Source: Candidatus Poribacteria bacterium (GTDB lineage: Bacteria; Poribacteria; WGA-4E; WGA-3G). Taken from it: a stretch of DNA of 64,000 nucleotides. The translations under genes were made by a program, and so were the position numbers. The stretch is taken from the NCBI GenBank assembly GCA_009839745.1, contig VXPE01000079.1, positions 44,762 through 108,761 on the forward strand, written 5' to 3'. This document shows, piece by piece, positions 1-64,000 of the stretch. How positions within the stretch are numbered: position 1 is the first letter of the stretch; each line of letters opens with the position of its first letter. The notes under the pieces were generated by a model that saw only the letters and a list, made by a program, of their open reading frames with translations, ran no database searches and was not told the DNA's origin.

Positions 1-16
1 AAGGAAAAATTAAAAA

Positions 17-1669
17 ATGGCATTTGTTAAACTGAATGACCTTGAGATAGAGGTTGAAGATGGAACGAATGTAGTCGAGGCAGCCAGGCAACACGGTATT
101 GAAGTTCCTCACTACTGTTATCACCCAGGGTTGAGCCGTCCTGCAAACTGCAGAATGTGTCTCGTTGAACCGCATGTTTTCTTTCCACCCGCTGGCGCAA
201 TTGTCCCGGATCGACAACTCGCAACCGGGTGTACCACGGTGCTGAGAACAGCACCCCCCGATAGGAAACTTGATGGGAAATACGACTTTATTGTTCGCAC
301 AGATAGCGAGCGCGTCAAAAAGGCACGCGCGGACATATTGGAATTTCTGCTTGTGCATCACCCACTTGATTGCCCCGTCTGTGATCAGGCTGGTGAGTGT
401 GATTTGCAAGACTACTCGCATCGACATGGATATGATAAGAGTCGCTATCTTGAGGTCAAAAATGTTCCACCTAAGAAAGACTTGGGGCCTGATGTATTGC
501 TCTACGCGACACGCTGCGTTGTCTGTACCCGGTGTATCCGATTTGCTGACGAGGTTTCCGGAACGGGCGAATTAGGCTTAGTTCACCGCGGCTCCCACGA
601 TGAAATTGATATCCCACGCAGCCACGAGGGTGTTCCCTTGCAGGTCCTGGATAACAAATTGGCAGGGAATGTTGTTGATATCTGTCCTGTTGGGGCATTG
701 ATTAGCAAAGACTTCCTGTTTAAGTCGCGTCCATGGTTCTTGGAGAAAGCGAACAGCGTCTGTTCAGGATGTAGCGTCGGTTGCAATATCACCGTAGAAT
801 ATAAAGCCGACGGTGTTTACAGACTCAAGCCGCGCTTCCACGAAGACATCAACCAACATTGGATGTGCGACGATGGTCGCCTCGGTTACCACTATGTCAA
901 CAGCGATGACCGGCTCCAACTTCCCCTTAAACGGGTTGACGACGTTCTCACGCCAACACATTGGGCAGATGCCTTAGCCACGATTACAGAAAAATTGTCG
1001 GAAATAGAAACCGAAGATAGTGTTGTTATCGGCTCTGCACAGGGCACCAATGAAGACAACTACGTCTTACAGCAGTTCGCGCATGATGTCCTGAAAACAA
1101 CGCAGTTGGGACTCTTTGGGCATCTGCCCGGTGAAGAACACAAGTTCCCACAATTTACAATTGAAGCCGACAAGAATCCAAACACGGCAGGGGCACGAAC
1201 GATACTCGGTTCTGCGAATGGCAACACCGTTTTAGAGGGTGATGCGCTTTGGGAAAAGGTATCGAGTGCCAAAGTCGTCTACCTCGTGAGTGGTGCACCG
1301 GAACGTCCCCTTGAAGATGCTGAAAAAGCTGCATTGGAGAGCGTCGATTTCCTTATTGTGCAAGATGTTTTGCCTTCAGAAGTAACCCAGTTCGCCGATG
1401 TCGTCCTACCAGGAACAACCTTCGCAGAGAAAGATGGCACCTTCACCAACTCTACAGGATGGGTGCAGCGGATTCGTAAGACGCTTGATCCGCCGGGCGA
1501 AGCACGTGTGGATTGGGAAATTACGCAGCAGCTTGCCAAGCAGTTGGGCGGTGAGATGAACTATCACTTTGCTGGTGAAATCGCACTGGAAATCGCTGAG
1601 AATGTAACGGGTTATGCTGATGCAACACATCAAAAAATTGGAGATGCTGGGATTAAGTTAGCAGAATAG
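17..1669 (+). CDS. nuoG: NADH-quinone oxidoreductase subunit G (short 550-aa form)
   Basis: N-terminal 2Fe-2S ferredoxin-like region (CRMCLVE) and His-ligated 4Fe-4S motif HHPLDCPVCDQAGECDLQD typical of NuoG; a molybdopterin-oxidoreductase-like domain follows. An AAGG..A-rich..ATG initiation context sits at positions 1-16. Confidence 0.9.
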   Translation: MAFVKLNDLEIEVEDGTNVVEAARQHGIEVPHYCYHPGLSRPANCRMCLVEPHVFFPPAGAIVPDRQLATGCTTVLRTAPPDRKLDGKYDFIVRTDSERVKKARADILEFLLVHHPLDCPVCDQAGECDLQDYSHRHGYDKSRYLEVKNVPPKKDLGPDVLLYATRCVVCTRCIRFADEVSGTGELGLVHRGSHDEIDIPRSHEGVPLQVLDNKLAGNVVDICPVGALISKDFLFKSRPWFLEKANSVCSGCSVGCNITVEYKADGVYRLKPRFHEDINQHWMCDDGRLGYHYVNSDDRLQLPLKRVDDVLTPTHWADALATITEKLSEIETEDSVVIGSAQGTNEDNYVLQQFAHDVLKTTQLGLFGHLPGEEHKFPQFTIEADKNPNTAGARTILGSANGNTVLEGDALWEKVSSAKVVYLVSGAPERPLEDAEKAALESVDFLIVQDVLPSEVTQFADVVLPGTTFAEKDGTFTNSTGWVQRIRKTLDPPGEARVDWEITQQLAKQLGGEMNYHFAGEIALEIAENVTGYADATHQKIGDAGIKLAE

Positions 1670-1697
1670 TTGTCAGTTGTCAGTTATCGGTTATCAG
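1670..1697. repeat. Heptamer tandem repeat (TTGTCAG TTGTCAG TTATCGG TTATCAG) immediately after the nuoG stop
   Basis: Direct reading of the sequence. The same heptamer family recurs at 9265-9285, 10868-10890, 43204-43302 and 54035-54222. Confidence 0.7.
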
Positions 1698-1750
1698 TTA
1701 AGAGGTTTTCGTCTAATACCGTTGCTTCTTAGGATAGCACCAAAACCCGG

Positions 1751-1776
1751 AGCCTGCAACAACGGCGCAGGCGGAT
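1751..1776 (+). promoter_or_regulatory. Conserved intercistronic hairpin element AGCCTGCAACAACGGCGCAGGCGGAT (stem GCCTGC/GCAGGC) upstream of nuoH; identical copy at 9337-9362
   Basis: 26-nt identity between the two sites. Both are followed about 37 nt later by the conserved box TCCGCAAGGTAAAATTAAAA just before the start codon. Confidence 0.5.
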
Positions 1777-1836
1777 ACGAGGGACGCACGTTAAAGTCGA
1801 AACGTCTGTTGTTCCTCCGCAAGGTAAAATTAAAAT

Positions 1837-3021
1837 ATGGAAAATTTCCCTCTCGTTTTAATCATCAGTTCAATCGTCAAGATTCTCATCATTGTCCATC
1901 TGCTGCTTATTGGTGTGATGATAATGATCTGGGCGGAACGACGGGTGAGCGGATGGATGCAGGATCGGTTGGGACCCAACCGGGTTGGCCCCCAAGGCCT
2001 CCTCCAACCTATCGCAGATGGGCTTAAGTTCCTGTTTAAAGAGGACCTCATCCCAGATCACGTGGATAAGCCGCTGTATGTGATGGCACCCGCGATGTTG
2101 TTAGTCCCAGCATTTATGGCGGTCGCAGTCGTGCCATTTGGGAGTGCTATTACGGTATTTGGGCATGAAATACCGCTCCAGATTGCAGATATCAACATCG
2201 GTATCCTCTATATATTGGCGATAACGTCTCTTGGCGTCTATGGTGTTGTGCTCGGGGCGTGGGCATCTAATAACAAGTATTCCCTTCTGGGCGGGTTACG
2301 CTCTTCTGCACAGATGATTAGTTACGAACTAACACTCGGATTGGGTATTATCGGAATATTGATGCTAACGAGTTCTCTCAGTCTTCGGACAATCGCAGTA
2401 GAACAAGGTGCCTATCCGTGGCAGTGGAATTTCCTGATTCACTTTCCGGCATTTCTGGCGTTTACAACGGCGATGTTCGCAGAAACCAACCGATTGCCCT
2501 TTGATCTCGCTGAAGCAGAACAGGAACTGGTCGCAGGCTATCACACCGAATACAGTAGCATGAAATTCGCAATGTTTTTTATGGCTGAATATATGAACAT
2601 GATCGTCGGGTCTGCCGTGACAGTGACGCTCTTCTTAGGAGGATGGCATTTCTTCGGTTTAGAAAATATGGGCGGCCCTGTATGGAGCGGACTGATCTCG
2701 TTCGGTATCTTTTTTGTCAAAACAGCGATTTTCCTGTTCGTGTTTATTTGGGTGCGTTGGACGCTCCCGCGGTTCCGCTACGACCAACTCATGAACTTCG
2801 GTTGGAAATTCCTGTTGCCTGTCGCCTTGACTTCAATTGTCGTAACCGGCATTTTATGGATAACGACCAACTCTCGCCTCATCGTGGGTATTGGTAATGT
2901 CGTCTCCGCGTTTATTGTTGTATCTATTGTCGCAAGTCTCCTTGTAATGAAGACACCTAAGCCGGCAATCCAAGATAGCGACAACCGGCTCACACCGTCC
3001 GCTCTCGACGCAATAGAATAG
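1837..3021 (+). CDS. nuoH: NADH-quinone oxidoreductase subunit H
   Basis: MIWAERRVSGWMQDRLGPNRVGPQGLLQPIADGLKFLFKED is a near-consensus NuoH/ND1 N-terminal motif; the protein is polytopic. Confidence 0.9.
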   Translation: MENFPLVLIISSIVKILIIVHLLLIGVMIMIWAERRVSGWMQDRLGPNRVGPQGLLQPIADGLKFLFKEDLIPDHVDKPLYVMAPAMLLVPAFMAVAVVPFGSAITVFGHEIPLQIADINIGILYILAITSLGVYGVVLGAWASNNKYSLLGGLRSSAQMISYELTLGLGIIGILMLTSSLSLRTIAVEQGAYPWQWNFLIHFPAFLAFTTAMFAETNRLPFDLAEAEQELVAGYHTEYSSMKFAMFFMAEYMNMIVGSAVTVTLFLGGWHFFGLENMGGPVWSGLISFGIFFVKTAIFLFVFIWVRWTLPRFRYDQLMNFGWKFLLPVALTSIVVTGILWITTNSRLIVGIGNVVSAFIVVSIVASLLVMKTPKPAIQDSDNRLTPSALDAIE

Positions 3022-3026
3022 GAGGC

Positions 3027-3554
3027 ATGCTTATGAATGCAGAACAGATTCTATTTATTCTCTTTGGAGGGGTCTCGCTGATTGGCGCGATTGCTGTTAT
3101 CTCGTTTCGACATCCGATTTATAGCGCGCTTTCGCTCATTGTAACGTTCTTCGCACAAGCGGGACTTTTCGTCCTGCTCGGCGCACATTTCGTCGCGGCT
3201 GTCCAAGTCATCGTCTACGCCGGCGCGATTATGGTCCTGTTCCTCTTTGTGATTATGCTCTTGAACTTGGGGACCCTCTCGGCGAAAGGGGCGATTGGAA
3301 CGAAACTGAAGGGATTCGCTATTATTTTAGGCATCCTTTTTGCCGCCGAAGGTATCTACATCGCAGTGAATGCCCTGAATGACACCGCAGTGGCATCAGC
3401 AGAACCTGCAGCGATAACGACAACCACTTACGACATTGGTGAGCTCCTGTTCAGCAAGTACCTCTTACCGTTTGAGGTTACTTCACTTATCTTGTTGGCG
3501 GCATTGATTGGCGTTATCGTCTTGGTCAAACGCGATAGTCAAGAAGAAAATTGA
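3027..3554 (+). CDS. nuoJ: NADH-quinone oxidoreductase subunit J
   Basis: NuoJ/ND6-like sequence (ILFILFGGVSLIGAIAVI...VIVYAGAIMVLFLFVIMLL). GGAGG RBS upstream. It directly follows nuoH, with no nuoI between them. Confidence 0.88.
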   Translation: MLMNAEQILFILFGGVSLIGAIAVISFRHPIYSALSLIVTFFAQAGLFVLLGAHFVAAVQVIVYAGAIMVLFLFVIMLLNLGTLSAKGAIGTKLKGFAIILGILFAAEGIYIAVNALNDTAVASAEPAAITTTTYDIGELLFSKYLLPFEVTSLILLAALIGVIVLVKRDSQEEN

Positions 3555-3720
3555 ATAAAGAATCGTTGTCAGCGGTCAATCCCTCGCGTATAGCAAGAGA
3601 AAACGATTGCGATTGCCACAACTATTTCTTGGCAACTACTTTAACCCAGACCCGGTCGGAATTAACCGGAAACCACCGCGTAATGTAATGGAGCGGTGTC
3701 CAGGAGTACATAATTAAAAA

Positions 3721-4020
3721 ATGTCATTAGAGTATTATCTCGTCTTGAGTGCACTCCTGTTTACAACGGGAGTCATCGGGGTCCTCATCCGCAGAAACGC
3801 TATCATCATCTTTATGTGTATCGAACTGATGCTGAATGCGGCGAACCTCGCCTTTGTAGCAATCAGTCGGAGTCTCGGTGAGGCAACGGGACAGGTGTTC
3901 GTTTTCTTTGTTATGACCGTCGCCGCTGCTGAGGTCGCGATTGGACTCGCAATTATCGTGAGCGTCTTCAAACATCGACAGACGATTAATGTGGATGAAG
4001 TTAATTCGTTGAAGGGCTAA
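3721..4020 (+). CDS. nuoK: NADH-quinone oxidoreductase subunit K
   Basis: 99-aa NuoK/ND4L-like protein ([35 protein letters not shown]). Confidence 0.9.
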
Positions 4021-4105
4021 GCAAAATTGGCTATCCGTTCAAGAAGATTCCGATGTGCGTCAGAAATCTCTTACTGAATACCTCGAACCCATAGAAGGAT
4101 AAAAA

Positions 4106-6007
4106 ATGACAATAGAATTAATTGTTGTCCTGTTAGCTGCCCCACTTGTTGGGTTTCTGATTAACGGGTTATTAGGACTTGCAGAAAATAAGGGGCTAAA
4201 AGGGAACGAGCAACTGAGTGGGTGGATAGGTTCGCTTGCAGTGCTTATCTCTTTAGTCTGTTCGATTATCGCTTTTGCCAGTTTGCACGGCGGTGCCGCC
4301 CCGTTCGATGAAACCCTGTATGAATGGATTACAGGCGAGTCGTTCGCTTTCAATATCGGGTTCCGCGTGGACGCACTAACGTCAGTGATGTTGTTAGTGA
4401 TTACGGGTGTCGGGTTTCTCATCCACGTCTATTCGATTGGCTACATGCATGGCGATGCAGGATATACACGCTATTTTGCCTATCTGAACCTATTCGTCTT
4501 TGCAATGCTGATCTTGGTTCTCGGAAACAACTATCTGATGATGTTCGTCGGATGGGAAGGCGTTGGACTCTGCTCATATCTCCTCATAGGATTCTGGTAT
4601 GAGAAGCAAACGGCAACGGATGCTGGAAAAAAGGCTTTCATCGTGAACCGGATCGGCGACTTCGGATTCTTGCTGGGTATGTTTACTCTGTTTGCTGCGT
4701 TCGGAACCCTCGATTTCGCGTCGATATTCGATGCCGCTGAGGCAGATAACTTTCAGAAAGTCTTTGGTGCCAGTACCCTCGTAATTGCGACGTTGCTACT
4801 CTTCGTTGGCGCGATAGGTAAATCGGCGCAGATTCCGCTCTATGTATGGCTTCCAGACGCAATGGAAGGTCCCACACCTGTCAGTGCATTGATTCACGCC
4901 GCTACAATGGTGACAGCGGGTGTATATATGATAGCTCGATCGGCTGTGCTTTATAATATAGCACATACCGGCGAAGTGGTCGCGTGGATTGGGGTTTTGA
5001 CTGCCTTCTTCGCCGCAACAATAGCACTTACCCAGAACGACATAAAACGTATCCTCGCCTATTCCACTGTAAGCCAACTCGGCTATATGTTCTTGGGTGT
5101 CGGTGTTGGAGCCTACGCTTCTGGCATCTTCCATTTAGTAACGCATGCTTTCTTTAAAGGATTGATGTTCCTTACCGCTGGCAGTGTAATGCACGCGATG
5201 GCGAATGAATTGGATATGCGGAAGATGGGCGGCTTAAAAGCAAAGATGCCGATAACGCACTGGACCTTTTTAGTGGGGGCGCTTGCTATTGCGGGGTTTC
5301 CATTTCTAAGCGGTTTCTGGAGCAAAGATGAAATCTTGCACAGTGCATGGGGAAGTTCGCCTATTATTTACGTCATCGGTTTAATCACGGCATTTTTGAC
5401 AGCATTTTATATGTTCCGACTAATCTTTGTGACGTTTTATGGTGAATCTCGTGTTGAACCTGAAGTTGCTTCGCATCTTCACGAATCGCCACCTGTCATG
5501 TGGGTACCCCTGGCAATCCTGGCGATTCCTTCTGCCTTAATCGGCTTACTTTTAGGCTGGGGTGGACATGACAGTTGGCTCCACCACTTCACAAAGAGTG
5601 TATTTCCAGAGGCACACCATGACGCATCGGGTAATATGATCTTGTTCATGGTGATTTCATCTGTAGTCGGTTTGGCAGGCATTGCGTTTGCATGGTCGCG
5701 TTATCGCGACAGGACCCCATCCGATGAACCGACAAATGCCCTACACAAACTTCTTGCGAACAAGTACTATGTTGATGAGGTATACAACGCACTCATTGTG
5801 CAACCGATTAAAAACGGTTCTCATTACCTACTCTGGCGGATTGTAGATAACGGCATTATTGATGGAATCGTCAACGGTGTAGGCTCTATTATCCGATTTA
5901 TTGGCGGAACGTTGCGCCGCTTCCAGACAGGAATTGTCCAAGCCTACATTGTATCAATGGTTCTCGGCATAGTGTTATTCCTTGCATACTATCTGTTTTT
6001 TGTATAG
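4106..6007 (+). CDS. nuoL: NADH-quinone oxidoreductase subunit L
   Basis: 633-aa Mrp/ND5-type antiporter-like subunit. Motifs WLPDAMEGPTPVSALIHAATMVTAGVYMIAR and a C-terminal extension are typical of NuoL. Confidence 0.9.
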   Translation: MTIELIVVLLAAPLVGFLINGLLGLAENKGLKGNEQLSGWIGSLAVLISLVCSIIAFASLHGGAAPFDETLYEWITGESFAFNIGFRVDALTSVMLLVITGVGFLIHVYSIGYMHGDAGYTRYFAYLNLFVFAMLILVLGNNYLMMFVGWEGVGLCSYLLIGFWYEKQTATDAGKKAFIVNRIGDFGFLLGMFTLFAAFGTLDFASIFDAAEADNFQKVFGASTLVIATLLLFVGAIGKSAQIPLYVWLPDAMEGPTPVSALIHAATMVTAGVYMIARSAVLYNIAHTGEVVAWIGVLTAFFAATIALTQNDIKRILAYSTVSQLGYMFLGVGVGAYASGIFHLVTHAFFKGLMFLTAGSVMHAMANELDMRKMGGLKAKMPITHWTFLVGALAIAGFPFLSGFWSKDEILHSAWGSSPIIYVIGLITAFLTAFYMFRLIFVTFYGESRVEPEVASHLHESPPVMWVPLAILAIPSALIGLLLGWGGHDSWLHHFTKSVFPEAHHDASGNMILFMVISSVVGLAGIAFAWSRYRDRTPSDEPTNALHKLLANKYYVDEVYNALIVQPIKNGSHYLLWRIVDNGIIDGIVNGVGSIIRFIGGTLRRFQTGIVQAYIVSMVLGIVLFLAYYLFFV

Positions 6008-6174
6008 ACCTGTCACCCCTACGCGGTTTCCTTTTAGGGACCCCAGGGGCGGGCAGTGTCTGCAGCGCAATTTGGGAAAACTTTTTTGGTTTTTTCCTTC
6101 GGCGTAGTTCTGGAAAAATTTCTTTAGGCGATGATTTATTCTTTTAGCCGATAACCATTAAAAAGGAGATTTTT

Positions 6175-7737
6175 TTGCTACTCTCAACAGTCATCTTTTT
6201 ACCATTACTCGGCGTGATAGCGATCGCGTTGCTCAGAGGACTCGGGGCATCTGCTGTCAAAGGCACTGCACTTGTCATTGGACTCCTGACGTTTATTGTC
6301 TCGTTGGGGCTTTATACCGGGTTCGACACAACGACTGCAACGTTCCAAAACGTCACACAGCAGGCGTGGATCCCCGGTTTAGGGACAAGCTACCACATCG
6401 GCATCGATGGTATATCGCTATGGTTAGTGTTGCTTACAACTTTCCTGACACCGCTATGTATCCTTGCCGCATGGAACTCGATTGAGAAAGGGCTCAGCGG
6501 TTTTATGATGTCGCTCCTTGCTCTTGAGACCGGGATGTTGGGTGTCTTCTGTGCCTTGGACCTGTTCCTCTTTTTCGTATTTTGGGAGTCGATGTTGATT
6601 CCGATGTACTTCCTCATCGGTATTTGGGGGGGAGAACGCCGAATTTATGCCACTGTGAAGTTTGTGCTTTACACAATGGCAGGCAGTGCCCTCATGTTGG
6701 TTGGTATCTTGGCACTCTATTTCCAAAACAACAACAGTTTCGACCTCACGACGCTCAGCGGTCCGTTTGAACATTCACATCTATTGTTCTTGGCATTTTT
6801 CATTGCATTTGCCATTAAGGTTCCGCTTTTTCCCTTCCATACGTGGCTACCAGATGCCCACGTTGAAGCCCCCACGGCGGGAAGTGTAATCCTTGCCGGG
6901 GTGCTGCTGAAGATGGGAACCTATGGCATCATCCGATTTTGCCTACCCCTCTTTCCTGATGCAGCGGCTGAATTCACGCCATTGATCGTCCCGCTCGCTG
7001 TCATAGGCATTATTTACGGGGCATTGGTGGCGATGGTCCAACCCGATCTGAAAAAACTGGTCGCATATTCCAGTGTAAGCCACCTTGGATTTGTGGTGTT
7101 GGGGTTGTTTTCTAAAAATCCCGCCGGTATTCAAGGCAGCGTCTTACAGATGATTAATCACGGCTTGAGCACGGGCGCGTTGTTCCTTTTGGTCGGAATG
7201 ATTTATGAACGACGACACAGCAGGATGATTGTGGATTTCGGAGGCTTGGCGAAGCGTATGCCTATCTTTGCTACAATTTTTATGGTGGTGACGCTATCCT
7301 CAATTGGGCTACCGGGTTTGAATGGATTCGTTGGCGAATATATGATACTGCTCGGTAGTTTTGTTCAGGGAGCCTTCTCAAAAATATATGTAGTTCTGGC
7401 AACTGGGGGTGTAATTCTCGCAGCCGTGTATATGCTATGGATGTTCCAACGCGTGATGTTTGGGACACTGGATAAGACAAATGAAGCCTTACCTGACCTG
7501 AACGCACGTGAAATCGTTGTGATGCTCCCCATATTGCTGTTCATCGTCTGGATCGGCGTTTATCCGAAACCTTTCTTGAATAAGATGGAGAAATCCGTAG
7601 GCCTTGTCGTGACGCAGGTGCAAACTGAACCTGCTATCGGACGCGCGGGAGAACGGATACAACAAGACACTGAACTCGCTCTACACGGAACACAGCGCGT
7701 CCAACGTGAAAAGATTGAAAAGGAGGCAGAGCAGTAG
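6175..7737 (+). CDS. nuoM: NADH-quinone oxidoreductase subunit M (TTG start)
   Basis: ND4-type subunit (WLPDAHVEAPTAGSVILAGVLLKMGTYG). AAAGGAGATTTTTTTG RBS/start context. Confidence 0.88.
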   Translation: MLLSTVIFLPLLGVIAIALLRGLGASAVKGTALVIGLLTFIVSLGLYTGFDTTTATFQNVTQQAWIPGLGTSYHIGIDGISLWLVLLTTFLTPLCILAAWNSIEKGLSGFMMSLLALETGMLGVFCALDLFLFFVFWESMLIPMYFLIGIWGGERRIYATVKFVLYTMAGSALMLVGILALYFQNNNSFDLTTLSGPFEHSHLLFLAFFIAFAIKVPLFPFHTWLPDAHVEAPTAGSVILAGVLLKMGTYGIIRFCLPLFPDAAAEFTPLIVPLAVIGIIYGALVAMVQPDLKKLVAYSSVSHLGFVVLGLFSKNPAGIQGSVLQMINHGLSTGALFLLVGMIYERRHSRMIVDFGGLAKRMPIFATIFMVVTLSSIGLPGLNGFVGEYMILLGSFVQGAFSKIYVVLATGGVILAAVYMLWMFQRVMFGTLDKTNEALPDLNAREIVVMLPILLFIVWIGVYPKPFLNKMEKSVGLVVTQVQTEPAIGRAGERIQQDTELALHGTQRVQREKIEKEAEQ

Positions 7738-7770
7738 GAGCGATCTCCGAATCGCGACTCTCGATCATAA

Positions 7771-9261
7771 ATGAAGTTTAAACTCACATCCGGTCTTATT
7801 TTTTGTGTAATTTTAGGGATTGCGCTGTTAGTTTCAGTGGGGGGTTCCTTCGGAGCAGACGACGCACATGGCGGTGATGCACACCACGGGCATGGCGTAG
7901 ACGGTGCAAAATTGCCTATCTGGAGTATTATCCCGTTTGTTGGTATACTCCTCTCTATTGCGATTTTTCCACTCGTGTTGGATTCTCATTTCCTGGTCCA
8001 CCACGGCGGCAAAATGTCATTGGTTTGGGCGTTAGCCTTCGCTATTCCGTATCTCATAGCGTTTCAAGGAGAAGCGTTTTACGACATTCTGCATATCTAC
8101 CTGATAGACTATATCCCGTTTATTATTCTGTTATGGGGATTGTTCACGGTCGCGGGTGGAATTCTCGTGCGTGGGACATTACGTGGCACGCCCTTGGTTA
8201 ACACGTTCTTACTCCTTATCGGCACTGCTATCGCCTCATGGGTCGGCACAACAGGCGCGTCGATGCTTCTCATCCGTCCCCTCATTCGAGCAAACGCGTA
8301 TCGGCAAAGCAAGGTCCATCTGGTCATCTTCTTTATCTTTCTCGTAAGTAACATCGGAGGTTCTTTAACACCCTTGGGCGACCCGCCGCTGTTTTTGGGA
8401 TTCTTGCACAACGTCCCTTTCTTCTGGACAACGACGGCTCTCTTTCCGCACATGCTGTTTATCAGTGTGATCTTAATTGTGCTTTTCTTTGTGTTAGACA
8501 CATTCATGTTTAAACGGGAAGGCGGTGTCGTGCCAGATGATGGTACCAACGAACCAATCCGTGTAGATGGACTTTTCAATCTCGTCTTCCTCCTCGGCAT
8601 CGTCGCTGCTGTCTTAATGAGTGGTAGTTTCAAGTGGGGAGAAGTCAATATCTTTGGTGTCCATGTATACTGGCAGAATATTACCCGCGATGTATTGATT
8701 GTCGTCATGGGTCTGTTATCTCTCAGGTTCACACCCTTCAGTGGTAAGTTGCGTCAGGCGAATGAGTTTTCGTGGGAGCCGATTGAAGAGGTCGCCAAAG
8801 TATTCGCCGGTATCTTTATGACCATTATTCCGGCGTTAGCGATTCTAAAGGCGGGTGAAAACGGCGAGTTACGTGGGTTAATTGGGGCAATAAAAGAACC
8901 GATGCACTATTTCTGGATAACTGGAATTCTGTCGAGTTTCTTAGATAATGCCCCGACTTATTTGACCTTTTTCAACACAGCACTCGGGAAATTGCATCTC
9001 ACTGAAGCCATGATACCGGAAATTTTGTCTGGACAATTGACAGGTCCCGAACACTTAGAGTTCGTCAAATTGCTAACAGCTATATCTGTTGGAGCGGTGT
9101 TTATGGGGGCAAATACCTATATCGGTAATGCTCCGAATTTCATGGTGAAGGCAATCGCGGAACAAAGCGGTATCCGTATGCCGAGTTTCTTCGGATATAT
9201 GCTCTGGTCGGTAGTAATTTTAGTCCCGCTCTTTGTGATTGTAACGTTTGTGTTCCTGTAG
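7771..9261 (+). CDS. IT-superfamily (ArsB/NhaD/CitMHS-like) ion transporter with a His/Asp-rich N-terminal segment
   Basis: About 12 predicted TM helices. Hairpin-loop motif NIGGSLTPLGDPPLFLGF resembles the GDPPN-type motifs of ArsB/NhaD permeases. N-terminal signal-like region is followed by GADDAHGGDAHHGHGVDG. The gene lies inside the nuo operon. Confidence 0.55.
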   Translation: MKFKLTSGLIFCVILGIALLVSVGGSFGADDAHGGDAHHGHGVDGAKLPIWSIIPFVGILLSIAIFPLVLDSHFLVHHGGKMSLVWALAFAIPYLIAFQGEAFYDILHIYLIDYIPFIILLWGLFTVAGGILVRGTLRGTPLVNTFLLLIGTAIASWVGTTGASMLLIRPLIRANAYRQSKVHLVIFFIFLVSNIGGSLTPLGDPPLFLGFLHNVPFFWTTTALFPHMLFISVILIVLFFVLDTFMFKREGGVVPDDGTNEPIRVDGLFNLVFLLGIVAAVLMSGSFKWGEVNIFGVHVYWQNITRDVLIVVMGLLSLRFTPFSGKLRQANEFSWEPIEEVAKVFAGIFMTIIPALAILKAGENGELRGLIGAIKEPMHYFWITGILSSFLDNAPTYLTFFNTALGKLHLTEAMIPEILSGQLTGPEHLEFVKLLTAISVGAVFMGANTYIGNAPNFMVKAIAEQSGIRMPSFFGYMLWSVVILVPLFVIVTFVFL

Positions 9262-9433
9262 TGGTTATCAGTTATCGGTTTTTTGTGCTGCACTCCATTC
9301 GATTACGCGCAGATGTTTGGAGACATCATAAACCGTAGCCTGCAACAACGGCGCAGGCGGATGTTGGGAAAAAACCGTCAAATTTCTAACAGCGTCGTTC
9401 TTCCGCAAGGTAAAATTAAAAAGGAGATTTCGA

Positions 9434-10867
9434 ATGCCAATAGAGATTAACTGGCAATTACTGATGCCGGAGCTGATTATCACTTTAACACTGCTCATCG
9501 TCCTCGTTTTTGACCTGTTCGACTCTATTTCAAAAGCGATTCTCGGCTGGATGACGATCGTTGGCGCTGGAATTGCACTATGGGTCTCTATCCAGATGCA
9601 CCAAGCAGGCACTGTGGGCACCCAGTTCAACGACATGTTTAAGGTGGATAATTTCTCCCTCTTCTTCAACATCATTTTCCTTGTTTCGACGATTTTGGTC
9701 GCTTTGATTTCGATGAGTTATTTGAGCAGGGATGACAGAAAACAGGGACCTTACTACCTACTGATTCTGCTGGCGACCCTCGGTATGATGTTGATGGCTG
9801 CGGGCAATGAGTTGATTATTGTCTTCCTCGGATTGGAACTGATGTCGTTATCGTTGTATGTGTTGGCAGGCTACTTTCGAGATAATCCTGCGTCAAGCGA
9901 AGCGGGCATGAAATACCTGTTGCTCGGCGCGTTTGCCAGTGCATTTTTCCTTTACGGGATCGCTCTGATTTACGGGGGGGCAGGAACGACGAATGTCCCC
10001 GCGATCGCTGAGGCAATTACTGCCCCGAATAAATCGCCACTGTTGTTAGCAGGCATGTTCCTTCTGATCGTTGGATTTGGGTTTAAGGTCGCTATTGTTC
10101 CGTTCCACCAATGGGCACCCGATGTTTACGAAGGCGCGCCCACAACGATAGCCGCGTTTATCTCTGCCGGACCAAAGGCGGCAGGGTTCGCAGCCTTCCT
10201 CAGAATTTTCATGGAAGCCCTACCAAGCCTGCAAGTCGAGTGGAGTAGCGTTGTGATTGTATTGGCGATGTTAACGATGACTGTCGGAAATGTCATTGCC
10301 ATTGCGCAGACGAGCATCAAGCGGATGCTCGCTTATTCAAGTATTGCCCATGCGGGTTACGTGCTCATCGGTTTGGCGGCTGCAAATAACGACGGAATTT
10401 CGAGTGCGATGCTTTATCTACTCGTTTATTGTGTCATGAACATCGGTGCGTTCGGTGCGGTCATCTTGGCGAAAACAGAGGACGGCGAGAGTCTCATGAT
10501 TTCCGATTACGCCGGACTCGGTCTCCGAAAACCGTTACTTGCTATGTTTATGACGATTATGCTTTTATCACTCGCCGGTTTTCCACCGACTGCCGGGTTC
10601 GTCGGAAAATTCTATGTCTTCAAATCCGCAGTTCAGGCAGGGCATATCTGGCTTGTTATCGTGGGTGCCATCAATACAGCGATATCGGCGTTCTACTATC
10701 TCCGTGTTGTTGTCACGATGTATATGCGTGAACCCGAAGAGGAACTGAGCTTTACCGCATACCCAAGCACACTTGTTGTTGGGTTAATCCTCGCAGCGAT
10801 TGGCGTATTACTCATAGGTGTTCTGCCATCGCTCATGCTCACGCCAGCACAGAATTCCGTTTTTTAA
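9434..10867 (+). CDS. nuoN: NADH-quinone oxidoreductase subunit N
   Basis: ND2-type subunit. AAGGAG RBS. Preceded by the second copy of the conserved hairpin element (9337-9362). Confidence 0.9.
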   Translation: MPIEINWQLLMPELIITLTLLIVLVFDLFDSISKAILGWMTIVGAGIALWVSIQMHQAGTVGTQFNDMFKVDNFSLFFNIIFLVSTILVALISMSYLSRDDRKQGPYYLLILLATLGMMLMAAGNELIIVFLGLELMSLSLYVLAGYFRDNPASSEAGMKYLLLGAFASAFFLYGIALIYGGAGTTNVPAIAEAITAPNKSPLLLAGMFLLIVGFGFKVAIVPFHQWAPDVYEGAPTTIAAFISAGPKAAGFAAFLRIFMEALPSLQVEWSSVVIVLAMLTMTVGNVIAIAQTSIKRMLAYSSIAHAGYVLIGLAAANNDGISSAMLYLLVYCVMNIGAFGAVILAKTEDGESLMISDYAGLGLRKPLLAMFMTIMLLSLAGFPPTAGFVGKFYVFKSAVQAGHIWLVIVGAINTAISAFYYLRVVVTMYMREPEEELSFTAYPSTLVVGLILAAIGVLLIGVLPSLMLTPAQNSVF

Positions 10868-10907
10868 TGCCTATCGGCTATCAGTTAAACACACATCACA
10901 AACTGTA

Positions 10908-10937
10908 GGGGCAGGTCTTGTGCCTGCCCAATATTTT
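10908..10937 (+). terminator. Rho-independent terminator after nuoN (GGGGCAGG-TCTTGTG-CCTGCCC + AATATTTT)
   Basis: Perfect 7-8 bp GC-rich stem, 7-nt loop, U-rich tail, located 40 nt after the nuoN stop. Confidence 0.55.
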
Positions 10938-11069
10938 CTAATAAACCGTTCGTTTCTCAACATTTCATAGCATCCGAAACGTAGCCTGTAATGAAATGGA
11001 AGGCGGCGTTACGTAAGGAAACATCAAAGTCCCGAACGACTTCATCGAACCGCAAGGAAACTTAAAAAA

Positions 11070-12038
11070 ATGTCAGACGTTAGGTTAGGTTTTATCGGCA
11101 CGGGTGGCAACATGAACCGTCACCTACGTGAATTAACCGAAATTGGCGGCACAAAATTCGTCGCCTTCTGTGATATTGTCATTGAGAAAGCGGAGCAGGC
11201 TGTTGCCCAATACGGTGGTAAAGCCTACGCAGACTATAATCAAATGCTCGCGAGCGAGGAATTGGATGCCGTTTATGTTTCAATTCCGCCGTTTGCCCAT
11301 GGTGCCCCTGAGCGTGCTGTCATTGCTGCTGGACTGCCGATGTTTGTAGAGAAGCCAGTGCACATGGACACCAGTGAAGCGAAAGAGATCGCAGCTGAAG
11401 TCGAAGAAAAAGGGATCATCACCGCGACCGGGTATCAGGAACGGTATCTTGATATTATCGATAAGGCACAAGAACTTCTCGCTTCTCGACGCGTCGGATT
11501 TTTCATGGGATATTGGATGGGTGGTATGCCTGGTGGATGGTGGCGCGAGAAGGCGAAATCCGGGGGGCAGCTCATGGAACAGACGACACACGAATTTGAT
11601 ATGGCGAGATACCTCTTCGGTGAAGTCAAAACCGTCTATGCTGTCGCACGCAACGATATGATCCCGAATACCGATTACGATATTGAGGAAGCCTCCGCTG
11701 TCTCATTACACTTCGAGAGTGGTGTCTTCGGTGTTATGTTTTCCGCCTGCTTTACAACGAACGGGATGCGGCGTTCCGGTTTAGACATCTTCTGTGAGGA
11801 CGGTTCGCTCGAATACCATCTCCGTAGCGCGTTGGTGCTCTCTACTGCTGATGAGACAACCACGTGGAATCCACAAAACAATTGCACAATTGATATGGAC
11901 AGCACTTTTATTCAAGCAGTCCGCACAGGCGATGGCAGCGCAATCCGATCCCCTTATCCCGATGCCGCCAAAACCGCTATTTTATCTATCGCTGCCAACG
12001 AATCCCTTGAAACGGGGCTACCTGTCCACTTAGGCTAA
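11070..12038 (+). CDS. Gfo/Idh/MocA family NAD(P)-dependent oxidoreductase
   Basis: N-terminal Rossmann motif LGFIGTGGNMNRH and EKP motif (MFVEKPV) typical of the family. Confidence 0.85.
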   Translation: MSDVRLGFIGTGGNMNRHLRELTEIGGTKFVAFCDIVIEKAEQAVAQYGGKAYADYNQMLASEELDAVYVSIPPFAHGAPERAVIAAGLPMFVEKPVHMDTSEAKEIAAEVEEKGIITATGYQERYLDIIDKAQELLASRRVGFFMGYWMGGMPGGWWREKAKSGGQLMEQTTHEFDMARYLFGEVKTVYAVARNDMIPNTDYDIEEASAVSLHFESGVFGVMFSACFTTNGMRRSGLDIFCEDGSLEYHLRSALVLSTADETTTWNPQNNCTIDMDSTFIQAVRTGDGSAIRSPYPDAAKTAILSIAANESLETGLPVHLG

Positions 12039-12136
12039 CTGAGAGACTTTTGCTTATTATATCCCTTCCTTGCATCTCTTGCCCGCGATGTGCTAAAATT
12101 GATAAAGAAACGCCAGTTCGATTAAGCAGCAGCTAA

Positions 12137-14371
12137 TTGAAAAAAATGGAACATCAGATTAATCTACCCATCACTGGGATGCACTGCGAAAACTGTACAA
12201 GCACCATCACACGACATCTGAAAAAGATGGATGGTGTCCTTGCCGCAGAAGTTAGCCTCGCCACTGAATATGCGGCGGTTACCTTTGATGCGTCCACGCT
12301 CAGCGAGGAAACCATCGTCGATAAGATCCGAGATCTCGGTTTTGACGTTGTCGATGAAGGTGAAGAAGACACTGCCCGCGCTGCGGAATTCCAACGGCAA
12401 AAGAGGCAATTCACTGTCGGGATCATCTTCACGCTTCCACTCTTTCTCCTCAGTATGGGTAGAGATATGAATCTGTTAGGTGCGTGGGCATCAGCAGGCT
12501 GGGTTAACTGGTTCATGTTTGGCTTAGCATTACCGGTGCAGGGTTACGTTGCTTGGGACTATTACATCGGTGGTTTTAAAGCCTTGCGCCACGGATCCGC
12601 CAATATGGATGTCCTCGTCGCTATGGGTTCATCCGTAGCGTTCCTCTATAGCCTCGTTGTAACGATTGCATTGGGGATGGACGCAGGGACACGCTTTGGA
12701 ACCCACGTCTATTTTGAGACAGCCGCGGTTATCATTACGTTGATTAAGTTAGGGAAACTGATCGAAGCCCGCGCCAAAGGTAAGATAAACGCAGCCCTCA
12801 AAAAGCTCCCTCAACTGTCCCCCCAAATCGCGTGTCGCCTAAAAAACGGCGAAGAACAACACATCCCTATTGAACAGGTCGGCATAGGCGATGTCCTTCT
12901 CGTACGTCCCGGCGAAAGTATTCCTGTTGATGGTGTGGTGCGGAGCGGCAAAAGTGCCATTGATGAAAGCGTCTTCACCGGAGAAAGCCTGCCCGTGGAT
13001 AAGGGACCCGGCGACCCTGTGACCGCAGCAACGATGAATCAGAGCGGAATGCTTACAATGGAAGCCACGCATATCGGCGCAGAAACGGCACTTGCGCGTC
13101 TTGTCCAATTGGTCCAAACAACCCAACAGAGTAAACCACCCATCCAACGCGCCGCCGATGCGGTCACAAACGTGTTTGTGCCTATTGTCTCTGGGGTCGC
13201 CATTGTGACGTTTCTTGTGTGGTGGTTCCTCCTCGGAGAAGGCTTCACCCCAGCAATGCTCCGTTTAGTTGCGATCCTTGTCACAGCCTGCCCATGTGCG
13301 TTGGGACTCGCCACCCCAACCGCCGTTATGATGGGGACGGGTATCGGCGCACAGCGCGGCATCCTCTTCCGAAACGGCGAAGCACTCGAACGCGCGGGAG
13401 ACTTAACCACAATTGTCCTCGACAAAACAGGCACCTTGACAGAAGGGAAACTCAGGCTTACCGATATTCTCACGGATACAGACGCATCAGAACTCCTACA
13501 ACTATGTGCCGCCGCGGAGCGTGGCAGCGAACATCCCATCGGAAGGGCAGTTGTCCAAGCAGCTAAGGAACGTGGACTGGATATCACTACACCGAGCCAG
13601 TTTGAAGCCGTCACTGGGCACGGTATCACCGCACGGGTCGGTGAAAACAGCGTCATCATCGGCAATTTATCCTTAATTCAACAGCACAGCATTTCGACAA
13701 GGAGATTTGAAGAAGACGCAGCGCGTCTGCAGACCGAGGCGAAAACCGTCCTATGGGTCGCCATTGATGAGCAGGTTGCTGGACTTCTGGCGGTGGCGGA
13801 CACCTTGAAATCGGAAGCGCACGCTGCAGTCTCGGAACTCTACGAACTTGGATGTACTGTGGTAATGATGACTGGGGACAACCGCGTTACGGCTGATGTG
13901 ATCGCCAAGGCGGCGCGGATTGGCGATGTCATGGCAGAACTCAAACCCGAAGATAAAGCAGCCGCCGTTAAGCAGTTACAGGCGGAAAATGGTGGACTCG
14001 TCGCGATGGTAGGTGACGGTATCAACGATACCCCCGCATTGGCACAAGCCGATATCGGTATCTCCCTCGGCACCGGCACCGATATTGCCAGGGAGACAGC
14101 AGACGTGACGCTCATGCACAGCGATTTGCGTGGACTCCCCGATGCGATTCGGCTCAGCCGTGTGACGATGCGCACCATTAAACAGAACCTGTTCTGGGCG
14201 TTCTTCTACAATGTGCTTCTCATTCCTGTTGCAGCGGGTGCACTGTATCCACTCTCTTTTGTGCCGATGATGTTTCGGGAGTTACACCCGATGCTTGCAG
14301 CGTTCGCGATGGCGTTTAGCAGTGTATCTGTTGTGCTAAACAGCCTGCGTCTGCAATGGAAAAAGACATGA
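12137..14371 (+). CDS. copA: Copper-translocating P1B-type ATPase
   Basis: N-terminal HMA domain with GMHCENC. CPC motif (ACPCALG), DKTGTLT phosphorylation site and [10 protein letters not shown] hinge. Confidence 0.9.
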
Positions 14372-17300
14372 CATCTAATATCACTTACGGCACAATAGTT
14401 GAAGGTCCTCTATGGTCCGAGCCTGTTCAAGTTTTGGCTTACCATCCACTTCCTGATGGCGGTTTCCATATTGTCGGCACCCTTGCAAATTCGCAAGCAC
14501 CTATCAACGAGGAGATCACGGCAATAGAGGCGGGTGAATTACAGATTGCTCGGTCAGAAGTGAATTTTACCGGCAATGCGCGCCATGCTTTTCTCAGTCT
14601 TGAAGCGAAACGGTACCGATATGCAGCCCTTTACAATCCTACCTTCGCTATTAGTATCTCCAAAGTAGATCCACTGCCGCATCAAATTGAAGCCGTGTGG
14701 CAGGTTCTTAAGCAGACGCGTATCCGTTTCCTCATTGCTGATGATCCCGGGGCTGGTAAAACAATTATGGCAGGCCTCATAGCGAAGGAACTCAAACTCC
14801 GAAACCAGGTCAAACGTATACTGATTGTTGCCCCTGGACACCTAATCACACAATGGACCGAGGAGATGAACATACGATTTGAGGAGAATTTCATACATGT
14901 CACACGTGCCCTCGTCAACACCCATCCATACGAAAACGTCTGGAGTCGAGAACAACAACTAATCACCTCTATAGATTTTGCCCGACAGGATGAAATCCGC
15001 GGAGCAATCGCTAATACCCATTTCGACCTGGTTATTGTTGATGAAGCACATAAAATGGCGGCCTACCAATATGGAGATAAAGTTGAAAAAACCAAAAGGT
15101 ATCAGTTAGGTGAATGCCTCTCTAACTGCACGACACATCTTCTTTTTCTTACAGCAACACCGCATAGAGGAGACTCTGAGAACTTCCGACTCTTCCTTGA
15201 CCTCCTTGAACCCGGTTTTTTTGCAGACCCGATCCAAATCCAGGAATCGATTAAGAAAAACGACAATCCACTTTTCATCCGACGTGTGAAGGAAGACCTC
15301 AAAGATTTTGATGGGAAAAAACTATTCCTACCACGCCACGTTCAGACAAAGCCATTTCGTCTCGGTGCGGAATCCGAAAGTGAAATGGAGCTCTATAACG
15401 AGCTTTCCGAGTACATTCGTGAGCAATATAACAGGTTTTCCGAAAATTCACAGAAGCGACACAATATCGCATTCGCACTTGTCATCTTGCAGCGGCGACT
15501 TGCATCCAGCACCTACGCTCTGTCCGTTTCCCTCAAACGCCGACAACAACGTCTTAAAGAATTGCTGCAGAATGCCACACTCCACACGGACACTATTCCC
15601 ACTGAGCAGCAGCGTGATGAAGTAGAAGATCTCGGTGAAACCGAACGTTGGGAGCGCGAAGAACAGTGGGAGGTCCTCTCTGTTGCCGAAAATAGAGATG
15701 AGTTAAAAAATGAAATTGAGACCCTTAAACACCTTGAGCGGAAAGCAGAACGTATTATTGAAAGTGAAAGTGAAATTAAATTACAAGAACTCAACAAAGC
15801 ACTTGATGAATTAAACGCACGATATCCAAATCAAAAGATTCTTATCTTTACTGAATACTTTGATACGTTAGATTACTTGGAGCAGAAAGTAAAAGAATGG
15901 GGATTTTTCGTATCGACTATTCATGGAAAGATGCCGCATGAAAAACGGGTGGAGGTCCAACACACCTTCGAGAATGAAACACAGATCCTTATTGCAACGG
16001 AAGCCGCAGGTGAAGGTATAAACCTCCAATTCTGCCATTTGATGATTAATTACGACCTACCGTGGAATCCGAATCGTCTTGAACAGCGGATGGGACGGAT
16101 TCATCGCTATGGTCAAAAAAAAGAGGTTCACGTTATCAACCTTGTAGCTTCCGATACGCGGGAAGGGGCTGTCTTCACCCGTCTCTTTGACAAACTTGAT
16201 ACCATTCGGAGCGAACTCGGAACTGATCGCGTCTATGATGTTATTGGAGAACTTTTTCCCCAACGAAATCTGGCACAACTTATGCTTGGAGCCGCAGCAA
16301 ACACACGTGACCATACTCAACTTCTTCAGGAAATTGACACCGCCCTTGGTTCGGAGCAGTTAGATTTTTTTAAAAATTTCAACGAAGATACACTTGTCTC
16401 ACCTTATATCAATCTGCCTCAGGTGAGCGAACTCCAGCAACGACTGCGTGAGCATGGGCTTATCCCGGAGTATACACGCGAGTTCTTTCGGAAAACCTTT
16501 GAAACCCTCAATAGCACACTTCGCTCGCGCAAAGATGAGTTTTTCAGAATTGATCGCATCCCAATTCAAATAACAAGAATTAGTCAGGATACCCAATTCA
16601 AGCAGATGTACCCATCGTTAACACGCAAAAACTATCCGAAAGTAACATTTGATAAAGCCCATACAGCCACGGATTCAACGGTTGAATTCATCTCTTTCGG
16701 TCACTCGCTCTTTGAGGCGGTTCTCCACTATGTAGAAAAGGAATACACCGAGGATTTAAAAACAGGTGCCTGTTTCTCAGATCCAGATGGCAGATTCAAC
16801 GGCATTATCGCTTTCTATGAAGGTGAAATCCGAGATGGAACAGATACAACTGCAGGGAAACAACTTTTTGCTTTCTACCTGCCTCAAGATTCGGAGTCCA
16901 TGGAACAGATTAATCCGACAGTACTCTGGGATTTCCAAGAAGCGTCCCCAACATTAGAACCGATACAGATACAGGAACTTGAAGATAAGATAAGCGGGCA
17001 AGTACGCCTGCGTTTAGATGAATATAAGAAGGAACTTACTGAAGAACGGAAAAGACAAGTAGACATCAAAAGGAAATACGGCATCACCTCATTAGAGAGG
17101 CTCATCTTGAATCTGGATAGTGAGTTACTGGACCTCGCCATTAAAAGCGACAATGGAGAAGATGTCAAACGGCTGGTCCAAAACAAGACAGAACAAAAGG
17201 ATCGCTATGAGGATGAAATGAAGAAGTTAGAGCAATCCTGTCAGCGAGAAGTTACACTTGTTAGAAAGCCACCTGTCTTTACTGGAGCCATTCGTATCCG

Positions 17301-17718
17301 CCCTGCTATGGAGGGCGATGAGACAGAAACACCAATACACAATAGGTTGGAAATTGAACAAATTGGCATGCAGCATGCCATCCACCATGAAGAAGCACAA
17401 GGCTGTGTTGTAGAGGATGTCTCAGCAGAGAGTCTCGGTTTCGATCTGCGATCAAAAACACAAGATGGTAAAATTCGATGCATTGAGGTTAAAGCTCGGT
17501 CCGACCGTGCCCCCGTGGTTCTCACCTCTAACGAATGGTTCAGAGCAAAACAACTCAAAAATGACTATTTTCTCTATGTTGTCCTCAACGCTGCAACACA
17601 TCCTGAATCTTATATTATCCAAAACCCTGCAAGCCAGATAAGTGCCGTTCGACAGATTACAGAGGTAAGGTATCAGGTGCCGCTTTCGGAGATAACAAAA
17701 CGTCGCGAACCAGTTTAG
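14356..17718 (+). CDS. SNF2-family helicase with C-terminal DUF3883 (restriction-endonuclease-like) domain; probable start at ATG 14368 overlapping the copA stop
   Basis: SNF2_N motifs (DDPGAGKT Walker [18 protein letters not shown]) and Helicase_C motifs ([21 protein letters not shown]). C-terminal D...IEVK...YFLYVVLNA matches the DUF3883/PD-(D/E)xK pattern. Confidence 0.85.
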
Positions 17719-17882
17719 TTTCCTGTAACTCCCGTAGGTTGGGTTGAACAGATCCCCAAGATCAACGCTGTCCCACAGAAAATACGAGAACGCTCAAATA
17801 CACTCAATAGACAGCAAAACCAGTGAAACCCAACACTTGAGTTTGGACAAAAACTTCACATACCCTCTTTGAAAAAATCGAG

Positions 17883-17911
17883 TTGATGCTTTAAATTTAA
17901 CATGTTATAAT
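17883..17911 (+). promoter_or_regulatory. Near-consensus sigma70 promoter TTGATG-N17-TATAAT upstream of the TIR-like cassette
   Basis: -35 box at 17883-17888, 17-nt spacer, -10 TATAAT at 17906-17911. About 190-nt leader containing hairpin TCCCCC-TGATAA-GGGGGA (17965-17982). Confidence 0.45.
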
Positions 17912-18108
17912 AATCTAACATGAGTTTGATAAATACTGAGAGGCAGACGCATTCCCTCTTAAAGTCCCCCTGATAAGGGGGATTTAGGGGGTTAACTCCG
18001 TAAAAATAGCGTCTTTTTTCTTAAATGTACCTCTGTCTTGGTTTCTCGGACTTTTTTCAAACTGGCGTTAACCTAACATTAATTACATGAATAACATGGA
18101 AACTGCTA

Positions 18109-18534
18109 TTGGAGATCAGTATTGTGAAAACCTATAACCTTTTTATTAGTCATTCTTGGACCTATAGCGACGCGTACGAAAAATTGATTAATTTGTTAAC
18201 GAAAAGGTCATACTTTCCCTACCGTGATTATTCTGTTCCCAAAGATGATCCTCTACATACAAGTGGTACCGACAAAGCCCTTTATGCAGCGATAAAGAAA
18301 AAAGTAAGTCCTTGTAGTGTCGTATTGATATTAGCAGGCGTTTACGCAAGTTATAGCAAATGGATCGACAAAGAAATCCAAATGGCACAAACCGAATTTT
18401 TGTATCCTAAACCCATTCTTGCCATTGAATCGTGGGGCAGTGAAAAAACCTCTGTTAAAGTAAAAAATGCGGCAGATAAAATCGTTGGCTGGAACACAGA
18501 AAGCATTGTTTCCGGTATTCGGGAGTTGGCATAA
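18109..18534 (+). CDS. TIR-like domain protein (ThsB-like / DUF1863, MTH538 TIR-like fold); start may be GTG at about 18124
   Basis: LFISHSWTYSDAYEKL followed by CSVVLILAGVYASYSKWIDKEIQMA mirrors the ThsB pattern (VFFSFHY...TSVTCVLIGSQTFNRRWVRYEI). Lies in an AT-rich region. Confidence 0.65.
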   Translation: MEISIVKTYNLFISHSWTYSDAYEKLINLLTKRSYFPYRDYSVPKDDPLHTSGTDKALYAAIKKKVSPCSVVLILAGVYASYSKWIDKEIQMAQTEFLYPKPILAIESWGSEKTSVKVKNAADKIVGWNTESIVSGIRELA

Positions 18535-18536
18535 AC

Positions 18537-18974
18537 ATGGATGAAAAGCAGGAATTGTTAGAAATCTACAAACTCCACACGCAACTCGCAGACAATGTTA
18601 GCAATCGTCGTGCAACCGCGAACCGTTTTTATATACTGGTTTTGCCTGGGTTAGCAGTGCTTTTTTCCGCTTTCCTACAGCATGAAAACGGAGTACCACT
18701 CGGATGGCTTATGATAGGTTTCGGACTATTTGGTATGCTTTTAGCGGCAGCGTGGTATATTGTCATTCGCTCTTATCGCCAACTCAATTCTGGTAAATTT
18801 AAAGCGTTGCACGAATTGGAAGAAAAACTGGCTTATCCATTTTTTAAACGCGAATGGGAATTGCTTACGTTGTGTTTACATTCCATCATCAAAATCGTCC
18901 GGAAGTCAGTGCCTATCAGAATTTACGTCTATAGATCAAATGGATATTGCAGAACTATGGAAGCCTTGCCATGA
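18537..18974 (+). CDS. Small 2-TM protein, SLATT-like predicted membrane effector
   Basis: 145 aa. N-terminal helix, two hydrophobic helices (FYILVLPGLAVLFSAFL; LGWLMIGFGLFGMLLAAAWYIVI), then an amphipathic helix. The stop is 3 nt after the TIR-like gene start coupling; an overlapping alternative frame (18760-19008) leaves the 3' end uncertain. Confidence 0.45.
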   Translation: MDEKQELLEIYKLHTQLADNVSNRRATANRFYILVLPGLAVLFSAFLQHENGVPLGWLMIGFGLFGMLLAAAWYIVIRSYRQLNSGKFKALHELEEKLAYPFFKREWELLTLCLHSIIKIVRKSVPIRIYVYRSNGYCRTMEALP

Positions 18975-19218
18975 CTGGATCCGGAGCCACAATGTAAACA
19001 CTACCTAGTGAAGGAAAAGATTTCAAGAGTTATTGGAAACTGTCTGTTGTTGAGACCTTTATCCCTGGAATCTTTTTTTTCGTTTTTTTAGCATTGATGA
19101 TTGTTGGAATTTATTTGGAGATAATTGGTGCCGGCGGGACCCAATAAAAATTATCTGTCTTAATCACTTGATGAAGATTCACCTGATAGATCTAATTCTG
19201 AAAAAGGAGACCTAAACA

Positions 19219-19446
19219 ATGGCTCATGCAGTAAGTTATATTCCCTTCCATCGCGTGAGGAATTGGAAAGTGGGCGATAGGATCATCGTAGATGGAATTC
19301 CTGGGCAAATTCGTGATATTGCTGAATTTGAGAATCCCTCAGGAACCGGAGAGACAATTGCCTCCATCGGTGTCGTGTACGACAATGAACCCGGTGTAAT
19401 TAGACTTGTTGAGTATGATCGACACCAACTCAAACTTGAACGCTAA
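19219..19446 (+). CDS. Hypothetical 75-aa soluble protein
   Basis: AAGGAG RBS 8 nt upstream. No recognisable motif; lies within the AT-rich cassette. Confidence 0.4.
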   Translation: MAHAVSYIPFHRVRNWKVGDRIIVDGIPGQIRDIAEFENPSGTGETIASIGVVYDNEPGVIRLVEYDRHQLKLER

Positions 19447-19535
19447 CTACTATAAAAATCTGGAAAATCCTCAGCAAAAACCATTCACCATGGTAGGTTA
19501 GACAACCTTTTCACGATAATACATAAGGAATTAAG

Positions 19536-20417
19536 ATGGAACAACAGAACCAAGCGATATTGACGAGAGAGTTGTCTCAGCCGATTGCCGCTTGTGTTTT
19601 TTCTAAGGATGATTTGAAAAATCTTTGTGAAGTATTGCAAGAGTGGTCATTTAAAGCATCAGATGAGGAAATAAAACATTACAGTCCACTCAATCGAACA
19701 CCAGAACAATTTAGTGCAGATATTACAGCACTGAAGTCTGGTTTTGAACTAAAGGTGACTGTACAAGGAATAGATGATGAAAGGATTTATGGAACGATCT
19801 CAGATGTATTTAACTCTCCTCGTTTTCCTGATCAGGTTAAAACACTTTACATCAATAGTGAATCAGATTTAAGAAATTTGTACAATTGGTTCCCCAGAAA
19901 TCGATTTGAACTGTTATTAGATTTCACAAAACCCGAACTTTTCAATTTATCACTATTATCCTCCAGAGCTACACCAAACGCCAGCAACATAAATGTTTCT
20001 GGATTAGATTCCACGTGGGTTAGTGGTGTATATGGTGAAATCGCAAATTTTATTGAGAAAAATAGAACACGTCGCGGTTTTTTTCATAGACATAGCATTT
20101 ATGATTTGTTTCTTCTTCTCATAGGACTCCCGTTCGCTTTTTGGATGGCATACAAATTATCAGGACCGATAAACAGCATATTTGGTGAATTTTCTGTATT
20201 CGTTCAAAATGGAGCCTATGTTTGTCTGTTCTTCTTGATGTTACACTTACTCAAAATACTGTTTGACTATGCCAGATGGATTTTTCCCATTGTTGAGTAC
20301 AAAAGTTCAGCAGATAATGCAGGCAAACATAGATACATCTTGGGGGGTTTAATAATAGCGATTTTCGGGAATTTCCTTTACGATCTATTTAAATTTGCTG
20401 CTGCTCTAATCCCATAA
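19536..20417 (+). CDS. Hypothetical protein: about 170-aa soluble N-domain plus C-terminal 3-4 TM helices
   Basis: AT-rich ORF. C-terminal hydrophobic helices (LFLLLIGLPFAFWMAY; AYVCLFFLMLHLLKILF; ILGGLIIAIFGNFLYDLF). No recognised family. Confidence 0.45.
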   Translation: MEQQNQAILTRELSQPIAACVFSKDDLKNLCEVLQEWSFKASDEEIKHYSPLNRTPEQFSADITALKSGFELKVTVQGIDDERIYGTISDVFNSPRFPDQVKTLYINSESDLRNLYNWFPRNRFELLLDFTKPELFNLSLLSSRATPNASNINVSGLDSTWVSGVYGEIANFIEKNRTRRGFFHRHSIYDLFLLLIGLPFAFWMAYKLSGPINSIFGEFSVFVQNGAYVCLFFLMLHLLKILFDYARWIFPIVEYKSSADNAGKHRYILGGLIIAIFGNFLYDLFKFAAALIP

Positions 20418-20460
20418 ACTTAAGCTCCTTTTCCTAAAAATTCCTTGTTAAACAATAAAT

Positions 20461-20489
20461 TTGACAATTAAGTCGCTATCTGGTATCAT
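20461..20489 (+). promoter_or_regulatory. Sigma70-like promoter TTGACA-N17-TATCAT upstream of the methyltransferase
   Basis: Direct reading: -35 at 20461-20466, -10 at 20484-20489, about 32 nt before the start at 20522. Confidence 0.45.
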
Positions 20490-20521
20490 ATCCGCAATTT
20501 TGTGAATGAATGGATTTATAG

Positions 20522-23201
20522 ATGAGTAAAAACAAACGTATCATTGAAGTCGCCTTCCCCGTCGAGGAGGTCAGTAAACAAGGTCGCGGCAAAAACCAAA
20601 TCTCTGGAATCCACAAATGGTGGGCACGCCGTCCCCTCGGGCCCTCGCGCGCTACGGCTTACGCTGCGCTTGTAGACAGCGATTTATCCCCCCCCTGCTT
20701 TACAAAAGATAAGTAATTCAGGCGTTGATGGAACGCTAACTCCACCTAAACACGATTTCATCGCCGAACTCGCCAAGTGGGAGAATGCCCTCAAACCTCT
20801 CTGGATTCAGCAAGCAAAAGAAGATATTCTGGAATCTCACAATAGTAAGGCTCCTAAAGTGCTGGATCCTTTTGGTGGACGCGGTTCTATTCCCTTAGAA
20901 GCACAACGGCTTGGCTGTGAAACTCATTCTTGTGACATCAACCCTGTTGCTATTCTAATTCAGAAATGTACGCTTGAATATCCACAAAAATATGGGCAAC
21001 GTCTCTATGATGATGTTAAGAAATGGGGCGAACATATCCTCGCCGAGGTGACCGAGGAGTTACACCCGTTCTATCCGAAAGACTCCGACGGCTCCGAGAT
21101 TTACGCCTACATCTGGGCCCGTACCCTTCCGTGTCAAAACCTAACCTGCAGTGCCGAAATTCCACTTATTAGCCAGTTTTGGTTGGCAAAAAAGACAAAA
21201 ATACAGAGGAAGAAAAAGATTACCCTCCTTCCTTATGAAGAAAAGGGACAGATTGCTTTTAATATAGTTGGGAACGGTTACAAATCAATGCCGGAAGATT
21301 TTAATCCCCAAAGTGGTACAGTCACTGATGCTAAGGTTACTTGTCCACTCTGTAAAAATACAATATCTGATACGGAGACACCCAGTCTCTTCCGAGACGG
21401 AGAAGCAGACGAAAGGTTGCTTGTTGTTGTTACCAAACACCAACAGAATAAAAATAAACAGTATCGTCTTGCAACGGAGGCGGATAAGGAGGTGTTCAGT
21501 GCCGCGAAGAACAAACTTTCTGAAAAAGAGAAGGAACTTGCTGTTAAATGGGGAGTTAGCCCCATACCAAATGAGGAGACCCCGAGCAATAAAGTATTGG
21601 GCTTCAGAATTAGTAATTACAATCTAAATACTTGGGGTGAACTCTTCAATGAGCGCCAACAACTCTCCCTCATCACCTTTACCGAGAAAATTAGAGAAGC
21701 ATACCCACAGATGCTTTCCCAAGAAAACTACAGTCCCGACTACGCCCAAGCAGTCTCTACTTATCTTGGGCTCTGGCTTAGTTCCATAGCGATGCGATCA
21801 GCAAACCTTTGTCGATGGGGAAATACGACTGAATCAGTTGTAGAAATGTTTGGTATGCAAACCGTGCCAATGGTCTGGGACTACGGAGAAGCAAATTCTG
21901 TAGATGTAGCGGTTAATCGGTTAAAGAGTTTGTTAAAGCCTATGACTCACTTGTGTCAGATGAACGACGAACCTGTTACTATACAATGCTCCTCGGTAAC
22001 GGATCTACCATATCCTGAGAATACCTTCGATGCTGTGCTAACGGATCCACCCTATTACGACAACATCCCCTACGCCTATCTCTCCGATTTTTTTTACGTA
22101 TGGCTAAGACGGAGTATTGGAACTCTCTATCCGAAACTCTTTGAAACGGATTTAACTCTCAAAGATGAAGAAATCGTGGCGTATAGTCACCATGCCGGTG
22201 GAAAACAGGGCGGAAAAGTGTTTTTTGAAACAGAACTCTCCAAAGCCTTCAAAGAGATGCATCGCGTGCTAAGACCCAACGGCATCGCTGTCATCGTTTA
22301 TGCCCATAAATCCACCGAAGGTTGGGAAACTCTGATTAACGCCCTATTGGACTCAGGACTTGTGGTGACAGGAGCGTGGCCAATTGATACAGAGATGAAA
22401 TCTCGTCAGCGATCATTGGACTCCGCAGCCCTTGCCTCCTCTATCTACATGGTAGCGCGCAAAAGAGAGCGGGAAGCGTTCGGGATCTATCAGGATGTAA
22501 AAAAAGAGTTAGATATCTATCTTGAACAGAAACTCTTTACCTTATGGGAATGGGGTTTCTCTGGTGCCGATCTGTTTATTGCGGCAATTGGTATTGGTAT
22601 TGAGGTATTTGGGAAATACGAAACAGTCATTGATGACGATGACAACCTCATTCGCGCAGATAGGATAATAGGGGACATCAGGGAAATATTGGAGCATTTC
22701 GATGGTGAACAAGCGGGCATAGCTGGTACACGGCTCACACGATTCTACCTCCGCTGGCGGCGGGAACACGGAGAAAAATCGGTAATTTTTAACGATGCGC
22801 GCGAACTCGCGCTCTCCCTCGGTATTGAACTCATAGAAGAGTGGGGGGAAGACAGCTTTATCCAGCAGGAGAAAACAAACGTGCGCGTGTTAGGTCCGCA
22901 AGAACGGGAACAGACTGACCTCTCTAAGCGTGAGGAGCTGATTGATGTTCTGCACCATGTGTTGCTGTTATGGCGTTCGGGGAACCGGGCTGAGATGGTC
23001 CAACGGCTTTCAAAAGATCGTATCGGTATAAACGAACTGATATGGAATGTCGCACAGCAAATCAGTGCAGCACTCCCAACAGATAGCCAAGAACGCCAAT
23101 GGCTTGAAGCATGGCTGGCAGACCGGGATACTATTCAGCGCGAAGTACAAAATCTTTTAGAAACGCCTGAAGAGGGAACATTGTTTTTAATCGCAGATTG
23201 A
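20522..23201 (+). pseudogene. DUF1156/COG1743 Zn-ribbon N6-adenine DNA methyltransferase, interrupted by a frameshift in a C8 homopolymer (20688-20695). One fewer C restores an 893-aa ORF.
   Basis: N-terminal piece (20522-20716) carries the DUF1156 signature IEVAFPVEEVS...HKWWARRPL. The downstream piece (GTG 20859) has motif I VLDPFGGRGSIPLEA, Zn-ribbon cysteines, and motif IV VLTDPPYYDNIPY. I translated the 140 nt between the pieces by hand in the downstream frame and it is open (…PPALQKISNSGVDGTLTPPKHDFIAELAKWENALKPLWIQQAKEDILESHNSKAPK). Confidence 0.8.
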
Positions 23202-23259
23202 TGCAAGTGAAATCCAATATAGAATAGAATCGGAGATAGGCACAGCCTAACAGGAAACC

Positions 23260-26106
23260 ATGCTATGGAAGAATGGAAAAGGAGTACTCATGAGATTACC
23301 TCCCTTTGAAACCATCGCGAAACCGCACAACGATATATTGAAAGGCAGGTTTACGGCAGACACTTATGCTGCAAGACTTGGACGAGTCGTCAAAAATGAG
23401 GGCCCCCTTGAGTACAGAAACGCCCAGCGGTTTTTTGAGAGGACACACGAGACAAATGGATTGATGTCTCTCCTAAATGGTGTAGAAGGTCGTTTGAAAG
23501 GACGCAATCGGCAAAACCAAGATCCAATCGTCCAACTCCAGACCCCCTTCGGCGGCGGAAAAACGCACACGCTCATTTCGCTCTACCATAAGGCAAAAGA
23601 GTGGAACGCTCTCCCTGTAGTGATTGTCGGATCAGACATGGACCCCGGACAGGGAGATACCTTTTGGGGATCTATTGAGCAGCAACTCACGGGCGGTCTC
23701 CAACGTTTTAAAAAGCAAGTCGCCCCGGGCACAGAGAGTCTCTCCGAGATGTTCACTGATACGAAACAACCGGTACTCATCTTGATGGACGAAGTGCTGA
23801 ACTATCTTGAACGTGCCGCGGGGGTACCAATTCAGAAAAGCACATTAGCAGAACAGACTCTGGCATTTATGCTGTCCTTAACAGAAGCAGTTGCATCTAA
23901 CAATAATATCGCTTTTATTGTGACTCTACAAGAGAGTGAAGTCGCACCGATTGAAGATAAGTATTCACTCTTCACTGATCTCCTCACACGCATGAGACGC
24001 GTGGTCACCCCGGTTGAAGATGCCGAAATCGCCAGTATCATTCGGAAACGGCTTTTCGGAGAGGTTAACCTCAATGAAGTCAAGCGGATGGCTCGGGAAT
24101 TCGCAAAATACGCCAGACAGGAGAGTATTCTTCCGCCCGGCATTCAAGAATCCGAATATCGCAAACAATTCGTGGAAAGTTATCCGTTCCAGCCCGAAGT
24201 TATTGATGTCCTCTATCAGAGGTGGGGGAGTTTCCCGAACTTCCAGCGAACCCGGGGAGTGCTTAGGTTTCTCTCACGCGTTGTCCATCGCGTAAGCGGT
24301 AAAAACCGACCCTACATCACGCTCGCAGATTTTGACCTCACTGACAGCGACATCCGTGATGAACTCTTAGAGCACATTGATGCCCCCTACCGAGGGATCA
24401 TCGCCAGTGATATCACAGGACGCACTGCCGGTGCGAAAGCCGTTGACACAAAATTGGGAGGCACTTATCAACATTTGGCATTAGGCACGCGCACCGCGAC
24501 TGCTATCTTTCTCTATTCTTTTACAGGCGGCATGGAACGGGGAGCAAAATTGGATGAGATCAAACGGAGTGCAGCCGTTCTGGAACATCCCTCGGCTATC
24601 GTAGATACAGTAAAACACCTGCTCACTGAACACCTCTTTTACCTCCGCACTGAGAACGGGACTTCCTATTTTGACACCCAACCCAACTTAAGACGAATTG
24701 TGCAGACCCGAATGGACAATATTGACGATAAAGTTGTGGCGGGACGCAACAGTACACAACTTCGGAAGAGTTTCAAATCGAGTGGGTATCTTAAAACCTA
24801 CATTGCGCCAAAAGATGGAACGGATATTCGCGATACCGACGACTTAAAACTCATTGTGTTATCCAAACGAGATGACGCGTTTTGCCAAAACCTCGTAGAG
24901 AATCGCGGTGAAACACCGCGTATCTATCGCAACACCCTATTTTTCATTATTCCATCCGCCGGGGAAGCGAACCAATTAAAGACAGAAGTTAAATCAGTGA
25001 TCGCTCACGAGGAAATTAAGAAAGATAATTCCCTAAATTTATCAACTACTCAGAAAAAAGAGATTGATACTGCATTAAAACAGTCTGATAGTGCGTTAGA
25101 GAATGCAGTGCGTCAGGATTACCGCATTGTTCTGATACCAACAAAAGAGGGATTTCGTGAGGAAGATCTTGGGTTGCCCGCCGCTGGTATGAGTACCCCG
25201 TTTGATGAAACAGTCTATGAGATGCTCCGTGTGAAGTCTGAAATTTTAACAAGCATTGGACCTCGAAATATCTCAATCCGCTATCTGAAGGATAATGATA
25301 CTGTGTCAACCTCACAGTTGTTCCACTCCAGCCTTCGTTCCCCGGGTGAAACGCGTGTGCTCCGCGAGGCATGGATAAACGGCATCCGTCAGGGGGTTCA
25401 GGATGGACTCTTTGCACTTGGAGAGAAAGCAGGCGGCAAACTCGTTCCACGCTACTTTAAAGAACTCCCATTAGAAGTTACTTTGGACAACGACGAAGTC
25501 ATTATACAACCTAACCTCATTCGGGAAAGTATTACGTCAGAAGACATTTTACGGGACTATCTAATGGACAACAAGGCGGTCTCAACCTCTCAGCCGTTCC
25601 AATACAACCAGCAATCCACTAACGAGCCGCGATCGCTTCGCAGTACTTGGGAGATGGCAATCCGTGAAGGTATCCAAAAAGGCACATTTGGGATCGGGGA
25701 TAAACTGGGCGCTGAAGTCATTCCACGTGCTTTCAGGGAAGAAACTCCACCTATTACCTTGAACGATAACGAGGTTCTCATCCAGGCATCACTTTGCACG
25801 AGGCTGATTGCCCATCCACCACAACCAGACTTAAGACCAGCAGGAAATCAAAGTGGTCCGGAGACACCGCCGCCTGATCCAGGATCGACATCAGCAGCAA
25901 ATCTGCCTCGGAAATCAATTGGCATCCGATTTACATTACCGCAAGGGAAGGTAAGCAACGTGGCACAGCATTTCAACCAATTGCAAACCAACTTTCAAAA
26001 CATGCAAATTGAACTAAAAGCCTCCGATGGTGAAATCTCACAAGATGCTTACGAGGAACTTAAGGAGAATTTACGGGCATTAGGAATTGAGATTGAGGAA
26101 ATATAA
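23260..26106 (+). CDS. DUF499/COG1483-family P-loop ATPase (methyltransferase-associated)
   Basis: Walker A LQTPFGGGKTHTLISLYH. About 950 aa. C-terminal region holds an internal tandem duplication of an ~85-aa module (VSTSQLFHSS...DNDEVIIQ / VSTSQPFQYN...NDNEVLIQ). Confidence 0.75.
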   Translation: MLWKNGKGVLMRLPPFETIAKPHNDILKGRFTADTYAARLGRVVKNEGPLEYRNAQRFFERTHETNGLMSLLNGVEGRLKGRNRQNQDPIVQLQTPFGGGKTHTLISLYHKAKEWNALPVVIVGSDMDPGQGDTFWGSIEQQLTGGLQRFKKQVAPGTESLSEMFTDTKQPVLILMDEVLNYLERAAGVPIQKSTLAEQTLAFMLSLTEAVASNNNIAFIVTLQESEVAPIEDKYSLFTDLLTRMRRVVTPVEDAEIASIIRKRLFGEVNLNEVKRMAREFAKYARQESILPPGIQESEYRKQFVESYPFQPEVIDVLYQRWGSFPNFQRTRGVLRFLSRVVHRVSGKNRPYITLADFDLTDSDIRDELLEHIDAPYRGIIASDITGRTAGAKAVDTKLGGTYQHLALGTRTATAIFLYSFTGGMERGAKLDEIKRSAAVLEHPSAIVDTVKHLLTEHLFYLRTENGTSYFDTQPNLRRIVQTRMDNIDDKVVAGRNSTQLRKSFKSSGYLKTYIAPKDGTDIRDTDDLKLIVLSKRDDAFCQNLVENRGETPRIYRNTLFFIIPSAGEANQLKTEVKSVIAHEEIKKDNSLNLSTTQKKEIDTALKQSDSALENAVRQDYRIVLIPTKEGFREEDLGLPAAGMSTPFDETVYEMLRVKSEILTSIGPRNISIRYLKDNDTVSTSQLFHSSLRSPGETRVLREAWINGIRQGVQDGLFALGEKAGGKLVPRYFKELPLEVTLDNDEVIIQPNLIRESITSEDILRDYLMDNKAVSTSQPFQYNQQSTNEPRSLRSTWEMAIREGIQKGTFGIGDKLGAEVIPRAFREETPPITLNDNEVLIQASLCTRLIAHPPQPDLRPAGNQSGPETPPPDPGSTSAANLPRKSIGIRFTLPQGKVSNVAQHFNQLQTNFQNMQIELKASDGEISQDAYEELKENLRALGIEIEEI

Positions 26107-27068
26107 CTCTCCACTGCTTCCAATACCTGTTCCACTGTAATCCCCGCAATCACTTCACAGCTACCAGCACCGCATCCCCCCGGATACCGCCCCGGATGGC
26201 AAGGATTGCAACCCAGATTTATCCCGCTCTGCAAAACTGTATGTGGGGCGCCGTAGGGACCGCTCCGAATATGGCTCGTTGAACCGAAAAGCGCAACGAC
26301 AGGTGTTCCGACAGCGGCTGCGATATGCATCGGTCCCGTGTCATTTCCAATATACACATCACACGCAGAGATGAGTGCCGCGAGGTGTCGAAGATCGTCC
26401 GTTTGGACGAGCATGGGGGGGACATCCATCTTTTCCGCGACCTGTGCTTGGAGGGCTCGCTCATTCGGACCCGCAAAGAGTAAAATCGTTGCATTGCGCT
26501 TCTTTGCTAAAATGCTCGCGACCTCCGCATAGTTCTTTCCGTCCCACAACTTATATTCCCAGTTCCCACCGGGATGGATCCCGATTAGCAACCCTTCTGA
26601 TTTAAGACCTCCCTCGGCAAGAAAATTATGTGCAGCAGTCCGCTCCACTTCCGTCAATGCTACGAGTGGATGTGCATTGGTTGTGTCAACGCCTTGTCTC
26701 TGAAGCACTTCTAAATATCGAGTGACAGCATGGCGATTGCTTTCACGGCGTGCCATCCCCCAGTGTTCCGCGCCGATACATCGCGCCATCAGACTGTCGC
26801 GTAGGTTGACAACGAGATCGAATTTCTCAAGTCGTAAGGTTCTGATGAGACGCAGTCTCCCTTTCCAACCGGCGTGTTCGCCTTGATTGTCATAAATGAG
26901 CGTTGCATCAATATTGGGATCCGTCGCAAGCAGGTCAAACGCTCGCGGTCCGACAAGGAAGGTAATGTGAGCATCTGGGAAGTGTTTTCGCAGTGGTTGG
27001 ATAACGGAAGTAGACAGGACCGCATCACCGATAAAAGAGAAACTAAAGACGAGAATTTTCTTCAGCAT
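26049..27068 (-). CDS. Glycosyltransferase family 9 (ADP-heptose:LPS heptosyltransferase-like)
   Basis: N-terminal KILVFSFSFIGDAVLSTSVIQPL and C-terminal ...IGNDTGPMHIAAAVGTPVVALFG are GT9 hallmarks. Its 3' end overlaps the DUF499 gene end convergently. Confidence 0.8.
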   Translation of the reverse strand: MLKKILVFSFSFIGDAVLSTSVIQPLRKHFPDAHITFLVGPRAFDLLATDPNIDATLIYDNQGEHAGWKGRLRLIRTLRLEKFDLVVNLRDSLMARCIGAEHWGMARRESNRHAVTRYLEVLQRQGVDTTNAHPLVALTEVERTAAHNFLAEGGLKSEGLLIGIHPGGNWEYKLWDGKNYAEVASILAKKRNATILLFAGPNERALQAQVAEKMDVPPMLVQTDDLRHLAALISACDVYIGNDTGPMHIAAAVGTPVVALFGSTSHIRSGPYGAPHTVLQSGINLGCNPCHPGRYPGGCGAGSCEVIAGITVEQVLEAVESYISSISIPNARKFSLSSS

Positions 27069-27132
27069 TTTTTAACTATGTGCGTCTGAGTGGTATCTCT
27101 GTTTTCAATACCGATCTAAAATAATTAGAAAT

Positions 27133-27227
27133 CTACTTTAGATTACGAAAGGTTTATTAACATTATTAACAATTGAAAGACTGCGAGGACAACGGACGCA
27201 GCAGCTCAGAGTTAATAGTTAAAAGGA
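27133..27227. repeat. About 85-nt intergenic repeat element, copy A; related copies at 61075-61121 (partial) and 61131-61215
   Basis: CTACTTTAGATTAYGAAAGGTT...GACTGCRAGGACAACGGACGCAGCAGCYCARAG shared between the sites. Confidence 0.6.
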
Positions 27228-28490
27228 TTCAATCAGATCAACGGCTGTCGTCAACCCGTCTTCCACTTCTATCTGTTCTCCTAACACCTGCGCACGCGCA
27301 GTCATCGCAGGCGTTTCCAAGACCTGCTGAATCCGTTTTGCCAAACGTTTGGCAGTCAGGTTTCGACGGTGTAGGTGCCTCGGCGCAACGCCCAAATCCG
27401 ACAGACGTTTTCCCCAATACGGTTGGTCTGCATGATGCGCAACAACAACAGAAGGGACTTTAGCACGACACACGGATGCTGTTGTTCCAGCACCACCGTG
27501 GTGCACAACGCAACTTCCCTTCGGAAACAGCCATTGATGCGGCACATATTCGGTGCAGAAAATATCTGATGGTGTCTCTTTTGTGCCGAGTTGCCCCCAA
27601 CCTGATTGGATAATCGCGCGTTGGTTCGCCTTTCTGACAGCGTCGATGAGGAGTTCTGTTGTCTCACGTCCATTGGATCCGCCCATAGACCCGAACGTAA
27701 TGATAACCGGCGGTGGTCCCGCCTCCAAAAAAGCGATAAGCTCAGATGGCGGCGTATAGGATGGAGAGGCAAGGTGCCATACACCCGTGAATCTGTGGTT
27801 CGATGGGAAATCAGCCGGTGGACAAAGTACTGGAGATGCGGCAATAAGATTCAGGTCGGGGGAATACATTCCCTCCAACATCATGGACGTCCGCGGCTGT
27901 CCACCAACGGAGATAATGAATTGATTAAAAAGACCATCTACACTTGACTTAAGATGTAGTTGCGCTACTTTCCAGACGATTGCATTGAATACGCGTCCCC
28001 AATTTGGAAACGGATAAGGCGCAAAATCGAGACATTTTATGGTGGCAGGACAATACGTCACAGTGACCCAGGGAATTCCGTTAGCGGTCGCCGCCTCTTG
28101 GGCAGGAATATCCACTGAATGACAAACGACTAAATCCCATCCTTTCATCGCTGCCAAACAATCTTGATACCACTTTCCCCCACGGCGCACAATCCCTTCC
28201 TCTACAATGAACTGTAGCATGGCAAGCGGGTTGCGCTTCGGGATAATGGCATCCATCGCCGCGTGAAACTCTTCCAAATCAAACGCAACTCCGATTTCAT
28301 AGAATTCCGCCCCGATCTCAAGTATCTTGTCTTTATAAAGCGCGAGCGCGCAGACACGCACTTGGTGCCCGCGTTCAAGTAGTCGCTCCGATAACGCTAA
28401 AACAGGATATACATCTCCGGTTGTCCCCCAACAGACGACAACGACTTTCATATTTTTTTTCTCTCTATAGTCAGCAGGGCTGTGTCCCAA
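27219..28490 (-). CDS. Glycosyltransferase family 1 (UDP-glycosyltransferase/MGT-like)
   Basis: VVVCWGTTGDVYPVLALSERL N-terminus and HHGGAGTTASVCRAKVPSVVV...DQPYWG C-terminal UDP-sugar binding motif. Confidence 0.75.
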   Translation of the reverse strand: MGHSPADYREKKNMKVVVVCWGTTGDVYPVLALSERLLERGHQVRVCALALYKDKILEIGAEFYEIGVAFDLEEFHAAMDAIIPKRNPLAMLQFIVEEGIVRRGGKWYQDCLAAMKGWDLVVCHSVDIPAQEAATANGIPWVTVTYCPATIKCLDFAPYPFPNWGRVFNAIVWKVAQLHLKSSVDGLFNQFIISVGGQPRTSMMLEGMYSPDLNLIAASPVLCPPADFPSNHRFTGVWHLASPSYTPPSELIAFLEAGPPPVIITFGSMGGSNGRETTELLIDAVRKANQRAIIQSGWGQLGTKETPSDIFCTEYVPHQWLFPKGSCVVHHGGAGTTASVCRAKVPSVVVAHHADQPYWGKRLSDLGVAPRHLHRRNLTAKRLAKRIQQVLETPAMTARAQVLGEQIEVEDGLTTAVDLIESF

Positions 28491-29587
28491 ACAGGTTCAA
28501 CAGGCAGTTTTTTCGTGCACTCCCATCCGATTTTACACTTATGTGCGCTACAGGGCCAGCACGGCATATCCCGCCGCACGATAGCGGCGTTTTCACTCAA
28601 TGGATGCCACGCCACATGATCCGTCGGACCGAAGATTGCTACCGTTGGTACATCCAATGCGGCGGCGAGGTGCATCGGGCCAGAATCGTTGCAGACGACC
28701 AAATCGCAACACGATAGCAGTGCCCCCAACCTGCGAATAGTTTCTGGGGCATGTGTAATAGCGGGGAACTTCATCGCTTTCTGAACATTGAGCGTCAATG
28801 CCGCCTCTCCGGGACCGTGTAAAAGGAGTATCGTAGCATTGTAGTGGTATGCCAGTCTGTCTGCGAGTTCGGCATACTGCTTTTCGGGCCATCGTTTATC
28901 TAAGGAACTCCCACCAGGATGGATACCGATGAGAAATGCATCGTCTCCGATATCCCACGCGGCAATCCGTTTTTTGGCGATGCCAATCTCATTAGGCAAC
29001 AAACGGAATGTGAGTTTCCGTTCGCCTTCTCCGTTACAGATTAATCGGACGAGTTCTAAATTTCTGTCAACTTCGTGGGTTTCGCCTTTTGGATATTTAC
29101 CGCGCCACGCGTGTGTGAGGATGGATTTGAAGCGTTTCTGATAACGCCCCAGACGATATGGTGCGCCAGAGAGAAAAGCAACCAGATGGGACCACGTTGC
29201 TGTCTGCATGGCAACAACGAGTTGATATTTCTCACGGCGTAACTCTCGGTAGAATTGGAACTTTGCAAATAGCCCTTGATCTTTTCCGTCTGGATCAAAG
29301 AGGAGAATTCTGTCCACATCGAGGTTGCCGATGAGCACAGGGGCATTAAAGGGTCGTGCTAATACTGTGATCTCCGCTGACGGATAGTTTTCTCGCAACA
29401 ACGAGATCGCCGGGGTCGAGTTCAACAAATCTCCGATCCCGTCAACGCGGATGACGAGTATCTTATTGATGTTAGGAAGTGGCGCATTAGTGTCCAAACC
29501 GCGGGGTAGCATAGCTTTTCCTTTGTGTGTGAAGTTAAAGTGTTCTTTATTATAACACGAAGCAAAGGAAATGGCAAATCCCAGCAT
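28448..29587 (-). CDS. Glycosyltransferase family 9 (heptosyltransferase-like)
   Basis: ILVIRVDGIGDLLNSTPAISLL and ...VCNDSGPMHLAAALDVPTVAIFGPT. Confidence 0.8.
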   Translation of the reverse strand: MLGFAISFASCYNKEHFNFTHKGKAMLPRGLDTNAPLPNINKILVIRVDGIGDLLNSTPAISLLRENYPSAEITVLARPFNAPVLIGNLDVDRILLFDPDGKDQGLFAKFQFYRELRREKYQLVVAMQTATWSHLVAFLSGAPYRLGRYQKRFKSILTHAWRGKYPKGETHEVDRNLELVRLICNGEGERKLTFRLLPNEIGIAKKRIAAWDIGDDAFLIGIHPGGSSLDKRWPEKQYAELADRLAYHYNATILLLHGPGEAALTLNVQKAMKFPAITHAPETIRRLGALLSCCDLVVCNDSGPMHLAAALDVPTVAIFGPTDHVAWHPLSENAAIVRRDMPCWPCSAHKCKIGWECTKKLPVEPVWDTALLTIERKKI

Positions 29588-29642
29588 ACGGCGTTTAACA
29601 TGGACGTATCGTCTGTATTGACATCAGAAAGTATGATATACT

Positions 29643-31541
29643 ATGACTATGCGGCACAGAGTACCCCCTACAACTGAGATCAATCAGAAACCGTCAGTGC
29701 TCCGTTTTCTTTTCGGGACACTCGTCTTCGGTTCAATCCTTATCGTCCTCACCTGTTATTGGATCATCTCCGCAGAAAACCGGGTGGTGTGGGAACTGAC
29801 CGATTTTTCTATCTTTCCGACGGTGCTTTTCACCTTTTTTCTTCTCGCCCTCATCACCCCGCTCCTCAAAAAGGTTTTCAGAGGTTTCACACCTACAGCC
29901 CGTGAACTGGCATTGACGTATACGATGGTATCCGTGGCAACTGCGCTCGCGGGACACGACATCGTTCGGCAGTTAGTGCCGATGATTGCCAATGCAGGCT
30001 GGTTCGCAACCCCAGAAAATGAATGGTCAGATCTTTTCTTCCGATTCATGCCCACATGGCTAACGATTACGGATCGCGGGATTCTACAGGGGTATTTTGA
30101 AGGTGATGATACGTTTTGGCAGGAACACTATCTAAATGCGTGGATGTGGCCCATTGTGGCGTGGAGTGGGTTGGTGATTGTCATCCTGTTTATGATGCTG
30201 TGTGTTAATATTATCATCAGGAGACAGTGGATTGACCACGAGAAGTTGAGTTATCCTTTGACGACTCTACCTGTCGAATTGCTCGGTAATACGTCTACGC
30301 TTTTTCGCAATCAGTTGTTTTGGCTCGGTTTCGGCATCGCATTTGGTCTGGAGATTCTGGCAGGTCTGAACTACCTTTTTCCTGTGATACCCTCCCTCAA
30401 AATCAAGTATCAACTCTACTTTTCTGAACGTCCGTGGAACGCAGTAGGACGTTTGCCGGTCTATGTCTATCCATTTGCGATTGGGTTTGGGTATCTCATG
30501 CCGTTGGAATTGTCGTTGTCGTTTTGGTTTTTCTACCTATTTTGGGGTGCGCAGCGGGTCTTTTTCAGCGCAACAGGATGGACAACCGCCATCGGTTTAC
30601 AAACAGAGCAACGCGCCGGGGCATGGCTTGGCATTGGGACCCTCGCACTCATCACAAGTCGCCGACAGATTCTGGGAGTCCTCGGCGGCGTGTTTTCCTT
30701 TAGATCCAAAGACGGTTTATACCGTCTTGCTGTTTTTGGATTGATAATCGGTATGGCATTTGTGTTGGGGTTCTGGTATTTCGCTGGATTGTCACCGTGG
30801 GTTGTGCTCGGCTATTTCAGTATCTATTTGGTGTTATGCCTTGGGATGACACGTATGCGTGCCGAACTCGGACCCCCGACCCATGAACTGCACAATGTGC
30901 ATCCCGACAGGATTATGTTGCTGTTTGCTGGGAGTCGACCATTGGGCGCGCAAAATTTAACCAATACGACCCTCCTCTCATGGCTTGCGTACGGTTACCG
31001 ATGCCATCCGATGCCGCATCAGTTAGAGGCGTTCAAAATCGGTAGGCATTTCCGTTTGAGCGAGAATCGGTTGGTTGTTGCGCTGATTGTGGCATCAATT
31101 GTGGGAACAATCATTTCGATTGTTGGACATGTGGCACTCTATTACGAATACCGATTTGCACATTGGGGTGTTGGTGAGTTTAACCGCTTGCAAAGTTGGA
31201 TTGTCGCGCCACGGGCACCGAATCTACCGGCTATCCAGCATATCGTGTCTGGTTTCCTGTTCACGGGTGCGCTCACGTTTCTGAAACGTCAATTTTTATG
31301 GTGGCCCCTGTATCCCGTAGGCTATGCAGTCGGTAACGGTTGGGCGATCGGTTGGATGTGGTTCTCAATATTTCTGGGATGGCTCTTCAAGCAGTTACTT
31401 TTCACAGGGGGTGGGGTCCGAGCCTATCGCAGGGCATTGCCGCTATTTTTGGGTTTCGTCTTCGGTCAGTTTCTCGCGGGGAGCCTCTGGAGTTTGATAG
31501 GTGTCGTGTTAAATATGAACATGTACACACTTTTCCCGTGA
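29643..31541 (+). CDS. Large polytopic membrane protein, unknown family (paralog 1 of 3)
   Basis: 632 aa with more than 12 TM helices. Shares motifs with 43305-45338 and 54227-56152 (AGHD..., FATPENEW, RRQWI(D/E)HE(K/R)L(S/T)YP, LMPLE(L/M)SFS.WFFY.FW, C-terminal PL(Y/F)P.GY...YR(R/K)A.PLFLG). Confidence 0.6.
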   Translation: MTMRHRVPPTTEINQKPSVLRFLFGTLVFGSILIVLTCYWIISAENRVVWELTDFSIFPTVLFTFFLLALITPLLKKVFRGFTPTARELALTYTMVSVATALAGHDIVRQLVPMIANAGWFATPENEWSDLFFRFMPTWLTITDRGILQGYFEGDDTFWQEHYLNAWMWPIVAWSGLVIVILFMMLCVNIIIRRQWIDHEKLSYPLTTLPVELLGNTSTLFRNQLFWLGFGIAFGLEILAGLNYLFPVIPSLKIKYQLYFSERPWNAVGRLPVYVYPFAIGFGYLMPLELSLSFWFFYLFWGAQRVFFSATGWTTAIGLQTEQRAGAWLGIGTLALITSRRQILGVLGGVFSFRSKDGLYRLAVFGLIIGMAFVLGFWYFAGLSPWVVLGYFSIYLVLCLGMTRMRAELGPPTHELHNVHPDRIMLLFAGSRPLGAQNLTNTTLLSWLAYGYRCHPMPHQLEAFKIGRHFRLSENRLVVALIVASIVGTIISIVGHVALYYEYRFAHWGVGEFNRLQSWIVAPRAPNLPAIQHIVSGFLFTGALTFLKRQFLWWPLYPVGYAVGNGWAIGWMWFSIFLGWLFKQLLFTGGGVRAYRRALPLFLGFVFGQFLAGSLWSLIGVVLNMNMYTLFP

Positions 31542-31591
31542 AGGGATAATTTGTGTGCTGCATCCACTGTTCTCAAACGACGCACAAGGTA

Positions 31592-31936
31592 TCAGAAGTC
31601 CTCTAATGCGGCTGCTTCGGATTCAAAGACCCCTATACTCTGTGTCAGTCCAATGGTATTGAAGATATTTCGGACCTGTGTAGACGGATGGGCGACGCGT
31701 AGCATTTGTCCTTTCTCTCGCATCTTCCAAAGCAGTCTGATGATCTCACCGAAGCCACTACTTGTGATGAAACTCCGGCGTTCAAAATTGAGCAAAACCT
31801 TTTCAGCGTCCTGAACTTCAGTGTTGGCGTAAGCCTCACTCAACATAGCTTCCGAAGCATCGGTGAGATAGCCGGTAATGTCAAATATTGCAATCTTTCC
31901 TTCGTGTCGAATAGAGATTTGAGAATTTGCCCTCAC
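31592..31936 (-). CDS. STAS-domain anti-sigma-factor antagonist (SpoIIAA-like)
   Basis: 114 aa with the STAS pattern ...ITSSGFGEIIRLLWKMREKGQMLRVAHPSTQVRNIFNTIGL. Confidence 0.7.
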   Translation of the reverse strand: MRANSQISIRHEGKIAIFDITGYLTDASEAMLSEAYANTEVQDAEKVLLNFERRSFITSSGFGEIIRLLWKMREKGQMLRVAHPSTQVRNIFNTIGLTQSIGVFESEAAALEDF

Positions 31937-31999
31937 AATTTCCTCCTATAAGATCCATCCTGAATTCGTTAACCCGATTATTAGTTGCAGTGCAGTCCG

Positions 32000-32944
32000 T
32001 TAATCTTCGGTAAAAGTTCGCTGAAGTGGCGTATGTTCCGGTTGTTTTTGGACGATCGTCCCATCATCCAGATGAAGCCACGTTTCAAATTGACGCTCGC
32101 CTTCCTGTAAAGTTATGACGCGTGCACCACGGGGAAATCCGTCTCTGCCGTAAGTATTGTAGCCAGAAGCGCGCCCATAGCACAAGCGAATTCCGTGCAA
32201 ATTCCCCCAGAAATCGTTAATATGTTCGTGTCCAACAAACGTTCCCATGACATCGCCGGCTTCATGCATCGCAGCGAAGAACCCAGTATTCAGTCGAGGC
32301 GCGCAAACGTTCTCATATTTCACCCCGTAGCAGGTGTGAAAGTCCCATACCTCATCATATTCAGGGATTGGAATGTGAAAAAAGGCGAGTGCCGGAAGTG
32401 GATGTCCCGCGCCAGCAGTGAATTTTGCGGATTCTTGCAGGTACCACGCAATTTGTTCCCGTTTAATCCAATCATAGCCATCAATACGTGTTTGGGAGTA
32501 GCTGCCGGAATCGATAAAATAGAGGAGGGCTGCGGATACATTCTCCTCAGAACCTTGGATGGGTAAAACATAATTTCCGACACCGGGTATCTCTGTGGGT
32601 CCTGGTGCCGCGAGAGAGAATGTGCCTTCTTGCAGGACTGCCATCAATTCGTCGCGATCAGCGGTCCCTTCATCGTCGTGATTTCCGAAAACCGCCGCCC
32701 ACGGTGCACCGCATCCTTCTACGATTTTAACAACTTCTCGGAGAGAATCAGCGGCATTGTTGCACCCACCGCCCGATAAAATATCGCCTGTCAGTACAAT
32801 TAAATCCGGAGATTCAGCTTTCGCGATTCGTACCATCAGGTCCGCTGATTGCTGATCAGGTTCTTCACCATTCTCCCAATGAATATCTGTAAATTGCACG
32901 ATTTTGAAACGATGATCCCTGTGGAACTTCAATGTATTTTTCAC
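32000..32944 (-). CDS. Calcineurin-like metallophosphoesterase
   Basis: QFTDIHW, LTGDIL and GNHD motifs. Confidence 0.8.
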   Translation of the reverse strand: MKNTLKFHRDHRFKIVQFTDIHWENGEEPDQQSADLMVRIAKAESPDLIVLTGDILSGGGCNNAADSLREVVKIVEGCGAPWAAVFGNHDDEGTADRDELMAVLQEGTFSLAAPGPTEIPGVGNYVLPIQGSEENVSAALLYFIDSGSYSQTRIDGYDWIKREQIAWYLQESAKFTAGAGHPLPALAFFHIPIPEYDEVWDFHTCYGVKYENVCAPRLNTGFFAAMHEAGDVMGTFVGHEHINDFWGNLHGIRLCYGRASGYNTYGRDGFPRGARVITLQEGERQFETWLHLDDGTIVQKQPEHTPLQRTFTED

Positions 32945-33106
32945 TATCTATTGTTCTCCTTCCCCCTTAATCATAACATAATTCGCAAAAATTGCAAGCG
33001 AATTCTTTGTGTAAAAATTATTCCATTTGGCATTATGAACAGAATACCACACTCTCTTTTATAGAGACATCTACCCTGAAAAAGATAGTTAAAAAATTTC
33101 ATATAT

Positions 33107-34006
33107 ATGCTTTTCGCCAATGCACAAACTGGAAATCCTGCTATAATAACCTTGCTATCTCCATCTCGACGTGGTAATATATACGCTATGCCAAGTAACT
33201 GTTCACTAAACACATACGATACTCGGACGACTATACTCTCTAACGAAGAGGTAGCGGAAGCGCATTATTTGTTGCGTTGTGAATGTGCTGAGATCGCGCA
33301 GCATGCACGTCCAGGGCAGTTCATTCACGTCATGATTTCGCAGGGTCCAGGAATGTTGCTCCGCCGTCCCTTCACGATCTATACGGTGGAAGAGCACGAG
33401 ATAACAATGCTCTATCAGATTATCGGCGAGGGGACGAAACAATTGTCAGAGATGCCGAGGGGTGCCCCCCTACAGGTTTTAGGACCGCTCGGTAATACGT
33501 TTAATCTTACGACAAACCCGGAACCAGCGATACTTGTTGGTGGGGGTGCCGGTATTGCTTCGCTCATGTTACTGGCTGTTGCGTTACGTGAAAAAGATAT
33601 ACAAACGCTTGGATTGGTCGGTGCCCAGCATCGCGCCCGACTTTTGAGTGTGTCAGATTTGGAATCTATCGGCATCGCCGTGCATATCGCTACAGACGAT
33701 GGGAGCATCGGACATCACGGATATGTAACTGAGATTCTCACGGATTTGCTGCGTGAAACCAAATGGCGCCGTCCGACGATTTATGCGTGTGGACCGCATG
33801 GGATGCTCGCTGCTGTTACAAAAATAGCGACAGATTTTCAAGTGCCTACTCAAATTGCTATGGAGAATCGAATGGGGTGTGCGATGGGGGTGTGTCTCGG
33901 CTGTGTTTGTCCTGTCCGAATAGACACGGATCGCTTTGAATACCAACGTGTTTGTACCGAAGGTCCCGTCTTTAATGCCACCGACATCGCATGGGACGTT
34001 TTTTAG
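33107..34006 (+). CDS. PyrK-family FAD/NAD(P)-binding oxidoreductase with C-terminal 2Fe-2S motif (start probably ATG about 33197)
   Basis: RPFTIY FAD motif, GGGAGIASL NAD motif, C-terminal CAMGVCLGCVC...VCTEGPVF cluster motif. Confidence 0.7.
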   Translation: MLFANAQTGNPAIITLLSPSRRGNIYAMPSNCSLNTYDTRTTILSNEEVAEAHYLLRCECAEIAQHARPGQFIHVMISQGPGMLLRRPFTIYTVEEHEITMLYQIIGEGTKQLSEMPRGAPLQVLGPLGNTFNLTTNPEPAILVGGGAGIASLMLLAVALREKDIQTLGLVGAQHRARLLSVSDLESIGIAVHIATDDGSIGHHGYVTEILTDLLRETKWRRPTIYACGPHGMLAAVTKIATDFQVPTQIAMENRMGCAMGVCLGCVCPVRIDTDRFEYQRVCTEGPVFNATDIAWDVF

Positions 34007-34047
34007 TCGGAGGTAAGGCATCGGATCGAAACCTAATTATTTAAAAA

Positions 34048-35151
34048 ATGGAAACAACATTTTATCAAGAATTAACAACGATTAGCCTCAGCGGCGAGCT
34101 CCTTTCCGATGCGACTTGTGAGAAACTTCTAACCGCATCAGAAATAGAATTACTCCCGCTCCTAAATGCAGCCTATCAGGTTCGCAAAACCTACTTTAAG
34201 AACGAGGTCCAACTACATATCCTCAACAACGCCCAGAACGGCTACTGCCCAGAGGATTGTCACTATTGCGCGCAGGCGAATTCCGCAACAACAGACATCG
34301 AAGCCTATTCCCTAAAACCTGATGCCGAGATTCTTGCAGAAGCTGAACGTGCTTATGAATCCGGCGCGTATCGCTACTGTATTGTAATGAGTGGACGCGG
34401 CCCCTCACCCAAACGAGTTTCTCACCTTGCGAAGCTCATCCGCACTGTCAAAGCGCGCTACCCGATCGAAGTATGCCTCTCTGCCGGATTGATTGATGTA
34501 GACGCTGCGGGTATCTTGAAAGAAGCGGGATTGGACAGACTGAACCATAATCTGAATACTTCCGAAGCCCATTACCCAAAGATATGTAGCACGCATAGTT
34601 ATCAGGATAGGATGGATACATTGCAAGCCGCGCAGCGGGTTGGACTCGCCTGTTGTTCAGGTGTGATCGTTGGGATGGGTGAAGAGACGGTGGACTTAAT
34701 TCGGGTGGCGAAAGAACTCCGGCACCTTGAGGTCGCCTCGCTCCCAGTGAACTTTTTCTTGCCAATATCCGGCACGCAATTATTGGAATCCGTTACGGCA
34801 CAGCGGAATGTGTCTACTACTTTAACTCCCGATTATTGTCTCCGCGTGTTATGTCTCTACCGATTCCTGAATCCGCGGGCTGAGATACGGGTCGCTGCAG
34901 GCAGAGAACACCATTTTCGGAGTATGGAGGTCATGGCACTCTATCCAGCCAATTCGATGTTTATTGACGGCTACCTGAATGCGGAAGGTTCAACGGCATC
35001 CCGCACACGCCAGATGATTAGAGATGCCGGGTTTACGATAAAGACAAACGCTGATGATCTGGAACAACTCAAGCGGAGAGAAACCGAAAAAGGGGATGTC
35101 CTACTCAAGGCGTTGAAAATCCTTCGTCCGCGCATGGGATCCGATGCTTAA
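34048..35151 (+). CDS. bioB: Biotin synthase-like radical SAM enzyme
   Basis: YCPEDCHYCAQ (CX3CX2C) and LNHNLNTSEAHY...SYQDRMDTL...CCSGVIVGMGEE parallel E. coli BioB (YNHNLDTSPEFY...TYQERLDTL...CSGGIVGLGET). Confidence 0.7.
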   Translation: METTFYQELTTISLSGELLSDATCEKLLTASEIELLPLLNAAYQVRKTYFKNEVQLHILNNAQNGYCPEDCHYCAQANSATTDIEAYSLKPDAEILAEAERAYESGAYRYCIVMSGRGPSPKRVSHLAKLIRTVKARYPIEVCLSAGLIDVDAAGILKEAGLDRLNHNLNTSEAHYPKICSTHSYQDRMDTLQAAQRVGLACCSGVIVGMGEETVDLIRVAKELRHLEVASLPVNFFLPISGTQLLESVTAQRNVSTTLTPDYCLRVLCLYRFLNPRAEIRVAAGREHHFRSMEVMALYPANSMFIDGYLNAEGSTASRTRQMIRDAGFTIKTNADDLEQLKRRETEKGDVLLKALKILRPRMGSDA

Positions 35152-36446
35152 CTTATGCATCCTATCTGCTTCAGACCGCCCATGTAGGGTTGCAGCACTG
35201 CGGGTATACGCACGGTTCCGTCGGGATTCTGATATGTCTCAAGGAGAGCAATGACAACGCGTGGCAATGCGGTGCCGGATGCGTTCAGCGTGTGAACGAA
35301 CTCCGGTCTCGCCCCGGCTTCACGGCGGAAGCGAATACTCGCGCGACGTGCCTGAAAATCCTCAAAGTTGCTACAGGAGGAGACCTCTAAGAATCGCTGC
35401 CGTGCGGGTGCCCACACCTCAATATCGTAGCATTTCGCCGCGGCAAAAGAGAGTTCCACTGTGCAATGTTGCACGACACGGTAAGGCAAACCGAGTGCCT
35501 GTAGAACACTCTCAGCGTTCGCCAATAGCGTTTCGTGTTCAGCATAAGAGGCTTCAGGGGTGGTAAACTTCACCATCTCCACCTTATCAAATTGGTGGAT
35601 ACGTTGTAAACCGCGTGTGTCCTTACCATAAGCACCCGCCTCGCGTCGGAAACAAGGGGTGTAGGCGGTGTAGTAGATAGGCAGTTCATCACCAGCAAGT
35701 ATTTCACCTGAGAACATATTCGTCACGGGAACCTCGGCAGTCGGAATGAGAAACAGATCGCTATCGGGGTTTTCTTCATCCCTGTCACACCGATACATAT
35801 CAGACTCAAGTTTAGGGATTTGCCCTGTCCCTGTCATTGTCGGCCGGTTGGCAAGGAATGGCGGTGAGATTTCGGTGTAGCCGTGCTGCGTCGTGTGTAA
35901 ATCAAGCATAAACTGAATCAACGCACGCTCCAACCGCGCCCCTACCCCTTTAAAAAGCACAAAGTTGCTCCCTGCGACCTTAGCACCGCGTTGAAAGTCA
36001 ACAATGTCCAACTGTTCAGCGATTTCCCAATGCGGTTTTAATTCAAAATCGAAACTCGGCAATTCACCCCATGTTTTAATTTCGATGTTGTCATCTTCAC
36101 CCATACCGACGGGTGTGCTCGCCTCCGGCATATTCGGGATTGTCAACAGAATGGCATCAATTTCAGTTTTCGTAGCGTTGGCTTCGGCGGTGAGTTCCTT
36201 TATTTCTTGGGAGAGCTTCCGCATCTCAGCGATAGTTTCTGTAGCATCCTGTTTCGCTTTTTTACGCTCGGCAATTTGTTGTGAAACTTGATTCTGGTGC
36301 GCTTTGAGAGATTGTGTATGTGTCAAATTCTCGCGCCAACATGCATCTAATTCTACCAACCTATCCAATTCAGCTTCCGTCCGGCGATCTGCTAACATCT
36401 GACGGACATCTTCGGTATTTTCACGAATAAACTTAAGATCAATCAC
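35148..36446 (-). CDS. serS: Seryl-tRNA synthetase
   Basis: N-terminal coiled-coil (MIDLKFIRENTEDVRQMLADR) and class II core motifs. 432 aa. Confidence 0.9.
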   Translation of the reverse strand: MIDLKFIRENTEDVRQMLADRRTEAELDRLVELDACWRENLTHTQSLKAHQNQVSQQIAERKKAKQDATETIAEMRKLSQEIKELTAEANATKTEIDAILLTIPNMPEASTPVGMGEDDNIEIKTWGELPSFDFELKPHWEIAEQLDIVDFQRGAKVAGSNFVLFKGVGARLERALIQFMLDLHTTQHGYTEISPPFLANRPTMTGTGQIPKLESDMYRCDRDEENPDSDLFLIPTAEVPVTNMFSGEILAGDELPIYYTAYTPCFRREAGAYGKDTRGLQRIHQFDKVEMVKFTTPEASYAEHETLLANAESVLQALGLPYRVVQHCTVELSFAAAKCYDIEVWAPARQRFLEVSSCSNFEDFQARRASIRFRREAGARPEFVHTLNASGTALPRVVIALLETYQNPDGTVRIPAVLQPYMGGLKQIGCIS

Positions 36447-36598
36447 GGCAGTGCCGCTCCTCTATTATCGGTGTTGCTTACAAACTTGTATTCAGAAATG
36501 AGATAGTAAATTATTGTTATAGGGTAGATTGTCTTTTAACTAACGAAAAAGCCACAACATTGTAAGACACAACGTGTGGCTAATTCAGCGTAATCAAA

Positions 36599-36675
36599 GC
36601 GGGCCCGACGGGACTTGAACCCGCGACCTCCTGCGTGACAGGCAGGCGCGCTAAACCAAACTGCGCCACGAGCCC
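36599..36675 (-). tRNA. tRNA-Asp (GTC)
   Basis: Reverse complement GGGCTCGTGGCGCAGTTTGG...CCTGC-CTGTCAC-GCAGG...GGTTCAAGTCCCGTCGGGCCCGC. Anticodon loop CTGTCAC gives GTC. CCA is not encoded. Ends are approximate by 1-2 nt. Confidence 0.85.
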
Positions 36676-36729
36676 ATATTTTTCAATCTTGCATCGAGAG
36701 ACTTCTGATTTTTAGGCAGTTACGGTAGG

Positions 36730-36803
36730 TAGGCGGGACAGGACTTGAACCTGTGGCCTACAGCTTGTAAGGCTGTCGCTCTAGCCACCTGAGCTACCCG
36801 CCC
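36730..36803 (-). tRNA. tRNA-Val (TAC)
   Basis: Reverse complement GGGCGGGTAGCTCAGGTGGCTAGAGCGACAGC-CTTACAA-GCTGTAGG...GGTTCAAGTCCTGTCCCGCCT. Anticodon TAC. Confidence 0.85.
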
Positions 36804-36964
36804 AGAATTTCTTCATTATCTCCCAATAGCATTATTAAGTATACCACAGAGTTCACTGTTTGTCAAGAAAAAAATGAAAAAGCATCACTTTTTTCAAAAA
36901 ATCAGATTTTCAGAGGATCTTTGCGAATGCGTCCTCATTTATTATAAACCCAATTCCGGCAGAA

Positions 36965-37669
36965 TTATTCACGGGGCTTGTCGTTTCCACGATACGGTCG
37001 TTCGCCACGCACAAGCACCTTCCTTGGATTATCTTCCAACGCGAGTTCATCAACACCGTGGTAACCCAGGGTCATACTCATCCGCGTGCTATCTGTGCGA
37101 TTAATCCCTGCTGAGTGAATTATCATGCTATCTATAGCGAGCAACCCTCCGGCTGGCATCGGTAACGGTATCGCTTGACTCGCCGCGATGTGCTGGATTG
37201 CATCGTCCTTGAGACTCGCGAACGCAGGCAAATGATGTGAGCCGGGGACAACTCGTGTGCAGCCGTTCTCTAAGTGTGTGTCCTCGAGATAGATCAGAAC
37301 AGTCGCAATCGTCCGAGACCAATGGCGGACATCGCGATGCAATTCAAGCGAATGCGTTGAACCTGCGTCTCGGAGATAGACGTGATTGTGGCGGTTCAGC
37401 ACGAATTCTATATTCGGACCCAACAATGATTCCAACGGATTGAGAATTTCGTCGCAAGTAATCGTTTCTTGGAAGATGCCACCCCGTTCCCAAACAGCAG
37501 AGATCCGGATAATTCTACCGTCCTGTCGGGCAACAGGTTCCACGCCTTCTTCCATGTCTTTGAGTGCGGCGGCTTTAAGTGCCTCTACACGGTCTTTAGA
37601 CAGTTGCGTCGGAAATCTAATAAAACCGTTGTGGCGAAATAGTTGGATTTCTTGGGGACTCAGTTCCAT
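36965..37669 (-). CDS. Phytanoyl-CoA dioxygenase (PhyH) family Fe(II)/2-oxoglutarate oxygenase
   Basis: HRD...WSRT...GCTRVVPGSHH pattern (H-x-D...H facial triad context). Confidence 0.7.
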   Translation of the reverse strand: MELSPQEIQLFRHNGFIRFPTQLSKDRVEALKAAALKDMEEGVEPVARQDGRIIRISAVWERGGIFQETITCDEILNPLESLLGPNIEFVLNRHNHVYLRDAGSTHSLELHRDVRHWSRTIATVLIYLEDTHLENGCTRVVPGSHHLPAFASLKDDAIQHIAASQAIPLPMPAGGLLAIDSMIIHSAGINRTDSTRMSMTLGYHGVDELALEDNPRKVLVRGERPYRGNDKPRE

Positions 37670-37895
37670 CGGTTCTCCTTACCTCGCTCTTTTAAAGTGA
37701 ATTATATGATGTTAGTTTAACGCGAATTGATAAGGAAGTCAACAGAGAAATAAAGGGACAGAGTTTTCTTAGGAAGCGGGATAATTACGCCTTGATAGCG
37801 TAATTTGGTAACGAAAGATGAGAATATTTCGTTTTATTTTATAGGATATGAGACAAAAAACGGAAAAGAACCACATCGTGCCAGAGGAGAAAATA

Positions 37896-39359
37896 ATGAA
37901 ACTATGGTGTTCTTGCCTGCTGCTCGTTTCTGGAGTGGTATTATCCGGATGCGGAACTATGTCCGGTTATAAAGCGGCTTCCCAACGCCATCGTGCGTAT
38001 GTGAGTGGCAAAAAACAGGCGACTGCCGCTGACTGGCGCGCGCTTATTTCAGAATTTCAGCAAGTTATTGATACAGACCCGCAAGGGGCCTCCGCTGATG
38101 ATGCACAATATGCGCTCGCTTCCTGTTGGGTCTGGCGTATCAAAGCCGGTAACACTGAAGCACCGAAGCAGGCGATTGCAGCCTTCCAAAAACTGATTCG
38201 CAACTACCCGCATTCGGGGTATGTCCCACACGCACATTACTGGTCGGGACGTTGCTATGCGCATATCGGTGAGGATTACCGAGCCATCACGCAATACCAG
38301 ATCGTCGAGAGTCGTTATGCGGGTTCCAAAATCGCTGGTGCCTCCCAATTAGAATTGGCACGTGTATATGTCAGACAAGGTTACATCACACGCGCCGAGG
38401 TGCTTTATGCGACGCTTATCGAATCTTCAAGAGATCAGGGAATTGTTGTTGCTGCCACCGAAGAACTCCGCCCTCTCAAAACGCAACCCTTCAAAATAAA
38501 ACAAAAACCGATAGGATCGTCCCGCGAACGGACAATTCAAGCACAAAAGCAATCCGAACCTCAATCGAAACCTCCGTCCCCACTTCTTGATACGAAGAAA
38601 CCTTCGGTTCCAGACTCACTCACGCGTGAATTTGGATTAACCGCGAAAACGATTGTTATTGACCCCGGCCACGGCGGCAAAGACCCCGGGGCGTTGGGTA
38701 GAGGCACCTTACAAGAGAAAGCCATTGTGCTGGGCATCTCGAAAAAACTGCGTGAAGTGCTAACGCGAAGAGGCTACACTGTCCTAATGACACGGGATAC
38801 CAACCGTTACATTCCGCTCAAGCAGCGCACTGCATTCGCAACACAACACAAAGCGGATCTCTTTCTGAGCATTCATGCCAACGCCAGTGAAAACCGTAAA
38901 GCAACAGGTATCGAAACCTACTATCTGAGTGTCACCAGTATGGACAGCGCCTCAGAAGCACTCGCAGCGCGGGAAAATGCAGACTCCGGCTATAGTATCC
39001 AAGAATTGGAAGCACTCCTGAAAGGGATCATACAGAAAAGCAAAAGCGAAGATAGTAAGCAATTGGCAAGACACGTCCAACAAGCGTTGGTGCAAGCCAC
39101 AGGTGCGATTGATCGTGGCGTCAAACACGCACGATTTGTCGTTTTGATCGGGACAAACGTCCCTGCGATTCTCATCGAGGCCGGATTTGTATCGAACCCA
39201 ACAGAAGGACATAAACTCACAACACCGGCGTATCAACATAAAATCGCCACTGCTATCGCGCAAGGCATCGAGAAGTTCTTAGGGAAGACCGAGAAACCAC
39301 CTCTTGCCAAGAGTGGGAACCCAACACTTGCCATTACACAGGTTGAGAGGAACAGGTAA
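37896..39359 (+). CDS. N-acetylmuramoyl-L-alanine amidase (Amidase_3, AmiC-like) lipoprotein with N-terminal TPR/YbgF-like region
   Basis: Lipobox LLLVSGVVLSGCG. Amidase_3 core IVIDPGHGGKDPGA...LSIHANAS...IETYY. The ORF track starts at 37848; ATG 37896 precedes the signal peptide. Confidence 0.8.
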   Translation: MKLWCSCLLLVSGVVLSGCGTMSGYKAASQRHRAYVSGKKQATAADWRALISEFQQVIDTDPQGASADDAQYALASCWVWRIKAGNTEAPKQAIAAFQKLIRNYPHSGYVPHAHYWSGRCYAHIGEDYRAITQYQIVESRYAGSKIAGASQLELARVYVRQGYITRAEVLYATLIESSRDQGIVVAATEELRPLKTQPFKIKQKPIGSSRERTIQAQKQSEPQSKPPSPLLDTKKPSVPDSLTREFGLTAKTIVIDPGHGGKDPGALGRGTLQEKAIVLGISKKLREVLTRRGYTVLMTRDTNRYIPLKQRTAFATQHKADLFLSIHANASENRKATGIETYYLSVTSMDSASEALAARENADSGYSIQELEALLKGIIQKSKSEDSKQLARHVQQALVQATGAIDRGVKHARFVVLIGTNVPAILIEAGFVSNPTEGHKLTTPAYQHKIATAIAQGIEKFLGKTEKPPLAKSGNPTLAITQVERNR

Positions 39360-41362
39360 TGTTTTTGACGCAAATCGCAAATAAAGCGTGCTGTATCCTA
39401 ATAATCTTGCTCGTCTGTATGCTTTTCTGGTGTATCGGTGAACACAATCTTGCCGTTTCACAGCAAGCACAGATTGCGATTCTCCTACCGACAGCCACTT
39501 CTGGGGTATCCGAGGGAGACGTTCAATATGCGCGTTCTGTCGCTAAGCGGTTCAATCGAATGCTCAGCATGATCGGGTTCACTGCCGACACCCTTGAAGA
39601 CCCATCGCTCTCTAAGGACCAACTCAAATCCCTTAAGTTGATTGTCCTGCCATTGAACCCCGTGGTATCAAAACAGACAACACGTCTCTTGAAAAATTTT
39701 GTTGCGGGTGGCGGTAAGCTTTTCGTAACCTATAGCTTGGCGGATAAGGTGGCACCGCTATTGGGTTTACGACAAACGGATTGGCGCAAAGCGGAATCGC
39801 CTGGACAGTTCGCTTCAATTCAGTTGCGTGCGCCCGAAATACCTGATATGCCGACATCTATTAGACAGGCATCGTGGAACATTACAGTCGCAACACCGAC
39901 AACACCTCAAACGAAAGTTATCGGGTATTGGCACAATATGGCAGGAGAATCGACACGTTTGCCTGCCCTTTTTGTGGGCAAATCGGGTGTGTTTTTTAGC
40001 CACATTTTCCTCCCAGACGACATCCTAACCAAGACGCGAATGCTTGCAGCACTCTTAGGGCATCTCGTCCCAGAATTTCGGCACTCACTCACCAAGCAGG
40101 CTATAGAAACCATGACCACCGTGGGGCATACAGACGGGCTTGAGGCGTTAGCGACGTTTGTCCGAAAAAGCGGTGTGTCAAGCGCAGCAGACGCTTTGGA
40201 AACCGGAAAACGTTTGATGGAGAAGGCGCACGCCGAGTATAACAGTAAGGCTTACACTGCGGCGATAACAACAGCACGGGCAAGCCGAGAAGCATTTTCA
40301 GAAGCCTATTTCTTGTCGCAGCGTAGCCTTGAAACCGAGGGACGCGCCGTGTGGAATCATTCTGGACTTGGCGCCTATCCTGAAGATTGGGATAGATCCG
40401 CCAAAGAATTGGCAGCGGCAGGCGTGAACATGATTCTCCCAAACATGGCATGGGCAGGGGTGGCGCATTATGCCAGTAAGATCTTACCCCACAGCAAAAC
40501 CTTTACACAATATGGAGATCAGTTATCGCAATGCGTCGCGGCGGCACGCACATACGGCTTAGAAGTGCACGTGTGGAAGATTACGTGGAATTTGGAGGGG
40601 ACACCGAAAGAATTCATTGAGAAAATGCGGAAAGAGAAGCGAACCCAAGTCTCCAGGACCGGAAAGCCATTGAATTGGCTCTGTCCATCACACCCGAAAA
40701 ACGTCCAGCTGGAATTAGAGAGCATCTTGGAAATTGCGATGAATTACGATATAGATGGCATCCATCTGGATTATATTCGTTATCCGGGAAGCCACGCCTG
40801 TTATTGTGAAGCGTGCCGTAAAAGATTCACGCTTGCGACGCGGCAGCAGATTGACGAATGGCCCAAGGCAGTATTACCTGAAACGGGAGTTTATAGTGAT
40901 CAGTATATTGAGTGGCGATCGCAGCAAATCACTCGCTTGGTCCGTTTGCTACACAAACGGCTGCGAGCGGCGACCCCTCACATCAAACTTTCTGCAGCCG
41001 TCTTTGGTGGTTACCCAGCGTGCGTCACTTCTATCGGGCAGGACTGGATCGCGTGGGCAAAGGCGGGTTACGTCGATTTCGTCTGTCCAATGAATTATAC
41101 AGAGGATGCGGACTATTTCACAAGGTTATTAGCCAACCAACTCGCCTTGATGCCGAAAGGGGTAGCCATTTATCCCGGTATTGGTGCGACTGCTACTAAT
41201 TCGCTACTAACGCCAGATGGCGTCGTTGCACAGATTTATCTCGCCCGGAACTTAGGGGCTTCGGGATGGACGATTTTTGACTATTCCCTTGATATTTCTG
41301 AGACTGTGTTACCAGCACTCGGAGCGGGTGTCGGAAAATCTAAAGCACAACCGCTGCATTGA
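39359..41362 (+). CDS. GHL10 (DUF187/YngK-like) family glycoside-hydrolase-like protein
   Basis: YDIDGIHLDYIRYPG motif is characteristic of GHL10. N-terminal signal/TM segment. Confidence 0.65.
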   Translation: MFLTQIANKACCILIILLVCMLFWCIGEHNLAVSQQAQIAILLPTATSGVSEGDVQYARSVAKRFNRMLSMIGFTADTLEDPSLSKDQLKSLKLIVLPLNPVVSKQTTRLLKNFVAGGGKLFVTYSLADKVAPLLGLRQTDWRKAESPGQFASIQLRAPEIPDMPTSIRQASWNITVATPTTPQTKVIGYWHNMAGESTRLPALFVGKSGVFFSHIFLPDDILTKTRMLAALLGHLVPEFRHSLTKQAIETMTTVGHTDGLEALATFVRKSGVSSAADALETGKRLMEKAHAEYNSKAYTAAITTARASREAFSEAYFLSQRSLETEGRAVWNHSGLGAYPEDWDRSAKELAAAGVNMILPNMAWAGVAHYASKILPHSKTFTQYGDQLSQCVAAARTYGLEVHVWKITWNLEGTPKEFIEKMRKEKRTQVSRTGKPLNWLCPSHPKNVQLELESILEIAMNYDIDGIHLDYIRYPGSHACYCEACRKRFTLATRQQIDEWPKAVLPETGVYSDQYIEWRSQQITRLVRLLHKRLRAATPHIKLSAAVFGGYPACVTSIGQDWIAWAKAGYVDFVCPMNYTEDADYFTRLLANQLALMPKGVAIYPGIGATATNSLLTPDGVVAQIYLARNLGASGWTIFDYSLDISETVLPALGAGVGKSKAQPLH

Positions 41363-41449
41363 CAAGCATATTCCCTTCCATTTTTATAGTAGGATCGCTA
41401 AACATCTTGGTGCTTGCTTCTCCACACTTAGGGTATGGAAGGACCAGGA

Positions 41450-41480
41450 CCCGGTAGGAGCGGTTTCTAACCGCTCCGGG
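41450..41480 (+). terminator. Stem-loop CCCGG-TAG-GAGCGG-TTTCTAA-CCGCTC-CGGG downstream of the GHL10 gene (possible terminator, no clear U-tract)
   Basis: Nested perfect inverted repeat read directly from the sequence. Confidence 0.3.
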
Positions 41481-41697
41481 CATTGAAAAACACTGTTCAA
41501 ACACCAGATTCTACTTGCACACCATTGATAAATCGTGTAAACTAAATTGAAAGCAAAAATCTTTCGTAATAAGCGGCACATGGATAAAAAGAATCGGTGT
41601 GGATTTTCATACGGATGCGCTGCCGCGTGCTTAGTTTTCTAAATACAGATTGTGGAAGGTGCTCCTCTACCGAAAATTAAAGGAGATTTTTTGATTA

Positions 41698-43161
41698 ATG
41701 GCGCAAAAACCGAATATTCTATTTTTGATGAGCGATGAACATAGTCCGCACGCTATGGGGTATGAGGGTAATTCTATTGTCCAAACACCGAATCTTGACC
41801 GGCTCGCAGCATCCGGCACCTATTTTGAGAGTGCCTACTGCCAAGTCCCGCTCTGCACGCCCTCCCGGATGTGTATGCTCACCGGAAAACACGCGCATCG
41901 GTGTTCAGCGTGGAATAATGGGTCTATTTTGTTTCCTGAACATCTCACGATGCCGGCGCATTTTGCACAACACGGTTATGCGACTGCACTCGTTGGAAAG
42001 ATGCACTTCGGTGGCAAAGAGCAGAACAACGGTTTCCAGTCTCGACCTTACGGCGACTTGCGTGGGTATGCCGGACACCAAACAGATCCGATAAAGACCC
42101 CATCTGGGACGCGACAACGTACACGACTCGCTGGCATCACTGAGATTCCGACCAGCATGCTACAAGAACGGGTTATCAATGCGGAAACGCTCGAATACTT
42201 AAGGTCCCAGCCATCGGAACAACCGTGGTTCCTACTGGCAAGTTACAGCCGTCCACACTTTCCACTCACAGCCCCCAAACGACTTTTTGATAAGTATTTT
42301 CCCGATAATGTGGATATGCCCAATGTGCCGGATGGACACTTGGAACAGACGCACCGTTACGCGAAAGGTTTACGGGACAACTTCAAGACAGACGAAATTC
42401 CGCCCGAAGAAGCGCGTAAAGCGCGAGCGGCTTACTACGCCTGTTGCGAATTCCTTGACGAGACCATCGGAGATCTCCTCACACTTTTAGAACGGGACGG
42501 TTTACTGGAGAACACCATCATCGTTTATACGACTGATCACGGTGAAATGGCAGGAGAACACGGGCAGTGGTGGAAATCCAGTTACTATGAGGCAGCCGCA
42601 CGCGTGCCATTAATCGTATCGGACAGACATTTACCGCATCCATACGGAGAACGCGTGACCGCACCTGTCGAGTTAAACGATCTCTTCCCAACGCTATGCG
42701 CCAGAGCGGGTATCCCTACCCCCGAAGATTTAGATGGCGCGGACCTGACGAATCTTATGTCGGGGGACACTGAAGGGTGGCGTAACACTGCGATCACTGA
42801 ATACTGGGCGAACCAGACCACGGGACCGATGCGTATGCTCCGAACGCCTCGCTACAAATATGTTGCCTTCCCTGAAGATGAATCCATTCTCTTTGATTTG
42901 GAAACAGACCCGCATGAATTTGAGAATCTCGCAGGTCAAGCAGCGTCCCAGGAATTGGAGGCATCTCTCCATGAACAACTTATGGACGGATTCTCATGGG
43001 AGTCTGTTAGGGAACAGATAGATGTAGATAGAGAGCGAAGCCGAGATTTCAAAGAGCCGTGGGGTAAAGGTACCCCGAACCAGTACACACTCCCCGATGG
43101 GCGTGTCGTTGATGCGGAAACCTGTCTCTATCGTCCTTCAGTGAGAGAAGAAGGCTCATAG
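41698..43161 (+). CDS. Formylglycine-dependent sulfatase (arylsulfatase/choline-sulfatase family)
   Basis: NILFLMSDEHSPH and the C-T-P-S-R FGly motif (PLCTPSRMCMLTG). Confidence 0.85.
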   Translation: MAQKPNILFLMSDEHSPHAMGYEGNSIVQTPNLDRLAASGTYFESAYCQVPLCTPSRMCMLTGKHAHRCSAWNNGSILFPEHLTMPAHFAQHGYATALVGKMHFGGKEQNNGFQSRPYGDLRGYAGHQTDPIKTPSGTRQRTRLAGITEIPTSMLQERVINAETLEYLRSQPSEQPWFLLASYSRPHFPLTAPKRLFDKYFPDNVDMPNVPDGHLEQTHRYAKGLRDNFKTDEIPPEEARKARAAYYACCEFLDETIGDLLTLLERDGLLENTIIVYTTDHGEMAGEHGQWWKSSYYEAAARVPLIVSDRHLPHPYGERVTAPVELNDLFPTLCARAGIPTPEDLDGADLTNLMSGDTEGWRNTAITEYWANQTTGPMRMLRTPRYKYVAFPEDESILFDLETDPHEFENLAGQAASQELEASLHEQLMDGFSWESVREQIDVDRERSRDFKEPWGKGTPNQYTLPDGRVVDAETCLYRPSVREEGS

Positions 43162-43203
43162 TGCTTTAAGAACAAGGTTTGGAATTAACAATCATCAGAA
43201 TAG

Positions 43204-43302
43204 TTTTCGGTTATCGGTTTTCAGTTATCAGTAACAAGAGGATTCCCTTAGACGATACCCTTCTTAACCGACAACTGACAACTGACAACTGACAACTGAT
43301 AA
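43204..43302. repeat. Heptamer-repeat inverted block: TTTTCGG TTATCGG TTTTCAG TTATCAG ... 36 nt ... CCGACAA (CTGACAA)x3 CTGATAA, ending 3 nt before the ATG of paralog 2
   Basis: Direct reading; the two blocks are imperfect reverse complements that can form a long hairpin. Confidence 0.7.
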
Positions 43303-43304
43303 AG

Positions 43305-45338
43305 ATGTTGCTAAATACGCGTCAAACCCCCGATCTGGACAACGAAAAAATCGGAACGGCACCCCAATCGTTAAAAAACCAAAAAATCCGGTTCCCTGCC
43401 ATTCTTGTAGGATTGCTTTTGATAGGGGCGATGTGTGCGATCACACCCTACAACAACTATTTCCTACAAAACACGAAGATCGCAGGCAATCATCTCCCTG
43501 TTGGTTCAATCTTCGGGGTTCTCATTCTGGTGTTCCTCGTCAATGTGCCGTTGCGTAAGTTGATGCGGAATGGGCGTTTCGCTTTCTCTGCGCTTGAATT
43601 AACCGTTGTCTGGATGATGCTGATCGTCGCAGTTGGCATTCCCTCAATGGGGTTATTGCAGTTTCTGCTGCCCTCCCTTGTTGCGCTCCAGTACTTTGCG
43701 ACGATGGAAAATGATTGGTCAGAAACGCTCCATCCGCACGTCCCAGAATGGCTTGTCGTCACGGAGCCCCACGCGGTAACAGACTTCTATGAAGGGATTG
43801 CTCCGGGTGAAAGCGTTCCCTGGATGCTATGGCTCAAGCCGTTGCTTGTCTGGGGTCTTTTCGTGCTGGTCTTCTATTTTACGACGCTCTGTCTTTCCAC
43901 AATTCTCCGAAAGCAGTGGGTAGAACGCGAAAGGTTTTCGTTCCCCTTAATCCAGATTCCGATACAGCTCGCTGCTGAACCGGCGCGCGGCACGCTCCTC
44001 AACACCTTTTTCAAAAACAGGCTCCTTTGGGCAGGGATGATCCTGCCGGTGGTGTTGCACCTTATCAACGGGTTGCACGCCCACTTTCCGAGGGTGCCAG
44101 AGATTCCACTGATTTACAATATCTACACCGTCTTCACCGAAAAACCGTGGCATACCCTCGGATGGTGGCCCGCGATGCGGTTCGTCATCTATTTTTCGGT
44201 CATTGGGATCGCCTCGTTACTCACGCTTGAGGTTTCGTTTAGCCTCTGGTTCTTCTATCTCTTTTTCAAACTCCAGTATATCATCATGAATGCGATCGGA
44301 CTCAGCATCGGTCCCTGGATTAGTTGCAGCCGTCAAGTGATGGGCGGTTATCTCGTTTTTGTTCCCGCGGTTTTCTGGATAGGGCGTGAACACATCATGG
44401 CAGTTTTTAGGAAGACGTTCGGTCTCGGACACGCACGGACGAGTTACGACACCATAGGCGGTCAACCGGTAGACGATTCAAACGAACCCGTCTCGTATCG
44501 TGTGGCACTTCTTGGATTTTTCGTGGGATTTATTGTTCTTGTCGTGTTTCTGGTCGTTGCGGGGGTAACAACGTGGGTCGCGATTGTAACGCTGCTTTCC
44601 ATCTTTATCACGTCAATCGTTTTGACCTGGATGGTGGTTAACGGGGGATTGTTGCTCGTGCAGGCTCCCTTTTTCCCTTCGGAATACATCGATATTACTT
44701 TAGGTTCCAACGCATTGGGACATAAGAGTCTTGCGATCCTGAGTTTCCAACGCACTTTCCTACGCGATTGGGGCGAATTTATGATGCCGAACTTTCTGCA
44801 TAGTTTCAAGGCGGCAGATGAGGTGAAACTCGCCCGTCGTCGTGTCATGCCGATTTTGTGGGTCTCAATTGTCGTAGCGCTCCTTGTGTCCGTCTACGCT
44901 TCATTGACGCTCATTTACGACAAAGGTGCCCTGTTTTTACAGAGTTGGTCTTTCGTGGTCGCGCCGCGGAACTATTTCCAACGGATGAGCAGTCTTATCC
45001 AATTCCCGATTGAGACGAAGTGGGACGAGGTTTACAGCATGATTGCTGGCGCTGGGTTTACAGGCTTCATGCTCTGGATGCGGCAAAATTTTGTCTGGTG
45101 GTCCCTCCATCCGATCGGTTATCTGTTGGGGGCAACCTATCCACCGTTTCACCTCTGGTCATCGATTTTAATCGGATGGTTCATTAAGTATATGGCACTC
45201 AAGTTTGGGGGTGCCTCGACGTATCGAAAGATTCGACCCGTTGCGTTCGGCTTGATTTTCGGCGAGTATGTGATGGTGGGACTCTGGATGATAGTTGGTT
45301 TCTTTACAGGAATTGGCTATTTTGCGTTGCCGTCATAA
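43305..45338 (+). CDS. Large polytopic membrane protein, unknown family (paralog 2 of 3)
   Basis: 677 aa. Shares family motifs with 29643-31541 and 54227-56152. Confidence 0.6.
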   Translation: MLLNTRQTPDLDNEKIGTAPQSLKNQKIRFPAILVGLLLIGAMCAITPYNNYFLQNTKIAGNHLPVGSIFGVLILVFLVNVPLRKLMRNGRFAFSALELTVVWMMLIVAVGIPSMGLLQFLLPSLVALQYFATMENDWSETLHPHVPEWLVVTEPHAVTDFYEGIAPGESVPWMLWLKPLLVWGLFVLVFYFTTLCLSTILRKQWVERERFSFPLIQIPIQLAAEPARGTLLNTFFKNRLLWAGMILPVVLHLINGLHAHFPRVPEIPLIYNIYTVFTEKPWHTLGWWPAMRFVIYFSVIGIASLLTLEVSFSLWFFYLFFKLQYIIMNAIGLSIGPWISCSRQVMGGYLVFVPAVFWIGREHIMAVFRKTFGLGHARTSYDTIGGQPVDDSNEPVSYRVALLGFFVGFIVLVVFLVVAGVTTWVAIVTLLSIFITSIVLTWMVVNGGLLLVQAPFFPSEYIDITLGSNALGHKSLAILSFQRTFLRDWGEFMMPNFLHSFKAADEVKLARRRVMPILWVSIVVALLVSVYASLTLIYDKGALFLQSWSFVVAPRNYFQRMSSLIQFPIETKWDEVYSMIAGAGFTGFMLWMRQNFVWWSLHPIGYLLGATYPPFHLWSSILIGWFIKYMALKFGGASTYRKIRPVAFGLIFGEYVMVGLWMIVGFFTGIGYFALPS

Positions 45339-45360
45339 CTTGAAAGCAAGGAATTACATT

Positions 45361-46632
45361 ATGCACTCCAATGAAAATAAACTCACAACCACGTGGAAAA
45401 CACGTGCGAAAACCCGACATACCGTTACTGGGATTCGGACGTGGCACGTTAACTTAAATCCACGCGCAATGCCCGGTTTGGGGTTTGCTAAGGGCGGTGA
45501 ATGCCATACGCGCATTCATACCCGGGGAAGCCCACACGGGAGACCTCATACCGTTGATTCTGATTTGTGGCAGAAACCCACAACCCAGGCGGCACATGTC
45601 GACTGGCGGGGTCCCTTCGCCGCACAAGCCGGGGCGTTAGTCGTTGAAATTACCACCGATAAGGGTTTGAAAGGATACGGTCTTGGGGGTGGCGGGCTTG
45701 CTGGCGCGCTCATCATTGAGAAACACCTCCAGAACTTCATCATCGGACGCGATCCGCTTGAGGTTGAGGAGATTTGGGAGCACCTATATCATATCACCTC
45801 CATTTATGGGCGACGCGGCTTGGTGATTTACGTCTTGAGCGGCATAGAACTCGCCCTTGTTGACCTGTGCGGAAAGATTGTGGACGCGCCTGTCTATAGT
45901 CTTATTACGGATACACCACACCTTAAGATCCCTGCTTATGCGACGGGTGCCGATGTCGGTTATTACGCAGAGAACGGCTTCGCTGCTTGCAAACTGCCGC
46001 TCCGTAACGGTCTTGCGGAGGGTGAAGATGGGTTTGCGGAAAACGTCGAATTGATACACGCGGCACGAGATGCCGTCGGAACGGAAACAGAATTGATGGC
46101 GGACATCTACCTCCGTTGGGATGTAGATTACACGCTCCGTTTCGCCGAGGCAGCTTCTGATGTGAATCTCAAATGGATCGAAGAACCTATCCCGCTTGAC
46201 GACTATGCAGGCATGGCACAATTGGTCCGTGAAGTTCAACCGGCTTGGATTGTCTCCGGTGAGCATGAGTTCACACGATACGGGTTTCGCGAACTGCTGC
46301 GTTGGGAGGCTGCGGATATGATTCAACCTGATATCAGTTGGGCGGGTGGTTTCACGGAATGTTTACGCATCGCACGTGAAGCCGCTGAACTGGATATTCC
46401 GACATGGCTCCATCAAGCGGGGACGCCGTGGGGCTTGCATCTCACTGCCTGTCTGCCCATGCCGTGTATGGCAGAGACCTTCGGTCCTTCTCGCGACGGT
46501 GTTGAGAACGAGTTGTATCGCCGCTTGCGCCCCACGCCTCATGATGGATTTTTCACCCTCAACGATGCTCCGGGTTTCAGTGTAGAACTCGATGAAGAGG
46601 TCTTAGACGCTTATACAGTTGATCGGTTATAG
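45361..46632 (+). CDS. Enolase-superfamily (mandelate racemase/muconate lactonizing enzyme-like) dehydratase
   Basis: VVEITTDKGLKGYGLGGG capping-domain region and C-terminal barrel-domain metal-ligand region (…LKWIEEP…). The ORF track extends to 45295, overlapping the upstream gene; ATG 45361 is a likelier start. Confidence 0.7.
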   Translation: MHSNENKLTTTWKTRAKTRHTVTGIRTWHVNLNPRAMPGLGFAKGGECHTRIHTRGSPHGRPHTVDSDLWQKPTTQAAHVDWRGPFAAQAGALVVEITTDKGLKGYGLGGGGLAGALIIEKHLQNFIIGRDPLEVEEIWEHLYHITSIYGRRGLVIYVLSGIELALVDLCGKIVDAPVYSLITDTPHLKIPAYATGADVGYYAENGFAACKLPLRNGLAEGEDGFAENVELIHAARDAVGTETELMADIYLRWDVDYTLRFAEAASDVNLKWIEEPIPLDDYAGMAQLVREVQPAWIVSGEHEFTRYGFRELLRWEAADMIQPDISWAGGFTECLRIAREAAELDIPTWLHQAGTPWGLHLTACLPMPCMAETFGPSRDGVENELYRRLRPTPHDGFFTLNDAPGFSVELDEEVLDAYTVDRL

Positions 46633-47451
46633 TTCGGAGTGTTTTTCCTTCATCCGTTTGACAGCATCCAATTTCGTCTGTTGCCAGTCCGTCCAATCTT
46701 TTTTTCCTTCATAGCGGACGACATCGTGAATCGTTGCGCGCGGTTGGTAAGTAATGTAGTTTCCTGTGTGCCACGCGAGGTTCCGGTAAACCATGAAATC
46801 TCCGGGTCCCAGATGCACTTGAACCGCACCCGGAAACTGCCGACAATGCTCTAAGCAGTATCGCTCGGCTTCCGCGTTGGACTGCCCTTCAGCGGGTTTC
46901 CGCAACTTCGGGTCGTTTGTTGATTGCTCTTCGCCGGGTAGATCCCACTGGCGCAGATGGCTGCCGGGGACGAACCAGGTGCAGGCATCGGCATAAATCG
47001 CGCAGTTGACCTGATTGAAATGACGCAGATCATACCAGACTTCCGCCAACTTCGCTTTGACAATCTCATCACGTGCTTCGGGGGGGACCTCCACAACGCC
47101 GTCTCGGTGCCAACCGATGTGCCACGGATGCTCAAGCGGCTCAACGAGAAGCCCCATGATGTCAACGTGACCGTGTGTATAGTCAGGACCGAGCAATTTC
47201 TCGATAGCGTCACGGAGTTCCGGTAACTCTGTGTAGTCGTAAAACGGTTTCAGATCCAGTTCATCGCCGTAATTGGATAGCGGTTGAATCCGTTGCGTTT
47301 GCGGTCCGTTGCGTTTATGTGCCAGATCGCGTGCCTTCTCCGCCTCGCGACGTAAATCGCTGAGCAACGCTGGTGGCACAATCCCTCGAAAGATGAGATA
47401 GCCTTCCGAGAGGTATTCGTTGACCATAAAATCTTCAAATTGAAATGCCAT
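46627..47451 (-). CDS. PhyH-family dioxygenase
   Basis: WHRDG...H motif context; similar to the other PhyH-like genes in the window. Confidence 0.65.
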   Translation of the reverse strand: MAFQFEDFMVNEYLSEGYLIFRGIVPPALLSDLRREAEKARDLAHKRNGPQTQRIQPLSNYGDELDLKPFYDYTELPELRDAIEKLLGPDYTHGHVDIMGLLVEPLEHPWHIGWHRDGVVEVPPEARDEIVKAKLAEVWYDLRHFNQVNCAIYADACTWFVPGSHLRQWDLPGEEQSTNDPKLRKPAEGQSNAEAERYCLEHCRQFPGAVQVHLGPGDFMVYRNLAWHTGNYITYQPRATIHDVVRYEGKKDWTDWQQTKLDAVKRMKEKHSEL

Positions 47452-47471
47452 CTTTTAAATTATGTGCCCTC

Positions 47472-47876
47472 TTAGACCGTCACGCCACGCCATTCATCCT
47501 GCGCGCAGGTAATATCGACGACATTTCCGTCGGGATCCGCAACTTTGAAGGAGCGATCGGGTGGCTTGTCGTCATCAATCTCATCCCCTTTTTTCACATT
47601 GTCCATAATCAATTCAAAACCGCCATCTCGGAGGGTATTGTAGATGCTCGCCAAATCCTCAACGATGATACCGAAATGGATGAACTCCGTGCCCTCCGCA
47701 AACGGGGGACGTTCCGTCCCGTTGTATTGGAGGATTGTCATGTTCAGGGTGCCGTCCGAGAGGTCTAACCCCCCGCGCCCGCGATACCCGACAAACGCAA
47801 AACCGATGGTTTCGTAAAAACGACGCGAGGCTTCCATATCCTTCGTCCGTAATGCGATGTGTCTCAAAAATGCCAT
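47472..47876 (-). CDS. VOC (glyoxalase/bleomycin-resistance) family protein
   Basis: IALRTKDMEASRRFYETIGF N-terminal βαβββ motif. 134 aa. Confidence 0.75.
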   Translation of the reverse strand: MAFLRHIALRTKDMEASRRFYETIGFAFVGYRGRGGLDLSDGTLNMTILQYNGTERPPFAEGTEFIHFGIIVEDLASIYNTLRDGGFELIMDNVKKGDEIDDDKPPDRSFKVADPDGNVVDITCAQDEWRGVTV

Positions 47877-47987
47877 TGTCCTGTCTCCTTTTGGGTGAGG
47901 TGAACTGGATTCGTCAAAGACGTATTGAAATTAGACTTCATTTTACATAAAAACTATTCAAATGTCAATAGAAGACCGCCGACTACG

Positions 47988-48015
47988 CTTGACAAAAACT
48001 CGCGTGTGCATATAA
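47988..48015 (+). promoter_or_regulatory. Consensus sigma70-like promoter TTGACA-N16-TATAAT upstream of the sulfatase
   Basis: Direct reading: -35 at 47988-47993, -10 at 48010-48015, about 38 nt before ATG 48053. Confidence 0.45.
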
Positions 48016-48052
48016 TGAAGGAAATCTGATACAAGTTCACGAGGGATTTTAG

Positions 48053-49510
48053 ATGCGTCCTCAAGGTCCTAATCTGCTCTATATCCATTCCGACCAGCAT
48101 AACCCGTATGTGACGGGTTGCTACGGCGACCCGTTGGTGCAAACCCCTCATCTCGATCGCCTCGCCGCCGAGGGCGTGGTGTTTGAAAACGTCTATTGTC
48201 CATCTCCAATCTGTGTGCCATCCCGGATGTCGATGTTGAGTGGACGCTACCCGCATGAGAACGGAGTCTGGACGAACAGCCACATCCTCGATTCTGGGAT
48301 TCCGACTTTCGCACACGCTATGGGTGCAACGGGGTATCAACCTGTGCTTATTGGGAGGATGCATGCGTTGGGACCGGATCAGCTGCACGGGTATGCCGAA
48401 CGTCTCGTCGGGGACCACGGTCCGAACTATCACGGTGGGGGTGGTGTCGATCACGGTGAACTTTCTGGCACTGCAGGACCGGCACGTGTGAGTCTCGAAA
48501 AATCAGGGGCAGGACAGAGTGCCTATCAGGTGCACGATGAAGATGTGACGGTTGCGACAGTGGATTACCTCAATCGACTCGGCGTCCAGAAACGGGCAGG
48601 ACTTTTAGACGGGCCCTTCTCCATTTCCGTCGGGTTTATGCTCCCGCATCAACCTTTTGTTGCCCGTCAGGAGGATTATCGGCTGTATGAAGGGCAGATG
48701 ACGATGCCCCAAAATCCTGAACCTTTTACGGAGGCGTTACACCCCTACTTTCAGTGGTGGCGTGAAAAGTGTGGGATTGTTGAGGTCTCGGATGCTGAGA
48801 TATTACGCGCACGCACGGCGTATTGGGCACTGGTAACCCGAATGGATGTGATGATTGGACAGATCTTAACGGCACTCCGAGAAAACGGGTTAGATGAGAA
48901 CACCCTCATCCTGTATAGTTCAGATCACGGTGAACAGGTCGGCGAACACGGACTCTGGTGGAAACAGACGTTTTATGAACATTCCGTGAAGGTCCCGACA
49001 ATTTTATCGTGGTGTGGTGCTTTACCGGAAGGCGTGCAGTGCGATCGGGTTGTCAGTTCGCTTGATTTGAACGCCACGATGTTGGATGCCCTCGGGGCAC
49101 CCTCATTACCGCATTCCCGCGGGCGGAGCATCTTACCGCTCCTCCGTGGTGAGGATACACACTGGGAGGACCTCGCCTTCTCTGAATATTGTACCGATGA
49201 CGGGTGTTATCATCGGATGGTCAGAGAGGATGAGTGGAAGTTGAATTACTATCACGGACACCCCCCGCAGCTTTTCAATTTAAAGGACGACCCAAACGAA
49301 TTGCAGGACCGGGTAGACGATCCTGCATGCCAATACATTTTAGAACATTTGACACAAAAAGTATTGGAGGGTTGGGACCCAGTTTCGATTGCCACGCAGA
49401 TGGCTGCGAAACAAGCCGACACGCAACTTCTCGGTAGGTGGGGACGGAACATACAACCTGCAGACCAATACCGCTGGAATCTGCTACCAGAAATGGATTA
49501 TTTGGATTGA
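48053..49510 (+). CDS. Formylglycine-dependent sulfatase
   Basis: LLYIHSDQHNP and C-V-P-S-R FGly motif (PICVPSRMSMLSGRY). Confidence 0.85.
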   Translation: MRPQGPNLLYIHSDQHNPYVTGCYGDPLVQTPHLDRLAAEGVVFENVYCPSPICVPSRMSMLSGRYPHENGVWTNSHILDSGIPTFAHAMGATGYQPVLIGRMHALGPDQLHGYAERLVGDHGPNYHGGGGVDHGELSGTAGPARVSLEKSGAGQSAYQVHDEDVTVATVDYLNRLGVQKRAGLLDGPFSISVGFMLPHQPFVARQEDYRLYEGQMTMPQNPEPFTEALHPYFQWWREKCGIVEVSDAEILRARTAYWALVTRMDVMIGQILTALRENGLDENTLILYSSDHGEQVGEHGLWWKQTFYEHSVKVPTILSWCGALPEGVQCDRVVSSLDLNATMLDALGAPSLPHSRGRSILPLLRGEDTHWEDLAFSEYCTDDGCYHRMVREDEWKLNYYHGHPPQLFNLKDDPNELQDRVDDPACQYILEHLTQKVLEGWDPVSIATQMAAKQADTQLLGRWGRNIQPADQYRWNLLPEMDYLD

Positions 49511-49549
49511 AAGTGGAAGGCAGGTCAAACACTCAATAGGAGAGACAAC

Positions 49550-50413
49550 ATGGCGAACAGTCCAATTCTCAAAGGTGAGCCTTTTAGCGAAGAGAAAACA
49601 GCACAGATTGCCGAGCAATTCTTCCGTGATGGCTTTGTTTACATTCCGGGGGTGTTGACTGAGGGAGAGGTCACCGCATTAAGGGAAAAATCTGATGCGT
49701 TTTTCGCGGATCCGAAACTTGCCGAGATAACGAATCCTGAACTTGCGGATGTCAGATACATCCAGATGGGTGCGCATGCCGAATCCCAGGAAACGCTACC
49801 TTTCATTTTACGGAACACGATCGAACTCGATCCGATTTTCCGGGATATGCTCCTCCGAGAACCGATTCTGAGTTTGGCAGAGGCGATCGTCGGTGAGAAC
49901 TGCAAGTTTTGTGGGCAGAACGTGCTGCGAAACCTTCCTGGGCTCTCGATTGATCGGTGGCATGTTGACGGCTCGGTGCACTTCCCAGTTACCGAAGAGA
50001 TGCCGCGCCACGATCCTCGTTTGCGGATGCCTGTGATGTGGTTCACCGTCCAGATGGCATTGAACGATATTGATACGATTGAAGAGGGACCGACGCAATA
50101 CGTCCGTGGCAGTCATTACTCCGGCAGACATCCCAACGATCAGGACAATCCCGAATTTGAAGGAAATAAACCTGTTTCTATCTTATGTAAGGCGGGCGAC
50201 ATCTATCTACAGGATCCGCAGTGTTGGCATCGGGGTGCCCCGAACCTTTCGGGTAAGACGCGTTATATTTTGCAATCGCAGTATGCGGCATATTGGGCAT
50301 ATTGGCGGTTCAGTCTCTGCAACGGTGTGCCTGTTCCTAAAGACGCACTGGAAAATGCAGACGATCGTTTGATGCGCCTTTTAGGACGCCCGCGTGTGAG
50401 TGAGTTGAATTAA
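49550..50413 (+). CDS. PhyH-family dioxygenase
   Basis: WHVDG...H...WHRGAPN motifs. Confidence 0.7.
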   Translation: MANSPILKGEPFSEEKTAQIAEQFFRDGFVYIPGVLTEGEVTALREKSDAFFADPKLAEITNPELADVRYIQMGAHAESQETLPFILRNTIELDPIFRDMLLREPILSLAEAIVGENCKFCGQNVLRNLPGLSIDRWHVDGSVHFPVTEEMPRHDPRLRMPVMWFTVQMALNDIDTIEEGPTQYVRGSHYSGRHPNDQDNPEFEGNKPVSILCKAGDIYLQDPQCWHRGAPNLSGKTRYILQSQYAAYWAYWRFSLCNGVPVPKDALENADDRLMRLLGRPRVSELN

Positions 50414-50436
50414 GGAGTCTGGAAACGAGGAAAAAC

Positions 50437-51837
50437 ATGGCTGAAACACCACTTCATTTCAAAACGATTACCGAGATTTCGGAAGCGATTGCCTCAAAAC
50501 AGGTATCGCCTGTAGAGATTACGACTGCCCTGTTGCAGCGTATCGACGCACTTGACGGTCGATTGAAGAGTTATGCGACGGTGATGGCGGACTCCGCAAT
50601 GGCTGCCGCACAGAAGGCGGAGCAGGAGATTGACGCAGGAATGTCCCGCGGTCTGTTGCACGGTGTGCCGATCGCAGTAAAGGATCTCTGCTTTACGAAA
50701 GGTGTCCGCACGATGGGGGCGGCGAAAGTCCTCGCCGATCACGTCCCAGCGTTTGATGGCACTGTTATCACAAAGCTTAAAGCAGCGGGTGCCGTGCTGC
50801 TTGGAAAACTCAACCTGACGGAAGGCGCGATGGGTGGCTACAACCCTGAATTCGATATTCCGAAAAATCCGTGGAATCCCGACCGGTGGACAGGCTCATC
50901 GTCGAGCGGTTCCGGTGTGTCAACGGCGGCGGGGTTGTGTTTCGGTTCACTCGGCAGCGACACAGGCGGTTCCATCCGTTTCCCTTCAGCGGCGTGTGGA
51001 ATTGTCGGCATAAAACCGACGTGGGGACGAGTCAGTCGTTACGGGGTGCTCGCGCTCGCCGAGTCGATGGACCATGTCGGTCCAATGACGCGGAGTGTCG
51101 CGGATGCTGGGATTATGCTTGCGGCAATCGCTGGGTTTGACGAAAACGATCCGACTTCTCTGCCAAATCCGGTCCCTAACATGCTTGCGCGAATTGGGCA
51201 GGACCTTCAGGAGGTTCGCATCGGATTTGACGAGAACTATGCCACGAACGATATTGACGCTGAACTTGCCGAAGCCGTCTGTGCTGGTGTGGAAGTCTTA
51301 GGGGATCAAGGTGCTGAAATCGTTGAAGTGCAGCTGCCGGATGTGGCTGAATACGTCTCCGCATGGCCCACGCTGTGTTCAACAGAGGCAGTATTAGCAC
51401 ACGCCGCCACCTATCCGTCCCGACGGGAGGATTACGGTCCTTGGTTCCAAGGTTGGCTGGATATGGGCGCGAAGGCGACAGGTGCCGAATACGCAAAGGC
51501 GAACAATTTGAGAGCCGCCTGCACAGGACATCTCAGGCGGGTGTTTGAGGGGATCGATGTGCTGGTGTGTCCGTCAATGTCAGCACCCCCACACCGCGTC
51601 ACGCCAAAGATGTTGTATGGACGGTATGATGCCCGGGATCCGAAATTCCAGCGGTTCACCGTGCCGTTTGATTACAACGGGGCACCGACGCTATCTGTGC
51701 CGTGTGGCATGAACAGCGAAGGGCTACCGTTGAGCATTCAGTTTGTTGGAAAACACCTGTCAGAGCCGTTGTTGTGTCAGGTTGGACACGCTTACGAAAG
51801 TGCTACGCCGTGGCACAATCTCCATCCCGATGTTTAA
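50437..51837 (+). CDS. Amidase-signature (AS) family amidase
   Basis: GVPIAVKD and [36 protein letters not shown] (Ser-cisSer-Lys signature). Confidence 0.85.
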   Translation: [466 protein letters not shown]

Positions 51838-51902
51838 GTAGGGGCTGGGAATGTAATACAAGGAATGGATTCAGTCTACCCCCAGACTGAATCCCCCAGT
51901 CC

Positions 51903-52931
51903 CTACTTCTGCGGCAGGTGATACCCCTCTTTCGTCGTTTGGATGCTGTAGAGACAATTTTCTGCCGTGATATAGAGCGTCTTGCTCGTTTTGCCGCGTC
52001 CGAAGGCGACGTTGGTAGGCTTATCGGGGGTCTTGACATACGCCAGTTCCTCTCCTTCAGGCGTGTAGACGCGGACACCCGGACGGGTTTCATCGCGCAC
52101 CGCTACGAAGAGATTTCCTTCGGCATCGACCACCATACCGTCTGGACCGTCTTGTGGGGCGTAGTCAACCAGCACTTTTCGGAAAGTCGCTGTGCCTTCC
52201 GGTGAGAGGTCGTAGGCGAGGAGCGCCATACGTCCATTCAGGAGCGGCACATCCTCAGGAAAACTATCCATCGCACCGTTGTCATGACTGATGACATAAA
52301 GCGTCTGTTGATCAGGAGAGACCGCTATGCCGTTGGGTTTGCCAGCATCCGTGACGACGAGATGCACAGAGCCGTCTGGATCGATCCGATAGACACCAAA
52401 GATGGGCTGTTCAACGGGTTCATGCCCGGCATACCGTGGATCCGTAAAATAGATGCGTCCCTGCTCATCAATCGACAGATCGTTGGGTGAATTAAAGGGT
52501 TTTCCGTTATAGAGACCGGCAATAATTTCGCACTTACCTGTCGTCAGGTCTGTCCGAGTAATCCTACGTCCCCCGAAATCCGCGCCCTCTGCGACAACCA
52601 AGCGACCGTGCGCGTCAAATTTCGTCCCGTTCGACATCCCACTCGGAGAACGGAAAACGGTTGTTTCCCCAGTCTCTGGATTGTGTTTCCAGATGTTCCC
52701 AGCCTGCATATCCGTCTGATCGGTGAAGGTAATGTCGCTGAAATAGACTGTCCCGTCCGGCGCGACGGAGACCCCTTCCGTAAAATGTGCCTCGTTGAAG
52801 AGTTCTTTAAGCTCGGCATCCGGGGCAAAGATGGTATTGTGGCTGGCAGTGTTTCCAATCAAGGCAGGTGCTAACGCGAAACCTGCGGCAACGGCACATG
52901 CGAGCGTTTGTGACATATTTAGATTCGGCAT
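51903..52931 (-). CDS. Secreted SMP-30/gluconolactonase/LRE-family β-propeller protein
   Basis: Signal peptide. Repeated GxxYFTD / PNG(I/L)A blade motifs (YFSDIT, YFTDPRY, KPNGIAVS). Confidence 0.7.
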   Translation of the reverse strand: MPNLNMSQTLACAVAAGFALAPALIGNTASHNTIFAPDAELKELFNEAHFTEGVSVAPDGTVYFSDITFTDQTDMQAGNIWKHNPETGETTVFRSPSGMSNGTKFDAHGRLVVAEGADFGGRRITRTDLTTGKCEIIAGLYNGKPFNSPNDLSIDEQGRIYFTDPRYAGHEPVEQPIFGVYRIDPDGSVHLVVTDAGKPNGIAVSPDQQTLYVISHDNGAMDSFPEDVPLLNGRMALLAYDLSPEGTATFRKVLVDYAPQDGPDGMVVDAEGNLFVAVRDETRPGVRVYTPEGEELAYVKTPDKPTNVAFGRGKTSKTLYITAENCLYSIQTTKEGYHLPQK

Positions 52932-52993
52932 ATTCTACTCCTTCCAATTCCATGTTTTCGATGGCAAGATTCTACCACACATTCTAAACGTCG

Positions 52994-54010
52994 TCAACCC
53001 ATCGGATGCGGACCATGGGTTATCAGACCCTGTCGAGCGTGTGCGTAAACAGCATCTTGGATTTCAAGGATACGCACTGCATCGACGACCGTCGGTTCAA
53101 AGGTGCCACCGTCGCGGATTGCATCAAATGCCGCACCCATCACACCTTGAATCCTCGCGCCGTGAGAGATGTCCTCACTAAACTGGACCCCTTCGGTTGT
53201 GTGCACTTCAATCAAAGGTTCACCGTTACGACCATACTGTTCAAAGACGGATGCCTTCGTTCCAATGAATCGGAAGAAATGATCGCCACCGCGTGTCCCT
53301 GAGGGATAGTTATACCCCGATTCAATTATGCCCGTGATACCGTCTTCTGTTCGTAGGACACCGAGACCACTGTCCTCTATAACGCGGCTGTGCATGGAAT
53401 TGGACATGACCCCACCGACAACTGTAATTTCCCGATCGCCAACAAACTGAAGGAATGTGTCAATGCCGTGTGCGGCTTCGACTGCCCAACACCCACCGCC
53501 CGATATACTCGGCGTGCTATGCCAAGCCGAAGGGGTCGGATCGTAACGGGATGGGGATCGGTTGTTCAGTCTGCTGCTATAGAGGACGAGGTCCCCCAGA
53601 CTCCCATCAGCGATCATCTCTTTGACGACTCCCACGATTCGACTTGCACGATTCGGTAGCACGAGCGCGCTGAAGATGCCGTGTTTTTCGGAGGCTTCAG
53701 CGGCTGGACGTAACCGATCGGCACAATCCGCGAAGGGTTTATCCAAGAGGTAGGGGATACGCCGGTCCACGCACGCCTGTACATGGTCGGGCATCTCAAT
53801 GTGTTTTCCGGCGACGAGCGCTGCGTCCGGCTTGCTCGCTTCAAGACAGGCTGCTGCCGTCTCATATCCGGGACATTCAAAATCGTCTGACAACTGCTGT
53901 CGCGGTTCTGCTTCGGCATCCATGACACCTACGATCTCGTGTCCGAGTCCATGCGCTGTGCGTCCCATACTGCGTCCGTGGTGACTATAGGAAAGAACAA
54001 CAAGATTCAT
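52994..54010 (-). CDS. Gfo/Idh/MocA family oxidoreductase
   Basis: Rossmann N-terminus and LLDKP (EKP-like) motif. Confidence 0.75.
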   Translation of the reverse strand: MNLVVLSYSHHGRSMGRTAHGLGHEIVGVMDAEAEPRQQLSDDFECPGYETAAACLEASKPDAALVAGKHIEMPDHVQACVDRRIPYLLDKPFADCADRLRPAAEASEKHGIFSALVLPNRASRIVGVVKEMIADGSLGDLVLYSSRLNNRSPSRYDPTPSAWHSTPSISGGGCWAVEAAHGIDTFLQFVGDREITVVGGVMSNSMHSRVIEDSGLGVLRTEDGITGIIESGYNYPSGTRGGDHFFRFIGTKASVFEQYGRNGEPLIEVHTTEGVQFSEDISHGARIQGVMGAAFDAIRDGGTFEPTVVDAVRILEIQDAVYAHARQGLITHGPHPMG

Positions 54011-54226
54011 ATTTTATCTCCTTTTTTAATAGCGGTCAGTTATCAGATTCAGAGACTTCAGAGAGTTCGCAAGTTCATAAAGTTAGAAAGTTTGCAAATT
54101 ACAACAACTTAATATGCCCCTTCCCAACTTTAGATACACTTCGTGACTTCCCAACTTTGAAACTGCTATTCTCACTGGGAATCATGACAACTATTCCGCT
54201 GACGGGTGATCGCTGATCGCTGACGG

Positions 54227-56152
54227 CTATCTATAAAAAGAATACATCGGCATCCCCGTGATGAGGCGAATCAGCACCCATATACCCCCTATCATAAATT
54301 CCCCGAGAATCAGTCCTAAAAAGAGCGGATACGCTTTGCGATAGAGGCGAATCCCGCCCACCTTCAGCAATATTGTTTTGATACCCCAACTGATCAGTAT
54401 CGAAAACCACAACCGACCGATCGTTGATTTCTCACCAGCGACCATATACCCCGCAGGATGAAAGGGCCAGAACGGAAATATTGTGCGTAGCCACCAGAAG
54501 AAGCCGGTAAAAAGCGCGCCGATGCCGATAAAAATCACGGCAGGAATATCGGTGTCGACCGGGTGATATATCCAACTTTGCAAAAGGTTGTAACCACCCG
54601 TGCCGAGGTCACTTACAACACCGATATTGTATCCGACAACAAGATACGCCCAAAAGGATGCCAGAATCCCGATGACCGCGGCGAACATCATCGCCACAAT
54701 GAGCCTACCCGAGCGCATGCCTGTTTCCTCTGCGAGTTTGAAGCCTTCCAGTGTATGTGGCATCGGATGGGCGCGCGACCCACGATTGAAGGTGAGATAG
54801 AGACGCATCATCGTCAAGCTACCGTGCGAAATCAATCGAGTGCCGAAAATATCTGTGAGGATATCATGAGGCGTTGCATACGTCCGTATTGTCGGGGGTC
54901 CGACTTCAGCGCGGATCCGCGTCAGACTCATCGCTAACAGGTAATAGATTAAAAAGTAAAGCCCGATTGTCCAAAATTCCATGCCACCTTGTCGTGAGAA
55001 AGCGAATAGGAAAAACAAGCCGCACACTAACCCGATCGCCGCCCAGCGATAGCGCATCGGTTCTCTACTGTCGTCAAGGTCGCCGGGTGCCTTACGCCAT
55101 CGAAAGATATACTTGAGAATCCTAAGAAAGTAGCGGCGTCCGCCCCACAGCGCGAGACACGCAAGCACCAGATAGCCCCCCATCACCTGTTGCCAGTCAT
55201 ACGGAAACCCCGGCATAACGTCAAGCCCGATCGCGCTGCCCAGTATCCGTTGTGCTTTCCAGAACCAGTAGAAAAACCAAATTGAAAATGACATTTCCAA
55301 TGGCATCAGATACGCGAGTCCGACGGCGAACGAGCGAATATAAACCGGTGTCCACCCCATTGAACTCCACGGTTTCTGTGTGAAGTATTGACCCAGTTCA
55401 GCATGCCGCACGGGGACTTCGGGAATCTCTGGGAACAGCACATGGAGCCCGTTGATGAGGTTGATACCCCCTGCAATCGAAAACCCAAGCCACATCATAG
55501 GGGATCGGAAAAGCCGTCCGTCGAGCCTTGTCATTTCCAGCGGTAATTGCACAATCGGGTACGTCAATCGTTCATGCTCGATCCACTGCCTTCGAAGAAA
55601 AACGTCCAAGCAGATCATCACCCAGATGAGGACGGTCAGGAAGAGTGTCCACCAGAAAATCGGACGTAGCCACCCCCGCAGATGCCCCATCCTGTAGATA
55701 GTGCTCTCTCCGTCATAGAACGCCGGCAGGCTTGCCATATCGTTAGAGGTCAGCCATGCAGGGAGATACCGCCAAAACAACTGTTTCCATTCGTTTTCAG
55801 GGGTTGCAAACCAGAAAGCATCGGTTATCGTCGGGATAACGGTTTGCATCATATCGTGCCCTGCGATTGCCGAAGAGAGCGACAGCATCACGAAAACCGT
55901 CAGAAGTTCACCCTGTCTCAGCGCAAACCGTGGCAGAAACCGATTTAGCAGCAGGTTAAACGGGATGAGCACCATCAACGTGATAATCACGTTATAGATG
56001 AGGGACATCGTCGTCGGGAGAGTGCTCCAGAATTTGAGGTGGTTTGCCATGATGAAGTAGGTATTCACCGGAATCAGTAGCAAACCGAGTATGATGGCAC
56101 GAACCGTTACGCCGGGATGGAAATTTTGATTTTTTTGTGTTGCGTTTGCCAT
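54227..56152 (-). CDS. Large polytopic membrane protein, unknown family (paralog 3 of 3)
   Basis: 641 aa. Closest to paralog 1 (AIAGHDMMQTVIPTITDAFWFATPENEWKQLFWRYLPAWL; RRQWIEHERLTYPIVQLPLE; LMPLEMSFSIWFFYWFWKAQ). Confidence 0.6.
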   Translation of the reverse strand: MANATQKNQNFHPGVTVRAIILGLLLIPVNTYFIMANHLKFWSTLPTTMSLIYNVIITLMVLIPFNLLLNRFLPRFALRQGELLTVFVMLSLSSAIAGHDMMQTVIPTITDAFWFATPENEWKQLFWRYLPAWLTSNDMASLPAFYDGESTIYRMGHLRGWLRPIFWWTLFLTVLIWVMICLDVFLRRQWIEHERLTYPIVQLPLEMTRLDGRLFRSPMMWLGFSIAGGINLINGLHVLFPEIPEVPVRHAELGQYFTQKPWSSMGWTPVYIRSFAVGLAYLMPLEMSFSIWFFYWFWKAQRILGSAIGLDVMPGFPYDWQQVMGGYLVLACLALWGGRRYFLRILKYIFRWRKAPGDLDDSREPMRYRWAAIGLVCGLFFLFAFSRQGGMEFWTIGLYFLIYYLLAMSLTRIRAEVGPPTIRTYATPHDILTDIFGTRLISHGSLTMMRLYLTFNRGSRAHPMPHTLEGFKLAEETGMRSGRLIVAMMFAAVIGILASFWAYLVVGYNIGVVSDLGTGGYNLLQSWIYHPVDTDIPAVIFIGIGALFTGFFWWLRTIFPFWPFHPAGYMVAGEKSTIGRLWFSILISWGIKTILLKVGGIRLYRKAYPLFLGLILGEFMIGGIWVLIRLITGMPMYSFYR

Positions 56153-56391
56153 AAACGGTTAGGACTTTGTGGTTTATAGTGGCGGTATATTTTATTCAGC
56201 ATTGAACTGGTGATGAATTGCTATAATGGGCTTGGTTTCCTCAAAATTATGGTTTTAAGGTTAGGGCGATTTATACCAAATCTGAAAGATAAATTCGCAT
56301 TTTAGAGATTTTGAAACGTTATGAGGTTTCCGATGGCTTGGACGGGCGAGGGGACCTCGCCCCTACGAACCGGTTAGAGCACCTTCTATTA

Positions 56392-57130
56392 TCAACCCAA
56401 AAGCGACCCCTCTGAAGACGTCCTACGCGCTGAAATACTGCGATTCGCAGCGGCGTATCCAACATATGGGTATAGACGTATCACGAAGCTGCTGGTGGAA
56501 ACCGAAGGACACACCGTTGGGTATAAGCGTGTGGCTCGGTTGATGAAAGAGATGAATCTCTGGGTCTCGGTCAAGCGGGCGTGTCAAACCACCAGATCGC
56601 TTCAAGGCGATAAACCGTGGCGCAACCTGCTTCAGACCCTTGAGGTCTCTCATCCGGATCAGGTCTGGGTCGGTGATATCACCTACGTCCGTCTCAACAG
56701 ACGCTTCATCTATGTCGCTGTGCTCATGGATGTCTTTACGCGTATGATTCGAGGCTGGAACCTCAGTCAACACTTGAGTCAAGCTCTGACCTTGAAACCC
56801 TTAGAGCAAGCTTTAGACGACAGGGTTGCGAAGATCCACCCTTCTGATCAAGGCGTGCAGTATCTTTCAAATGCATATCTCTCGGTGCTCGAAGCACACG
56901 CTATTGAGATTTCAATCGATCGCAGGGGATGTCCTTGGGAGAACGGATACGCCGAAAGACTCATCCGCACACTCAAGGAAGAAGAAGTCCACCTCAACGA
57001 TTACCAAGATATTACCGAGGCTCGACAACGCATCGGGCATTTTCTCACACAGGTATATAACCACAAACGTCTCCATTCGGCGTTAGGGTATCTGACTCCT
57101 GCCGAATTTCAGAGACAAACCTTCTCTTAA
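56392..57130 (+). mobile_element. IS3-family transposase OrfB (rve/DDE integrase core) remnant, 5'-truncated, no OrfA
   Basis: …AYPTYGYRRITKLL…DQVWVGDITYV…SDQGVQY…ERLIRTLKEEEV…HSALGYLTPAEF is a classic IS3 OrfB. The reading frame opens right after an in-frame stop at about 56389, with no upstream HTH ORF. Confidence 0.7.
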
Positions 57131-57261
57131 CTTTGCGAAATTGTGGTCTAAATTAAAGGTAGCACTTCACACGCCTCTTGAAATTGGTAGGAAGGACCTC
57201 CGATTCCCGAGGCATGCACAAGCACAGCCTAACAGGCTATGCTACAAGACAGACCGCGTGC

Positions 57262-57561
57262 TTATTTGAAAATGGCAACGGCAATGGAGATAATTATGGC
57301 ACCGATAGCACAGGCAACCGTTATCCAACTCCGCACTCCCGCAATTGCATTTTGCTTACCTTTAAGCTCCGATATACCGTTCTCAACAGTGCGGAGCCGG
57401 GTATCCATCCCATCTAAACGGGTATCTACCCTATCTATACGCTGATTGACTTCATTAAAACGCTGATTGACTTCATTGAAACGCTGATTGACTTGATCAA
57501 AGTTTAATCTAACCTGATCAAAGCCATCTTTCATCACCTGATAGAGTTCTTCATTTGTCAT
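57262..57561 (-). CDS. Small coiled-coil protein with C-terminal TM helix; contains 3 tandem 21-nt repeats (QVNQRFNEVNQRFNEVNQRI)
   Basis: Repeat acgctgattgacttcatt(a/g)aa x3 at about 57440-57505. C-terminal hydrophobic helix. Confidence 0.35.
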   Translation of the reverse strand: MTNEELYQVMKDGFDQVRLNFDQVNQRFNEVNQRFNEVNQRIDRVDTRLDGMDTRLRTVENGISELKGKQNAIAGVRSWITVACAIGAIIISIAVAIFK

Positions 57562-57790
57562 TTCTTTGTTCCTTTGGTTTCTTGTTGATTATGCCAGTCC
57601 AAACTGTTTTTTAATAATTACCCCAAGTTGGTATTTACAAGATTTTCGACAGACAGTCACCCTTTTCACTGAAAACGGTTGCTTAGCTGCACGATTTTGT
57701 AGCGTATCCTGTTAGGTTACGCACAATCTTTTGCACAGACTAACAGTCTATGCTACAAAGATGGCAACTTGGGTTATTATATCACAATTC

Positions 57791-59530
57791 CTATTTCCTG
57801 TCACTTGCTTTCTTTACTCTCCTTCTTGCACGCCAATACGCAAACTGTCGGAGATAATAACTAATATTTTTCGGAATTTTTTCAAACTCTGGCACAAATG
57901 GACAGTGCCCACCAAGGACGACGAGTTCTACCTTAGCACGCGTCATCGCAACATAGAAGACACGCCGCTCCTCTGCAAGATTGTTATCACGCCGCGGGAA
58001 ACGCCGTCCCAATGTGTTATGGACGAGAATCACCTTTTCCCATTCCCTGCCCTTGGCTTTGTGGATCGTTGTCACTTCAATAGGGGTCGCGCGCCTGGCG
58101 AGCATCTCTTGAATCCGGTCGGTTTCGTAGTTCGTGCGTGCCAAAACAGCGGTTTCCTGAGATGATTTCAATTCACGGCGTAAGAGGGTTTCTACAGTCT
58201 CAGGGGTTGTCCCAACAATTTTTATGTCCTGCTGTCGCGGATTATGCGCCCGAAGGTTTTTGTTGATTCTCGGCTCATTTCGCTCAATCAAGGCTCTTGC
58301 GTGTTCAACGATCGTTGATGTAGAACGATAGTTTCGCGTGATTTCGTATTTCGCGACATCCCGTCGATCCGTGAATTCCTGCATAATTTCGGAATCCCCG
58401 CCACGAAACCCGTAAATCGCTTGGTCGTCGTCGCCGACAGCAAAGAGGTTCTCCGATAACAGTGAAATCAGTCGAAAATCAGCGGGGGAAATGTCTTGGA
58501 ATTCGTCAACGAGTAGATACGGATATGTGTCGCGGTAGGTTTGCCGAAGATCTGGACACGTTTCAAGCAGGTTCGCGGCGTGGATAATCATATCCTCGAA
58601 ATCGACAGCGTTTGCCTCGGTTTTAAGTGTTTCATATTTTACGGCAAATGCCTGCGCGACGGGGTCCTCAAGCGTTGTTGGGTCGAACAATCCGGTGGTG
58701 ACTTTGCGTTTCGCTCGCATAACGGTCTCTTTTATCTCGTTGAAGCGATCGCGGAGATTCTCAAAATCAGGGTCTCTGTCGAGGTGTGCCGTGTATGGCA
58801 TCTCAAAATGCTGACAGAACATTTCGAGAATCAGTTGGTTGCTATACTGCACTCGCAACGGATCTGCACGATTAAACACACTTGCCTGGTTTTTGTAGAA
58901 GTCAATCCAGTGTGCTTCGCGATGGTTTGCCTCTCGCCCTGGCACTCGTTCAAGCACCTCAAAAATGAAGTGGGACTCGCCTTCAGACCGGATCGCTTGT
59001 CGGAGTCTGTCGTTCGAGGAGTGCTCGAAGTGTTCCATCCGTCGCCGCTCTGGTTGTGTCGTTTGTCCGATATAGCACTTACCGGTGCTTTTGCTCTCTA
59101 TTTTATAGATAGCAACCGAAACGTTGGAGGCTTCTCGTTCAATTTGTGTCTGTTCTTGTGCGATAATCTCGTCTATCTGACCCGTCCAGATCTCAGGGAT
59201 TTGATTAAATCCTGCACGCTCATAGTTTTCAGTGATAATGTCTTTACCGAAGGCATGAAGTGTTCGGATGACAGGTTTTGATGATGTGAGTTCCCGAAGG
59301 ATTCGCGTCTCCATCTCTTCAACGGCTTTTCTATTAAAGGCAATAGCGAGGATTTGTGAAGGTGGGATGTTATGCGTCTGGACAAGGTTCAGAATCCGTG
59401 CCGTTACGACTGTCGTTTTGCCGCTACCGGGTCCCGCGATGACGATAGCAGGACCCGTGCCGTGATTCACGGCTTTTTCTTGGTTTCTATCAAGTCTCAT
59501 AAAATTCACTTCGGCATGCGCCGCACCCAT
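57791..59530 (-). CDS. UvrD/Rep-like SF1 helicase with GIY-YIG nuclease domain inserted between helicase motifs Ia and II
   Basis: VIAGPGSGKTT (motif I), LLVDEFQD (motif II), RNYRST, VTTIHKAKGREW...VAMTRAK (motifs V/VI). Inserted AIYKIESKSTGKCYIGQTTQPERRRMEHF...FIFEVLE matches GIY-YIG. Confidence 0.7.
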   Translation of the reverse strand: MGAAHAEVNFMRLDRNQEKAVNHGTGPAIVIAGPGSGKTTVVTARILNLVQTHNIPPSQILAIAFNRKAVEEMETRILRELTSSKPVIRTLHAFGKDIITENYERAGFNQIPEIWTGQIDEIIAQEQTQIEREASNVSVAIYKIESKSTGKCYIGQTTQPERRRMEHFEHSSNDRLRQAIRSEGESHFIFEVLERVPGREANHREAHWIDFYKNQASVFNRADPLRVQYSNQLILEMFCQHFEMPYTAHLDRDPDFENLRDRFNEIKETVMRAKRKVTTGLFDPTTLEDPVAQAFAVKYETLKTEANAVDFEDMIIHAANLLETCPDLRQTYRDTYPYLLVDEFQDISPADFRLISLLSENLFAVGDDDQAIYGFRGGDSEIMQEFTDRRDVAKYEITRNYRSTSTIVEHARALIERNEPRINKNLRAHNPRQQDIKIVGTTPETVETLLRRELKSSQETAVLARTNYETDRIQEMLARRATPIEVTTIHKAKGREWEKVILVHNTLGRRFPRRDNNLAEERRVFYVAMTRAKVELVVLGGHCPFVPEFEKIPKNISYYLRQFAYWRARRRVKKASDRK

Positions 59531-59940
59531 AGCAGTAACGCCACATTCATCGCGCCAATAAAGCCGAAAACATAGGATTGGATGCCTACTAACGTGTCAA
59601 CGGATCGGATCAGGAAAGGACAAAGAATCGGTAAGCCGAGTGCCACACAGGTGTAAAAGGTCAGAAGTTTTGCACCTTTCGCTTCCCAGAAGGTTATCTG
59701 CCGCCTTAAAACCTGTAGATACGATTGATCCCATAGACGAGATGTCCACTTCCCCTGCATGAAACCTAAACCGATGCCTAAGCCGTAGCCGAAACTCGAC
59801 CATCGGAGATCAATTCGCACATCCTGTGAAACGATAAACGCCCAAAGCAGTTGTCCTAACACCGAAAGAACGATGAATGCCCAGAAGACAGGCAATTTCA
59901 TATAAAATGGGAGTAGCCGCCGATATAACTTATTTGGCAT
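59506..59940 (-). CDS. Hypothetical small membrane protein
   Basis: 144 aa with 3-4 hydrophobic helices. No family recognised. Confidence 0.3.
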   Translation of the reverse strand: MPNKLYRRLLPFYMKLPVFWAFIVLSVLGQLLWAFIVSQDVRIDLRWSSFGYGLGIGLGFMQGKWTSRLWDQSYLQVLRRQITFWEAKGAKLLTFYTCVALGLPILCPFLIRSVDTLVGIQSYVFGFIGAMNVALLLWVRRMPK

Positions 59941-59954
59941 TTTTTAATTTATCG

Positions 59955-60743
59955 TTAAGGAAAATTAGAAAAAACGTAATTAACCGCGTTTTTGAAGATA
60001 ACCAATCCGTCGCCTTCTTCAGAACCGATCTCTTGGGTGTTAGCAGGGTTCCGGGTCCAACGCGGATGATTCCATTTCGTGAGGAACCGTTCTGGATGGG
60101 GCATTAATCCGAAAATTTTGCCCGTTGCATCACAGATACCCGCAATATCGCTATCGGAACCGTTCGGATTGTTAGGGTATCTATTCCCGGCATACCGAAA
60201 CACGACCTGATCGTTGGCTTCTAATTCTGAGAGCACCTTCGCGGGGGCAGTAAATCTACCTTCAGCATGCGCAACGGGGAGATACACACGCGCTTTGACT
60301 CCGGTTGTAAAGACACACGGACTCTCTTGTGTTTCCAGATCCACCCACCGACACTCGAATTTCGCTGAGGTATTCATCGCTAATGTGGCGCGCTGCCTCA
60401 TCTCTGATGTCCCGTTACCGGGCAGTAAGCCTGTTCGCACAAGTACTTGAAACCCGTTGCAGATGCCGATTATTAACTTGCCATCTTCGACAAATCGATG
60501 CAACGCGTCTGTCAGTTTGTGTTTCATCTCGACGGCTAACAGGATACCCGCCGCAATGTCATCGCCGTAGGAGAATCCACCGGGAATCGCGAGAATTTGA
60601 TAGTCGGCAAGGTTAACTTTGTCTGATATGAGGTGTTGGATATGGACCAACGCTGTCTCTGCACCCGCGAGTTGGAACGCTACATCGGTTTCGGCATCGC
60701 AGTTTGTGCCTGCAGTCCGTAAAATGAGTGCCTTTGGTTTCAT
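59955..60743 (-). CDS. purQ: Phosphoribosylformylglycinamidine synthase, glutamine amidotransferase subunit
   Basis: KALILRTAGTNCDAE...GGFSYGD...GICNGFQ class-I GATase triad context typical of PurQ. Confidence 0.85.
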   Translation of the reverse strand: MKPKALILRTAGTNCDAETDVAFQLAGAETALVHIQHLISDKVNLADYQILAIPGGFSYGDDIAAGILLAVEMKHKLTDALHRFVEDGKLIIGICNGFQVLVRTGLLPGNGTSEMRQRATLAMNTSAKFECRWVDLETQESPCVFTTGVKARVYLPVAHAEGRFTAPAKVLSELEANDQVVFRYAGNRYPNNPNGSDSDIAGICDATGKIFGLMPHPERFLTKWNHPRWTRNPANTQEIGSEEGDGLVIFKNAVNYVFSNFP

Positions 60744-61207
60744 ATTTTTAACTTTCCTTGCGGTTTTTTAATTATTCCTTGCGGTTCGGTCAGGTGAGTT
60801 GGGTGAATAACGTTCATTGACGTATATCCGCCTGCGTGTTTTTGCTTGGGGTTTTTGATAGGGGTCTTTGCTTGGGCATTTCTGCGTGTTTCTGCGTATT
60901 TCTGCGTATTGTTGCAGGCTACACGCTTGGGTACACTTTCTAAACATTCCTTGCGGTTCGGTCAGATGGGTTGGAGGCTTCAATCGTCTTTCCGTACATC
61001 CGCGCTCCACTTCGTTTCCTGCTTGTTTTTTTGTAGGTGCATGTTTCCAAATATAGTTGCGACGTGACTAAAAACCTGCAAGGACAACGGACGCAGCAGC
61101 CCAAGAGTAATCGCTAAAAAAATAAAACACCTACTTTAGATTATGAAAGGTTCGTTAACGATTGGAAGACTGCAAGGACAACGGACGCAGCAGCCCAAGA
61201 GCAATCG
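60744..61207. repeat. Repeat-rich purL-purQ spacer: TTCCTTGCGGTTCGGTCAGRTGRGTTGG x2 (60779-60810, 60948-60978), TTCTGCGTRTT x3 (60881-60915), and 1.5 copies of the ~85-nt element (61075-61215)
   Basis: Direct reading of the sequence. Confidence 0.6.
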
Positions 61208-63595
61208 CTAAAAAACTTGCCAGGCAGATTTGAGCGTATGGATAGACGTTTCAACGATCGAGCGTCCACTCTTTCCCTTGATAACGAATTCGGAGGTGTC
61301 TGAAACCGTGCCAAGACAGCCAATCGGTATTCCCACCATGTGGTTTTCATAGGCATGTTGATGCTGGGGTTCTATCTCTACAAGAAAACGGCTATTTGAT
61401 TCTGAAAATAGAAGGAAGTCGTCAGCATCAATATCTTCGCCTGTAGGGATCTCATCAAGGCGCAGCGACATCCCGTAGCCACCCGCAAATGCCATTTCCG
61501 CAGCCGCCACACCGATACCGCCCTCAGAACAGTCATGACACGAGCGCACCCATCCCCTATTGATCGCAGCACTGAGACGTTCCATCGTCAACTTACCTTC
61601 ACTTGGACGAATGGCAGGGGCAGTGTTCCCGACAAACCCGTGAATGTTGAAGTAGTGCGAACCGCCCAATTCAGCGTAGGTATTGCCTACGACATAAATG
61701 AAATTGCCCGGCGTTTTCACGTCCATCGTGACGGCGTTTTGAATGTCAGGCATAACGCAGATAGCAGATATAAGGAGTGTCGAAGGGATAGCGCGTTGTT
61801 CACCGGTTGTGGTATCCCTGTATTCGTTGTAAAGGCTGTCTTTCCCGGAAATAAAGGGTGTGCCGTAAGCCGTTGCGATATCATAACACGCTCTCGCCGC
61901 ACGGACGAGTTCGCCGAGTCGGTCGGGTTTGTCCGGATTTCCCCAACAGAAATTGTCCAGTAATGCGGTCTTTTCTAAGGTTCCCCCGACAGCAACAACA
62001 TTCCGTAACGCCTCATCAATTGCCGCAGCTGCGCTGAGATACGGATCCACGTCGCTATATTTCGGATTGATACCGTTCGCAACGATTACACCTTTTCGAC
62101 TGCCTAAGACGGGAGTCGTTATACATGCGTCGCTCGGTCCGTCGTTTTTCACACCGACCAGCGGATTGATAACCATTCCACCTTGGACACCATGATCGTA
62201 TTGCCGGATAACGGATTCCTTGCTCGCGATATTGGGACTTGCGAGTAGTTGTTTGAGGTCATGGGTATAATTCTCAGTCTCTCCATCTCGCGATGCCATA
62301 TCCGGGTGTTTCGGGGGCTCCCAAACCGCTTCCTTGACCGGCATCGGGAGTCCATGGTGCAAAAACTCCATCTCCAAGTCGGCAACTATTGTGCCTTCAT
62401 AGAAAACTTGCAGTCTATGGGTATCTGTAAAAGTCCCGAGGACTGTGGCTTCGACAACCTCTGCTTCGCATATTTCCATGAGTTCATCCAAATTCTCAGG
62501 TGGCACAGCGATGACCATGCGCTCTTGTGCTTCGGAGAGCCAGATTTCCCACGGAGCGAGCCCTTCGTATTTCAAAGAAACACGTTCAAGGTGCACTTCT
62601 GCCCCTATATCTTCTCCCATCTCTCCGACAGCGGACGAGAACCCCCCAGCACCGCAATCGGTGATGGAGCGATACAGATTCCGATCTCGTGCCTGCAATA
62701 GTGCATCCACAATCTTCTTTTCCATAATCGGGTTGCCGATCTGCACCACACTGCCGAGGCTTTCAGAAGTATCGTCCAATTCTGCAGAAGAGAAGGTCGC
62801 GCCATGAATTCCATCGCGACCGGTTTGTCCACCGATCGCAACCACCAGATCACCGGGTTCAACGGATTTCTCGCACCTGTTTCTCGGTATTAAACCGACA
62901 TTTCCGCAGAAGACGAGTGGGTTTGCGGTATAACGGGCGTCAAAAAGAATAGCACCGTTCGCCGTAGGAATACCCATTCGGTTGCCGTAATCTCGCACGC
63001 CAGCGACAACCCCTTTAAAGACACGCTTGGGGTGAAGTGTGCCTTTCGGTAGTTGCGTGTAGGGTGTATCTGGCATCCCGAAACAGAATACGTCGGTGTT
63101 TAAAATCGGCTTCGCACCAAGACCTGTGCCGAGTGAATCTCGAATGACACCGCCTATCCCGGTCCCAGCCCCCCCATAGGGTTCAATTGCTGAGGGATGG
63201 TTGTGCGTTTCTACCTTGAAAACGAGATTGAATTGTTCGTCAAACTCAATGATGCCGGCGTTGTCTGAAAAGACGGAGACACACCACGGTTTCGCTATCT
63301 CCTCCGTCGCACGTTGAATGAAGCTTGGAAACAAGCCGTCAATCTGTTCTGGTGCTTTGCCTTCTTCGGAATAGAGGATGGTGCTTTTGAATGTTTTGTG
63401 AACGCAATGTTCAGACCACGTCTGGGCGATGGTCTCTATTTCTACATCGGTAGGATTGCGTCCGAGGGTTCCGAAGTGCGTCTGAATTGCCTGCATCTCG
63501 TTCAGACTCAAGGATAGCGTTCCTTCTCGACTGATACGCATCAATTCGGCATCGTCTGCGTTCAGAATCTCTATTTCGTTAACCGTACTGGACAT
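61208..63595 (-). CDS. purL: Phosphoribosylformylglycinamidine synthase subunit II
   Basis: 795 aa. NPTDVEIETIAQTWSEHCVHKTF and tandem PurM-like domains. Confidence 0.9.
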   Translation of the reverse strand: MSSTVNEIEILNADDAELMRISREGTLSLSLNEMQAIQTHFGTLGRNPTDVEIETIAQTWSEHCVHKTFKSTILYSEEGKAPEQIDGLFPSFIQRATEEIAKPWCVSVFSDNAGIIEFDEQFNLVFKVETHNHPSAIEPYGGAGTGIGGVIRDSLGTGLGAKPILNTDVFCFGMPDTPYTQLPKGTLHPKRVFKGVVAGVRDYGNRMGIPTANGAILFDARYTANPLVFCGNVGLIPRNRCEKSVEPGDLVVAIGGQTGRDGIHGATFSSAELDDTSESLGSVVQIGNPIMEKKIVDALLQARDRNLYRSITDCGAGGFSSAVGEMGEDIGAEVHLERVSLKYEGLAPWEIWLSEAQERMVIAVPPENLDELMEICEAEVVEATVLGTFTDTHRLQVFYEGTIVADLEMEFLHHGLPMPVKEAVWEPPKHPDMASRDGETENYTHDLKQLLASPNIASKESVIRQYDHGVQGGMVINPLVGVKNDGPSDACITTPVLGSRKGVIVANGINPKYSDVDPYLSAAAAIDEALRNVVAVGGTLEKTALLDNFCWGNPDKPDRLGELVRAARACYDIATAYGTPFISGKDSLYNEYRDTTTGEQRAIPSTLLISAICVMPDIQNAVTMDVKTPGNFIYVVGNTYAELGGSHYFNIHGFVGNTAPAIRPSEGKLTMERLSAAINRGWVRSCHDCSEGGIGVAAAEMAFAGGYGMSLRLDEIPTGEDIDADDFLLFSESNSRFLVEIEPQHQHAYENHMVGIPIGCLGTVSDTSEFVIKGKSGRSIVETSIHTLKSAWQVF

Positions 63596-63610
63596 TACTT
63601 TCTCCGGTAT

Positions 63611-64000
63611 TTATTTATTGCCTTCTTGAAGAGATTTTGCCGCAAATATTGTCAAGCATAATTCTTCGTTAAAGAGTTCATAAACAGGTATTTTCCCACT
63701 CAACTGCTCACTTTCGTTCAGAATGATGCCAACACCTTCTCCACGTCCTTCTAAAAAATGTCTCCGCTTTACTTGTTTTTCTACATCGTCATCTAAAGTA
63801 ATTTCCGAAAGTAAACGTGCCAAGAGTTCATTACGCGTGGCTTGATTATAGGGTAATTTATCAATTGTTAAAGAATTTGCTAATGCCCCCGGGGAATATA
63901 ACTCAAACCGATCAGTAAACATGAACAAACGAATTTTTGAGCCGTGTTTTGAATAGTCTCTATGCACAACTGCATTCACTATTGCTTCAAAAACAGCACG
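63611..64000 (-). CDS. C-terminal part of a Schlafen/AlbA_2 + HATPase_c_4-type putative ATP-dependent regulator; gene runs past the window end
   Basis: …VHRDYSKHGSKIRLFMFTDRFELYSPGALANSLTIDKL… resembles the conserved C-terminal module of 'divergent AAA / transcriptional regulator' proteins. N-terminus is outside the window. Confidence 0.45.
   Translation of the reverse strand, partial: RAVFEAIVNAVVHRDYSKHGSKIRLFMFTDRFELYSPGALANSLTIDKLPYNQATRNELLARLLSEITLDDDVEKQVKRRHFLEGRGEGVGIILNESEQLSGKIPVYELFNEELCLTIFAAKSLQEGNK

Follow-up and report, generated by a model that had tools for sequence, protein, structure and literature searches.

A Hma defence locus in Candidatus Poribacteria with a methylase gene that is probably phase-variable

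The 64-kb stretch of DNA analysed here (the window) belongs to the genome of a Candidatus Poribacteria, a sponge symbiont. Positions 14368–26106 encode a Hma system, a known kind of three-gene anti-phage system consisting of a helicase-nuclease (HmaA), a DNA methylase (HmaB) and an ATPase (HmaC). Taken together, the comparisons with related loci are best explained, and we consider this probable, by a Hma locus in which hmaB is phase-variable through slipped-strand changes in the length of a poly-C tract and is OFF in this genome. A length-variable poly-C tract in hmaB seems to be undescribed in the literature searched.

Organization of the Hma locus

The features of the region and the evidence for each are as follows:
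12137–14371, + strand: copA-like P-type metal ATPase, context gene (ORF; stop overlaps the hmaA start)
14368–17718, + strand: hmaA, SNF2 helicase with a C-terminal PD-(D/E)xK nuclease (NOV_C/DUF3883) (Pfam, PADLOC, motifs)
17883–17911, + strand: promoter-like site upstream of the cassette, TTGATG-17-TATAAT with TG (consensus match only)
18124–18534, + strand: embedded gene 1, small ThsB-type TIR-like protein (Pfam ThsB_TIR, PADLOC ThsB, phrog_6988)
18537–18867, + strand: embedded gene 2, 5' part, 8xMP membrane protein (PF24838), interrupted (Pfam 8xMP 5.9e-27)
18868–19005, strand not applicable: 138-nt MITE-like insertion within the 8xMP gene (the relatives' alignment breaks there)
19008–19147, + strand: 8xMP gene, 3' part, in a different frame
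19219–19446, + strand: embedded ORF, 75 aa, conserved in the lineage
19536–20417, + strand: embedded ORF, 293 aa, restricted to the Poribacteria lineage
20461–20489, + strand: promoter-like site of hmaB-hmaC, TTGACA-17-TATCAT with TG (11 of 12 consensus positions)
20522–20716, + strand: hmaB N-terminal piece, DUF1156 helical domain, a 64-aa ORF with a premature stop (Pfam, PADLOC)
20676–23201, + strand: hmaB core, N6-adenine methylase with a Zn-ribbon insert and C-terminal helical domains (PADLOC HmaB 2.4e-106)
20688–20695, + strand: poly-C tract (C8) in the hmaB interdomain linker, +1 frameshift site and proposed slipped-strand switch (homologous tracts in relatives)
23260–26106, + strand: hmaC, DUF499 AAA+ ATPase, 948 aa (Pfam DUF499 6.7e-39, PADLOC HmaC 2.4e-108)
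26049–27068, – strand: glycosyltransferase family 9 (GT9) gene, context (ORF; converges on hmaC with a 58-nt overlap)

The three large ORFs all lie on the + strand at the coordinates given in the initial annotation, which had read them as a restriction-modification-like defence locus with SNF2/helicase, DUF3883, DUF1156 and DUF499 domains. All of these domains are recovered by Pfam and PADLOC profile searches, and the claimed co-occurrence is borne out, with all three genes present in 44 of the 50 related hmaB loci that have enough flank to be evaluated (hmaA–hmaB gaps of 8–4283 nt); neither result therefore speaks against that reading, which agrees with the literature on Hma. The PADLOC search that it proposed returns a Hma profile as the top match for each protein, and the Pfam domains are concordant with these assignments. 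The catalytic motifs are intact in all three proteins and include those that the initial annotation had picked out (DPPY, the Zn-ribbon cysteines and GGGKTH); the ATPase length of about 950 aa given there also holds.

HmaA is 1116 aa long from the ATG at 14368, in an ORF that also opens at 14356, and matches the PADLOC profile (5.6e-203) over positions 8–1094 of 1120. Its motor region matches SNF2-rel_dom (1.1e-14), ResIII (9.1e-17) and Helicase_C (2.1e-27) in Pfam and contains the motifs GAGKT (128), DEAH (225) and QRMGRIHR (573). NOV_C, which is the DUF3883 family, is matched at residues 1000–1088 (2.6e-19), and the nuclease triad D(GFDLRS)...E-V-K is present; motif residues in this part of the protein are D1026, E1040-x-K1042 and E1056. 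In HmaC the motifs GGGKTH and LILMDE are found at residues 98–103 and 173–178. The HmaB motifs are DPFGGRGS, DPPY, CQNLTC and CPLC, and the N-terminal piece matches Pfam DUF1156 (2.7e-11) and PADLOC HmaB (3.1e-9). HmaB was called an m5C methylase in the original PADLOC paper (PMC8565338); its DPPY motif points to methylation of N6-adenine or N4-cytosine.

The order copA-hmaA-[variable cargo]-hmaB-hmaC-GT9 is retained in diverged relatives, and the locus is a long-term resident of this fixed chromosomal site. In the relatives the syntenic copA genes match Pfam HMA, E1-E2_ATPase and Hydrolase, and the syntenic GT9 gene matches Glyco_transf_9; the copA end of one related locus (L145) is 95% identical to window positions 13177–14360. 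As previously noted, the copA stop (TGA, 14369–14371) overlaps the hmaA start at 14368 in an ATGA at 14368–14371. This tight junction is also present in relatives, and hmaA appears to be translationally coupled to the housekeeping gene. hmaB has a promoter-like motif of its own, which is conserved ahead of the gene in 10 related loci. The site before the cassette is a match to the consensus only, and the region holds no more promoter-like sites than chance would give.

The embedded cargo

Other defence genes are known to insert preferentially between hmaA and hmaB, a documented hotspot for such 'embedded cargo' (bioRxiv 10.1101/2024.01.29.577857; PMC11232893). In the window this interval is AT-rich and contains a TIR gene of the ThsB type, the 8xMP membrane gene into which the 138-nt MITE-like element has inserted, and two lineage-specific ORFs. 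The TIR-like protein (136 aa if translation starts at the GTG that relatives use, the longest ORF beginning at TTG 18109) matches Pfam ThsB_TIR (1.2e-14), PADLOC ThsB (1.3e-10) and phrog_6988 (1.5e-38), and is 95–96% identical in L063 and L145. The Pfam match to the 5' part of the 8xMP gene spans profile positions 1–103 of 136 only, and intact proteins of 154–157 aa are found in relatives. The insertion carries 15-nt imperfect terminal inverted repeats and is flanked by a TA target-site duplication (18866–18867 and 19006–19007); deleting 18868–19007 in silico gives an intact 8xMP ORF of 156 aa. Part of the element also occurs in L064, at a different place and on the opposite strand. The cargo is under a separate putative promoter and, judged from the broken reading frame, the TIR and 8xMP module is inactivated in the window by the MITE-like insertion. 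The TIR and 8xMP pair is absent from PADLOC-DB v2; it also occurs on plasmids of Polaromonas and Haematospirillum.

The 75-aa ORF is 84–92% identical in L063, L064, L006 and L149 and 54% identical in L150, and has no match in Pfam, PADLOC, NCBIfam or PHROG. The 293-aa ORF consists of an N-terminal alpha/beta domain followed by long hydrophobic helices towards the C-terminus.

A conserved, length-variable poly-C tract in hmaB

The initial annotation had hinted that the methylase gene might need repair. The gene is indeed broken; the site and the cause, which were left unstated, prove to be a conserved length-variable homopolymer. hmaB is split by a +1 frameshift within the C8 run at 20688–20695, and the core frame, open from 20676, has the GTG at 20859 as its first start codon. 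Removing one C in silico yields an 892-aa HmaB that can be aligned with full-length homologues over its whole length. The 780-aa core ORF is identical to NCBI MXV84968.1 (Candidatus Poribacteria bacterium) and is recorded from NCBI, Logan and ENA on 2 contigs; the ORF starts downstream of the tract, which is itself not covered, so the record supports the OFF state of the window indirectly.

A single C8 run is found in the 64 kb against 1.45 expected, which is not above chance; the significance of the tract comes only from comparison with relatives. A pure C run lies at the matching linker position in 15 distinct related loci, with lengths of C7, C8, C9, C10, C11, C12 and C24 that represent all three frames, although some may be off by one base (indel errors are plain in the 3–6x HiFi contigs L063, L064 and L165). 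Most of these loci have no other C/G run of at least 7 within 13–22 kb, and 15 of the 25 such runs in 335 kb of related loci are the hmaB tract. Of 113 hmaB loci, 106 are in frame and without such a run, and the tract is present in six of the seven that are out of frame. Clusters at 90% identity that bear the tract include all three frames, with 16 ON and 28 OFF (about 36% in frame and 64% OFF), in comparison with 9 ON and 0 OFF in two tract-free clusters from the same data sources (Fisher p = 4.6e-4). The OFF fraction fits random drift of tract length, but it fits a gene that is often dispensable as well.

Three allele pairs with 0–1 differences elsewhere differ in tract or frame state. Over 12,200 bp the only difference between L154 and L155 is C9 in one against C11 in the other, a third assembly matching C9; P0243 (ON, C8) and P0001 (OFF, C9) are 100% identical over 834 aa, and P0259 (ON) and P0026 (OFF) are 99.9% identical. 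Because tract length differs between otherwise identical relatives, the break looks like a reversible on/off switch, and from these alleles we infer that switching may occur within one population, where a mixture of tract lengths would be the hallmark of phase variation.

Among OFF alleles dN/dS is around 0.1 both before and after the tract (0.07–0.17 for the core and 0.02–0.33 for the DUF1156 piece), and it stays low at low divergence (dS of 0.05 and 0.29). Judged from these ratios, both halves of hmaB are under purifying selection and the OFF alleles are not decaying. Their core ORFs are open for 806–818 codons, and the homopolymer remains pure although synonymous sites are saturated.

Proposed mechanism

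By analogy with the family literature, HmaB would methylate N6-adenine in host DNA, and so mark it, at a motif that its Zn-ribbon/TRD insert recognizes. Assembly or licensing of the complex on unmarked DNA would fall to HmaC, which is an ORC/STAND-like AAA+ ATPase and has wHTH domains and an RRM, while the SNF2 motor of HmaA would translocate on the DNA and its PD-(D/E)xK nuclease would nick it. In the window hmaB is out of frame at the C8, which falls within the linker that joins the DUF1156 domain to the methylase core. As a conserved hypermutable homopolymer it would change in length, most simply by slipped-strand mispairing, and so move hmaB among one in-frame and two out-of-frame states. 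With its frame toggled in this manner the methylase would be phase-variable and OFF in this genome, and so probably would the Hma defence as a whole.

The initial annotation was aware of no name or demonstrated mechanism for such a locus; it is named Hma (PMC8565338), and HmaA alone shields E. coli from T4 via the nickase activity of its NOV_C domain, while HmaB overexpression left T4 infectivity unchanged (PMC11232893). Experiments on Hma so far show only HmaA acting alone. As many natural OFF alleles adjoin intact hmaA and hmaC, loss of HmaB is presumably non-lethal, which suggests that HmaB is probably a subunit required for restriction, as is the case in BREX and Type I/III RM.

Alternative explanations

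The C run could also act during expression, with every allele yielding a small, constant proportion of full-length HmaB through RNA-polymerase slippage or ribosomal frameshifting. The tract would then set the dose of the methylase rather than switch it. Homopolymers of about nine or more promote transcriptional slippage in bacteria, the tract sits in a tolerant interdomain linker, and slippage would also account for the purifying selection on OFF alleles. However, A/T runs are the best-documented slippage sites, and since identical haplotypes differ in tract length, change at the DNA level certainly happens. We regard slippage as a possible but unlikely account, and one that is compatible with DNA-level switching.

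A 4.0-Mb Poribacteria contig carries six hmaB paralogues, and the two inspected (L162 and L163) are orphans that lack hmaA and hmaC within 8 kb and have the tract out of frame. Tract-bearing DUF1156 methylases might on this evidence be mainly phase-variable epigenetic regulators (a phasevarion) and not the self-marking arm of a restriction system. This is rather doubtful, as hmaB lies between intact hmaA and hmaC in the window and in most syntenic relatives.

It is improbable that hmaB is a dead pseudogene, with its frameshift and the MITE in the 8xMP gene as steps of erosion and not of regulation. The two disruptions do lie within 2 kb, roughly two in three tract-bearing alleles are out of frame, and hmaB of one relative (L005) is additionally truncated at codon 543. 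Such decay is at odds with the low dN/dS of OFF alleles, with downstream frames that are nearly all open for more than 800 codons, with the purity of the C run, with in-frame alleles that are virtually or fully identical to OFF alleles, and with the intact hmaA and hmaC.

The frameshift would be an artefact if the homopolymer had been misread, leaving hmaB intact and nothing switched. A single base decides the state of the window, long-read indel errors concentrate at homopolymers, and the low-coverage contigs L064 and L063 are full of frameshifts. Error is nevertheless very unlikely, because tract calls repeat across independent assemblies: out-of-frame tracts recur in one JGI and three Logan samples (C8) and in ENA and Logan (C9), and C10 is called in both a 498x circular contig and a 10x contig. 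hmaB of L157, on a 5.5-Mb contig, is likewise out of frame, tract-free relatives from the same data sources show no frameshifts, the ORFs elsewhere in the window are long and intact, and the 780-aa ORF record argues indirectly in the same direction.

Finally, that the locus is DISARM or canonical BREX can be practically discounted: the helicase also matches DrmD (6.5e-149) and BrxHI/BrxHII (1e-114 to 1e-120) and there are weak matches of the methylase to PglX and of the ATPase to BrxC, but Hma profiles score highest for all three proteins, NCBIfam DrmD reaches 394 bits against a cut-off of 610, the ATPase scores 134 bits for DUF499 against 18.6 bits for DUF6079/BrxC, and PglZ, BrxA/B, DrmA/B (DUF1998) and DrmC are absent from the ORF inventory between copA and GT9.

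Comparison with known systems

Hma was described with PADLOC (HmaA/HmaB/HmaC; Payne et al., 2021; PMC8565338) and re-described in 2026 as the Type-1 DUF499-centred BREX-related (BR) system (PMC12839542). The window shares with it the SNF2 helicase with an active C-terminal PD-(D/E)xK nuclease, the DUF1156 N6-methylase with a TRD/Zn-ribbon insert, the DUF499 AAA+ ATPase, which is not fused to HEPN, the gene order and the presence of other genes embedded between hmaA and hmaB. It differs in its out-of-frame hmaB with a conserved length-variable poly-C and in the apparent translational coupling of hmaA to copA. It also holds four embedded ORFs, whereas the PADLOC survey allowed at most three and excluded pseudogenes (bioRxiv 10.1101/2024.01.29.577857), so that loci of this kind would have been filtered out.

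Type 3 BREX (BrxHII, PglXI, BrxC, PglZ, BrxA, BrxF) has a homologous helicase, methylase and ATPase (PMC12839542). The window, however, lacks PglZ, BrxA and BrxF, its ATPase is of the DUF499 and not the DUF6079 type, its methylase has a DUF1156 N-terminus and its helicase an active C-terminal nuclease. Class 1 DISARM (DrmD, DrmMI, DrmA, DrmB, DrmC) similarly combines a DrmD-related SNF2 helicase with an adenine methylase, but the window is without DrmA, DrmB (DUF1998) and DrmC and falls below the DrmD equivalog cut-off. The cassette alone resembles Thoeris (ThsB TIR and ThsA effector) in that a small ThsB-family TIR gene is directly followed by a putative effector gene; the partner here is an 8xMP membrane protein without a SIR2, Macro or SLOG domain, and is disrupted in the window.

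Phase-variable Type I/III RM methylases carry a simple-sequence repeat near the 5' end, occur in all three frames among isolates and have an ORF that is kept by selection. These features are shared with hmaB, of which orphan tract-bearing paralogues exist, although the methylase family and partners differ and the host is an uncultured sponge symbiont, unlike their host-adapted bacteria. In Pgl (type 2 BREX) of Streptomyces coelicolor the phase-variable tract is a G run. There too the frame of a BREX-family methylase, pglX, is toggled to turn defence ON or OFF. Pgl differs in its PglW/X/Y/Z composition and methylase family, and switching in the window is deduced from comparative data. pglX is often disrupted, and phase variation has been proposed to regulate BREX systems generally (PMC9122589). 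The locus is best read as one with a phase-variable Hma methylase, which would be analogous to that of Streptomyces Pgl.

An Hma system in Poribacteria

The three large genes that follow copA encode a helicase-nuclease (HmaA), a DNA methylase (HmaB) and an ATPase (HmaC), and the locus is a new member, in Poribacteria, of a system that is already known. The name Hma (helicase, methylase, ATPase) was given to a candidate defence system present in 26 phyla (PMC8565338), for which a later description uses the term Type-1 DUF499-centred BREX-related system (PMC12839542). HmaA alone, through DNA nicking by its NOV_C domain, protects E. coli from T4 (PMC11232893). The initial annotation, which offered neither a name nor an experimental mechanism, needs amending on that point. 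Its reading as a defence locus was correct: the helicase with DUF3883, the DUF1156 methylase and the DUF499 ATPase that it described are all recovered by Pfam and PADLOC profile searches, and PADLOC assigns all three proteins to Hma. The features of the window are as follows.

Features of the Hma locus (window positions)
14356/14368-17718, + strand: hmaA, helicase-nuclease, with SNF2-rel_dom, ResIII, Helicase_C and NOV_C (Pfam)
18868-19005: MITE-like insertion in the 8xMP gene, with a TA duplication at 18866-18867 and 19006-19007
20461-20489: sigma-70-like promoter motif of hmaB (TTGACA, 17 nt, TGgTATCAT), about 30 nt upstream of hmaB
20522-20716, + strand: hmaB N-terminal piece, a 64-aa ORF with DUF1156 (2.7e-11)
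20676-23201, + strand: open frame of the hmaB core, with DPFGGRGS, two Cys pairs and DPPY; N6-adenine methylase
20688-20695: C8 tract, codons 56-58 of 892, at the junction of the two pieces of hmaB
23260-26106, + strand: hmaC, 948-aa ATPase, with DUF499 (6.7e-39), Walker A GGGKTH and Walker B LILMDE

The hma genes are clustered in 11.7 kb on one strand. HmaA is the top PADLOC-DB family for the helicase (5.6e-203, covering 8-1094) and HmaC for the ATPase (2.4e-108), while HmaB is the best family for the methylase (2.4e-106). The last 90 residues of the helicase match NOV_C, in which Pfam places the DUF3883 PD-(D/E)xK domain, and the NOV_C catalytic residues are present (D1026, E1040-x-K1042 and E1056), the counterparts of residues mutated in PMC11232893. 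hmaB is not a single intact reading frame, a +1 frameshift lying in its C8 tract. When the gene is repaired by deleting one C, full-length homologues align to the resulting 892-aa protein over 99-100% of its length. Co-occurrence of the three genes in related genomes was also checked, and 44 of the 50 related loci with enough flank contain all of them.

The division between Type-1 and Type-2/3 BR is taken from PMC12839542, which uses the absence of DUF3780 and an active C-terminal REase. No locus ORF matches DUF3780 in Pfam; with that domain lacking and the NOV_C catalytic residues of the helicase kept, the locus is classed as Type-1 and not as Type-2/3 BR. DISARM was considered for a strong DrmD match, and BREX for strong BrxH matches. 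DISARM is excluded because DrmA, DrmB (DUF1998) and DrmC (PLD) are missing from the locus and the NCBIfam DrmD equivalog score (394 bits) falls below the cut-off of 610. BREX is excluded because PglZ is missing, there being no further large ORF between copA and GT9, and because the ATPase matches DUF499 (134 bits) better than DUF6079, the BrxC type (18.6 bits).

Chromosomal site and transcription

The closest genome matches are Poribacteria MAGs, and the site is syntenic in the lineage (copA, hmaA, variable cargo, hmaB, hmaC and a convergent GT9 gene), and stays so where HmaB identity drops to about 59-75%. The helicase ATG overlaps the copA stop as ATGA at 14368-14371, as first annotated. GC content is about 0.52-0.56 in copA, lower in the hma genes (0.42-0.49) and lowest in the cargo (0.35-0.42). 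At the other end, the 3' ends of the hmaC and GT9 ORFs overlap by 58 nt (26049-26106), likewise in relatives, e.g. at 15397-15454 of L145. In some relatives a second variable slot lies between copA and hmaA, holding a 196-aa gene and a 923-aa DEAD/ResIII helicase (L145 1346-4710; L006 1384-4733).

The promoter-like motif of hmaB is near-consensus and is conserved in ten related loci (L145, L149, L154, L006, L064, L002, L024, L005, L150 and L152). As hmaB has a motif of its own, hmaB-hmaC may form a transcription unit apart from copA-hmaA and the cargo, and the cargo would sit between two such units. A promoter and terminator scan of the cassette was not enriched over shuffles, and this conserved motif alone was retained; Rfam gave no family match in 14000-26500.

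A length-variable poly-C tract in hmaB

A lone C8 run in 64 kb is unsurprising, and its significance within the window alone was rejected. Among relatives, many close HmaB homologues lack the DUF1156 N-terminus as annotated; in some the called start lies in the other frame across DUF1156 (MVGTPSPR...) and leads into a poly-proline stretch, and in others it is at MLDPFGG, as here. At the DNA level a pure C run occupies the same linker position in 15 distinct related loci, with lengths of 7, 8, 9, 10, 11, 12 and 24. It is the only C/G run of at least 7 in 13-22 kb in most of those loci, and accounts for 15 of the 25 such runs in 335 kb of related loci. Across many phyla, 106 of 113 hmaB loci are in frame and none of these has a run; six of the seven out-of-frame loci do. 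A scan of JGI metagenome contigs with a Poribacteria-clade profile found only distant relatives (at most 52% identical), in frame and without a tract, which contributed no tract-bearing loci and served as an in-frame, tract-free control.

Closely matched alleles differ in the tract or in frame state. The scaffolds L154 and L155, from sister samples, have 0 mismatches over 12,200 bp, except that one has C9 and the other C11. The HmaB alleles P0243 (ON, that is in frame; C8, locus L165) and P0001 (OFF, out of frame; C9, locus L063) encode proteins 100% identical over 834 aa, and P0259 and P0026, 99.9% identical, form a further ON/OFF pair. Tract-bearing clusters at 90% identity contain 16 ON and 28 OFF alleles, with both out-of-frame classes present, against 9 ON and 0 OFF in two tract-free clusters from the same sources (p = 4.6e-4).

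Several of the relatives' sequences are low-coverage HiFi contigs, in which indel error is a real concern. L064 (ctg347791_3x_l) and L063 (ctg499197_4x_l) have many split genes, with copA, hmaA and hmaC fragmented, so single-base indels in such contigs are unreliable, and evidence independent of them was therefore sought. The C8 call is repeated in one JGI and three Logan samples (independent assemblies), the C10 call in a circular genome at 498x and a contig at 10x, and the C9 call in ENA and Logan assemblies. In the HiFi MAGs ctg22285_498x_c (C10) and ctg764554_36x_l (C8), hmaB is in frame. In the window, the methylase ORF of 780 aa matches NCBI MXV84968.1 (Candidatus Poribacteria bacterium) exactly, and the database record of this ORF lists NCBI, Logan and ENA sources and 2 contigs; the ORF starts downstream of the tract, and the window's own OFF state is less well supported than the tract calls of its relatives.

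Simple decay of hmaB would be another explanation of the frameshift. Between OFF alleles dN/dS is 0.07-0.17 in the core and 0.02-0.33 in the N-terminal piece, and it is about 0.1 also in OFF pairs with dS of 0.05 and 0.29. Frames 3' of the tract stay open for more than 800 codons in OFF alleles. By these measures purifying selection maintains hmaB both 5' and 3' of the tract despite its OFF states. Together, the repeated tract calls, the ON/OFF twins, the cluster counts and this selection argue against both pure artefact and simple decay.

The embedded cassette and the TIR+8xMP pair

Genes nested between hmaA and hmaB occur in 62.7% of curated Hma systems, many of them encoding defence systems (bioRxiv 10.1101/2024.01.29.577857), and nested genes are also documented in PMC11232893. 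In the sampled loci between 8 and 4283 nt separate hmaA from hmaB. Four ORFs make up the cargo in the window: a ThsB-type TIR of 136 aa, the membrane-protein gene 8xMP (PF24838), 75 aa and 293 aa. The 293-aa ORF is found in Poribacteria-type sequences only. The 75-aa ORF (19219-19446) has no family match; it is 84-92% identical in the cassettes of relatives, takes an 89-aa form in L150, and accompanies 8xMP even in cassettes that lack the TIR gene. Cargo differs among three relatives (L150 5991-9831, L154 6912-9570 and L064 7460-9803): one has 8xMP, GmrSD_N (DUF262), 89 aa and 396 aa; another DUF3892, TIR, 8xMP, 75 aa and 293 aa; the third DUF3892, 8xMP and further ORFs. 8xMP is the constant element, and is better conserved (77-95% identity) than HmaB.

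In the window the 8xMP gene is split by a MITE-like element of 138 nt, whose 15-nt terminal inverted repeats (CGTTGTGTTTACATT / GGTAGTGTTTACATT) are imperfect; in-silico excision of the element regains a 156-aa ORF. A 61-nt portion of the element recurs in L064 (8020-7960), on the opposite strand and in a different place, so the element appears to be mobile in the lineage.

A literature search on the 8xMP family gave nothing relevant, there was no match among PDB sequences, NCBIfam or PHROG, and a homologue search returned close Poribacteria relatives only; wider context was obtained by tblastn against plasmids. Distant homologues on Polaromonas and Haematospirillum plasmids have a small ThsB-type TIR gene directly 5', and a Rhizobium homologue is adjoined instead by a gene for an NB-ARC STAND protein. 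The Polaromonas pair adjoins a type I HsdR gene and a PIN protein.

TIR/8xMP neighbourhoods
18124-19147: window
3525-4465: L160
3561-4456: L161
346-4453: L159

Because it recurs on plasmids, TIR+8xMP looks like a recurrent two-gene module and is a candidate for defence; the pair is absent from PADLOC-DB v2. In the window genome, with 8xMP split by the MITE-like element, the module is inactive; L145 (8332-9209) and Polaromonas pH8NP2 carry intact pairs. Close homologues of the TIR (phrog_6988) also occur with other partners. In Salmonella houtenae (L166 4001-5375; 63% identity) the TIR pairs with a caspase-like Peptidase_C14 protein near a RES-domain gene, and in the temperate Clostridium phage phiCDKH01 (L167 2983-4015; 41% identity) with an M78 peptidase beside the integrase. 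Thoeris was considered for the cassette and rejected: a ThsB_TIR is present, but no cassette ORF has a ThsA-type domain (SIR2 or Macro/TM with SLOG). Thoeris pairs the ThsB TIR with ThsA, whereas the neighbour of the TIR here is 8xMP.

Discussion

The three-gene system adds little in itself, as Hma is catalogued, widespread and partly validated. What the locus adds is a conserved, length-variable poly-C tract that would leave this copy of hmaB switched off, a MITE-disrupted TIR+8xMP cargo and a fixed chromosomal site. The variable linker that holds the tract joins the DUF1156 helical domain to the Rossmann core, and gain or loss of a proline should be tolerated there. Changes in its length, most simply by slipped-strand mispairing, would turn full-length HmaB on and off, and from the allele comparisons we infer that hmaB probably switches within populations. 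There is precedent in the same superfamily in pglX of the Streptomyces Pgl system, and pglX disruption is frequent in BREX generally (PMC9122589). Some full-length HmaB may also arise by slippage of transcription on the C run.

Some hmaB copies may have another role. One Poribacteria genome (4.0-Mb contig ctg6232l) has six hmaB paralogues, of which two were inspected (L162 7808-10481 and L163 7741-10379). Both are orphan DUF1156 methylase genes: their neighbours are housekeeping genes, and neither hmaA nor hmaC lies within 8 kb. Each is likewise broken at the poly-C site (C8 and C9, out of frame). For some copies, therefore, a regulatory, phasevarion-like role is possible.

The chances seem to us evenly balanced that the tract is a true contingency tract making Hma defence and orphan DUF1156 methylases phase-variable in Poribacteria, with OFF alleles as natural knock-outs and TIR+8xMP as an undescribed membrane-effector defence module. 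Neither phase variation nor homopolymers are mentioned for Hma or for DUF1156 methylases in the literature searched, and this would be the first phase-variable case for Hma. Phase-variable defence and methylation, a feature of pathogens and Streptomyces, would then also occur in an uncultured lineage of sponge symbionts with several such methylases per genome, and TIR+8xMP would be a two-gene module recurring on proteobacterial plasmids, a cheap candidate for defence testing. The PADLOC survey rule (no pseudogenes, and no more than three genes embedded between hma genes; bioRxiv 10.1101/2024.01.29.577857), an operational filter and not a biological criterion, excludes the window locus, with its four embedded ORFs and split hmaB; surveys that drop pseudogenes or more than three embedded genes thus miss such loci.

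The conserved homopolymer could matter as a natural genetic handle on the roles of HmaB and HmaC. Wild ON and OFF alleles lie beside intact hmaA and hmaC, so strain methylomes and viromes could tell if HmaB marks self and if restriction requires it; for many of these sponge metagenomes, HiFi kinetics data probably exist already. As OFF alleles are found in this company, the nuclease arm would seem not to attack unmethylated self DNA when HmaB is absent. If switching is real, OFF alleles would show that the helicase-nuclease spares such DNA, and this apparent need of the nuclease arm for HmaB resembles BREX or Type III RM. The methylase would then be the targeting subunit, as in those systems and unlike classical two-enzyme RM.

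What the first reader, a model, noticed from the sequence alone, without database searches (positions are those of the whole stretch)
17880..20520. AT-rich cassette (ThsB-like TIR protein, 2-TM SLATT-like protein, two unknown proteins) with its own consensus promoter, wedged between the helicase and methyltransferase of a defence locus
Four consecutive + strand genes (18109-18534, 18537-18974, 19219-19446, 19536-20417) sit in a stretch that looks clearly AT-richer than the flanking helicase and methyltransferase genes. The stretch starts with a near-perfect TTGATG-N17-TATAAT promoter. The first product has the ThsB/DUF1863 TIR-like pattern (FISHSW...CSVVLILAGVYASYSKWIDKEI). The second product is a 145-aa two-TM protein; its stop is 3 nt from the first gene, and its architecture fits the SLATT class of predicted pore-forming effectors. 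The locus has no ThsA (SIR2/SLOG or Macro) partner and no recognisable nucleotide-sensor domain. It has instead a 75-aa soluble protein and a 293-aa protein with a soluble N-domain and 3-4 C-terminal TM helices. TIR-like plus SLATT pairings were predicted computationally (Burroughs et al. 2015). This four-gene arrangement, embedded inside another defence system, appears uncharacterised as far as I know. It is a plausible minimal Thoeris-like or abortive-infection module: the TIR-like protein would make a signal and the 2-TM or membrane protein would execute cell death.
Basis: partly seen in the sequence, partly recalled or inferred. Interest (0 to 1): 0.85.

Follow-up and report, generated by a model that had tools for sequence, protein, structure and literature searches.

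The report
Broken TIR-membrane defence pair inside Hma
The AT-rich stretch holds two separate small gene pairs nested inside an Hma anti-phage system of a probable sponge symbiont (Poribacteria): a Thoeris-like TIR enzyme with a three-helix membrane protein whose gene is broken here by a 138-bp mobile element, and an unrelated lineage-specific pair of unknown function.

Summary
The ORFs, the low GC (0.381, the lowest 2.8-kb stretch of the window) and the promoter are real. The interpretation needs three corrections.

1. "ORF2" is not a 145-aa 2-TM SLATT protein. It is the 5' part of a 156-aa, 3-TM protein of Pfam family 8xMP (PF24838). A 138-bp MITE with a TA duplication splits it; a 99%-identical sister genome has the empty site.

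2. The four genes are two modules. TIR+8xMP recurs across many phyla without ORF3/ORF4. ORF3+ORF4 (Poribacteria only) recurs next to RM and other defence genes without TIR/8xMP.

3. Both the pairing and the nesting are already described. Yirmiya et al. 2025 list this TIR clade with a "3TM" effector as a putative, untested Thoeris type. Payne et al. 2024 showed that 63% of Hma systems carry embedded genes.

The most likely mechanism is Thoeris-like. The TIR (64% identical to the N7-cADPR-producing type IV ThsB) makes an ADPR-derived signal that gates the oligomeric membrane protein. In this genome the module is probably dead.

One result is unexpected. In Poribacteria the TIR was lost at least five times, yet 8xMP stays intact under purifying selection (dN/dS about 0.1).

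The parts
14356..17718 (+). hmaA (SNF2 helicase with NOV_C/DUF3883-type C-terminus), upstream host gene of the embedded cassette
   Evidence: PADLOC HmaA E=5.6e-203; Pfam SNF2-rel_dom, Helicase_C, NOV_C
17883..17911 (+). Sigma-70-like promoter TTGATG-N17-TATAAT with TG extended -10
   Evidence: Conserved as TTGAyn-N17-TATAAT in orthologous loci L001, L002, L010 and L019, with a weaker TTGACA/TATCAT version in L024. In TIR-less loci L004, L005, L011, L015 and L026 the same promoter sits directly upstream of 8xMP.
17934..18096 (+). About 160-bp insertion in the 5' leader, shared only with L001. It holds a strongly folding repeat element (GGCAGACGC...GCGTC stem, inner hairpin GTCCCCCTGATAAGGGGGA) followed by TTTTTT.
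   Evidence: Absent from L002, L010, L019 and L024. The 33-nt core recurs in L019, L027 (twice) and L085-87; longer versions of 67-78 nt occur in L007 and L012. MFE is -42.9 kcal/mol. A terminator-like role is inferred, not shown.
Intact, with the SKWIDKE(84)I motif.
   Evidence: Pfam ThsB_TIR E=1.2e-14; PADLOC ThsB. 64% identical to E. coli 328 type IV ThsB and 42% to Pseudohongiella type VII ThsB. 4797 homologues, mostly 136 aa. phrog_6988 matches full length, E=1.5e-38.
18537..18867 (+). 5' part of the 8xMP (PF24838) membrane-protein gene: codons 1-110, N-terminal helix, TM1 and TM2
   Evidence: Pfam 8xMP profile positions 1-103; hydropathy TM 31-49 and 59-77
18868..19005 (.). 138-bp MITE with 17-nt imperfect terminal inverted repeats, flanked by a TA target-site duplication (18866-18867 and 19006-19007)
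   Evidence: Inverted repeat. Empty site GAATTGCTTA|GTGAAGG in L001 and L002. Other TA-flanked copies: L090 (95% and 93%) and L091 (87%); left end in L034.
19008..19147 (+). 3' part of the 8xMP gene (codons 111-156, including TM3), now out of frame and separated from the 5' part
   Evidence: The spliced protein matches 8xMP positions 1-134 of 136 at 117.5 bits. The junction REWELLSEGKDF is identical to P0001 and P0003.
19219..19446 (+). ORF3, a 75-aa soluble protein; first gene of a separate two-gene module
   Evidence: No Pfam, PADLOC, NCBIfam or PHROG hit. Only 5 credible relatives among 1.84 billion representatives. Lies directly upstream of ORF4 in 16 of 16 ORF4 loci.
19536..20417 (+). ORF4, 293 aa: alpha/beta N-domain of about 180 aa plus 3 C-terminal TM helices; second gene of the separate module
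20461..20489 (+). Promoter-like site TTGACA-N17-TATCAT (11 of 12, with TG) upstream of hmaB
   Evidence: pattern match only
20522..23201 (+). hmaB (DUF1156 methyltransferase), split by a +1 frameshift at a C8 run (20688-20695)
   Evidence: PADLOC HmaB on both pieces. Three-frame translation. The tract is C5 (in frame) in L019, C7 in L010, C9 in L020 and about C18 in L002 (all out of frame).
23260..26106 (+). hmaC (DUF499 ATPase)
   Evidence: PADLOC HmaC E=2.4e-108; Pfam DUF499

Best explanation
The stretch consists of two independent accessory modules embedded between hmaA and hmaB of an Hma defence system. The host is most likely a Candidatus Poribacteria (sponge symbiont) chromosome.

Module 1 (17883-19147) is a two-gene Thoeris-like operon driven by a conserved sigma-70-type promoter.
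- It encodes a 136-aa ThsB-type TIR protein. On phage infection this protein would convert NAD+ into an ADP-ribose-derived signal. Its clade points to a cyclic ADPR isomer such as N7-cADPR or canonical cADPR.
- It also encodes a translationally coupled 156-aa, 3-TM protein of the 8xMP family. The protein is inferred to be N-in with a positively charged cytoplasmic face. It would oligomerise in the membrane and, on binding the signal, breach or depolarise it, causing abortive infection or growth arrest.
- This is the 'TIR + 3TM' configuration that Yirmiya et al. 2025 list as a putative Thoeris type.
- In this genome a 138-bp TA-flanked MITE sits in codon 111 of the effector gene. It removes TM3 and 46 conserved residues, so module 1 is most likely inactive here. 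The TIR alone would be harmless.

Module 2 (19219-20417) is ORF3 (75 aa) plus ORF4 (N-domain plus 3 TM). It is a Poribacteria-restricted pair that also lies beside RM systems and other defence genes. It is a candidate defence module with an unknown trigger and a membrane-acting output.

Shown: domain identities, the MITE insertion, the modularity and the conservation of the promoter. Inferred: the signal chemistry, gating of 8xMP, the membrane-damage output and any defence phenotype.
For: TIR identity:
- Pfam ThsB_TIR E=1.2e-14 and PADLOC ThsB.
- 64% identical to EcTIR of the validated type IV Thoeris. EcTIR makes the caspase-activating signal.
- 42% identical to a validated type VII ThsB of the same cluster, 2734565194.
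- The SKWIDxEI motif is conserved.

Effector identity:
- The spliced protein matches the full 8xMP profile and has 3 TM helices.

Pairing:
- A TIR ends 2-5 nt before 8xMP in 25 of 44 loci from other phyla, plus 5 with remnants, and in 9 of 35 Poribacteria loci.
- A second, divergent ThsB_TIR subfamily pairs with 8xMP in L032 and L034.

Link to the literature:
- The Table S1 entry ga0242689_13051122, labelled '3TM', is identical to the TIR upstream of 8xMP in L050.
- About 100 '3TM' entries are listed, and none is in the table of tested systems.

MITE:
- Terminal inverted repeats, TA duplication, an empty site in a 99%-identical orthologue, and further copies elsewhere.

Modularity:
- ORF3+ORF4 occur without TIR, 8xMP or Hma in L083-L087 and L089.
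- ORF3 precedes ORF4 in 16 of 16 loci.

Embedding:
- The same nested layout occurs in L001, L002, L010, L014, L019, L020, L024 and L082.
- 62.7% of 1,485 Hma systems carry embedded genes, many of them defence systems.
Against: - No experiment exists for any TIR+3TM/8xMP system, and none was in the tested set.
- 8xMP has no recognisable ligand-binding domain. The monomer model is poor (pLDDT 62), so neither a signal pocket nor the oligomeric state was tested here.
- In Poribacteria the adjacent TIR was lost or broken in most loci, in at least five independent junction classes. Yet 8xMP stays intact and under purifying selection after the loss: dS 0.14-0.6, dN/dS 0.02-0.23. No TIR lies within 10 kb. 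A strictly paired sensor and effector would not be expected to behave this way.
- The module 2 function rests on neighbourhood only.
Confidence: 0.6

Rival explanations
1. 8xMP is not simply a TIR-gated effector. It works on its own, as an autonomous sensor-effector or a membrane protein with a non-defence role, or it answers to signals made by TIRs encoded elsewhere. The adjacent TIR would then be an optional add-on.
For: - 8xMP is intact in 37 of 39 Poribacteria loci, while the adjacent TIR is absent in 22, a remnant in 4 and carries a premature stop in 1.
- Five junction classes show independent TIR losses. In class B the conserved promoter now drives 8xMP directly.
- dN/dS within classes is about 0.1, the same as for paired copies.
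- No TIR-like ORF lies within 10 kb.
- 14 of 44 loci from other phyla also lack an adjacent TIR.
Against: - Across phyla the tight TIR-8xMP juxtaposition (2-5 nt) is the commonest arrangement.
- 8xMP pairs with two different ThsB subfamilies, which argues for a functional link.
- Thoeris loci are known to share signals between systems (ThsH and ThsI in one operon). A TIR acting in trans would therefore fit the Thoeris model rather than contradict it.
- Whole genomes could not be searched for other TIRs.
Confidence: 0.3
2. One reading: one four-gene Thoeris-like or abortive-infection system, in which the TIR makes a signal and the 2-TM SLATT protein and/or ORF4 executes death.
For: - The four genes are co-oriented and lie in the same order in the window, L001, L002, L019, L024 and L082.
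- No strong terminator lies between them.
Against: - ORF3+ORF4 occur without TIR or 8xMP in L083-L087 and L089.
- TIR+8xMP occur without ORF3/ORF4 in all 44 loci from other phyla.
- L010 lacks ORF4. In L014 the two pairs are separated by 4 kb.
- ORF2 is not a 2-TM protein.
Confidence: 0.07
3. It is a member of type VII Thoeris (ThsB plus SLATT-domain ThsH, canonical cADPR signal). On this view 8xMP is a divergent SLATT protein.
For: - The TIR falls in cluster 2734565194, which contains validated type VII and type VIII TIRs.
- The 8xMP core (N-terminal helix, TM hairpin, cytoplasmic helices) resembles the SLATT layout. This comparison rests on my own knowledge of Burroughs et al. 2015.
Against: - No SLATT or DUF4231 Pfam match at E<=1, and no PADLOC effector model matches.
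- Precomputed Pfam lists show only PF24838.
- Yirmiya et al. keep '3TM' apart from 'SLATT - Type VII'.
- 8xMP has an extra third TM helix.
- The nearest validated TIR is type IV (64%), not type VII (42%).
Confidence: 0.1
4. It is not a defence function at all. The region would be decaying mobile DNA at a variable locus between copA and the GT9 gene, and the gene pairs would have no current role.
For: - Many lesions: a MITE in 8xMP, a frameshift in hmaB, truncated hma genes in L001, and TIR deletions in many genomes.
- Low GC.
Against: - Strong purifying selection on 8xMP.
- ORF4 is conserved at 56-99% identity over its full length in 152 proteins.
- The promoter is conserved.
- Neighbours are defence-type genes wherever the modules occur.
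Confidence: 0.05

Closest known systems
Putative 'TIR + 3TM' Thoeris configuration (Yirmiya et al., bioRxiv 10.64898/2025.12.03.692087, Table S1 / Fig. 1C)
   Same: - Same TIR sequence clusters (2734565194 and 2556961318).
- One listed TIR is identical to the TIR next to 8xMP in L050.
- Two-gene operon with a small 3-TM partner.
   Different: - That paper only predicts the type. It is absent from the table of 30 tested operons.
- Here the effector gene is interrupted by a MITE, and the pair is nested inside Hma together with a second module.
Type IV Thoeris (ThsB + caspase-like ThsE; signal N7-cADPR; Rousset et al., bioRxiv 10.1101/2024.10.24.620036)
   Same: - The TIR is 64% identical to EcTIR over the whole domain.
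- Both TIRs are short, single-domain proteins.
   Different: The effector is a 3-TM membrane protein, not a caspase-like protease. No such protease gene lies in the locus.
Type VII Thoeris (ThsB + SLATT ThsH; canonical cADPR) and type V Thoeris (ThsB + DUF2270 3-TM ThsF; 3'cADPR)
   Same: - A small TIR plus a small multi-TM protein predicted to form a ring or filament with charged pockets between protomers.
- The output is probably membrane damage.
   Different: - 8xMP matches neither SLATT nor DUF2270 models.
- The signal molecule is unknown.
Hma-embedded defence cassettes ('guilt-by-embedding', HEC-01 to HEC-09; Payne et al., bioRxiv 10.1101/2024.01.29.577857)
   Same: Extra genes nested between hma genes. 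Embedded cassettes are often independent defence systems that also occur outside Hma. Both modules here fit that pattern.
   Different: - Neither TIR+8xMP nor ORF3+ORF4 is among HEC-01 to HEC-09.
- 8xMP, ORF3 and ORF4 match no PADLOC v2 model.
- Two unrelated modules are embedded side by side.
Stowaway-like MITEs of the IS630/Tc1-mariner type
   Same: 138 bp, terminal inverted repeats, TA target duplication, no ORF, several copies.
   Different: - No autonomous parent element was identified.
- An IS630-type DDE_3 transposase exists in a related genome (L089), but its ends do not match the MITE.

Membership tests
Thoeris (generic: ThsB TIR + signal-activated effector) | A ThsB-type TIR-domain protein | tested here: met
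   Pfam PF08937 E=1.2e-14; ten PADLOC ThsB models, best E=1.3e-10
Thoeris (generic: ThsB TIR + signal-activated effector) | Catalytic glutamate of the TIR NADase/cyclase site | tested here: inconclusive
   The motif SKWIDKE84I aligns with SKWIDAEI of EcTIR and lies in a conserved block. The catalytic residue was mapped by motif only. PsTIR E79Q is the tested mutant.
Thoeris (generic: ThsB TIR + signal-activated effector) | Effector gene adjacent, in the same operon, and conserved as a pair | tested here: met
   2-nt spacer here. A full-length TIR lies directly upstream of 8xMP in 34 of 79 species-representative loci, or 42 of 79 counting remnants. However, the pairing was lost repeatedly in Poribacteria.
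Thoeris (generic: ThsB TIR + signal-activated effector) | Phage-triggered production of an ADPR-derived signal that activates the effector; a defence phenotype | not testable with these tools
   Needs cloning, plaque assays and LC-MS
Type I / type II Thoeris | ThsA effector with SIR2-SLOG or Macro-TM domains | tested here: not met
   None of the eight proteins scanned (ORF1-4 and the Hma proteins, 14.3-26.1 kb) has such a domain
Type VII Thoeris / SLATT effectors | Effector carries a SLATT (or DUF4231) domain | tested here: not met
   No SLATT or DUF4231 hit at E<=1 for the full-length protein. Only PF24838 appears in precomputed lists. The source paper labels it '3TM', not 'SLATT'. Remote homology by profile-profile or fold comparison could not be tested: the afdb50 library was unavailable and the model quality was low.
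Pfam 8xMP (PF24838, octameric membrane protein family) | Full-length match above the gathering score | tested here: met
   117.5 bits against a cut-off of 30, profile positions 1-134 of 136, after removal of the MITE
Pfam 8xMP (PF24838, octameric membrane protein family) | Octameric assembly | not testable with these tools
   Only monomer prediction was available (pLDDT 62). No solved relative was found by sequence or Foldseek.
Hma defence system | HmaA helicase, HmaB DUF1156 methylase and HmaC DUF499 ATPase in one locus | tested here: met
   PADLOC E=5.6e-203, 1.7e-104 and 2.4e-108. hmaB is frameshifted at a C8 run.
Hma-embedded cassette (Payne et al. 2024) | Non-hma genes located between hma genes; the cassette also occurs outside Hma | tested here: met
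   Both modules lie between hmaA and hmaB here and in 8 related loci. Both also occur outside Hma.
MITE (TA-targeting, IS630/mariner-like) | Short non-coding element, terminal inverted repeats, TA duplication, empty site, multiple copies | tested here: met

The most novel reading that the evidence does not exclude
Two readings are not excluded.

(a) In Poribacteria the 8xMP membrane protein has become independent of its cognate TIR. It would act either as a shared effector listening to TIR signals made elsewhere in the genome or as an autonomous membrane sensor-effector. This would explain why the 'sensor' gene is lost repeatedly while the 'executioner' is kept under selection, which is the reverse of what a suicide module predicts.

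(b) ORF3+ORF4 is a new, lineage-restricted anti-phage system: a small soluble partner plus a protein with an alpha/beta N-domain and a 3-TM C-terminus. It has no relatives outside Poribacteria.
Probability: 0.3. Interest if true: 0.6.

Novelty: new member of a known kind. Interest (0 to 1): 0.4.

Why it matters
The locus gives a natural, well-resolved example of the untested 'TIR + 3TM' Thoeris class, with many orthologues from sponge symbionts to choose for cloning.

It also yields two testable questions.
- Can a Thoeris-type membrane effector be maintained without its own TIR? If so, it may read signals from other systems or act alone.
- Does Hma embedding point to a new Poribacteria-specific defence pair (ORF3+ORF4)?

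It is also a caution for annotation. In this genome the effector gene is split by a MITE and the host methylase gene is out of frame, so a domain-level reading overstates what is functional.

Tried and rejected
- An exact-sequence look-up of the window TIR found no record.
- NCBIfam, PADLOC and PHROGs gave nothing for 8xMP, ORF3 or ORF4.
- PDB sequence searches for 8xMP, with a single sequence and with a profile, gave nothing credible.
- The 8xMP AF2 monomer was too poor to use (pLDDT 62). Its Foldseek PDB hits were all E>1.
- The AFDB fold library was unavailable. The SLATT question therefore could not be settled by structure.
- The distant hits of ORF3 to large TPR or tail-fibre-like proteins look spurious.
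- Literature searches for '8xMP' and 'octameric membrane protein' found nothing relevant.
- A viral-contig scan found no 8xMP relatives.
- Rfam found nothing in the region.
- The idea of a recent low-GC insertion was rejected. The nested layout is shared by Poribacteria genomes whose orthologous proteins are only 51-88% identical to the window's, so it is old.


Full report
**1. The observation**

The four + strand ORFs exist at the stated coordinates. The stretch 17719-20521 has GC 0.381. The window mean is 0.486 (sd 0.03), and this is the lowest of all 612 sliding windows of the same length. The flanking hma genes (0.45-0.48) are themselves lower in GC than the housekeeping copA gene upstream (0.53).

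TTGATG-N17-TATAAT with an upstream TG lies at 17883-17911. The number of promoter-like sites in this AT-rich region is not above chance (6 against 8.6 +/- 2.4). The support comes instead from conservation. The same TTGAyn-N17-TATAAT box lies about 45 nt upstream of the TIR start in orthologous loci L001, L002, L010 and L019, and in weaker form in L024.

The flanks are a complete Hma system: HmaA, HmaB and HmaC with PADLOC E-values of 6e-203, 2e-104 and 2e-108.

**2. ORF1**

ORF1 is a ThsB-type TIR protein (Pfam PF08937 E=1.2e-14; PADLOC ThsB). Its thousands of homologues are almost all 136 aa, and a conserved GGAG lies 9 nt before GTG 18124. The true start is therefore probably 18124 rather than TTG 18109. 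The gene is intact.

**3. ORF2 is a broken gene**

The 145-aa ORF matches only positions 1-103 of the 136-position Pfam model 8xMP (PF24838, 'octameric membrane protein family'). A 17-nt inverted repeat (18866-18882 / 18991-19007) brackets a 138-bp element flanked by TA on both sides.

Deleting 18868-19007 (140 bp) restores the frame into 19008-19147. The result is a 156-aa protein that matches the model over positions 1-134 of 136, and the score rises from 94.6 to 117.5 bits.

An intact orthologue, 99% identical (P0001), lies in a syntenic locus (L001). The empty site there reads GAATTGCTTA|GTGAAGG, exactly what TA duplication predicts.

Other copies of the element, each flanked by TA, occur in two metagenome contigs (L090 at 95% and 93%; L091 at 87%). 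A left end occurs in another Poribacteria MAG, L034. This is a genuine MITE family.

The intact protein has three hydrophobic helices (31-49, 59-77, 132-150). The window's truncated product lacks the third helix and 46 conserved residues. In this genome the gene is most likely non-functional.

**4. Is it SLATT?**

No SLATT or DUF4231 model matches the full-length protein at E<=1, and no PADLOC effector model matches. The precomputed Pfam lists, which keep overlapping related families, show PF24838 only.

There is no solved relative by sequence. The monomer model was too poor for fold comparison (pLDDT 62), and the AlphaFold database library was unavailable.

SLATT membership was therefore tested at the sequence level and not met. 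Remote homology remains open.

**5. Where the pair occurs**

A scan of one genome per species returned 79 loci. Almost all are from lineages that I know as sponge-associated: Candidatus Poribacteria, Latescibacterota, Bryobacterales, Caldilineaceae, 'Poriferihabitaceae' and Synechococcus bins from sponges. The environmental reading is my own knowledge.

The window shares synteny (copA ... glycosyltransferase 9) and 73-99% identity with the Poribacteria loci. Its ORF4 has named relatives only in Poribacteria. It is therefore probably a Poribacteria chromosome.

Outside Poribacteria a full-length TIR ends 2-5 nt before 8xMP in 25 of 44 loci, and 5 more have remnants. None of these 44 loci has ORF3, ORF4, HmaB or HmaC. 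In L032 and L034, 8xMP is preceded by a different ThsB_TIR subfamily (E=1.5e-9). TIR+8xMP is therefore a mobile two-gene unit with interchangeable TIRs.

**6. ORF3 and ORF4 form a separate unit**

ORF4 has only 152 homologues among 5.8 billion proteins. All are 56-99% identical and have no Pfam domain, and the named ones are all Poribacteria. ORF3 has five credible relatives among 1.84 billion representatives. ORF3 lies directly upstream of ORF4 in 16 of 16 loci.

The pair occurs without TIR, 8xMP or Hma in these settings:
- next to an EcoRV-type RM system (L083);
- next to an EcoO109I-type RM system and an ISL3 transposase (L084);
- in an island with a PLD-SNF2 helicase, an MmeI-like methylase and an ABC-type ATPase (L085-87);
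- next to an IS630-type transposase (L089).

**7. What is already known**

(a) Payne et al. (bioRxiv 10.1101/2024.01.29.577857) showed that 931 of 1,485 Hma systems (62.7%) carry embedded genes. They found that 22.8% of those genes belong to known defence systems, and that 7 of 9 tested embedded candidates protect against phages. The 'wedged between helicase and methyltransferase' layout is thus the typical Hma-embedding pattern. It supports a defence role for both modules by context.

(b) Yirmiya et al. (bioRxiv 10.64898/2025.12.03.692087) catalogued 29 putative Thoeris types and validated types V-XI. Their Table S1 lists about 100 TIRs of clusters 2734565194 and 2556961318 with the partner label '3TM'. 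One of them (ga0242689_13051122) is identical to the TIR that precedes 8xMP in L050. '3TM' is therefore the 8xMP family.

The 3TM type is not among the 30 operons they tested. The same TIR cluster contains type IV (caspase, N7-cADPR), type VII (SLATT, cADPR) and type VIII (CMP hydrolase, cADPR) TIRs. The window TIR is 64% identical to the type IV EcTIR and 42% to a type VII TIR. EcTIR makes the caspase-activating signal.

**8. Mechanism**

The best-supported model for module 1 is Thoeris-like. An infection-activated TIR makes an ADPR-derived signal, probably a cADPR isomer given the clade. The signal binds the cytoplasmic face of an oligomeric 3-TM protein and triggers membrane damage.

Conserved basic residues cluster in the two segments predicted to be cytoplasmic (R25, R30, R78, R81, K87, R105). 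This is consistent with a nucleotide pocket between protomers, like the pockets modelled for ThsF and ThsH. All of this is inference.

In this genome the MITE most likely disables the effector. A shared 160-bp repeat element with a strong hairpin and a T-run lies between the promoter and the TIR start. It may further reduce expression.

**9. An unexpected pattern**

Among 39 Poribacteria loci, 8xMP is broken only twice: by the MITE in the window and by a split in L088. The adjacent TIR, in contrast, is absent in 22 loci, a C-terminal remnant in 4, and carries a premature stop in L002.

The upstream junctions fall into at least five classes.
- Class A: copA is fused in frame to the last 14 or so TIR codons.
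- Class B: the conserved promoter is joined directly to 8xMP.
- Classes C, D and E: three further junction types.

Within each class, all divergence is later than the TIR loss. There dS is 0.14-0.6 and dN/dS is 0.02-0.23, the same as for TIR-paired copies (median 0.086). No TIR-like ORF lies within 10 kb of 20 such loci.

So 8xMP remains useful without its neighbour. Either it reads signals from TIRs elsewhere, or it has a TIR-independent role. This lowers my confidence in the simple paired model to about 0.6 and is the most interesting open point.

**10. Verdict**

It is wrong on SLATT, on the 2-TM architecture, on the four-gene unit and on intactness.

The TIR+3TM pairing and Hma embedding are both already described, although the pairing is untested experimentally. 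I therefore file this as a new member of a known kind, with moderate interest. That interest comes from the solo-effector pattern, the candidate ORF3+ORF4 module and the variable poly-C tract in hmaB.

Noticed in passing
window 20688-20695 (hmaB); L002, L010, L019, L020: hmaB is out of frame at a C8 run between the DUF1156 motif and the methylase domain. The same tract is C5 (in frame) in L019, and C7, C9 and about C18 (all out of frame) in L010, L020 and L002. This looks like a phase-variable contingency tract controlling the Hma methylase, or else recurrent homopolymer assembly error.
   Followed up: partly
window 17934-18096; L001 9406-9567; core in L007, L012, L019, L027, L085-87: A repeat element of about 160 bp is inserted between the conserved promoter and the TIR start. 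Its 33-nt core, AAAGTCCCCCTGATAAGGGGGATTTAGGGGGTT, is dispersed in other Poribacteria loci. It folds strongly (-42.9 kcal/mol) and is followed by TTTTTT, so it may act as a terminator or attenuator.
   Followed up: partly
L003-L036, L082, L088 (Poribacteria loci): The TIR gene was lost independently many times (five junction classes), while 8xMP stays intact with dN/dS about 0.1. In class B (L004, L005, L011, L015, L026) the conserved promoter now drives 8xMP directly.
   Followed up: yes
L090 3389-3529 and 5134-5242; L091 5020-5158; L034 6362-6421: Further copies of the 138-bp TA-flanked MITE in metagenome contigs MKWU01008005.1 and LXNJ01005135.1, and in a Poribacteria MAG. No autonomous parent was identified.
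   Followed up: partly
L032 7400-7786; L034 9447-9863: In these loci 8xMP is preceded by a different ThsB_TIR subfamily (128-138 aa, Pfam E=1.5e-9). This shows partner swapping between TIR types.
   Followed up: partly
L020-L081 record titles: Close relatives of the pair (48-80% identity) occur across at least ten phyla, almost all in MAGs of sponge-associated lineages. This suggests horizontal spread within sponge microbiomes. The scan used two peptide patterns, so it is biased towards close relatives.
   Followed up: no
window 14356-14371: The hmaA start overlaps the copA stop by 16 nt. In many relatives 8xMP instead follows copA within 5 nt. The copA 3' end is therefore a recurrent junction of this variable locus.
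   Followed up: no
window 18124-18534: The TIR matches PHROG family phrog_6988 (unknown function) over its full length, E=1.5e-38. This TIR type is therefore also carried by phages or prophages, although no 8xMP relative was found in the viral contig collection.
   Followed up: no
L088 5894-6371: A second 8xMP pseudogene, split into two 89-aa pieces, followed by a Uma2-family gene inserted before ORF3-ORF4.
   Followed up: no
[not shown]
   Followed up: no

Follow-up and report, generated by a model that had tools for sequence, protein, structure and literature searches.

Near its 5' end, the methyltransferase gene hmaB of the 64-kb window (the whole stretch of DNA analysed, 64,000 nucleotides) is broken by a run of eight C residues. 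The locus raises the question of whether this run is one setting of a reversible switch, the lesion of a gene on its way to being lost, or an error of sequencing or assembly. The source of the window is a metagenome-assembled genome (MAG) of Candidatus Poribacteria, a sponge symbiont.

The Hma operon and its split methyltransferase gene

The features of the locus are given in Table 1. The gene hmaB belongs to an Hma or DUF499-centred BREX-related (BR) operon with a predicted role in defence, the core proteins HmaA, HmaB (as the C7-repaired protein) and HmaC all being encoded, with hmaC adjacent to hmaB and co-directional. The hmaA product matched the PADLOC HmaA model (E=5.6e-203 over 8-1094) and the Pfam domains SNF2-rel_dom, Helicase_C and NOV_C, the last of which is of the PD-(D/E)xK type, and its C-terminal translation holds a D...EVK motif. 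The gene hmaC starts 58 nt past the hmaB stop and its product matched PADLOC HmaC (E=2.4e-108) and Pfam DUF499 (E=6.7e-39). With regard to the genes inserted between hmaA and hmaB, the TIR gene was found to be syntenic in loci L001, L020, L022 and L080-L088, with the 8xMP gene directly 3' of it. The 75-aa ORF adjoins hmaB in many poribacterial loci and the 293-aa ORF is kept in L001, L006, L018, L020, L080-83 and L088, with neither showing a match in Pfam, PADLOC or NCBIfam. DUF3780, a stand-alone core gene of Type-2 BR only, was not found, with no Pfam match at E<=0.01 for these two ORFs.

Table 1. Features of the hmaB locus, with positions counted from the first letter of the window.
Feature	Position	Strand	Remarks
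hmaA, SNF2 helicase with C-terminal NOV_C nuclease	14356..17718	+	ORF intact
ThsB-like TIR-domain gene, between hmaA and hmaB	18109..18534	+	Pfam ThsB_TIR E=1.2e-14; PADLOC ThsB
8xMP membrane-protein gene	18537..18974	+	Pfam 8xMP E=5.9e-27; synteny
Conserved 75-aa ORF, upstream of hmaB	19219..19446	+	No family match
Conserved 293-aa ORF, immediately upstream of hmaB	19536..20417	+	No family match
Sigma-70-like promoter candidate	20461..20489	+	TTGACA, 17 nt, TATCAT, upstream TG
hmaB 5' fragment, 64-aa ORF	20522..20716	+	Conserved DUF1156 N-terminus
hmaB 3' part, 841 open codons, +1 frame	20676..23201	+	Stop 23199-23201
Poly-C tract (C8)	20688..20695	+	Sequence exactly CCCCCCCC
hmaC, DUF499 AAA+ ATPase	23260..26106	+	ORF intact

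The C7-repaired hmaB protein matched Pfam DUF1156 (E=1.4e-9) and the PADLOC HmaB model (E=1.3e-115), with a further match to the PADLOC PglXI model (E=2.2e-13), and HmaB has been reported to be homologous to the methyltransferase of BREX type 3 (PMC12839542). The gene is a DUF1156 methyltransferase gene, split as encoded, whose product is predicted to act as an N6-adenine DNA methyltransferase. A candidate promoter, the best match in positions 17600-26300 (11/12), lies 33 nt 5' of the hmaB ATG, and a promoter function is suggested by its match to the consensus.

An earlier note on this DNA had described a methyltransferase frame split by C8 at 20688-20695, which was confirmed by the sequence and its translation: the 5' and 3' parts of hmaB are put into different frames, making this an OFF allele. 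The product of the 5' ORF (MSKNKRIIEV...DSDLSPPCFTKDK*) is the DUF1156 N-terminus, as had been claimed and as is borne out by the ORF at 20522-20716 and the Pfam DUF1156 match, and public assemblies contain an identical 64-aa gene call. Two details were found to differ, with the stop (TAA) lying six sense codons past the end of the tract rather than eight and the downstream frame being +1 by its coordinates rather than -1. Motif I (DPFGGRG) and motif IV (DPPY) are both present in the 3' part, for which the first ATG, GTG or TTG is the GTG at 20859, the start of the 780-aa gene call MXV84968.1. A hypothetical C7 allele would be continuous, as the same note had it, with a size of 892 aa (893 codons including the stop) in place of the 893 aa given there. 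A C10 allele would also be continuous, with 893 aa, while C5, C6, C8, C9 and C11 are out of frame.

The tract codes for part of a variable linker between the DUF1156 N-terminal segment and motif I. This linker is predicted to be disordered, as residues 54-74 of an AF2 model lack secondary structure and have pLDDT values under 50, and it would be a tolerant place for the tract. Residues 1-38 of this model are of low confidence. A PDB sequence search gave only a marginal match to a tRNA methyltransferase (E=3.6e-4). The Foldseek search of the AF2 model against the PDB gave nothing at E<=0.001, with the adenine methyltransferase CamA as best match (E=3.8e-3, TM 0.11-0.17), and provided no structural insight into the HmaB N-terminal segment.

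Position and length of the tract in related loci

The C8 tract is the longest G/C run of the window. Its occurrence was considered as a possible signal by itself and rejected as such, at least one C8 being present in 68 of 100 shuffles of the 64-kb sequence. It is the position of the tract, not its length, that is far beyond chance, as 13 of the 19 C/G runs of eight or more in the window and 1.27 Mb of related loci sit at a single hmaB codon position. Only 22% of the Pro codons in the window are CCC, while up to seven CCC codons stand in a row at the tract (L011), which argues that it is not a by-product of coding.

A comparison of tract length in related genomes had been proposed in the earlier note, and the length was found to differ. 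At the same hmaB codon position, 21 poribacterial loci carry tracts of C7-C23, with six in frame and 15 out of frame, and both wrong frames are represented among the latter. Neither a tract nor a frameshift was detected at the hmaB site in any of 129 more distant homologues (<=54% identity). The related loci from metagenome contigs are all non-poribacterial, at <=52% identity, and were usable as an outgroup control only. At the protein level, approximately 46 of the 99 best cluster representatives were without an in-frame N-terminus, with at least 19 of these starting from the conserved N-terminal codons as read in +2.

Length differences were also seen within a sister lineage sharing 93% amino acid identity with the HmaB of the window. 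Three syntenic orthologous contigs of this lineage, each from a different sample, have C8 (L080, ON, 891 aa), C7 (L081, OFF) and C9 (L082, OFF). They differ by 2-8 substitutions over 7.95 kb, the tract being the sole indel, and the 49 further homopolymers of five or more in the same 7.95 kb, a T8 included, are all constant in length. It should be noted that L080 (6x) and L082 (4x) are low-coverage long-read contigs in which a homopolymer miscall is possible. The contrast between C7 at 320x (L081) and C8 at 36x (L083, ON) is independent of these two. A further locus, L084, has C20 and is OFF. HiFi reads underlie L081 (ERZ25072854), L083 (ERZ25071132) and the more decayed locus L088 (ERZ25069580) described below. 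The comparison of these sequences shows very recent tract changes in both length directions among near-identical strains.

For the window's own strain, C8 is the sole length seen, and contigs of two samples (SAMN12347673 and SAMN12347681) share it together with an identical 5.6 kb. Exact look-up of the C5, C6, C7, C9, C10 and C11 alleles of this strain in a collection of 15 billion proteins gave no match, and no other tract length turned up for the window's lineage when JGI metagenome contigs were scanned by flank pattern (0 matches).

Switch, pseudogene, error or recoding

The most serious rival to a switch is that hmaB has simply become a pseudogene for good, the poly-C being no more than a mutational hot spot in an operon that is heading for loss, without adaptive switching. 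C8 is the consensus in both samples, and in L088, the closest relative of the window, the tract is interrupted (C7TC5) and hmaA, hmaB and hmaC all carry large deletions. Second lesions, in the form of frameshifts, were found in L021 and L066, and together these three loci indicate that some OFF alleles do proceed to decay. The in-frame share of the 21 loci (ON:OFF 6:15, 29%) also fits the one-third expected from random frame occupancy, so that selection for ON was not evident when the loci were sampled. Given the decayed L088, irreversible inactivation is a real rival. Against it, the 841 codons downstream are open, and all invariant columns of a 32-sequence alignment are kept in the repaired protein, this being so by construction since the repaired protein is a member of the alignment. 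The OFF alleles examined each keep 823-897 open codons downstream, and 12 of the 15 are free of a second lesion. The 3' part of the window's hmaB is 93% identical to full-length ON orthologues, with a dN/dS of 0.12, and values of 0.12-0.135 were obtained for the window against its orthologues even in OFF-OFF pairs. Taken with the tracts of up to C13-C23, maintained against codon preference, and the near-identical ON and OFF strains in which the tract is the sole indel, the pseudogene reading is considered unlikely. The OFF alleles are supported as otherwise intact genes under purifying selection rather than old pseudogenes.

It is improbable that the true tract is C7 (or C10), with the gene intact and the C8 a sequencing or assembly error, an alternative which the earlier note had left standing. 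Homopolymers are error-prone, a metagenome consensus can mis-size tracts, and several of the related loci come from long-read assemblies. However, the second sample gives the same C8 and 5.6 kb, and the NODE_..._cov_ contig names in the MAG series point to a short-read, SPAdes-type assembly. The five other G7/C7 runs of the window all lie inside unbroken ORFs, as do its A8/T8 runs, the T8 at 22088-22095 among them, and in the sister lineage an OFF length is found on a contig at 320x. An error would also have to account for a site at which the frame is broken in 15 independent loci and in 0 of 129 outgroup loci. Slightly less probable again is that full-length HmaB is made from C8 by recoding, either through +1 ribosomal slippage of tRNA-Pro on CCC-C or through slippage of RNA polymerase. 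The sequence CCC-C is a +1-prone site, and a shift by +1 on TCC-CCC-CCC-T would lead precisely into the downstream frame. At programmed sites the direction of the shift and the slippery sequence are the same from one orthologue to the next, whereas here all three frames, lengths of C7-C23 and in-frame alleles coexist. Programmed recoding was for this variation in frame and length rejected as the main explanation, and slippage would at most make the OFF state leaky.

The preferred explanation, to which a probability of roughly 0.7 is assigned, is that hmaB contains a slipped-strand contingency switch, with C8 as its present OFF setting. A phase-variable switch had been suggested from the window alone, and it gains support from the C7, C8 and C9 of near-identical contigs, the occurrence of C7-C23 in all three frames and the intact OFF alleles.

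Proposed mechanism and comparison with known systems

A length change of one base moves approximately 830 downstream codons in or out of frame, and translation of the present allele is expected to end after 64 aa. Slippage of the polymerase on the homopolymer during replication would produce such length changes, which would be reversible and would occur often enough for ON and OFF cells to coexist in the population. Neither the 64-aa product nor a product re-initiated at GTG 20859 is likely to be active, because invariant residues of the N-terminus and the first part of the Rossmann fold are separated or missing. By analogy with BREX/Pgl and Type III systems, Hma methylation and the target recognition that depends on the methyltransferase are probably both lost in OFF cells, which would not restrict their own DNA. 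Expression of hmaC may also be reduced through polarity, given the long stretch left untranslated. The benefit could be bet-hedging, in which the cost or autoimmunity of defence are set against foreign DNA uptake and phage pressure in the sponge.

The earlier note had raised the concern that cells with the methyltransferase OFF would restrict their own DNA, which is probably unfounded. HmaA alone was reported to protect E. coli against T4, the passages of PMC11232893 describe no harm to the uninfected host, and the Hma protein with an experimental phage test there is that of Halomonas (HmaA) only. In the related BREX systems restriction, like modification, depends on the methyltransferase (PMC12707154).

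The kind of switch is already known from pglX of Pgl/BREX and from Type III mod genes. A homopolymer tract in pglX/brxX has been reported for Pgl/BREX, and that of Streptomyces coelicolor pglX (Pgl, or BREX type 2), as cited in PMC6326788, toggles the system on and off. Like hmaB, it is a homopolymeric G/C tract inside the coding sequence of an N6-adenine methyltransferase in a multi-gene BREX-family system. Hma/BR differs from Pgl in having three core genes (SNF2-NOV_C helicase, DUF1156 methyltransferase and DUF499 ATPase) and no PglZ, and the poribacterial locus is from another, uncultivated phylum in which switching is deduced from comparative sequence. Repeats within the methyltransferase ORF are also shared with the Type III mod and Type I phasevarions of Haemophilus, Neisseria and Helicobacter, in which slipped-strand mispairing toggles expression. 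Phase-variable Type I and III methyltransferases are reviewed in PMC12707154, and as the methyltransferase of these systems is needed for target recognition, the OFF state disables restriction too (PMC12707154). Those phasevarions belong to host-adapted pathogens and classical restriction-modification enzymes and have demonstrated regulon effects, and the hmaB tract, unlike theirs, codes for a proline linker after the DUF1156 N-terminal segment.

The closest counterpart in gene content is Hma of Halomonas meridiana (HmaA-HmaB-HmaC, equivalent to DUF499-centred BR), which has the same three core proteins as the window and is reported to have other defence genes inserted in the operon (PMC11232893). 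The inserts of the window are a ThsB-like TIR gene, 8xMP and two ORFs without a family match, and not Septu. No homopolymer switch is described for H. meridiana Hma, the string 'phase vari' being absent from the text of the 2026 BR survey, and a literature search found no report of one for Hma or Poribacteria.

Implications and dispersed copies

Most known cases of homopolymer-driven phase variation in defence methyltransferases come from cultivable pathogens and Streptomyces Pgl, and the result would extend it to the recently defined Hma/BREX-related family and to an uncultivated, obligately sponge-associated phylum. About half of the public gene calls of the clade are N-terminally truncated, which probably reflects biology and not bad assembly, and censuses of defence systems in MAGs may miscount systems that are merely switched off. 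The public ON and OFF populations represent a natural experiment which could reveal the target motif of the DUF1156 methyltransferase and could also show whether Hma defence needs HmaB.

A wider and more tentative possibility, considered doubtful at present, is that Poribacteria keep a family of poly-C-switched DUF1156 methyltransferases, some in Hma/BR operons and others dispersed as orphans (at least eight in one 4.0-Mb genome). With their own promoters and independent flipping, these might provide a combinatorial, heritable and reversible methylation state, acting as a multi-switch phasevarion or as bet-hedging in defence. Orphan tract-bearing paralogues were found in OY730443.1.

An hmaB frame broken at a C8 tract

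The repaired product of hmaB, the DUF1156 N6-adenine methyltransferase gene, matched Pfam DUF1156 and PADLOC HmaB (E=1.3e-115) and contained the DPFGGRG (FxGxG-type) and DPPY motifs. The broken gene is represented by a 780-aa call (MXV84968.1) from a Candidatus Poribacteria MAG (81,420-bp scaffold, sample SAMN12347673). Both hmaA and hmaC are intact, neither having a tract comparable to that of hmaB, and the D...EVK nuclease motif of HmaA is retained. Together the three genes are the Hma system of PADLOC, now termed a 'DUF499-centred BREX-related (BR) system' in a 2026 survey, with components reported as homologues of BREX type 3 BrxC, methyltransferase and BrxHII (PMC12839542). Four genes lie between hmaA and hmaB, a likeness to the hma operons of Halomonas, for which inserted other defence genes are described (PMC11232893). 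A strong sigma-70-like consensus (TTGACA-17 nt-TATCAT, with TG) was found 33 nt 5' of the hmaB ATG, so that hmaBC may be transcribed from this candidate promoter independently of the upstream genes.

Features of the Hma operon in window coordinates
Feature	Position	Description	Basis
hmaA	14356-17718	upstream of hmaB; SNF2 helicase and NOV_C nuclease	PADLOC, E=5.6e-203
ThsB-like TIR and 8xMP membrane protein genes	18109-18974	3 nt apart	
75-aa ORF	19219-19446		
293-aa ORF	19536-20417		
hmaB 5' ORF	ATG 20522 to TAA 20714-20716	64 aa, MSKNKRIIEVAFPVEEV...AALVDSDLSPPCFTKDK*	translation
hmaB 3' part	20676 to stop 23199-23201	+1-displaced frame, 841 open codons	translation
C tract	20688-20695	eight consecutive C	
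Motif 3' of tract	20696-20790	ACTTTACAAAAGATAAG and variants	
First ATG/GTG/TTG in +1 frame	GTG 20859		
hmaC	23260-26106	downstream of hmaB; DUF499 ATPase	E=2.4e-108

The tract is the longest G/C run of the 64-kb window and, as the earlier note had claimed, it breaks the methyltransferase frame. The displaced frame is real but lies at +1 rather than the -1 proposed there, and the C7 allele does restore an intact methyltransferase, of 892 aa instead of 893. In silico alleles lacking one C or gaining two encoded one continuous protein of 892 or 893 aa, the C5, C6, C9 and C11 alleles left the two parts unjoined, and in either wrong frame a stop codon follows within about 10 codons of the tract. 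At least one C8 per 64 kb occurred in 68 of 100 dinucleotide shuffles of the window, so that its presence alone is not improbable; the case rests on the location of the tract and its state in relatives.

Tract distribution and length in related loci

The comparison included 79 loci from species-representative genomes, of which the close clade (>54% identity) was almost entirely Poribacteria. The hmaB tracts range from C7 to C23 and lie immediately 3' of the conserved ...AALVD(S) codons. Tracts were carried by 21 hmaB genes among all fetched loci, six in frame and 15 out of frame, with both wrong frames represented. The window and 1.27 Mb of related loci together contain 19 C/G runs of at least 8 bases, 13 of them at the hmaB site. 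Neither tract nor frameshift was found there in any of 129 homologues of 54% identity or less (other phyla, metagenomes). Among the 99 best protein-cluster representatives, some 46 have no in-frame N-terminus. At least 19 of these start with 'MVGTP...' or 'MGKPTP...', which is how the conserved KWWARRPLGPSRATAYAAL codons read at +2 and which a frameshift alone can produce, and 12 begin at the internal 'MLDPFGG', as does the window's call. The pattern does not seem tied to one sequencing platform, since an out-of-frame C13 is also present in locus L006, whose contig name (k141_...) suggests a MEGAHIT-style short-read contig.

One 90%-identity protein cluster contains both full-length (891 aa: P0123, P0127) and truncated (776-837 aa) members, encoded on contigs syntenic with the window (hmaA, TIR, 8xMP, orf75, orf293, hmaB, hmaC, GT9). 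Contigs L080, L081 and L082, of a sister lineage with 93% aa identity to the window hmaB, come from three samples and differ by just 2-8 substitutions per 7.95 kb, the tract being the sole indel: C8 and ON in L080, C7 and OFF in L081 (labelled 320x), C9 and OFF in the other wrong frame in L082. The 49 other homopolymers of at least 5 bases in this interval, T8 included, do not vary. Two further loci were C8 and ON (L083, 36x) and C20 and OFF (L084). The comparison of related loci suggested in the earlier note thus revealed C7, C8 and C9 in near-identical contigs, toggling hmaB between ON and OFF.

Interpretation of the OFF alleles

The window C8 is read here as the OFF state of a contingency switch, with a probability of roughly 0.72. 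Sequence comparison supports phase variation, the reading of the earlier note, both across the clade and within the sister lineage; the OFF allele of the window strain itself is real and may be reversible. The earlier note's alternative, a sequencing or assembly error, is very improbable. A contig from a second sample (VXXG01000456.1, SAMN12347681) is identical to the window across 5.6 kb, C8 included, and the A8/T8 runs and five remaining G7/C7 runs of the window are all found within unbroken ORFs, making a random miscall unlikely. Recoding of the C8 allele at expression level is more improbable still. A +1 tRNA-Pro slip on CCC-C would reach the correct downstream frame, and OFF may for this reason be slightly leaky.

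Irreversible inactivation of the window hmaB is unlikely, though it draws on second lesions in hmaB of L021 and L066 and on L088, the window's closest relative (96-99.5% identical in nucleotides in the region of the hmaB 5' end). The L088 tract is interrupted (C7TC5), and the locus has lost the 5' 1.7 kb of hmaA, about 1 kb within hmaB, and the hmaB 3' end with the 5' 2 kb of hmaC. These lesions and deletions indicate that OFF can turn permanent, and the in-frame share of tract loci (29%), equal to random frame occupancy, gives no sign of selection for ON at sampling time. Against inactivation, every OFF allele examined has 823-897 open codons downstream of the tract, and comparison of the window with its orthologues gives a dN/dS of 0.12-0.135 (dS 0.29-0.45), OFF-OFF pairs included; among the paralogues of one genome it is 0.26-0.33, ON or OFF alike. 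Repaired HmaB also keeps all invariant columns of a 32-sequence alignment, by construction, being itself a member. For the greater part of their divergence, then, the frames have been productive, and they were broken recently, as reversible switching predicts.

The decayed L088 locus lies on a 10.3-Mb contig (ctg105775_843x), matches window 14362-25276 and has a 435-nt insertion 5' of hmaB. It matches the window as a mosaic, with identities between 82% and 99.5%, a pattern suggestive of inter-strain recombination.

Proposed switch and its consequences

Under the contingency switch, slipped-strand mispairing would add or remove C's at the homopolymer. On the window allele the ribosome would halt after 64 aa, and re-initiation at GTG 20859 would start the protein within the first Rossmann-fold strand, without the invariant N-terminal residues, giving a presumably inactive product. 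The earlier note feared self-restriction in the OFF state. By analogy, OFF is expected to disarm the methylation-dependent arm and not to kill the cell: HmaA alone protected E. coli from T4, no harm to the uninfected host being reported in the available portion of PMC11232893, and in related BREX systems restriction, like modification, depends on the methyltransferase (PMC12707154).

The nearest precedent is Pgl/BREX, whose pglX/brxX gene carries a homopolymer tract (PMC6326788), followed by phase-variable Type I and Type III methyltransferases (PMC12707154). Phase variation is unmentioned in the available portions of the Hma/BR literature (PMC12839542, PMC11232893), and a search pairing Poribacteria with 'phase-variable' found no paper in the literature covered.

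In the AlphaFold model of HmaB (mean pLDDT 72.5), residues 54-74, coded by the tract and following bases, fall below pLDDT 50 without secondary structure, between helices 39-50 and 76-83. As this predicted linker lacks structure and the segment from tract to PPKH motif is the alignment's most variable part, gain or loss of prolines should be harmless. CCC makes up only 22% of the window's Pro codons, so the need to encode proline does not account for stretches of as many as seven CCC codons. It should also be noted that the nucleotide motif 3' of the tract is read in frames differing between lineages ('FTKDK' is in the methyltransferase-body frame in the lineage of gene call P0025; in the window it falls in the frame that terminates), which means that further small indels have accumulated in the linker.

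Accessory genes, paralogues and stray tracts

The TIR/8xMP pair is kept between hmaA and hmaB in L001, L020, L022 and L080-L088 and may form a defence module of two genes within the operon. The 75-aa and 293-aa ORFs had no match in Pfam, PADLOC or NCBIfam; they are kept just 5' of hmaB even where TIR/8xMP is lacking (e.g. L006), which makes them possible accessory genes, as yet uncharacterised, in this Hma subtype.

The 4.0-Mb Ca. Poribacteria chromosome OY730443.1 carries at least nine hmaB paralogues (L008, L010, L011, L014-L017, L019, L023) with 86-90% nucleotide identity, limited to a roughly 2.8-kb unit comprising promoter, RBS and CDS. Among these nine, hmaA and hmaC lie near L010 only, none being found within 8 kb of the other eight, and the two with scanned neighbours (L011, L014) have housekeeping surroundings (TonB receptor, PAP2, Rieske, TnpB). 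Poly-C was present in seven of the nine, two ON and five OFF. In L002 (C12, 7746-7757) and L042 (C9, 7802-7810), tracts lie about 200-250 nt 5' of an hmaB without an in-gene tract, followed by a ...TTAAGTA... stretch similar to the sequence 3' of in-gene tracts; a displaced 5' segment may have left them behind, or they may be tracts at the promoter level.

Follow-up and report, generated by a model that had tools for sequence, protein, structure and literature searches.

Barley Yellow Stripe 1 (HvYS1) is an elevator-type H+ symporter of the OPT superfamily, which to our knowledge has until now had this single solved structure and no biochemically characterized prokaryotic member, and which the present results enlarge. 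The Poribacteria, an uncultivated group abundant in sponges and marine habitats, have a carbohydrate and sulfatase repertoire that has been much discussed. All functionally characterized OPT family members catalyse solute uptake (PMC3061005). Here, we propose, with a probability of about 70%, that three proteins encoded in a 64-kb stretch of Candidatus Poribacteria DNA (the window) represent a deeply divergent OPT/Yellow-Stripe-like branch (TC 2.A.67) and are secondary importers, with small carbohydrate-derived solutes as candidate substrates.

The three open reading frames that the first-pass annotation had described as homologous are all present (Table 1) and align by pairwise BLASTP at 37.7% identity (paralogs 1 and 3, E 1e-143), 32% (paralogs 2 and 3, E 4e-100) and 26.5% (paralogs 1 and 2, E 9e-67). 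This similarity is far above chance; the three-way alignment contains >100 invariant columns and the proteins form one homologous family. Orthologues of paralog 3 in other Poribacteria are 82-99% identical, as compared to 26-38% between the paralogs, and the duplications are therefore old, as had been suggested. Paralog 1 had no orthologues among the fetched related loci. A family HMM search of the window found no fourth copy, and a 633-aa open reading frame at 4106-6007, considered as a candidate, was rejected as NuoL. The shared motifs reported previously are exact in paralogs 1 and 3 but altered in the more divergent paralog 2, which carries IPSMG in place of AGHD, as well as FATMENDW, RKQWVERERFSFP, LLTLEVSFSLWFFYLFF and WSLHPIGY...YRKIRPVAFG. 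Hydropathy and AlphaFold models agree with the expected >12 transmembrane helices in each protein and give about 14-16, with an exact count that is uncertain because the models contain broken and very long helices.

Table 1 Features of the three paralogs and their gene neighbours (positions within the window; domain assignments from Pfam)
Feature	Coordinates	Strand	Description	DUF6785	DUF6784
Paralog 1	29643..31541	+	632 aa; putative OPT-like transporter	aa 27-503, E 2.8e-149	aa 533-631, E 3.9e-30
Paralog 2	43305..45338	+	677 aa; most divergent of the three copies	aa 30-541, E 3.9e-158	aa 577-672, E 8.5e-30
Paralog 3	54227..56152	-	641 aa	aa 16-511, E 6.2e-168	aa 540-638, E 6.1e-30
S1 sulfatase	41698..43161	+	Codirectional with paralog 2, ends 143 nt before it; Sulfatase, E 2e-51		
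Enolase-superfamily sugar-acid dehydratase	45361..46632	+	22 nt after paralog 2 stop; MR_MLE_C, E 1e-45		
Gfo/Idh/MocA oxidoreductase	52994..54010	-	Codirectional with paralog 3, follows it after a 216-nt spacer		
SMP-30/gluconolactonase-type lactonase	51903..52931	-	Downstream of the Gfo/Idh/MocA gene; SGL, E 2e-44		

All three proteins belong, at full length and with high scores, to DUF6785 (PF20581; 498-560 bits, gathering threshold 25 bits) and DUF6784 (PF20580; 103-105 bits, gathering threshold 26.4 bits), an uncharacterized, always co-occurring pair from which they show no sequence difference; the family HMM scored paralog 1 at 737 bits. About 7,400 cluster representatives of the family were found, with Candidatus Poribacteria contributing most of the named matches. 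Related loci retrieved with a less diverse family alignment (A2) all came from Poribacteria, and the taxonomic breadth therefore rests on few named proteins. An NCBIfam search with the three proteins gave no match, and a literature search found no study of any DUF6785/DUF6784 member. The earlier description as an unrecognized family is thus correct in that direct profile searches reach no characterized family, but the proteins were already listed in Pfam as a DUF pair and are related to OPT/YSL by fold and profile-profile comparison. New relative to the Pfam entries are this superfamily link, the finding that DUF6785 and DUF6784 are a single fold that was split artificially, and the genomic-context profile. 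Thousands of proteins carry this DUF pair, and the link to the OPT/YSL elevator fold gives them a testable function.

Two of the three paralogs were modelled with AlphaFold (paralog 3, pLDDT 83.1, pTM 0.87; paralog 2, pLDDT 85.6, pTM 0.89) and used as independent Foldseek queries, as had been recommended. HvYS1 was the sole solved fold matched significantly, by paralog 3 with 7wst_A (E 2e-8, TM 0.64/0.68) and 7wsr_A (E 7e-8) and by paralog 2 with 7wst_A (E 4.5e-6, TM 0.64/0.71). No other fold, and no enzyme fold, scored better than E 0.06 with either model. HvYS1 (PDB 7WSR/7WST/7WSU; YSL clade) consists of a core and a scaffold domain, each with inverted repeats, and both predicted structures resemble it over their whole length (TM 0.64-0.71), at similar size and with a colinear profile alignment.

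Homology to the OPT superfamily is also apparent at profile level. Three alignments of the DUF family each matched a prokaryotic OPT profile with an hhalign probability of 91-94% (E 1e-7 to 1e-6) over 450-464 colinear columns, as compared to E 0.2-0.9 for negative controls; this support is of moderate strength because the OPT profile comprises only 18 sequences, and the N-terminal ~160 residues of the family align under relaxed settings only. The profile goes back to the HvYS1 sequence from PDB, which led to ten prokaryotic OPT genes on plasmids; a database search with the alignment of these ten added only close relatives from Pseudomonas and Comamonadaceae. Yeast OPT1-like and maize YS1-like sequences served as search seeds only, were confirmed as OPT by Pfam and by the HvYS1 match in PDB, and were excluded from the final profile; the yeast OPT1 seed had no match in PDB and none in plasmids. 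Direct searches were negative. PF03169 (OPT; gathering threshold 25.8 bits, 556 bits for the yeast OPT1-like seed as positive control) matched none of the three window proteins at E <= 1 and, at E <= 10, none of 73 diverse and 5 further family members, and re-searching homolog P0333 did not confirm the PF03169 flag precomputed for it. The family profile gave only a chance match against PDB sequences (E 0.36), hhalign reached E 0.42 against the single yeast OPT1-like sequence and E 0.16 against HvYS1 alone, and the comparison of N-half with C-half for an internal repeat (E 0.24) did not surpass the reversed control. The first-pass annotation had regarded a confident assignment to a well-characterized transporter family by profile search as contrary to its view, and such an assignment, to OPT/YSL, has now been obtained in part. 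The three paralogs (632-677 aa) and the ten prokaryotic OPTs (635-678 aa) are alike in size, and a length near 650 aa with about 14-16 helices is consistent with the ~16 transmembrane helices of prokaryotic OPTs. As the two models match only the HvYS1 fold and the homology extends to the profile level, we interpret the family as a divergent OPT branch of secondary importers and not as enzymes.

Residue-level comparison with HvYS1 revealed several invariant positions in common, namely an LxYP that follows the third long helix, Lys in the D-x-K motif of TM9, the hairpin glycines, and a G-[ED] near the C-terminus that equals HvYS1 cavity residue D651. Both also have a broken TM2-equivalent helix with a small-residue motif (AIAGHD in the family, AFAGGF in HvYS1). 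However, sequence identity is only 12-13% and the residues binding Fe(III)-phytosiderophore are not kept. The proposed proton-site carboxylates D446, D490, and D494 are replaced by G418, H466, and G470; family-conserved E469 aligns with HvYS1 Q493, one residue from D494, and prokaryotic OPTs also carry Gly at the D446 position. Of the positions mutated in HvYS1, K482 and Y451 correspond to G458 and R423, and nothing in the family aligns with F130 or Y551; Y547, which lies in the binding pocket and was outside the mutagenesis set, corresponds to Y521. The family further differs from HvYS1 by an aromatic- and acid-rich, predicted periplasmic insertion of ~55 residues, which holds its best-conserved motif, FATPENEW, and by bacterial hosts and sugar-catabolic gene neighbours as opposed to an iron-related context. 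With prokaryotic OPTs (PF03169; TC 2.A.67 clusters 4 and 5, Gomolplitinant & Saier 2011) it shares the length class, ~16 helices, an N-terminal (L/V)TxR(A/G)...NxY, RRxx...LxYP, the xxFK of TM9, and a C-terminal GLIxGE. Yet the invariant block DNxQDLKTGxLxGATPxxQQ is reduced to HxLExFKxA...R, and the family is centred on Poribacteria with several paralogs per genome. NPG and KIPPR, the OPT signatures, were derived from the eukaryotic peptide clade (Koh et al. 2002, as cited in PMC3061005) and are both absent from the family, where only E82 near the NPG region (HvYS1 E114) and K472 before the KIPPR region coincide.

The neighbouring genes agree with the earlier description and comprise GT9/GT28-like/GT9, sulfatase, MR_MLE, Gfo/Idh/MocA, and SGL lactonase genes. 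Paralog 1 stands alone, without a catabolic partner and divergent from a GT9 gene across a 55-nt spacer. The sulfatase next to paralog 2 has the CTPSR formylglycine motif and no signal peptide, its domain beginning at residue 5, and its best solved relative is a cytoplasmic choline sulfatase (E 5e-53). The closest solved relatives of the dehydratase are L-rhamnonate dehydratases (E 3e-59). Beside paralog 3, the Gfo/Idh/MocA protein is weakly similar to levoglucosan dehydrogenase and glucuronide-3-dehydrogenase, and the lactonase has an N-terminus resembling a signal peptide and an 'exported gluconolactonase' as best solved relative (E 7e-26). In a census of 106 family members, with neighbours labelled by HMM (labelling by BLAST undercounted divergent families), Gfo/Idh/MocA was the sole clearly enriched neighbour, at about 4-fold in counts that are inflated by synteny common to related genomes. 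Orthologues and distant subfamilies (L001, L083, L095) show this adjacency as well, and sugar-acid pathway genes recur near family members. Sulfatases made up 7.8% of genes beside family members and 3.9% elsewhere in the same loci (~2-fold), and both sulfatase and PhyH adjacency were barely above the high Poribacteria background (PMC3909097).

By analogy with barley YS1, a mobile core domain would move the substrate against the scaffold domain in an elevator-like manner, with uptake as the direction and most likely the proton gradient as driving force. Candidate substrates are water-soluble sugars, glycosides, sugar acids, and possibly small sulfate esters, which would be handed to cytoplasmic enzymes encoded alongside, i.e., the Gfo/Idh/MocA dehydrogenase, the rhamnonate-dehydratase-like enolase, and the choline-sulfatase-like sulfatase. 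The enrichment of Gfo/Idh/MocA together with recurring sugar-acid genes suggests small carbohydrate-derived organic solutes as the substrate class, but this is the weakest step, with odds that we consider close to even or slightly below. A purely cytoplasmic pathway fits poorly at paralog 3 because of the exported-looking lactonase. The three old paralogs may be importers of differing specificity, which is in accordance with the replacement, in paralog 2, of AGHD, the predicted binding-site motif where the TM2-equivalent helix breaks. The earlier suggestion of substrate importers is favoured by predicted fold and profile-profile comparison, whereas its specification to sulfated glycans is not established given the ~2-fold sulfatase adjacency and the cytoplasmic character of the sulfatase beside paralog 2. 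It is tempting to speculate, with less confidence than for the substrate class, that DUF6785/DUF6784 as a whole is an OPT subfamily that switched from peptides or metal chelates to carbohydrate-derived solutes and provides, with many paralogs per genome, a main route by which Poribacteria and some Armatimonadota and Sumerlaeota take up organic carbon. If the substrates are sugar-like, the OPT fold is not confined to peptides and metal chelates, and metabolic reconstructions of genomes now listing these genes as 'hypothetical' would improve.

Import of oligopeptides, glutathione, peptidoglycan fragments, or metal chelates would conform to the substrates of all characterized OPT members (PMC3061005, PMC9691689), and some copies have Amidase, Amidase_3, and Amidohydro_2 genes only a few genes away, with a GNAT acetyltransferase gene overlapping the start of one homolog. 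Nevertheless, we consider such substrates unlikely, as genes for peptidases, siderophores, or nicotianamine did not recur in the census, a sugar-type dehydrogenase is the neighbour enriched there, the operons encode sugar-acid enzymes, and the mutagenesis-tested HvYS1 residues are not kept. Paralog 1, so close to divergent LPS-core-type glycosyltransferase genes, could instead be thought to export or flip a glycoconjugate or envelope precursor, and a distant homolog (L097) adjoins a WbsX-type gene and nucleotide-sugar epimerases. Glycosyltransferase adjacency, however, did not recur among the 106 census members, and no flippase or exporter with an OPT fold is known to us. Characterized OPT members all work in uptake (PMC3061005), which makes this proposal improbable even for paralog 1.

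Least probable is the idea of enzymes embedded in the membrane with the His/Asp/Glu motifs as active site, be they acyl- or sulfotransferases, as put forward in the first-pass annotation, or glycosyltransferases of GT-C type. While the polar motifs GHD, FATPENEW, PLE/PLD, and HPMPHxLE are conserved in or near the membrane, the family's conserved motifs lie where helices break and in hairpin loops, the substrate-binding sites of elevator transporters; a transporter fold was the only match of both models, and the profile-level homology is to transporters, so that an enzymatic role found no support.

An Rfam search upstream of each copy detected no riboswitch or other Rfam element, and promoter and terminator scans gave a signal no richer than in shuffled sequence. 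The dehydratase gene downstream of paralog 2 probably starts at ATG 45361, 8-9 nt after a Shine-Dalgarno-like AAGGAA site, and not at TTG 45295, the mechanical start of the open reading frame.

Three homologous polytopic membrane proteins encoded in the window (p1, p2 and p3) are best read as divergent secondary importers of the OPT superfamily, which includes the YSL clade. This favours the substrate importer among the functions offered by the first-pass annotation and leaves its membrane-embedded enzyme without support. The family itself, previously described as unrecognised, is not new, and p1, p2 and p3 belong as ordinary members to a pair of domains already in Pfam: DUF6785 (PF20581), which matches them at E 1e-149 to 1e-168, and after it DUF6784 (PF20580), at ~1e-30. 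Both 'domains' were present in 73/73 diverse members scanned. NCBIfam holds no model for p1, p2 or p3, and we found no mention of either DUF accession in the searchable literature, where the OPT-superfamily placement and the catabolic gene context appear to be unreported. Profile searching against 1.84 billion cluster representatives gave 7,374 matches at E <= 1e-3. Named family members were nearly all from Poribacteria; Chthonomonadales and candidate division BRC1 each contributed a single example.

Features of the window (positions in the 64,000-nt stretch)
Feature	Positions	Strand	Remark
p1	29643-31541	+	632 aa
p2	43305-45338	+	677 aa
p3	54227-56152	-	641 aa
S1 sulfatase	41698-43161		beside p2; CxPxR formylglycine motif
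S1 sulfatase	48053-49510		CxPxR formylglycine motif
PhyH Fe(II)/2-oxoglutarate dioxygenase	36965-37669
PhyH Fe(II)/2-oxoglutarate dioxygenase	46627-47451
PhyH Fe(II)/2-oxoglutarate dioxygenase	49550-50413
UvrD-type helicase	57791-59530	-	embedded GIY-YIG nuclease domain
HmaA SNF2 helicase	14356-17718		PADLOC E 6e-203
ThsB-like TIR gene	18109-18534		between HmaA and HmaB
8xMP membrane protein	18537-18974		between HmaA and HmaB
Unannotated 293-aa ORF	19536-20417		between HmaA and HmaB
HmaB methylase	20859-23201		PADLOC E 2e-104
HmaC DUF499 ATPase	23260-26106		PADLOC E 2e-108
CitMHS_2-type (citrate/anion) transporter	7771-9261	+	within complex I (nuo) operon

The family HMM found exactly three members in the window; a 633-aa ORF (4106-6007) considered as a further paralog is NuoL instead. 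Identity by BLASTP is 37.7% between p1 and p3 (E 1e-143), 32% between p2 and p3 (E 4e-100) and 26.5% between p1 and p2 (E 9e-67), and the three-way alignment has >100 invariant columns. The motifs initially quoted as shared by all three are exact in p1 and p3, but p2 has diverged at every one. Because p3 orthologues elsewhere are 82-99% identical whereas the window paralogs share only 26-38%, the duplications are old, in agreement with the earlier view of ancient paralogs rather than a recent duplication. Poribacteria genomes carry several copies, frequently in tandem; chromosome OZ244950.1 contributes three family loci, and a pair of copies occurs at two of these. The window DNA is 94-97% identical to portions of chromosome OY764016.1 (Candidatus Poribacteria MAG) and therefore comes from a genome closely related to it.

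Predicted models indicate an OPT-like fold, and profile comparisons indicate common ancestry. AlphaFold2 modelling of p3 without templates, from a 26-sequence alignment (pLDDT 83.1, pTM 0.87), gave a structure that in Foldseek matched only two PDB entries below E 0.001, 7wst_A and 7wsr_A, both of barley Yellow Stripe 1 (HvYS1), the only solved OPT member (7wst_A: E 2e-8, TM 0.64/0.68, 667 columns), with the next match at E 0.06 and TM 0.10. For the most divergent paralog, p2, an independent model built from a 42-sequence alignment (pLDDT 85.6, pTM 0.89) likewise matched 7wst_A alone (E 4.5e-6, TM 0.64/0.71).

Direct sequence searches with the family matched no known family, and no member scanned reached the Pfam OPT model PF03169; one member (P0333) carries a precomputed PF03169.21 flag, but rescanning it against PF03169.20 with hmmscan at E <= 10 did not bear this out. 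The HvYS1 sequence, taken from PDB (with a maize YS1 sequence serving only as bait), retrieved ten prokaryotic plasmid genes annotated as OPT family (from Halobacterium, Halorientalis, Lachnospira, Pseudomonas, Comamonas, Tsukamurella, Legionella, Actinomyces and Neisseria), and adding seven PF03169-bearing database proteins gave an 18-sequence OPT alignment. Using hhalign, a 143-sequence DUF alignment matched it with 94.3% probability (E 9.6e-8) over 459 colinear columns (DUF 162-640, OPT 94-624), and two further DUF alignments did so at 93% (E 3e-7) and 91% (E 1e-6). Reversed-profile controls reached only E 0.21-0.36, and unrelated polytopic proteins (NuoL/M/N and the CitMHS_2 transporter of the window, and a 250-aa membrane protein family) only E 0.24-0.86 against the DUF or OPT profile. 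The alignment runs unbroken through DUF6785 and DUF6784, so the split between them is artificial.

Residues invariant in both families include L196 and P199 (DUF RRQWxExERLxYP, OPT PLRRxLVVxxxLPYPEG), K472 in TM9 (DUF HxLExFK, OPT DNxQDLK), and the positions G418, G545, G613 and G617. An N-terminal (L/V)TxR(A/G)...NxY motif is also common to both, and DUF E618 aligns with the cavity-lining HvYS1 D651; E82 and HvYS1 E114 coincide under relaxed alignment settings only. In contrast, the OPT signatures NPG and KIPPR are missing from the DUF family. The proposed proton-site aspartates of HvYS1 correspond to G418, H466 and G470, with the family-conserved E469 one residue off the D494 position. Among HvYS1 residues tested by mutagenesis, K482 and Y451 are replaced by G458 and R423, and no residue aligns with F130 or Y551. 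The DUF family further differs by an insertion of ~55 residues (p3 98-152) after the TM2-equivalent helix break, which is rich in acidic and aromatic residues, contains the best-conserved family motif, FATPENEW, and, given the Arg-rich loops on either side of it (73-79 and 186-216), is predicted by the positive-inside rule to be periplasmic. In the p3 model AGHD lies exactly at the break (H80-98/H101-115); H-D is absent from p2 at this position. Judged from spacing rather than alignment, the break probably corresponds to the unwound TM2 of HvYS1 (A-F-A-G-G-F-G-S), which touches substrate (PMC9691689).

Despite failing the Pfam OPT test, the family thus seems to be a variant of the known OPT kind that works like OPT proteins. 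By analogy with the only characterised relatives, it would mediate proton-coupled uptake, and gene context tentatively suggests small carbohydrate-derived solutes as the substrate class. The p2 gene has a sulfatase 143 nt upstream and an enolase-superfamily dehydratase 22 nt downstream (probable start ATG 45361, preceded by AAGGAA) that is closest to L-rhamnonate dehydratases (E 3e-59). Downstream of p3 on the same strand, beyond a 216-nt spacer, lies a Gfo/Idh/MocA gene; its product is weakly similar to levoglucosan dehydrogenase and glucuronide-3-dehydrogenase (E 1e-8 to 6e-7). A lactonase gene comes next, also on this strand; its product is similar to an exported gluconolactonase and begins with a signal-peptide-like segment. 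The p1 gene is solitary, with a GT9 gene divergently transcribed. Across 106 family members (1,258 genes, 89 fetched loci), Gfo/Idh/MocA genes made up 11.1% of directly adjacent genes versus 2.8% of those at least four positions away (odds ratio 4.3, Fisher p 2e-5), compared with 7.8% versus 3.9% for sulfatases (2.1, p 0.045) and 9.4% versus 5.5% for PhyH (1.8, p 0.06); as syntenic orthologues make up many of the loci, these are not independent counts. Gfo adjoins family members in three separate subfamilies (L001, L083, L095), and MR_MLE does so again in L098. The family member is the last gene of a complete sugar-acid operon in L083 (MR_MLE, 2-hydroxyacid dehydrogenase, two PhyH, KDPG-type aldolase, Gfo), and two tandem copies in L084 lie amid GH4, xylose-isomerase-like TIM barrel, Gfo and sulfatase genes.

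The sulfated-glycan substrate proposed in the first-pass annotation is weakened, because sulfatases adjoin family members at close to the background rate and the one next to p2 resembles cytoplasmic choline sulfatases (E 5e-53), a small-molecule type, not glycan sulfatases. Both window sulfatases start directly with the catalytic domain and hence have no signal peptide. The three PhyH genes within 14 kb are consistent with the known abundance (expansion) of such genes in Poribacteria (PMC3909097); some PhyH members, one of them from Poribacteria, demethylate 2'-O-methyl nucleosides (PMC12709175).

In one Poribacteria subgroup of the DUF family, a ~250-aa polytopic membrane protein lacking a Pfam match is encoded directly ahead of the family member and in the same orientation, with no exception among 16 adjacent cases (L003:9036-9803, L032:5035-5781, L030:724-1491 and ~15 more loci). 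It could be an accessory subunit; the window encodes no homolog. Control OPT loci (L085 from a Pseudomonas aeruginosa plasmid, L086, L087, L090, L094) have their own recurrent neighbours: a PqqD-family gene directly follows OPT in Eubacterium eligens and at all three loci from haloarchaea (one Halorientalis and two Halobacterium), and tauD lies upstream of the Pseudomonas gene.

Heptamer tandem repeats occupy intergenic tracts at 1668-1700 and 43203-43299 (AGTTATC, AACTGAC), one of them directly upstream of p2, and the p3-Gfo spacer (54011-54226) holds other short direct repeats. Immediately upstream of the p3 start codon lies an inserted IS element (56153-57790; rve-type integrase ORF 56495-57130; flanking 21-nt tandem repeats at 57398-57501), which may have displaced the native promoter in the window strain; in OY764016.1 (L021), only ~45 nt separate the UvrD-like gene from the transporter. 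The best PADLOC matches of the UvrD-type helicase of the window are GajB of Gabija (E 1e-65). PADLOC also detected a complete Hma anti-phage system (14356-26106), and GC content falls to 0.41 around the genes interposed between HmaA and HmaB. The CitMHS_2 gene is flanked by Proton_antipo_M subunit genes.
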